Below are positions 1-22,402 of a DNA stretch of 22,402 bases, in pieces. Origin of the DNA: Bdellovibrionota bacterium (GTDB lineage Bacteria; Bdellovibrionota_C; UBA2361; JBGSMV01); assembly GCA_044356455.1 (NCBI GenBank), contig JBIKWF010000068.1:1-22402 (forward strand), written 5' to 3'. The stretch's first letter is position 1. Each line of letters opens with the position of its first letter. The notes beneath the pieces were generated by a model, which made no database searches, was not told the DNA's origin, and worked only from the letters and a program-made list of their open reading frames with translations. The position numbers and the translations under genes were made by a program.

Positions 1-340
1 AAATCAAGGCTGGTATGATTACGCGCTCCACGCCGAGAATGCCCAGCCCGTAAAGGATCCAGCTTTAGGCAAAGAAATTCTAAATCGCGTCCTTGCCATG
101 CTGATAAATGAAGCAGCGGAGACCGTGCTTCAAAAAGTAGCTTCCGTAGAAGATGTCGACCTCGCGATGACCTCGGGCGTCAACTATCCCAAGGGGCTGC
201 TCCGTTGGTGTGATGAATTGGGAGTGCAGACTATCGTTGATGAGCTTTCAAGGCTGCAAGCTGAGTATCAAGATGAAAGGTATCGTCCTTCTCCACTGCT
301 TAAGCGCATGGCACGGGAGGGAAAGCGCTTTTACGTGTAA
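1..340 (+). CDS. paaH: 3-hydroxyacyl-CoA dehydrogenase (PaaH-like), 3' part only, truncated by the window edge
   Basis: Frame is open from base 2 (NQGWYDY...RVLAMLINEAA...DVDLAMTSGVNYPKG...RYRPSPLL), which is the C-terminal 3HCDH domain pattern. TAA at 338-340. Lies upstream of paaI/paaJ. Confidence 0.85.
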   Translation, partial: NQGWYDYALHAENAQPVKDPALGKEILNRVLAMLINEAAETVLQKVASVEDVDLAMTSGVNYPKGLLRWCDELGVQTIVDELSRLQAEYQDERYRPSPLLKRMAREGKRFYV

Positions 341-359
341 GGGACAAATTTCCCCTTAG

Positions 360-488
360 GGAATCTTTGAAAAAGCCTACTCTGTGAACTCTGTGCCCTC
401 TGTGGTTGATTTAAATCGTTGAAAAACCACAGAGGACACAGAGATCACAGAGACAGAAAATAGAATATCGAGGTTTTTCAGAGGTTCC
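360..488. mobile_element. MITE-like element family A, copy 1 (129 bp)
   Basis: TIRs GGAATCTTTGAAAAA (360-374) and TTTTTCAGAGGTTCC (474-488) match 13/15. TTAG on both sides (356-359, 489-492). Internal 26/28 inverted repeat 380-407/425-452 with GATTTAAATC in the loop. Confidence 0.8.
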
Positions 489-537
489 TTAGTGTTCTTA
501 GTGGTTGTATTTTAAAACAACCACTGAGACCACGAAG
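488..537. repeat. Stand-alone 9-mer-periodic hairpin (CTTAGTG variant), no TIRs
   Basis: CTTAGTGTTCTTAGTGGTTGT (488-508) pairs 18/21 with ACAACCACTGAGACCACGAAG (517-537). AT-only loop. Confidence 0.7.
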
Positions 538-557
538 GGGAGAGAGGGATTTGTCAT

Positions 558-995
558 ATGCCAGACACAAAACTTTCAGACCAGGACCGCGCCCAGCGAA
601 TCGTCGAACGTATGATGAGTCATGACGGGTTTAGCCGCTGGCTTGGAGTGGTGGTTAAGGAAATTGCGCCAGGGCGCGCGGTCATTGAAATGAAAATTCG
701 AGACGAAATGCTTAATGGCTTTGGGACCTGCCACGGCGGAATCCAGTATTCCCTGGCAGATAGTGCTCTTGCCTTTGCCTCAAATGGGCGCGGGCGAAAG
801 TCGGTAGCTCTTGAGAACGTGATTTCTTACCCGGCCCCTGTGGTGACGGGAGACGTGCTCACCGCCCATGCAGAGGAAGTTTCTCTCGGCAACACCATTG
901 GCACGTACGATATTACTGTGTTCAACCAACATAAACGCAAGGTCGCCCTGTTTCGAGGCAGCGTGTACCGATTACGCGAGGAGTGGGACGTATGA
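558..995 (+). CDS. paaI: Hydroxyphenylacetyl-CoA thioesterase (PaaI, hotdog fold)
   Basis: Motifs MMSHDGFSRWLG and MLNGFGTCHGG..YSLADSALAFASN. GAGGG RBS upstream. paa context. Confidence 0.9.
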   Translation: MPDTKLSDQDRAQRIVERMMSHDGFSRWLGVVVKEIAPGRAVIEMKIRDEMLNGFGTCHGGIQYSLADSALAFASNGRGRKSVALENVISYPAPVVTGDVLTAHAEEVSLGNTIGTYDITVFNQHKRKVALFRGSVYRLREEWDV

Positions 996-2200
996 AGGAA
1001 GCATTTATCGTAGACGGGATTAGAACCCCGATAGGAAGCTTTGGCGGAAGTCTGAGTTCGATTCGATCTGACGACCTCGCTGCCCACGTCATTCGGGGCC
1101 TCCTTGAGCGCAGCCCTAAAATCAACCCCGCAGAAATCGAAGAAGTCCTTCTGGGCTGTGCCAATCAGGCCGGAGAAGACAATCGCAATGTTGCGCGCAT
1201 GGCGCTTCTTCTCGCGGGCCTCCCCGAGACCGTGGCAGGTCAGACCGTGAACCGCCTTTGCGCTTCAGGTCTTAGCGCGGTAGTGGACGCGGCCCGTGCA
1301 CTTCGCCTTGGCGAGGGAGAGCTCTACATCGCCGGCGGCGTTGAAAGCATGACGCGAGCCCCGTATGTGCTTTCAAAATCAGAAACTCCTTTTTCGCGCT
1401 CCATGGAGCTTTTTGATACGAGCATTGGATGGCGCTTTGTGAACCCTAAAATGAAGGAGCACTACGGCACGGATTCCATGGGTGAAACGGCCGAAAATGT
1501 GGCCGCTCAGTATCACATATCGCGAGAGGACCAAGATAGGTTCGCCGTGTGGTCACAAGCGAAAGCTCTTGCGGCTCGTGAGAAGGGGAGATTCGAGTCA
1601 GAGATTCTCCCGGTTGAAATTCCTCAAGGAAAGAATCAGCCTCCCAAGCATTTCTCCGAGGATGAATATATTAGACCTGGCACTACCTTTGAGACGCTGA
1701 GCAAACTTCGGCCAGCCTTTAAGAAAGATGGCTCAGTGACCGCAGGAAACTCCTCGGGAATTAACGATGGTGCCTGCGCCTTGTTACTTGCCTCAGAGGA
1801 TGCAGTGAAGAAGTTTAACCTTCGGCCTCGCGCGAAGATTCGCTCTTCCGCAGTTGTGGGCGTGGCCCCAAGAGTCATGGGTATAGGGCCGGTAGAAGCA
1901 ACGAAAAAGGCGCTTTCGCGTGCAGGGCTTACTCTTGCCCAGATTGAGATAATTGAGCTCAACGAAGCCTTTGCTGCTCAGAGCCTGGCTTGTGTGCGCG
2001 AACTTGGGCTTAAGGATGCCGATCCTCGAATTAATCCCAATGGCGGCGCCATTGCGCTTGGCCATCCCTTAGGCATGTCAGGGGCTCGGCTTGTTCTTTC
2101 GGCCTTGCACGAGCTCGAAGAGAGGCGCTTAACGTATGCACTTTGCACCATGTGTGTCGGGGTCGGGCAGGGCGCAGCGGCAATTATTGAGAGAGTATAG
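992..2200 (+). CDS. paaJ: 3-oxoadipyl-CoA thiolase (PaaJ/PcaF)
   Basis: Motifs GCANQAGEDNRNVARM, NRLCASG (catalytic Cys), NEAFA, GGAIALGHPLG and CVGVGQG. ATG 992 overlaps the paaI stop (ATGA), with GAGGAG RBS. Confidence 0.93.
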   Translation: MKEAFIVDGIRTPIGSFGGSLSSIRSDDLAAHVIRGLLERSPKINPAEIEEVLLGCANQAGEDNRNVARMALLLAGLPETVAGQTVNRLCASGLSAVVDAARALRLGEGELYIAGGVESMTRAPYVLSKSETPFSRSMELFDTSIGWRFVNPKMKEHYGTDSMGETAENVAAQYHISREDQDRFAVWSQAKALAAREKGRFESEILPVEIPQGKNQPPKHFSEDEYIRPGTTFETLSKLRPAFKKDGSVTAGNSSGINDGACALLLASEDAVKKFNLRPRAKIRSSAVVGVAPRVMGIGPVEATKKALSRAGLTLAQIEIIELNEAFAAQSLACVRELGLKDADPRINPNGGAIALGHPLGMSGARLVLSALHELEERRLTYALCTMCVGVGQGAAAIIERV

Positions 2201-2213
2201 CTAAGGCCGGCCA

Positions 2214-2825
2214 ATGGCGAACATATTTGAATTCGATGGCGTTAGGCCGGTAATCCATGAGAGCGCCTTTGTTCATCCGAACGCGACGGTTACCGGAAAT
2301 GTAGTGATTGGCCGCAAGGTCTACATTGGACCGGGCGCAGCAATTCGAGGCGATTTTGGCGCCATTGTGATTGAGGATGGCAGCAACGTCCAAGAAAATT
2401 GCACGATTCATATGTTCCCCGGGGTCACGGTTTACTTGAGAGAATCTTCTCATATTGGACATGGCGCAGTGATTCATGGCGCTTGTATTGGGCGGAACAC
2501 TCTCATCGGCATGAATGCGGTGGTAATGGATAATGTAGAAGTGGGAGCAGAGTGCGTCGTGGGGGCGCTTAGCTTTGTTCCCGCGGATATGAAAATCCCC
2601 GACCGAAAGGTAGTGGTTGGAAATCCCGCCAAAATTATCAAAGATGTCACTGATGAAATGGTGAGCTGGAAAACGGAGGGAACGGCTCTCTATCAGAGAC
2701 TCCCTCTCCAGTGCGCGCAGACCTTAAAGCCCTGTGAACCATTGCGTGACCCCGCAGAGCAATCGAAAACGATGCCTGTAGGATATCAGCCGTGGTTTCT
2801 AAAAAAGGAAAATCGCAATGGATGA
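2214..2825 (+). CDS. paaY: PaaY/CaiE-like hexapeptide-repeat (gamma-carbonic anhydrase family) protein
   Basis: Left-handed beta-helix hexapeptides. Motifs RGDFG, NVQENCTIH, HIGHGAVIHG and WKTEGT..YQ.L. paa context. Confidence 0.85.
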   Translation: MANIFEFDGVRPVIHESAFVHPNATVTGNVVIGRKVYIGPGAAIRGDFGAIVIEDGSNVQENCTIHMFPGVTVYLRESSHIGHGAVIHGACIGRNTLIGMNAVVMDNVEVGAECVVGALSFVPADMKIPDRKVVVGNPAKIIKDVTDEMVSWKTEGTALYQRLPLQCAQTLKPCEPLRDPAEQSKTMPVGYQPWFLKKENRNG

Positions 2826-3234
2826 AAGGGAAATTGCCCGCTCGGCGAAAGTTATTGCAGTGGTTGGAATTTCAAATAAACCCGATCGCTCAAGTTTTGG
2901 AGTCGCGGAATATTTGGCAAAGCACGCAGAGATTCTTCCCGTCAACCCCAACCTCAAAGAGTGGCAGGGCCGTCCTTGTTACGGCTCTCTCGCCGAAATC
3001 CCCCAGCAAGAGGTAATTGATATCGTAGATATCTTTCGGCGCTCTGAAGACGTCATGCCCGTGGTCGAAGAGGCGATAGCGCGTGGGAATGTGAAGTGTA
3101 TATGGATGCAGCAGGGGATTGTGAATGAAGCTGCGGCAGAGAAAGCTCGTGCGGCGGGGATGGAGGTGGTGATGGACGCCTGTCTCGCCGTCGTCCATTC
3201 CACCGCGATGCATGGGAAGTCATTCCATAGCTAG
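2818..3234 (+). CDS. CoA-binding protein (YccU-like)
   Basis: Motifs IAVVGISNKPDRSS, PVNP, IDIVDIFR and WMQQG...MDAC. Overlaps the paaY end. Confidence 0.9.
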   Translation: MDEREIARSAKVIAVVGISNKPDRSSFGVAEYLAKHAEILPVNPNLKEWQGRPCYGSLAEIPQQEVIDIVDIFRRSEDVMPVVEEAIARGNVKCIWMQQGIVNEAAAEKARAAGMEVVMDACLAVVHSTAMHGKSFHS

Positions 3235-3327
3235 AACCTCTGAAAAACTTTCATTCTTAAGACACCTCTGTGTACCTCTGTGGTGAAATTCTTCATGAAG
3301 ATTTCACCACAGAGACTCAGAGGTTCC
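3234..3327. mobile_element. MITE-like element family A, copy 2 (short, eroded TIRs)
   Basis: CTAG-AACCTCTGAAAAA at 3231-3247 and TCAGAGGTTCC-CTAG at 3317-3331. Perfect 14-bp stem 3276-3289/3301-3314 around the palindrome CTTCATGAAG. Confidence 0.75.
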
Positions 3328-3447
3328 CTAGATAAAGGAGCGTGAAGTTCACGTGAGTAAGGCGTACTTTGTTACACAAGTAAATTCGTAAAGAAGAAAT
3401 GAAAGGGGAGGTTTAAGGAGGGACTGATTCCGAATCTCTTATGAATT

Positions 3448-5568
3448 CTATAATCCATCTAACACGAGGTACTGTTCCCGCATTTTGAGCTGAAAGGGGG
3501 TTTGTCCCCAGGTAAGTCCTTGGTTGGTTCCATGAAGCTGGGGGAACCTTCCCATGCCATCGGAGGGATCGGTATCCTGAATACAGTGCCCTGGCATGCT
3601 CGAGTCGGGGCCAAAGGTGATGCCGTACTGTGACATGTCGAGCTCGCATTTTGCAGGGATACCTGGGCTCTGTATTCCGGTGCAAATCTGACTATTTGCG
3701 GTAGTGCATGGCTGGCCTGCGTTGTCTCCCCCAAGACAAACGCCACGGCCCGGTGCACAGCTGTCTCCTTGGGTCCATGCCCCCACCTGCAGGAAGCGTT
3801 TCACGTACTGCATGAATGCGGGGGGTTGCCAGGTCTGCTTGAGTGCAGGCATGAGTTCAAGGCCGGTAAACGTCGCCTGCCATTGTCCCGAGGTGCAGCA
3901 GCTTTGGTAATAGGCGCCTGGGATTCGGCCTCCATCAATCGATCCCCCGGGAGCACCAGAAGTCGTTGCGGGATATGGGTCGCGGCACACATTATGCGCA
4001 GTTGGTGAATTGATAGACTGCCAATAATTAAGCTCTGTGCACCCCCAAGGATTTGCTTCCCCATAGAGGGCCATGCCAGTAACGGGGCTAATGTACGTGG
4101 CATCTGTTTCTCCAAATTTCCAGCTCGGCGCATTCGCTAGTGCGTCCATAATGTCCTGCCGCTGGAGCAGGGTACCCGCGAACGCAATCGGTGCAGCACG
4201 GCCGTGCCCATGCCCGCCTGCGGCGTTCCACCCATGACCATCTTCAAGCATGGCGAATAGATCGAGGCCATAGTTAAGAAAGTGGACCATAAGCAGCTTT
4301 TTATCCTCGATGGCGTCATTCAGGAAAAGCCTGAGTATGATCTCCATGTTTCGAGTGGAGATGTCTGCTCCGTACCACGGAGAGGGTTTCGCGCGAGCAC
4401 GAGCATCATGGGCAAAGCAGTGGTCAGTATTTACAGGGGCAATCTGCGCAATCAACGACTGAAACGTTGGTGCCGCTACACTGGAGGGTGGGGGTAGCGA
4501 GGGAAGAAGCTCCCAGTGAATGTCGTTGATGGAAACGAGAGACTTGTCTCCCTTGACATAGGGGGGGCGAAAGTAAATTGCCCCACGTTGCGTGGGAACC
4601 GTGTCAAGGACCGTAAGCACTGCTGCGCTTGAGAGGCATTGGTTGTTCACCGGGTATGAGCAATCGAACGAGGTGTCCGAGATGGCCTTGATAATCGAAT
4701 CCCCCGCCTTCGCACTATAGGGAAGTGCTGGCATCAAGTTTTGGTTATAGATATTGGCCCGATAGTCAAAAGCCTGCTGACCTGGGTGCAGCGATCGACT
4801 GGGATTCACCTCCCACCCGTTGAACCAGCCATATGAAGGGCCGCTCTGAACGGCAGGAAGGATCTCGATAACCTGTACGGTTCCTCCCGGCGCATCTGGG
4901 GCAACCCAATAGTCGCCGTTGGCGAAGGTTCCCGTGCGATAGGGTCTATCAAACACAAAAGTGATGCCCCACTGCGATACTTCCTTTTGTTTTGGATCGC
5001 CCTCACTGCCCTCGGAGGTATCATTCGCGGCACTACATCCTGGATCGCCCGCAATATCAACTAATCCATCAGAGTCATTATCTATACTATCGCTACACTC
5101 TGAAACGATAGGAACACTTTCCTCTGGCGGCGTAGGGGAAGGAGGCGGCGGAGGCGGGGGAGGCGGGGGAAGCGGAGCGGGATCTTCAGGCGGAGCCTGA
5201 AGCTGGCCCCGCAGTTTCATGCAGGCACGTTCAAATTTTCTGAACTGCCTTTTGCTCGGTCTCCTCTTGGGTGCAAGAGACCTGAGGTTCCTCCACACCG
5301 TCTCGCCATTCTTTGTCTGCAAAAGTCCTGGTACCGAGGTAGTGCCATTAGAGTTTACGATGAACAGACAAAAGATTTTTTTCCCCCGGAATTTGTGCTT
5401 GCTCTCAATGGTGGGAAGTGGAGTTGATTTAAGATTGACCTGCTTCGGGGTTTGCTCAGTGTTGGTAGTGTCAGTCCAGGCTCGTGCCGGAATAAATAAG
5501 AGAAGAGAGAAAATGAATGCTAGCCGAAGCGGCAGACAGGGCCACTCAGGATCCACGAGTCTCCTCAT
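3448..5568 (-). CDS. Secreted modular hypothetical protein (signal peptide, basic domain, poly-Pro linker, Cys/Asp-rich motif, large uncharacterised domain)
   Basis: Long ORF; the start is either 5622 or 5568. Hydrophobic LAFIFSLLLFIPARA followed by WTD fits a signal peptide. Contains a P-rich linker, the motif CSDSIDNDSDGLVD..DPGC and many Cys. Confidence 0.8.
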   Translation of the reverse strand: MRRLVDPEWPCLPLRLAFIFSLLLFIPARAWTDTTNTEQTPKQVNLKSTPLPTIESKHKFRGKKIFCLFIVNSNGTTSVPGLLQTKNGETVWRNLRSLAPKRRPSKRQFRKFERACMKLRGQLQAPPEDPAPLPPPPPPPPPPSPTPPEESVPIVSECSDSIDNDSDGLVDIAGDPGCSAANDTSEGSEGDPKQKEVSQWGITFVFDRPYRTGTFANGDYWVAPDAPGGTVQVIEILPAVQSGPSYGWFNGWEVNPSRSLHPGQQAFDYRANIYNQNLMPALPYSAKAGDSIIKAISDTSFDCSYPVNNQCLSSAAVLTVLDTVPTQRGAIYFRPPYVKGDKSLVSINDIHWELLPSLPPPSSVAAPTFQSLIAQIAPVNTDHCFAHDARARAKPSPWYGADISTRNMEIILRLFLNDAIEDKKLLMVHFLNYGLDLFAMLEDGHGWNAAGGHGHGRAAPIAFAGTLLQRQDIMDALANAPSWKFGETDATYISPVTGMALYGEANPWGCTELNYWQSINSPTAHNVCRDPYPATTSGAPGGSIDGGRIPGAYYQSCCTSGQWQATFTGLELMPALKQTWQPPAFMQYVKRFLQVGAWTQGDSCAPGRGVCLGGDNAGQPCTTANSQICTGIQSPGIPAKCELDMSQYGITFGPDSSMPGHCIQDTDPSDGMGRFPQLHGTNQGLTWGQTPFQLKMREQYLVLDGL

Positions 5569-5666
5569 GCCCTTAGAAGACCTGAGAAATTCTCGTACTC
5601 GAAATACCCTGTACAACTGCATAACAGACCACCGCGCAACGACTTTTTAGGCCTCCCTACAAGGGT

Positions 5667-5683
5667 TGCAACTGGCATGCCAA
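5667..5683 (-). promoter_or_regulatory. Sigma-54 (-24/-12) promoter candidate
   Basis: Minus strand reads TTGGCATGCCAGTTGCA, matching YTGGCAC-N5-TTGCW with exact spacing and one mismatch. Directly upstream of the secreted-protein gene. Confidence 0.7.
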
Positions 5684-5988
5684 TAAATGTGCTTTCGACA
5701 CAGTCTTTGGTGACTGCTTCTTGGTTCCCTGTTTTAGGTCTGTAAGAGTTCAGTAACTCCAGGCAGGACAATTGGTTAGTGAGGCGAGGTTTCTGTAGGG
5801 CAGGTCTTTGCGGCATCCTCAAGCTCGCCTGAGCGCTAGGAAGTTCAGGTTGGAGACCCCCGCGACATTTTGCGTAGCAAGAACCCGTGGTCCAAGGATG
5901 TTTTAAAATCTTTGCCTTGGAATCTCTAAAGGTCTCTAGAATATAGCGATTGTATTGCACGGAGGGACGGATCTGAGTTCCCGTAGTT

Positions 5989-6396
5989 CTACAGGGGAGG
6001 AACGTGCGCCTCTGATGCGTGATGCTCCTTTTTCTTTACAAGCTGCGCCACGTAACCAAGCAGCTCCTTAGGATCTATGGGCTTTGGTAGAAATCTATCC
6101 ACGCCATTTTTGAGCAAATCAGTTATCTCGCTCAGTTTAATAATTCCAGAGACAAGAATGACGGGTATCTTAGAGAGCGCCTCATTCTTTCTGATATGCC
6201 CAACAAGTGCTCTGCCGCTCATGTCAGGCATTTCGTAGTCAGTAATAAGAAGGTCAAAGCTTGGATTCTCTTCGAGTATGCGCAGCGCAAACTCTGCACA
6301 CGAACAGCATACGACAGAAGCGCCGGTTCGCTCCACGATAGATGCGAGAATCTGTCGTGCAATTACTTCGTCATCAACAATCAGAACCTTTGTCAT
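5989..6396 (-). CDS. Single-domain response regulator (CheY-like receiver)
   Basis: Motifs VLIVDDE, LLITDYEMPDMSG and FLPKP. ATG at 6396 with GGAGG RBS. Follows cheB. Confidence 0.88.
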   Translation of the reverse strand: MTKVLIVDDEVIARQILASIVERTGASVVCCSCAEFALRILEENPSFDLLITDYEMPDMSGRALVGHIRKNEALSKIPVILVSGIIKLSEITDLLKNGVDRFLPKPIDPKELLGYVAQLVKKKEHHASEAHVPPL

Positions 6397-6418
6397 AACT
6401 ATTCCTCCATGTGCACTA

Positions 6419-7933
<1,515 letters not shown>

Positions 7934-7941
<8 letters not shown>

Positions 7942-8326
7942 GGCTTGGAATCTCCCCCAATACTGCTTCTATTGTTTCGGCGAGCTGTTCAGGGCTTACG
8001 GGTTTGCGCAGATAATGCCGTATGCCGGCCGCCTTGAGTTCATCAATTCGGTCCTGAGCTCCTTCGGTGGATACAATGACTACTGGAAGATTTTTGTAGT
8101 CGTCTGAGGCGCGTATAGTCCGAACAAACTCAATGCCGTTCATGACTGGCATATTGATGTCGAGGAACACGACATCAATCCAGCCTTCTTTGAGTTTATC
8201 GAGCGCGATACGGCCGTTCTCTGCTTCGACCATTGTTCCGACGGGAACTCCCGCGAGCGCAAAGGTCTTCTTCAGAACCTTTCTTACGACGCTCGAATCA
8301 TCGACGAGCAAAACGTTATAGCTCAT
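7934..8326 (-). CDS. cheY: Chemotaxis response regulator CheY
   Basis: Motifs VLLVDDS, FLDINMPVMNG, VSTEG and RKP. GAGGAG RBS. Confidence 0.88.
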
Positions 8327-8342
8327 AGTTCATCTCCTCGGC

Positions 8343-8822
8343 CTAAAGCTCAATTACCTGCCCTTTGCATTTAAGAAGTGTGCGGCCAGTCGCGATTTCA
8401 AGTGAAAGTGTGCGACTGACTGATTCTCCAAGATGTTCAGCTTTCATCAGAAGGTTGTTTTTCCACAAAATCTTGCGCAGCACCGTGATGTTCTTTTTCC
8501 CAATTTCGAACAAATTGTTTTCGTCGTTAATATTCGCTCCGCCAGCTGCGACGATGGTCAGTCTTTCAAGGTGGGCTCCTGCGGTTGCAAGCTCTTCAAG
8601 CATCTTCACAATTCCGGTGTCCACATACATGAAGGGATTCTTCTTGGCTTTTTCAGGATCTGATTTTGACATGGGGAGGAGGCAGTGAATCATCGCGCCT
8701 ACGTGAGATTCTCGGTCGTACATTGCAACACCAACGCACGAGCCAAGATTGGTGGCAAGCAGCAGGTCACCTTCGTTGCGACTGAGCTTCATCTCAGCGA
8801 TTCCGACAAATTGCTGTGTCAT
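8343..8822 (-). CDS. cheD: Chemoreceptor glutamine deamidase CheD
   Basis: Motifs LGSCVGV, HCLLP, Y.DTG and IGKKN. Confidence 0.93.
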   Translation of the reverse strand: MTQQFVGIAEMKLSRNEGDLLLATNLGSCVGVAMYDRESHVGAMIHCLLPMSKSDPEKAKKNPFMYVDTGIVKMLEELATAGAHLERLTIVAAGGANINDENNLFEIGKKNITVLRKILWKNNLLMKAEHLGESVSRTLSLEIATGRTLLKCKGQVIEL

Positions 8823-9628
8823 TGCCTCCCCTCCTTAGTAAACACCGAAGTGTCGAGTTTCTTCAGGCTATGATTGATGCCAAGCAGACTTTCGGAGAGG
8901 CTAATAAAGAGATGACCAGGTGCGGCGAGTAAACGTTCAAATTCCGCGATTATTTTAGCGCGCGTTTGGACATCGAAATAAATCATCACGTTTCTGCAGA
9001 AGATTATATCGATCTCACCGGTAAGTGGATAAGGGAACTCGACGAGATTTAGCTTCTTAAAGAGAATCTTTGACCGAACTTCCGGCTTTACAATCCAAGA
9101 GCCGCTTGAATCGTTCATCGGCAGCAAGAACCGGTCGAGGATCGGGGGCGGGATACCTTTCACACTCTGCGCGCCATAGACGCCCGCGTGAGCTTTCGTG
9201 AGAACCTTCGTATTAATGTCGGTGGCCAGAATCTTCACTTCTGCCTGAGAGAGGTCAATGCTCTGAGCAATTTGGAAGGCGATGGTGTAGGGCTCTTCCC
9301 CGGAGGAGGCCGCGGCGCACCAGACTTTAAAAGAGCGCTTACCCTGCGCCCACCATTCTTTGAGGATATGATCGAGGACTTTAAAGTGTTGAGACTCCCG
9401 GTAGAAATGAGTGGTATTCGTTGAAACTGCCTCGATGAGCTTCCATAACTCCGCGCCCGATTCATCAAGCTCAACGATCTTGAGATACTCTCCCTCGCTC
9501 TCTAGTCCGAGCGCTTTGAGTCTTTTTTGTAGCCGGTTCGCAAGCAAGGGCAACTTCTCTTCAGTCAGAACAATGCCACTGTGGCTATAAACGATTTCTT
9601 TAAATCTTGCGAAAGTTCTCGGTTCCAT
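8819..9628 (-). CDS. cheR: Chemotaxis methyltransferase CheR
   Basis: Motifs TNTTHFYRE, WCAAASSGEEPYT, ATDI and IFCRNVMIYF. Confidence 0.95.
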   Translation of the reverse strand: MEPRTFARFKEIVYSHSGIVLTEEKLPLLANRLQKRLKALGLESEGEYLKIVELDESGAELWKLIEAVSTNTTHFYRESQHFKVLDHILKEWWAQGKRSFKVWCAAASSGEEPYTIAFQIAQSIDLSQAEVKILATDINTKVLTKAHAGVYGAQSVKGIPPPILDRFLLPMNDSSGSWIVKPEVRSKILFKKLNLVEFPYPLTGEIDIIFCRNVMIYFDVQTRAKIIAEFERLLAAPGHLFISLSESLLGINHSLKKLDTSVFTKEGRQ

Positions 9629-9637
9629 GCGGTTCCT

Positions 9638-12226
9638 TTAGGCATGAGAATCTGATGCAGTATCCCTTGCGTTCAATTGCGTTCCACGATTGCCTGATGG
9701 CGCACGGTATACCTCGCGTGCAAGCTCAATCAGCGTGCGCACATCTAAAATGAGAGAGATGTCGCCATCTGGCATGATCGCACAGCCTGCGGTGCCCTTT
9801 TGATCGGCGAACATGGGCCCGAGATTTTTAATCACAGTCGAGTACTCTCCGAGAATGGCGTCTACGGCAAGTGCCACGAACTCAGTGCCGTTCTCCACTA
9901 CGACGAGCGCTCCCTCTGAAAGGTCTTTGAGAGGTGATTCAATTCCATAGAGATGGCTTAGTCTGAACACGGGGAGATACTTCTCGCGAAAGGCGAATGT
10001 CTCTCCGCGGTCTAGGGTTGTATTGATAGTGTCTCTTGTTGGTCTCACAAACTCTACAATGGAGAGGCTTGGAATGATGAAGTTCTCCTTGCCTACTCGA
10101 ACTTGAATACCGTCGATAATCGCAAGAGTGAGAGGGAGCTCAATCGTAAAAGTGGAGCCGCGCCCTACCTCAGAGCGAATACGAATTCTTCCTCGCAAGG
10201 ATTCGACGTTTCGCCTTACTACATCCATTCCTACGCCGCGCCCCGAGATGTCGGTGACTACTGCCGCGGTAGAGAAGCCTGCGGCAAAGATTAGTTGGTA
10301 TGCTTCTTCGTTAGTCAATCGCTGGCTACGAGTAATAACTCCTTTCTCAATTGCCTTTGCAATCAACTTTTCAGGGTCGAGTCCCTTGCCGTCGTCGCTA
10401 ATTTCAATGTGTATGCTGCCGCCAGCATGATACGCCGCCAATTTTACTCTGCCCGCACGTGGCTTTCCTGCCGCCTCCCTTACTTCTGGGCTTTCAATGC
10501 CATGGTCAATTGCATTACGAACCATGTGCATGAGTGGATCGGCAAGCTTATCAATGAGATTCCGGTCTAGTTCGGTATCTTCTCCGTCTACCTGAAAATC
10601 AAGCTCCTTTCCGAGTTTCTTACTCGCATCCCACACGAGACGCGACATTTTCTGGAAGAGTCCCTTTATGGGGACTAAGCGCATGGACATCCCGATGTCT
10701 TGAAGGTCTCTGCCAAACTTCTCCACCCGGTGCGTCGTATTCATCACCACCTGGTCGCCTTCGAGATGTTCGCGGCACTGCCGAACCAGCATAGAGGAAT
10801 AAATCACCATCTCACCGATGGAATCGATCAACTGGTCAAGGCGAGCGGTATCAACTTTAACAAAGTTTTTAACCTGGAGTTTGTCGCCCTTATCAGCGCT
10901 TGCTTCAGAGGCAGCCGCAGAGGCCGCACGTTCAGGTGCGGGAGAATGTTCTTGCGTTGGCGTGGCGCGTGAAGGGGCAACTGCCTCTAAAGAAGGAGCG
11001 ACAGAGACTGGCGCTAGTTTCACTTCACCATGTGCGTAGCTGTGAAGGTCTCCGAGGAACTCCTGAGCTTGGGCGCTCGTGGTCATCGCAACATTCGCCG
11101 AGGCGCATTCTTTGGCGCGCTTCATTACCTCTTTTTGAACATCGATATAGGTAAGAAGGAGTGCCTTAAGTTTTTCATCGAGGGTGCGTTTCCCGTCGCG
11201 CACCTCATGCAGCATGTTTTCTAGTAGGTGTGAGCACTTGCTCATCTCAATAAGGCTAAAATAAGCAGAGCCGCCTTTTATGGAGTGCACCGCGCGAAAG
11301 ATTGCATCTACGGAATCTTTCGAGTATTCGCCAGAAGAATCAAGAATGATGCTTTCGACTGCACCTAGGTGTTCTTCTGCCTCAGCGGCGAATTCAATTA
11401 AGATGTCGATCTCGCCAGTGACTTTGTACGTCTCCGGAAGCCGCTCTCCCAAATGTAAAGAAGAAGGAGCCGCGGCAACCGCGGGGGCGGGCGTAGGGGA
11501 GGGCGAGGGGGTAGATTGCTTAGGTGCAGGAGCCTTTGCCTCCACCGAGGAAGTCGGGGGCAAGCTGAGGCCCGTGAGAAAAGCTTCTGAAGAGCATACG
11601 ACTGCTTTGCCGTCTTTGAGAGACTGCATGCAGTTCACGACCCATTCTTTGAAAGAGATGAGTTGCGAAATGAGTGGTCCGGCGCCGTGTTCCACCACTA
11701 AATCTTCAACCGCGTGGCAGGCGCGCTCTATACCAAGGAGACCGACTGAGCCTGCGTCTCCCTTTAGATTATGAAGGTATCGTTTTACTGACTTGGTGAG
11801 CTCTGCGGCGTCTTCCTCACCTGAAGTTGAGGCAACGAGAGAGCCCTCGAATTCCTCAATCAGAAGTGAATGGGATTCTATGAATTCAGTTATGAATGAA
11901 GGATCAAGAGACTCTGCAAAATCGGCGCTTGAGCGTTCGGAGCCGTCTTCGAGAGGTGCGGTGCAAGATGCCAGTGCGCTCTCATCTCCGGCAGTGAATG
12001 CATTGAGCTTGGAAGCAAGGTCATTTGCTGCGCCTAGAGGATCAGAGCCTTTCATCTGTTCGAGAGTCGAAGCGCATGCTGCTGCCACAAGAGGAGCATC
12101 GGTGGCTAAGGAATAAATGGCCGAGACAGTTTCCTGGACCATCGTTACGCTCGAGGCGTCGTCTACTGATGCCATAACGAGGAGAAGTGCGAGCTCCTCA
12201 ATTTTTGTTTTCAGTGCTTCATTCAT
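9638..12226 (-). CDS. cheA: Chemotaxis histidine kinase CheA with two Hpt domains
   Basis: Hpt motifs HNLKG and HSIKG, dimerisation domain (VKVDTARLDQL), HATPase (HMVRNAIDHGIE, DDGKG, SGRGVGMDVV) and a CheW-like C-terminus. Start 12226 is preferred because it has a GAGGG RBS and lies downstream of the sigma-28-like promoter. Confidence 0.95.
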   Translation of the reverse strand: MNEALKTKIEELALLLVMASVDDASSVTMVQETVSAIYSLATDAPLVAAACASTLEQMKGSDPLGAANDLASKLNAFTAGDESALASCTAPLEDGSERSSADFAESLDPSFITEFIESHSLLIEEFEGSLVASTSGEEDAAELTKSVKRYLHNLKGDAGSVGLLGIERACHAVEDLVVEHGAGPLISQLISFKEWVVNCMQSLKDGKAVVCSSEAFLTGLSLPPTSSVEAKAPAPKQSTPSPSPTPAPAVAAAPSSLHLGERLPETYKVTGEIDILIEFAAEAEEHLGAVESIILDSSGEYSKDSVDAIFRAVHSIKGGSAYFSLIEMSKCSHLLENMLHEVRDGKRTLDEKLKALLLTYIDVQKEVMKRAKECASANVAMTTSAQAQEFLGDLHSYAHGEVKLAPVSVAPSLEAVAPSRATPTQEHSPAPERAASAAASEASADKGDKLQVKNFVKVDTARLDQLIDSIGEMVIYSSMLVRQCREHLEGDQVVMNTTHRVEKFGRDLQDIGMSMRLVPIKGLFQKMSRLVWDASKKLGKELDFQVDGEDTELDRNLIDKLADPLMHMVRNAIDHGIESPEVREAAGKPRAGRVKLAAYHAGGSIHIEISDDGKGLDPEKLIAKAIEKGVITRSQRLTNEEAYQLIFAAGFSTAAVVTDISGRGVGMDVVRRNVESLRGRIRIRSEVGRGSTFTIELPLTLAIIDGIQVRVGKENFIIPSLSIVEFVRPTRDTINTTLDRGETFAFREKYLPVFRLSHLYGIESPLKDLSEGALVVVENGTEFVALAVDAILGEYSTVIKNLGPMFADQKGTAGCAIMPDGDISLILDVRTLIELAREVYRAPSGNRGTQLNARDTASDSHA

Positions 12227-12258
12227 GGCGTGCCCTCGGAGAAATGATCTCTCTTGGG

Positions 12259-12286
12259 ACATCGAAAGTTTGAGAGAACTTCTTAA
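12259..12286 (-). promoter_or_regulatory. Sigma-28 (FliA)-like promoter for the cheA operon
   Basis: Minus strand reads TTAAG-N15-TTCGATGT, against consensus TAAA-N15-GCCGATAA. Confidence 0.5.
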
Positions 12287-12333
12287 GGGGATTAGGTTGT
12301 TTATATCGAATAAACCTTGGCGTTTCGGTGCTT

Positions 12334-12423
12334 CTTCTGTCTTCTGTCTTCTGTCAGTCCTCTGTGGTTTTTCAACGATTTAAAGCAACCATAGAGGTAC
12401 AGAGTTCACAGGGCAGGCTTTTT
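12334..12423. mobile_element. MITE-like element family A, copy 3 (degenerate, TIRs mostly lost) with heptamer repeat
   Basis: 12357-12423 aligns with the reverse complement of copy 1 (GTCCTCTGTGGTTTTTCAACGATTTAAA.CAACCA.AGAGG..CAGAGTTCACAG.G.AGGCTTTTT). It is preceded by (CTTCTGT)x3 at 12334-12354. Confidence 0.75.
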
Positions 12424-12445
12424 AGGGGGGAGTAGATTTATCCCG

Positions 12446-12473
12446 TCAAGTGATTTGCTGATTTCGCCGTTAG
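12446..12473 (+). promoter_or_regulatory. Sigma-28 (FliA)-like promoter for mcp-cheW
   Basis: TCAAG-N15-GCCGTTAG, ending 45 bp upstream of the mcp ATG. Confidence 0.55.
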
Positions 12474-12518
12474 CTCTTCTAAGCAGGCGGGACGTTCGCG
12501 CCTCATGGGGAGACGAAA

Positions 12519-14609
12519 ATGGTAGGAAATCAAGGCCTTAAGGCTCAGCTCATCATTTCTTTTCTGGCAATTGGCCTTTTACCGGCCATTGCGCTGTACC
12601 TCAATACCCAGCACATGAGCGGTGAGGCTCTGAATCAGATTAATAACCAGTCGAAAACCGTTGCGGTTGAAATTGCCGATAAGATCGATCGCAACGTATT
12701 CGAGCGGTACGGCGATGTGCAGGCCTTTGGATATAACACGGTCGCACTTGAGCCATCGCATTGGTACAAAGCTGGGGCAAGTGAAAACCCCATTGTAGTG
12801 GCCATGAACAACTACATCTTGGCCTACGGGATTTATTACCTATCTGTTCTCGTCGATCTCGACGGCAAAGTCATTGCAGCGAGTGATGTAGACAAAGCCG
12901 GAAAACCTTTAGAATCAGCTTGGCTCTACGAAAAGAATTTTTCCGGATCTGAATGGTTTAAAGACTCTCTCGAAGGGAAATTCTTTACTGCCAATGGTTA
13001 TTTGAGCGGAACGGTCGTCGAAGATGTGTATGTAGACCCCGATATCAAGAAGATATACGGGGACGAAGGGCTCACGCTTGGGTTCTCTGCGCCTGTGAAA
13101 GATCCTTCAGGAAAGACGATTGGCGTGTGGAAGAATTTTGCGCGCTTCGATCTCGTAGAGTCAATTCTTCTTGATTCCTGGGCGAATCTTGAGCGCCAGG
13201 GCTGGAAGAACTTTCAAATATCGCTTGTCGATAAGTCAGGCCAGCTTCTCGTTGATTATGATCCATCTGGCGCTGGTAGCCGAGATGTCAAACGCAATAT
13301 GGACCAGATTCTCAAAGCGAACTGGGCCGAAGAAGATTATTTCCCCGCGAAGAGCGCTGTTTTAGGAGAGCAGGGTGTTTGGTCAGGACCTCGCCGAGCG
13401 GGTGGAGAGGACCAAATTGTAGGTTTCGCCAAGATGCGCGGGGCCATGGGATACGTGGGAATGCCATGGTCAGTGCTCGTGCGGGTGCCTGAAGCGGTTT
13501 TGCATGCGCCAGTTGATGATGCGCAAGTCATCTCGATGTGGGTTTTTGGCGTCGCGCTCTTAGCGATTGCCGGGGTAATCTGGGGCACGTTGCTTAGTGT
13601 CGTGAAACCGATACAAGGAATCATTCGGGACTTATCTCAAGGATCTCGCGAACTGAGATCCGCTGCGACTCAGGTGGCCTCGAGTTCTCAGTCCCTTGCG
13701 CAGGGAGCAACCGAGCAAGCGGCTTCACTTGAAGAGACCGCTGCGACCATAGAAGAAATTTCTTCTACTGGGAAGCAAACCGCATCGAACTCAAGCGAAG
13801 CGTTTAGAATCTCTGACTCCGTGCTTAGCTCCTCGCACGAGAGTACCAAAGCAATGGAGGAGATGGCTCGTGCCATTGAGAAGATTAAAGCTTCATCTGA
13901 CGAGACAGCACAAATCATTAAAACGATCGATGAGATTGCGTTTCAAACCAATCTTCTCGCGCTCAACGCGGCAGTTGAAGCGGCCCGTGCCGGTGATGCT
14001 GGCAAGGGGTTTGCCGTCGTAGCTGAAGAGGTGCGAAATCTCGCCCAGAGGAGTGCAGGTGCGGCGAAGGATACTGCGGAGAAGATTAAGCAAAGCAAGA
14101 CTCTTGCGGATCAGGGCGTTCTGGTAAGCTCGCAAGTTGGTTCCGCTCTTACCAAAATTAGAGAGCATGCGGTGCATTCAGCTGACCTCGCAAAGGAGAT
14201 TGCTGCTTCCAGCAAGGAGCAATCGGTTGCCATAGATCAAGTAAACTCGGCAGTTGGCGAGCTCGATAAAGTCACCCAGCAGAACTCCGCAGCCGCGGAA
14301 GAATCCTCGGCGGCGAGTGAGGAGCTTACCGCCCAAGCTGCTACGCTAGATGAAGTGGTAGTGGAGCTTAGCCGGCTTGTATACGGCCGAGGTGGAAGAG
14401 CCGCGGAGCCGCCTCCCGCGGCAAAAGCAAGATCTCGTTCCACTGCGCCAGCGAAGAAGCAGACAGAGATTATTGAACTAAATGTTGAAGCGCCAGGGCA
14501 CGCAACCCCGACGCGTAGGCCGGCATCAAGTGGACATAGGCCATCCCCTAAGCCCTCGGCGCCCTCGGACGTGATTCCACTGGATGATAATGATTTCCAA
14601 GGTTTCTGA
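12519..14609 (+). CDS. Methyl-accepting chemotaxis protein with a large periplasmic dCache-like domain and C-terminal pentapeptide
   Basis: Two TM helices flank a roughly 310-aa periplasmic region. Signalling hairpin [32 protein letters not shown] methylation helix, Pro-rich tail ending DFQGF. Confidence 0.95.
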
Positions 14610-14622
14610 TTAACGAGGTGGT

Positions 14623-15129
14623 ATGTCATTTGATACAGCACAGTCGGCGATCACGAAGTCCGTATACGGAAAGTTTTTGACCTTTATAGTCTCCAAGGAG
14701 CGCTATGGGATCGACATCCTCATAGTTCAAGAGATCATTGGTGTCACTCACATTACGACCGTTCCGCGCTGCCCCGACTATATGAAGGGCGTAATCAACC
14801 TGCGGGGGAAAATTATTCCCGTCATCGATATCAGGCTCAAATTCGGAATCGAGCCGATCCCTTACGACGAGAGAACCTGCATCATCGTGGTGCACCTCTC
14901 TAAAGATGGTCAAACGGTTCCTGTCGGTGTGATTGTAGATACCGTGCTAGAAGTCATCGACTTCGCGGAGTCAGATGTCGAGCCAGCTCCGAATTATGGA
15001 CAGCAGCTTGAAACAAGTTTTGTATTGGGAATAGGTAAGCGAGAGTCGGCGATCAATATCCTCATCGATATTGAACGCATTATCTCAGTCGCAGATAAGA
15101 CCAAATTAGCTGAAGTATCTCACTCGTAG
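14623..15129 (+). CDS. cheW: Chemotaxis coupling protein CheW
   Basis: Motifs KFLTF, VQEII, GVINLRGKIIPVID and GVIVDTVLEV. GAGGTGG RBS. Confidence 0.95.
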   Translation: MSFDTAQSAITKSVYGKFLTFIVSKERYGIDILIVQEIIGVTHITTVPRCPDYMKGVINLRGKIIPVIDIRLKFGIEPIPYDERTCIIVVHLSKDGQTVPVGVIVDTVLEVIDFAESDVEPAPNYGQQLETSFVLGIGKRESAINILIDIERIISVADKTKLAEVSHS

Positions 15130-15180
15130 CCCGTTCGGACCGAGTAAACGTTGTACCCATTGTGCCTCATTGGAGACTCT

Positions 15181-16353
15181 ATGAGTAAAGTTCGCTCGTG
15201 CGCGTTAGTGTTAAGCCTTGTTCTTGCGATAGCACCCCATGCCTCTGCTGAGGCGCCTGATTCTGCGGGAGCCGAGCCTGTGCCTGCTCCTGTATCGCCT
15301 GTGGAGAGCCTGTTAAAGGATCTTAAGGTATCAGGGTATTTGGATGCTACGTATAATTACAACGTGAACCAGCCATCTGATAACCGCAATCAAGTGCGGG
15401 TATTCGATAAAGAAAGCGACACGTTCAAGCTTCAGGCCGTAAAACTTACGGTGCAGAAGGAAGTGTCTGCCGAGAGCCGAGTGGGATTCCGCGCTGATGT
15501 TATTGCCGGCGACGATGCCGAAGTAATTCATGCAGCCGGCCTCGGAGAAAGCTCGGATAGTTTTGACCTTGAGCAAGCCTATGCAGAAGTTTCGCTCGGC
15601 CTTGGTGGGATAGGTATGAACGACCTTAATCTAAAGGTCGGAAAGTATGTTACGTTCGCGGGAGCCGAGGTAATTGAATCCAAGGACAATTGGAATATTT
15701 CTCGTGGTATCCTCTTTGGTTATGCGATTCCTTTTACCCATACCGGCTTAAGGACAACCTACACCCTTGACAATGGGTGGGACATTGCTCTTGGCGTGAA
15801 TAACGGCTGGGACGTAGCGGATGATAATAATAGCGCCAAGACCTTTGAGGGCCATGTGGGCTTTAACGGTATTGAGCTTCCCGGAGATTCTTCTCTCACG
15901 ATATCTGCCAATACCTATATTGGTTCGGAGTCGGCAGACAATGACGGAGCGACACGTAGCTTGGCCGATACGGTGGTGACTTATAAGACGCCTTGGAAGT
16001 GGCTCACCTTTGTCTATAACTTTGATTATGCGAATGAGGATGAGGCTCTTGAAGATGGTTCATCAGCTTCTTGGTATGGTCATGCAGGCTACGCTCGTTT
16101 TGATATCAACGATGAGTGGTCGTTTAGCCTACGCGGCGAGTATATGAACGATGATGATGGAGTCAGGGTAAATTCTGGAACTCCTGCTGATTACAAGGAA
16201 CTTACCGGTACTGTTGAGTATCGTCCTTGGAAGAATCTTATCACTCGCTTTGAGTACCGAGCTGACCGGGCATCGGAAGAAGTTTTCAACGACGAGGATG
16301 GAACTACTGATACCCAGAGCACTTTTGCTGGGCAGATGATAGTAACCTTCTAG
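15181..16353 (+). CDS. Outer-membrane beta-barrel porin (putative BBP2/OmpL-like type)
   Basis: Signal peptide (..LVLAIAPHASA). Motifs SGYLDATYNYN, GKYVTFAGAEVIES..NWN.SR, PFTHTG and NNGWD. Amphipathic strands and terminal Phe. GGAG RBS before ATG 15181. Confidence 0.85.
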   Translation: MSKVRSCALVLSLVLAIAPHASAEAPDSAGAEPVPAPVSPVESLLKDLKVSGYLDATYNYNVNQPSDNRNQVRVFDKESDTFKLQAVKLTVQKEVSAESRVGFRADVIAGDDAEVIHAAGLGESSDSFDLEQAYAEVSLGLGGIGMNDLNLKVGKYVTFAGAEVIESKDNWNISRGILFGYAIPFTHTGLRTTYTLDNGWDIALGVNNGWDVADDNNSAKTFEGHVGFNGIELPGDSSLTISANTYIGSESADNDGATRSLADTVVTYKTPWKWLTFVYNFDYANEDEALEDGSSASWYGHAGYARFDINDEWSFSLRGEYMNDDDGVRVNSGTPADYKELTGTVEYRPWKNLITRFEYRADRASEEVFNDEDGTTDTQSTFAGQMIVTF

Positions 16354-16360
16354 AACCTCG

Positions 16361-16492
16361 GGAGCCTCTGAAAAACCCAGAATTTGTCTTTCCTCTGCGC
16401 TGTTTTCCCTCCGCGTACTCAGCGTACTCCGCGTTATGTGAAAAGTATTATATAACGCGGAGTACGCTGAGGTGGAGTTTTTCAGAAGCTCC
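16361..16492. mobile_element. MITE-like element family A, copy 4 (132 bp, different internal cassette)
   Basis: TIRs GGAGCCTCTGAAAAA (16361-16375) and TTTTTCAGAAGCTCC (16478-16492) match 14/15. Flanks are CTCG/CTAG. Perfect 20-bp stem 16418-16437/16452-16471. Confidence 0.8.
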
Positions 16493-16507
16493 CTAGATAC
16501 GGTTAGG

Positions 16508-16560
16508 AAACTCTCCCCCTTAGTGGTCTCAAGAATAGGCCGCTAAGGGGGAGTTTTTTT
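16508..16560 (+). terminator. Intrinsic terminator candidate for mcp-cheW-porin
   Basis: CTCCCCCTTAGTGGTCT pairs with AGGCCGCTAAGGGGGAG (with G-U pairs) and is followed by T7. Confidence 0.6.
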
Positions 16561-16625
16561 GTCGCTATATCGAGTCTGCCCATGAACGGACTCGGCACCA
16601 TGCGCGGAGATGATTGTGCGGTCAG

Positions 16626-16748
16626 GGAGCCTCTTAAAAACCTAGATACTTTATTTTCTTCCCTCGGTGATCTCTGTGTTCTCTGTGGTTTTTTCCAACA
16701 ATTTAAATTAAACACCGAGAGCACCGAGTAGACTTTTTCAGAGATTTC
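16626..16748. mobile_element. MITE-like element family A, copy 5 (123 bp)
   Basis: TIRs GGAGCCTCTTAAAAA and TTTTTCAGAGATTTC. Flanks TCAG/TTAG. Colinear along its length with the reverse complement of copy 1 but one 9-mer shorter. ATTTAAAT at 16701-16708. Confidence 0.8.
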
Positions 16749-17921
16749 TTAGGATTTCAAAGCAAGTTCCACGAGCGTTTCGAAATGCTCAGTCATCGGG
16801 AACATGTCAAAGGGTTGCACGCGCGAGAGGGAGAATGACGAACTCAGAACTCGCAGATCCCTAACGAGCGATTCAGCGTTGCAGCTTGAATAAATCACCG
16901 TCTTGGGCTCCATGGCCTTAAGCGCTGCAATCGTAGCAGGAGAGAGCCCTCTTCGGGGTGGGTTTACCACTACCGCATCGTAGGTGCCTCGAAGACTTGC
17001 TCCCTTTCGAAGAAAAGCATCCACATCCAACGCTTCAAAGGAGAGGTGCGTAAAGGAATTCAGCTTTGCTGCTTCTTGGGCATCCCCAATTGCTGAGCTG
17101 CTGAGCTCAACGCCATGACCACTTTCGAGGTGAGCTGCGGCAAAAAGCGAGAATGCACCTACTCCGCAAAAAAGGTCGAGAAGGCGGCGACTCCCTGACT
17201 CTCTTATCCAAGCTGCTGCAGTGCAATAAAGCTTTTCGGCCACATTTGAAGTAACTTGGGAGAAGCTCTGCGGGGAGTAGAGTAGATGCACGCCTCCTAG
17301 GGTTTCAGTAAGACGGAGTGCTTCGCTGAGAATTTCTTCGCGCTCTCCTTCAACGATAGCCTTGGGGTGCGGTTGAAAATTGAGTGAGGTTACCTTCAAG
17401 TTTGGCACGTGCGATTGTAGCGAAGCGCAGAATGCGCGGGCGCGGTCTGCGTGCAGGGTACTTCTTAGCACCAGTCGCAGCATAACCTCTCCAGTGGATT
17501 CGCTGCCGCGTAGAAGCACATATTTGATCTCACCAGAGCGGCGCTGCACATCGTAGGGGGGAATATGGTGGGCAGAGATTCCCTTAAGGCACATCGCCGC
17601 AAGCTCATTAAGGATTGGTAAGTGCAGAGGGCACTCAAGAACTGGAATAACCACTCCTTCGCGGTTTGGAAAACCAAGCAGGGGAGATGCGGAAGTACCC
17701 CCCACTGCCAGCTTTGCTTTATTGCGCGAGCCGTAGTCTTTGGCTGAGGTAGCCATAGGGAGTAGGGGAATGGTTCCAACCCCCGCAAGTAGCGCCGCAA
17801 GCCTAGACTGTTTCTGGGCAATTTGATCGGCGTAGGCAAGCGGGAGGAGCGTACAGGACTTGCACGTGCTTTGCGCATGATAGGCGCACCCCGTAGGCCG
17901 TATTTTCGATTGCTCAGTCAT
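16749..17921 (-). CDS. rlmC: 23S rRNA (uracil-C5)-methyltransferase, RlmC-like
   Basis: N-terminal C-x7-C-x2-C Fe-S motif, no TRAM domain. Motifs SRNKAK, PQSFSQ, DLFCGVG, VNPPRRG, YSSCN and FDMFPMTEHFE. Confidence 0.85.
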   Translation of the reverse strand: MTEQSKIRPTGCAYHAQSTCKSCTLLPLAYADQIAQKQSRLAALLAGVGTIPLLPMATSAKDYGSRNKAKLAVGGTSASPLLGFPNREGVVIPVLECPLHLPILNELAAMCLKGISAHHIPPYDVQRRSGEIKYVLLRGSESTGEVMLRLVLRSTLHADRARAFCASLQSHVPNLKVTSLNFQPHPKAIVEGEREEILSEALRLTETLGGVHLLYSPQSFSQVTSNVAEKLYCTAAAWIRESGSRRLLDLFCGVGAFSLFAAAHLESGHGVELSSSAIGDAQEAAKLNSFTHLSFEALDVDAFLRKGASLRGTYDAVVVNPPRRGLSPATIAALKAMEPKTVIYSSCNAESLVRDLRVLSSSFSLSRVQPFDMFPMTEHFETLVELALKS

Positions 17922-17986
17922 GTACTCTTCTTTTGCCTTTTTTATCCTTCACGCTAGTATCCCCATCGTATCTCAAGGAGAGTCCG

Positions 17987-20026
17987 ATGAGAATTCAAAG
18001 CTTTGCAGAAGGAACCTGGGTTGAAGGAAAGGGAACGGGGACGGTGGTGTATCATGCCGTAACGGGTGAGCCTGTCGGGGAAGTTTCAAGCACAGGCCTT
18101 AATTTCAAGTCGATGCTTGATTATGGACGAAGAGTTGGTGGCAAAAACCTGCGCGCGCTCACGTTCCACGAGCGGGCCCTGAAGCTCAAGGCGCTGGCCA
18201 AATACCTCACCGAGCGCAAAGACGAATTTTATAAAGTCTCTGCCGCGACCGGGGCAACAAAACTTGATTCATGGATAGACATTGAGGGCGGGATCGGTAC
18301 TTTTTTTGTGTATGCGAGCAAAGGCAGAAAGGAACTTCCCAATGAAAACTTTCTTGCCGAGGGCGACACAGAGTTGATTTCTAAAAATGGCACCTTTTTG
18401 GGGCGCCACTTGTGCGTACCGCTTGAAGGCGTGGCAACCCATATCAATGCCTTTAATTTCCCTTGCTGGGGAATGCTTGAGAAGCTTGCCCCAACGCTCT
18501 TAGCGGGCATGCCAGCCATAGTTAAACCAGCCTCCCTTACCTGTTACCTAACTGAGAGCATGGTGAAGGCCATCATAGAGTCTGGCATTCTACCCGAGGG
18601 GGCGCTTCAGCTTATATGCGGAAGCACAGGAGACCTTTTTGACCACTTGACCTGCCAAGATGTGGTTACTTTTACGGGTTCTGCGGAGACAGGAAAGAAA
18701 CTACGTGAGCACCCCTCCATTGTGCAGCAGTCAATTCGCTTCAATATGGAGGCGGATTCTCTTAATTGTTCAATTCTAGGCCCGGACGCAAAACCAGGAA
18801 CTGAGGAGTTCGGTTTATTTATTAAGGAAGTTGCGCGTGAAATGACGGTTAAGTCGGGTCAAAAATGTACCGCGATTCGCCGTACCATTGTGCCTGATGA
18901 CATGGTGAAGGATGTGCTTGATGCGCTCAAAAAGCGGCTGGATGGCGTAAAAATCGGAGACCCCGCAGCCGAAGGCGTCACCATGGGACCTCTCGCGGGC
19001 AAAGCTCAGGTGAAAGAAGTTCTGGCGCGTGTGAGTGAGCTCCAGAAAGCGGCAGAAGTAGTTTACGGCGATGTGAAGAATTTCTCTGTCGTAGCTGCCG
19101 ATAAGGAGCGCGGCGCTTTTTGTCCCTCCATGCTGCTTTACTGTGATAAGCCCATGCAGCAGCGCGCGCCGCATGACATCGAGGCTTTTGGACCCGTCAA
19201 TACCGTCATGCCCTATAAATCCATTGATGAAGCGATTGAGCTTGCACGTATGGGGAAGGGCAGTCTCGTGGGGTCGCTCTTTACTGGGGATGATAAAGTT
19301 GCCAGAGAAGTAGTGTTTGGTGTGGCGCCGTATCATGGACGCGTCATGGTGATGAATCGCCATGCGGCCAAAGAATCGACTGGGCATGGCTCGCCCCTTC
19401 CGCACTTGGTTCACGGCGGCCCGGGACGCGCCGGCGGTGGGGAAGAGATGGGAGGCATGCGCTCGGTGCTGCACTATATGCAGCGCACGGCGATACAAGG
19501 ATCTCCCACAACCTTGGGCCATATTTGTAACGATTGGGTTAAGGGCGGAGAGCAGACTCATGACCGTGTGCATCCGTTCCGTAAGTACTTTGAGGAGCTC
19601 GAGATTGGCGAGACTTTGATTACGCATAGGCGCACCGTTACGGAAGCGGATATTGTCAATTTCGCGGGCATCAGTGGCGATCATTTCTATGCCCATGTGG
19701 ACGAAATTGGCGCAAAGGATTCCATCTTTGGACGTAGAGTGGCGCATGGCTACTTTGTCCTTTCTGCTGCTGCAGGGTTGTTCGTCGACCCCGCGCCAGG
19801 TCCCGTGCTTGCGAACTATGGACTTGAGCGGCTTAGATTCATCAAGCCCGTATACGCGGGCGACACTATTCATGTGCGCATTACGGTGAAGCAGAAGACT
19901 TCAAAGGAGACTCCCGAGGGCACGATTCCACAGGGTGTCGTAGCGTGGGACGTTGAGGTCTTTAACCAGGCGAATGAGGGGGTCGCGGTGTACACCATTC
20001 TTACCTTGGTGCGGCGGAAGAATTAG
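17987..20026 (+). CDS. paaZ: Bifunctional oxepin-CoA hydrolase / aldehyde dehydrogenase PaaZ
   Basis: ALDH domain (HINAFNFPCWGMLEK, TFTGSA, MEADSLN, GQKCTAIRR, ESTGHGSPLP) fused to a MaoC hotdog domain (HPFRKYFEEL, GDHFYAH, VAHGYF). AAGGAG RBS before ATG 17987. Confidence 0.96.
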   Translation: MRIQSFAEGTWVEGKGTGTVVYHAVTGEPVGEVSSTGLNFKSMLDYGRRVGGKNLRALTFHERALKLKALAKYLTERKDEFYKVSAATGATKLDSWIDIEGGIGTFFVYASKGRKELPNENFLAEGDTELISKNGTFLGRHLCVPLEGVATHINAFNFPCWGMLEKLAPTLLAGMPAIVKPASLTCYLTESMVKAIIESGILPEGALQLICGSTGDLFDHLTCQDVVTFTGSAETGKKLREHPSIVQQSIRFNMEADSLNCSILGPDAKPGTEEFGLFIKEVAREMTVKSGQKCTAIRRTIVPDDMVKDVLDALKKRLDGVKIGDPAAEGVTMGPLAGKAQVKEVLARVSELQKAAEVVYGDVKNFSVVAADKERGAFCPSMLLYCDKPMQQRAPHDIEAFGPVNTVMPYKSIDEAIELARMGKGSLVGSLFTGDDKVAREVVFGVAPYHGRVMVMNRHAAKESTGHGSPLPHLVHGGPGRAGGGEEMGGMRSVLHYMQRTAIQGSPTTLGHICNDWVKGGEQTHDRVHPFRKYFEELEIGETLITHRRTVTEADIVNFAGISGDHFYAHVDEIGAKDSIFGRRVAHGYFVLSAAAGLFVDPAPGPVLANYGLERLRFIKPVYAGDTIHVRITVKQKTSKETPEGTIPQGVVAWDVEVFNQANEGVAVYTILTLVRRKN

Positions 20027-20042
20027 ACGGCAAATTCCATAA

Positions 20043-20169
20043 GGAATCTCTGAAAAAACTCCAATCTTAATACACCTCTGTGTACCTCCGTGTCCTCTGT
20101 GGTTTTGCAACAATTTAAATCAAACACAGAGGGCACAGAGTTCACAGAGCAGACTTTTTCGGAGGTTCC
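20043..20169. mobile_element. MITE-like element family A, copy 6 (127 bp)
   Basis: TIRs GGAATCTCTGAAAAA and TTTTTCGGAGGTTCC. Flanks ATAA/CTAG. Three CTCTGTG-type units per arm. ATTTAAAT at 20113-20120. Confidence 0.8.
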
Positions 20170-20189
20170 CTAGCAATCCAAGCGTGTTC

Positions 20190-20220
20190 CTTTGTGTCCC
20201 TTGCGTCCTTTGTGGTGAAA
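20190..20220. repeat. Unpaired 9-mer-periodic arm (CTTTGTG variant)
   Basis: CTTTGTGTC CCTTGCGTC CTTTGTGGTGAAA. Shares the TGTGGTGAAA ending of the copy 2 arm. Confidence 0.6.
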
Positions 20221-20242
20221 ACATTCTGCTACTCTATCTCTA

Positions 20243-20418
20243 AGGTAGCGGCCCAGTTCCGGCTTCGCCAGGAGGCGACGGCGAGATAGGCCCCGCGGCA
20301 TTTGTTTCGGCACGCCGGGGCGCGCGTCGCGCCGTCGCCTACTGGCAGAGGCGGAACGGCGCGCCCTACCTAGTCGCGTAGCATTGGAGGGGTAGGGCGC
20401 CGCGTCCCCGCGGTGCCG
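20243..20418. repeat. GC-rich GTAG-type REP/REPIN-like palindromic cluster
   Basis: AGGTAG...CTACCT ends (20243-20371) enclose an imperfect long hairpin that includes a perfect 11-bp stem (20273-20283/20330-20340). It is followed by GGTAG-GGCGCCGCG-TCCC-CGCGGTGCC (20391-20417). Confidence 0.65.
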
Positions 20419-20487
20419 CAAGATCTTCCGTCCGAGCACGTGGCATGAATTTGTTCACCTCGCGCCGAAGGAATCCCAAGCGCTCAA

Positions 20488-21930
20488 TTAAGGCAGCAGC
20501 TCCTGACACTTCTTTTCGTGTAATCTGATGAATGCTTGGCGCACTTCATTCATGTATTCTGCCCTGTAATCGGTGACTTCGCCGTAGGAATTTCCATCTA
20601 TGTACAATGCAAGCTGGGTCTGAGTTTCCTCGAATCGTGAGGTTTCATGAATCACACTAAGTTTGCTTAAAGTCTCCCATAACAATGCGAGAGCCACGTT
20701 TCCGATGTTCTTGTCATCCCAAACAGTACCTCCGCGAGTGCGATTGTGATTGTTGATTGCCTCGTTGAGGGGAAGTCCTGCTTTTGCGAGCCACGCCTTT
20801 GACCCTTTCGGGCACTCGGATAATATCGCGTATAAGATGCGATCGTTTACGTCCTGCGCAGCCTTAATTGCTTCATAGATGGTGCACACCACTGTTTTCT
20901 CATCGAGAATTGGTTCCGATTGATCATCGCCTCGACGGGTAGACGTTTTGGCAGCTCTTAGGGTGCGTGTGAGCGATTTGAGGAGCTTCTTGTGACGCTC
21001 TTCCCTGGTCTTGGCAAGTTCTGCCTGCTCTTCTGCTTTGCGCTTCTGGTCGGCCTCTTGTTTGACTTGCTCGGCATCTCTTTCTCGCTGTGACGCAGCC
21101 TCTGCTTTTTCGGAGTATTCCGCGCCCCTTCGAATTGCCCCAAGCTCATCAATTACCGCGGTGTGCGCAGGTCGTATCGTTTCTAGTAACCCAAGATCCT
21201 TAAGATGCTCCGGTGTTTCTTCGCGATTGAATCGAGCAAAGATTGAACCAATAAGAGTTGGCTTCTGAGCGCGTTCCGCCTTTGAGATTTCAGCAAAGAG
21301 AGGCGCCAGAACTCCCGCGAGAAAATGCATTTGTGTTGCCGAGTTGGAGTCATCCCGCTCTCTTGTTACCAAACTGCCGACAAGGGAGTCTTTTTCTTTT
21401 GCCAAAGTTTTAAGGAGGAGCCGATAGCCTGCGGCAGTTTCTGGTGAAGGAGCTCCGGATTCAGGTGCACCGTCAAGAGTTCGCGAGGCCAAGGCCGCAT
21501 CATACTTTACCAATCGTGCATAGAAGTAGACCGCCCCCAAAAGTGCAAAAGTTGCGGCGTGAAGTGGGACTACTCCTGTTTGTGTTCTTAGCGTGGAGGC
21601 CCAATCTGAAAGGCGCTTTACTTCAGGACTGCAGCGAATCAGAGCTGAGAAAAGTGCGCTCTCTGCCGGGTCTTGTTTGGAGGCGACTCCGAGGGTCGCT
21701 TGAAGTGTGCCCTGCAGGTGGGATGCTTGAGTGGCCGAAAGATCCATTCTTGAAATAAACTCGCCTGCCTTTTCAATGACGAGCTTGATGCTTTCTGGTA
21801 TCGCGACGGCCGAGCGATTAAAATTTTGAGGTGCCCCCGCTTCAGGAGGGGGCAGGGGGGAAGAGCCGGGAGCAGTGCTTTCGGCGAGTGTGGCCTGAGG
21901 TGTTGCGGCGGCACTCTGATCGATATGCAT
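20488..21930 (-). CDS. Hypothetical protein, 480 aa, disordered N-terminus and central coiled coil
   Basis: Long ORF with GAGG upstream and an E/K/Q/A-rich helix (ERDAEQVKQEADQKRKAEEQAE). No family recognised. Confidence 0.75.
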   Translation of the reverse strand: MHIDQSAAATPQATLAESTAPGSSPLPPPEAGAPQNFNRSAVAIPESIKLVIEKAGEFISRMDLSATQASHLQGTLQATLGVASKQDPAESALFSALIRCSPEVKRLSDWASTLRTQTGVVPLHAATFALLGAVYFYARLVKYDAALASRTLDGAPESGAPSPETAAGYRLLLKTLAKEKDSLVGSLVTRERDDSNSATQMHFLAGVLAPLFAEISKAERAQKPTLIGSIFARFNREETPEHLKDLGLLETIRPAHTAVIDELGAIRRGAEYSEKAEAASQRERDAEQVKQEADQKRKAEEQAELAKTREERHKKLLKSLTRTLRAAKTSTRRGDDQSEPILDEKTVVCTIYEAIKAAQDVNDRILYAILSECPKGSKAWLAKAGLPLNEAINNHNRTRGGTVWDDKNIGNVALALLWETLSKLSVIHETSRFEETQTQLALYIDGNSYGEVTDYRAEYMNEVRQAFIRLHEKKCQELLP

Positions 21931-21964
21931 ATTAAAAATTTCCTCGTGTTGCCTCCCGTCCTAG

Positions 21965-22073
21965 GAGTGTGTCCCGTAGAAACATAAATCTTCATTTCGG
22001 ACACAATCCGTAGGTGGGCTGTCCCGCTGCCACCACAACATGTAGTGGTAGAAATTTTCTACGGGACAGACTC
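21965..22073. mobile_element. MITE-like element family B (109 bp)
   Basis: TIRs GAGTGTGTCCCGTAGAAA (21965-21982) and TTTCTACGGGACAGACTC (22056-22073) match 17/18. CTAG on both sides (21961-21964, 22074-22077). Confidence 0.8.
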
Positions 22074-22195
22074 CTAGCCGGCATTGCTCCCAGCCCCAAA
22101 GGGATCCCGTAAGATCTAAAGGTTTGGTTGGCCCTGTGGTTAAGTTTTAGCCACGCTTGCGCAAGGTGGCAGGGAAGTCCCAGCCGTAAAGAAAA

Positions 22196-22402
22196 TCATC
22201 CATGGTTACGAATCTTTTGGTGCAATTGATTGAAACGATTCAGAAACAGAGCCGTCCGCGCACCTAGCCGTGATGTCTCAGTGCGCCGTAACCGGCGCAC
22301 TCGTCTAGCGGATGCAAGTTCCGCGGTGGGAGTTGGTTTTTCGCCCACGTAACTATCTACAACGTATAACGGAGGACCGGAATATGTGAGCTGTAGAGAC
22401 AA
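22196..22402 (-). CDS. Possible 3' end of a gene truncated by the window edge
   Basis: Frame is open from the window edge to TGA at 22196. No recognisable motif. Confidence 0.4.
   Translation of the reverse strand: MSLQLTYSGPPLYVVDSYVGEKPTPTAELASARRVRRLRRTETSRLGARTALFLNRFNQLHQKIRNHG

Follow-up and report, generated by a model that had tools for sequence, protein, structure and literature searches.

Six copies of a short repeat lie within 22,402 nt of DNA (the window, by which we mean the whole stretch analysed) from a lake Bdellovibrionota bacterium, and they combine the terminal inverted repeats (TIRs) of a transposon with hairpins built of tandem 9-mers. This arrangement raises the question of whether they form a single family of miniature elements (MITEs) or two repeat systems nested in one another, and from where the ends and the interiors were drawn. 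The original prediction had proposed a highly amplified, non-autonomous IS5-type family, possibly made of a TIR shell and an independently propagating hairpin cassette.

The six copies in the window

All six copies were recovered where they had been predicted, copy 3 proving longer (about 12308-12428 instead of 12357-12423; Table 1). TIR-like matches in the window number 15 against 5.1 expected, a count that 0 of 100 shuffles attained. As predicted, the copies are intergenic, though two overlap stop codons: the ORF at 2818-3234 ends with the TAG inside the left CTAG of copy 2, and the TTAG flank of copy 5 contains the stop codon of an RlmC-like gene. The TTAG or CTAG bounds ascribed to the copies held in part, being exact duplications at copies 1 (TTAG/TTAG) and 2 (CTAG/CTAG), with one mismatch at copies 4 (CTCG/CTAG) and 5 (TCAG/TTAG), unmatched at copy 6 (ATAA/CTAG), and decayed at copy 3. 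Likewise, the 9-mer-armed hairpin expected in every copy folds strongly in copies 1, 2, 4, and 6 (z -5.3 to -10.5) but weakly in copy 5 (z -2.9) and copy 3 (z -1.9, equalled by 10/200 shuffles), and the recurrent loop word, ATTTAAAT, turned out to be confined to subfamily A (copies 1, 5, and 6; altered in copy 3).

Table 1. Repeat features of the window and their positions
Feature	Position	Strand	Remarks
Left target duplication TTAG, copy 1	356..359	+	Also part of the first 9-mer of the E-type hairpin invaded by copy 1
Copy 1, subfamily A MITE, 129 bp	360..488	+	138 bits; folding z -8.3
Right TTAG (489-492) continuing into shell-free E-type hairpin (CTTAGTG words)	489..540	+	z -5.7
Copy 2, subfamily B, internally deleted (element 3235-3327)	3231..3331	-	CTAG on each side
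Copy 3, decayed full-length subfamily A, ends eroded	12308..12428 (about)	-	61 bits
Copy 4, subfamily C (CTCCGCG words), element 16361-16492	16357..16496	-	Flanks CTCG and CTAG; z -10.5
Short E-type hairpin followed by a T run	16513..16553	+	Terminator-like, downstream of the 15151-16353 gene
Copy 5, subfamily A minus one 9-mer (element 16626-16748)	16622..16752	-	Flanks TCAG and TTAG
Copy 6, B-type half and A-type half fused within the common CCTCTGTGG word	20043..20169	-	Flanks ATAA and CTAG, non-matching
CTAG and one half of an F-type outward doublet element	20170..20234	-	Other half absent beyond copy 6

Between its TIRs, copy 1 has an AT-rich loop enclosed by three CTCTGTG words on the left and three CACAGAG words on the right, the latter followed by an A-rich linker; with this copy removed, 489..540 joined to 352-359 restores one whole E hairpin. 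In copy 2, both TIRs are incomplete: the left one lacks its first two G, and the right one its inner portion. For the chimeric copy 6, a partner half was searched for and none was found, and either in vivo recombination or an assembly error could have produced it. The terminator-like site at 16513..16553 is weak (1 found versus 0.8 expected in shuffles). An Rfam scan of the window returned only generic hairpin matches to microRNA models, none at the gathering threshold, and 11 long ORFs scanned in the window contained no identifiable transposase, in line with the original prediction.

An IS5-group shell amplified across the genome

Genome-wide, the family is non-coding, about 129 bp long, and present in hundreds of copies. 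We found 317 full-length pairs of the 15-bp ends, spaced 100-160 bp, with a modal length of 120-139 bp (216/303 end pairs), and the family is thus not restricted to the window. Identical 4-bp flanks were observed at 145 of the 317 pairs, compared to 59 with shuffled flanks (maximum, 80), and where YTAR stood on both sides, 143 of 188 pairs were identical duplications. For copy 4, run X16 yielded a single contig of depth 2, with about 94% identity, in which 136 bases (132 + 4) are missing, indicating a related strain that lacks the element and keeps exactly one CTAG. In the same run the ends of copy 5 align and its interior does not; a cargo swap was considered and dropped, as decay of copy 5 explains the pattern equally. 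A metagenome scan for empty sites with the RlmC-like protein gave distant loci only (26-50% identity). The element is absent from the orthologous paa regions of two other genomes (G001 and G003), yet these, at 65-72% identity, are too distant for exact empty sites, and a same-genus genome has only 3 exact ends.

The IS5 transposase predicted to share these TIRs exists in other bacteria, where three elements of 1150-1163 bp (L091, L095, and L097) have an identical left 15-bp end, a matching right end, and identical YTAR flanks. L091 and L097 pass the NF033581 profile (341 and 324 bits; cut-off, 140 bits). These insertion sequences (IS) of 1.15-1.16 kb code for a transposase about 316-319 aa long, whereas the MITEs are non-coding. 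The bacterium's own assembly holds a fragment only, a C-terminal transposase piece below the NF033581 cut-off (contig C113) followed by a 67-bp double TIR with a matching end. Profile searches of this assembly (93% complete) with PF01609, PF05598, and NF033581 found no intact IS5 transposase, NF033581 returning the one fragment and PF05598 nothing. An IS4-type element with a PF01609 match (L001) was rejected as the source, its ends being different.

Paired ends, YTAR duplication, an empty site, and IS5 elements with the same ends together lead us to conclude that the shell is an ordinary IS5-group MITE, close to MITEPsy1, and the amplified non-autonomous family is confirmed. MITEPsy1, a 100-nt element of Pseudomonas syringae present in 6 copies, is an IS5-type MITE with demonstrated transposition, for which the IS5-family element ISPsy2 has been proposed as parent; its ends, GGAAGGTCTGAAAAAGCC and GTATCCTCTGAAAAAGCC, are nearly equal to those described here, and it likewise lacks coding capacity and duplicates 4 bp, CTAG or YTAA (PMC3189936, in the part of that article available to us). 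The novelty suggested for the composite therefore does not extend to the shell. The interiors are less ordinary: likened to MITEPsy1 by ends, target, and length only, the family here is about 129 nt long, with >300 full copies in at least four subfamilies of unrelated interior, and its 9-mer arms are shared with the flanks of nuclease genes.

Interiors and the arms of GxxExxY genes

MITEs are commonly described as internal deletions of a parent IS. In a blastn search with an IS5 remnant (L044), the C113 fragment alone matched, and the MITE interiors had no likeness to IS5 interior DNA; hence, they are not plain internal deletions. Loops and linkers are unrelated among subfamilies A, B, C, and D, while the linkers between end and arm are constant within each. 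Only 7 elements mix A and B halves versus 230 pure ones (20 ambiguous elements excluded), which rules out frequent half-shuffling between the two.

The 9-mer arms of each subfamily match arms flanking GxxExxY nuclease genes (called by TIGR04256), but joined tail to head. The matches span 29-44 bases, stem ends included, and link A and B to L002 and L209, C to L211 and L214, and D to L004, on both sides. Such arms flank both sides of all 3 full-length GxxExxY genes in the genome and of 8 of 9 examined in relatives; an upstream arm is best matched by its own gene's downstream arm in only 6 of 11 loci, with one tie. Among the 30 arm-bounded intervals listed, matched arm pairs flank GxxExxY genes only. 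The arm order in the hairpin is the reverse of that in a gene-deleted unit.

The genome contains 417 inward hairpins, compared to 0-1 in shuffled genomes. When A-D hairpins were collected independently of the ends, 283 of 352 had two TIRs, 56 had one, and 13 had none, the last being by appearance mostly E-type, decayed, or chance matches; the sister hairpin, type E, is mostly shell-free (47/65). The two nested systems of the original prediction are supported, the arms having a source of their own at GxxExxY genes and occurring in other shells, but its independently propagating cassette was not upheld for A-D in this genome. At free E hairpins, a target duplication is not clear (longest direct repeat of 3.8 versus 3.5 +/- 0.13 shuffled), and no empty site of any free hairpin was found. 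With sublineages uncontrolled throughout, own-arm pairing exceeded swapped pairing in free E hairpins (14.5 versus 13.6 of 16; maximum of 14.3 in 3000 swaps), was equal in shell-borne B (14.0 versus 14.0), and in shell-borne, oriented A was slightly higher, though above all 2000 swaps (22.2 versus 22.0 of 25); in the G019 genome, this test comprised 2 hairpins only. Compensatory changes numbered 11 versus 3.9 expected in A and 12 versus 5.9 in B, relatedness being uncontrolled, and these counts did not bear out strong compensatory evolution of shell-borne arms.

In relatives, ends and cargo mix freely, the same ends carrying other cargo and similar hairpins lying in another shell. In 384 kb of G019, 11 paired elements with these ends have no 9-mer hairpin inside, the ends are missing from 15 of 16 hairpins, and at 11 loci the hairpin sits within a different CTAG-flanked shell, which encloses an unrelated interior at 3 loci of G033. 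A third shell suspected in G019 was discarded, the search pattern being too loose. In other genomes, the interiors of 46 short elements sharing this end could be sorted into 27 families, and an unrelated genome (G126) has a different palindrome in 69 copies, of which 9 adjoin these ends, counting exact ends only. Cargo-less shells of 34-67 bp were also found.

Proposed capture of arms and competing explanations

Because the ends match IS5-type elements and the hairpins match GxxExxY-flanking arms, two repeat systems have likely been joined. We consider it probable that these are IS5-group MITEs, likely spread in trans by an IS5 transposase, with interiors likely captured repeatedly from GxxExxY arms. 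We propose that the arms were first dispersed as free palindromes, as type E still would be, and that IS5 ends came to flank such a palindrome on both sides. The end-palindrome-end unit could then be amplified by the transposase, which would need the ends alone, and the captured arms would replicate passively along with the shell. The hairpin would correspond to a 3' arm joined to a 5' arm, as at the junction of two tandem units. We infer the direction, arms into shells, because the arms are spread more widely; no capture intermediate was found.

A different possibility, which we regard as unlikely, is that the hairpin cassette itself is mobile and enters existing small IS5 shells, the GxxExxY nuclease moving it much as RAYT supposedly moves REPINs. 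The 47 complete shell-free E hairpins with arms kept matched, the restriction of matched arm pairs to GxxExxY genes among the listed intervals, the cargo-less shells, and the occurrence of one hairpin type in two unrelated shells would agree with such mobility. It fits poorly with A-D cassettes that are almost never free in their own genome, with linkers fixed by subfamily, as expected of amplification following a single capture, and with free E hairpins without clear flanking duplication or empty site; moreover, the function of PF13366 is listed as unknown in the part of the source available (PMC3424549).

The likeness to REPINs and RAYT/REPtrons, drawn from the available parts of those articles, comprises inverted arms around a spacer, both doublet orientations, hundreds of intergenic copies, and arms beside the gene of a short DNA-cutting protein (PMC3337134, PMC3733652); one REPIN doublet orientation has been proposed to derive from the ends of two adjacent doublets (PMC3337134). 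A REPIN-like inverted doublet forming a long hairpin is present here (z to -10.5). In contrast to REPINs, the arms here are tandem 9-mers without a GTAG tag and are not palindromic singly, and most copies are enclosed by IS5 ends; RAYT is an HUH tyrosine transposase, whereas the gene flanked here encodes a PD-(D/E)XK protein. A terminal GTAG or CGTC tag is absent from the subfamily consensus arms, and a search for RAYT (PF01797) gave 3 weak matches, which, judged by contig, lie outside the 30 arm-bounded intervals. REP-targeting IS and IHF-site-bearing MITEs or BIMEs, as presented in the accessible part of PMC3184786, share the nesting of a mobile element in another repeat (here copy 1 lies within an E hairpin and copy 6 within an F doublet) and the AT-rich centre between arms, the IHF site here being putative. 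Unlike in those systems, the palindrome here rides inside the transposon ends and is amplified, and arms are not preferred as insertion sites: E arms contain 4 of the 126 non-coding sites (3.2% versus 2.4% background), so that hairpin targeting by the MITE was rejected. Searches of the mainly open literature yielded no account of GxxExxY genes flanked by 9-mer arms, nor of such arms within MITEs.

It is very unlikely that a single ordinary MITE family merely drifted into several 9-mer words, with convergence accounting for the GxxExxY likeness. The ends and the similar length are common to all subfamilies, the words are one to three bases apart, and the TIR itself includes CTCTG; yet the GxxExxY arm set that is matched, over 29-44 bases with stem ends, differs from subfamily to subfamily, the loops and linkers of A-D are unrelated, and a shell whose ends are unrelated contains similar hairpins.

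By crude ORF gene calls, 33 of 139 reconstructed sites lie at stop codons (24%; YTAR background, 3.0% overall and 9.3% in non-coding DNA), and convergent and divergent gaps hold 29% and 12% of sites against a gap YTAR background of 19% and 27%. Orientation in tandem gaps has no clear bias (48 versus 33 in A, 16 versus 14 in B). This 3'-end bias arises in part because YTAR includes TAA/TAG, and selection against insertions in genes and promoters likely adds to it. An IHF-like word, with one mismatch to the consensus, occurs in 90 of 137 A loops, where it was inherited as a single sequence, and shows no enrichment in B (6/57 versus 3.7). A transcript-end or nucleoid element kept by the host through selection on the hairpin (terminator, mRNA stabiliser, or IHF site) could draw on the stop-codon and convergent-gap excesses and on the A-loop word, but is highly improbable given the absence of clear orientation bias in tandem gaps, the little compensatory change, a word inherited once without enrichment in B, and a same-genus genome with so few exact ends.

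Beyond the proposed capture of GxxExxY arms by IS5-group MITEs, we tentatively raise a broader and rather doubtful possibility. GxxExxY (PDDEXK_3) nucleases and their tandem-word arms may form an undescribed mobile system, analogous to RAYT/REP but driven by a PD-(D/E)XK enzyme, that seeds free palindromes throughout the genome, and IS-type MITE ends may routinely recruit these, CGTC-type repeats, and others as cores. If so, MITE interiors would generally come from other repeat systems, and palindromes without a transposase of their own would hitch-hike in IS5 shells. The separate origin of ends and interior, recombining across genomes, would itself provide a concrete route to MITE interiors and their hairpins, as well as a means of spread for palindromic repeats without a dedicated transposase, a point that the available part of PMC3733652 leaves open for CGTC repeats, and the widespread, uncharacterised GxxExxY nuclease family gains a specific candidate DNA substrate.

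The IS5-group shell in the window and its genome

All six short elements first picked out in the window proved to be real. Copies 1, 3, and 5 carry hairpin type A, copy 2 type B, and copy 4 type C, while copy 6 is an A/B chimera. The flanking duplication is exact at copies 1 and 2, shows one mismatch at copies 4 and 5, and is absent at copy 6; copy 1 is inserted in the TTAG of a hairpin of the sister type E, and the insertion point of copy 6 is the CTAG of an outward doublet, F. The flanks of copy 6, in which a B half is joined to an A half, do not match, and of the F doublet that it interrupts only one half is present. This structure fits either a misassembly or recombination of one copy with another; a partner for the chimera was looked for, and none was found. 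Corresponding to contig C25 of a genome of 4.70 Mb (93% complete), the window carries an RlmC-like gene and a chemotaxis cluster besides phenylacetate genes, and the sequencing runs in which it occurs are mostly lake-water metagenomes. The paaY-paaZ gap holds different genes in one relative (G001) and almost none in another (G003). A second, unrelated MITE of the window has 145 paired matches genome-wide (both strands counted), 95 of them with identical flanks.

Features of the window and of loci elsewhere
Location	Strand	Feature	Observation
Window 3234-17921		Chemotaxis cluster and other genes	Between paaY and paaZ; copy 2 near left edge of block
Window 3448-5622	-	ORF, 724 aa	Proline run; weak acidic double-disulfide repeat match; no NCBIfam family above cut-off
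Window 20251-20417		Two long GC-rich hairpins	REP-like in appearance
Window 20488-21930	-	ORF, 480 aa	No NCBIfam match
Window 21965-22073		109-bp MITE	18-bp ends; CTAG on both sides; no 9-mer arms
Window 22281-22402		Weak match to group II intron domain model RF02003	GTGCG start; 31.9 bits (below threshold of 49); cut off by contig end
Own genome C113:43119-43185		IS5 remnant	Ends are tiny paired-TIR units, about 65 bp
L044:184-1064		IS5 remnant	Ends are tiny paired-TIR units, about 65 bp
L001:1042-2480		Apparently intact IS4-type element	Unrelated ends; sole PF01609 match in own genome
L202:15392-15530 (G019)		Mixed element	Left end of window family, 9-mer hairpin, right end of other G019 shell

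The own genome contains 280 exact matches to the 15-bp end (949 with two mismatches), and pairing of ends at 100- to 160-bp spacing yielded 317 elements: 154 A, 76 B, 24 C, 5 D, 4 C/D, 7 mixed, 20 ambiguous, and 27 unassigned. Profile searches recovered 581 loci, i.e., 1.4% of the genome, with two ends (366), one (163), or none (52, largely cross-hits to E-type hairpins). The family is therefore highly amplified, as proposed. Median identity to the consensus is 91% for A and 82% for B, and 286 of 287 copies are distinct, which argues that the amplification is not very recent. Among 123 further genomes from the phylum, just 5 contain the exact end plus flank, with 73 occurrences in G019, 3 in a same-genus genome, and 1 in each of three others.

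Flanks are identical in 145 of the 317 elements versus 59 with shuffled flanks, and an identical duplication is present in 143 of the 188 elements with YTAR on both sides. The anticipated empty site with a single YTAR exists for copy 4: one contig (depth 2, about 94% identical to the window) of X16, a run containing a related strain, joins 16355 to 16492 without 136 bases, namely, the 132-bp copy 4 and one CTAG. In this run, copy 5 is represented by its two ends and copy 6 by its left half. Scanning GTDB for exact end plus flank gave at least 115 stretches, 80 of which were compared; three of these are elements of 1150 to 1163 bp that encode a transposase and lie between identical YTAR flanks, and the two scanned against the IS5 model NF033581 both pass. 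The expected IS5-family transposase with the same TIR was recovered among GTDB loci but not in the own genome, which retains only a C-terminal fragment with two family ends, paired within 67 bp, behind it. A remnant in the genome G033 has a doubled end on both sides, and empty shells could derive from the paired-TIR ends of IS5 remnants. Ends and target are nearly the same as those given for MITEPsy1 of Pseudomonas syringae, which was shown to transpose (PMC3189936).

By crude ORF calls, 139 rebuilt empty sites comprise 33 stop codons, 93 intergenic sites, and 13 coding sites, the background of YTAR at stop codons being 3.0% of all sites and 9.3% of noncoding ones. Convergent gaps are favored (60 of 209 insertions versus 19% of gap YTAR) and divergent gaps avoided (25 of 209 versus 27%), with no clear orientation bias of elements in tandem gaps and no enrichment in E arms (4 of 126 versus a 2.4% background).

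GxxExxY genes as the probable source of the cargo

Inverted 9-mer arms bracket all three full-length GxxExxY genes of the own genome (PF13366, TIGR04256; function listed as unknown in PMC3424549), and the 5' arm is often read in frame. Among relatives, arms bracket 8 of the 9 near-complete genes examined, from 17 matches; five genes in two unrelated genomes have, as judged by eye, tandem-word arms of other words on one or both sides. On both gene sides, arms match those of the hairpins: A and B at loci L002 and L209, C at L211 and L214, and D at L004. In the MITEs the 3' arm precedes the 5' arm, which is the junction form. Two tail-to-head hairpins, almost identical and with ATG in the loop, lie on either side of the L209 gene, in G019, and this pair resembles the tandem junction of a unit.

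Doublets that enclose no gene but keep the orientation seen at the gene occur as well, and some of them have their own conserved ends, including 148-bp elements with CTAG duplicated in three of four. In the own genome, the F, D1, and D2 doublet families provide at least three more multicopy elements of 117 to 160 bp with outward 9-mer arms and their own conserved ends; among these families, CTAG duplication is clear for D1 only.

A search blind to ends found 417 inward hairpins in the own genome versus 0 to 1 in shuffled genomes. Two ends accompany 283 of the 352 A-D hairpins, one end 56, and none 13, versus 47 of 65 E hairpins without ends. Hence, the proposed independently propagating cassette applies to E and not to the cassettes inside the six copies. 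Arms of E pair at 14.5 of 16 positions within a copy versus 13.6 between copies (27 of 47 passing the filter). Neither B arms (n = 21) nor unoriented A arms pair better within than between copies, and oriented A arms show a small but real within-copy excess (22.2 versus 22.0 of 25). Because sublineages are uncontrolled, this contrast between free E and captured A/B is suggestive only. Our guess, of low probability, is that the GxxExxY nuclease spreads the free E hairpins.

Modularity of ends and cargo

Ends and cargo combine in a modular way. E-like arms are enclosed by the window family's ends in G001. In a 384-kb sample of G019 (about 8% of that genome, selected in part for its known ends), 11 paired elements with these ends, 9 of which are 180 bp long, hold an unrelated interior, and such ends are missing from 15 of the 16 hairpins. 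At 11 G019 loci, the 9-mer hairpin lies within a different shell (TACWCTGTNAAC, CTAG duplicated), which encloses an unrelated 134-bp interior at three G033 loci; an element mixing both shells was also seen (see the table).

Among the 80 GTDB loci, a partner end lies within 400 bp in 46 (flanks identical in 30), 20 are cut off, and 10 are partnerless. The partnered elements longer than 60 bp number 37 and represent 27 interior families, the window family's cassette being absent from all of them. Several interiors start with a CGTC or TGTC tag, as described for REP-like repeats (PMC3733652); in the unrelated genome G126, one such palindrome has 69 copies, of which 9, and not the others, lie less than 150 bp from an exact end. 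MITEs with only ends in common may differ in interior (PMC11602168); in the literature searched, we found no paper that derives MITE interiors from other repeat families and none on the 9-mer arms of GxxExxY genes.

The ends and their target duplication, the empty site, a cognate transposase family, the identity of the arms, and the mixing of ends with cargo are all observed. We propose that GxxExxY units gave rise to free arm doublets, that on at least three occasions in this lineage (for A/B, for C, and for D) IS5 ends would have come to flank such a doublet, and that each composite may then have been amplified in trans, its arms being copied passively. The shell is a real and ordinary IS5-group MITE; its cargo is unusual and traceable.
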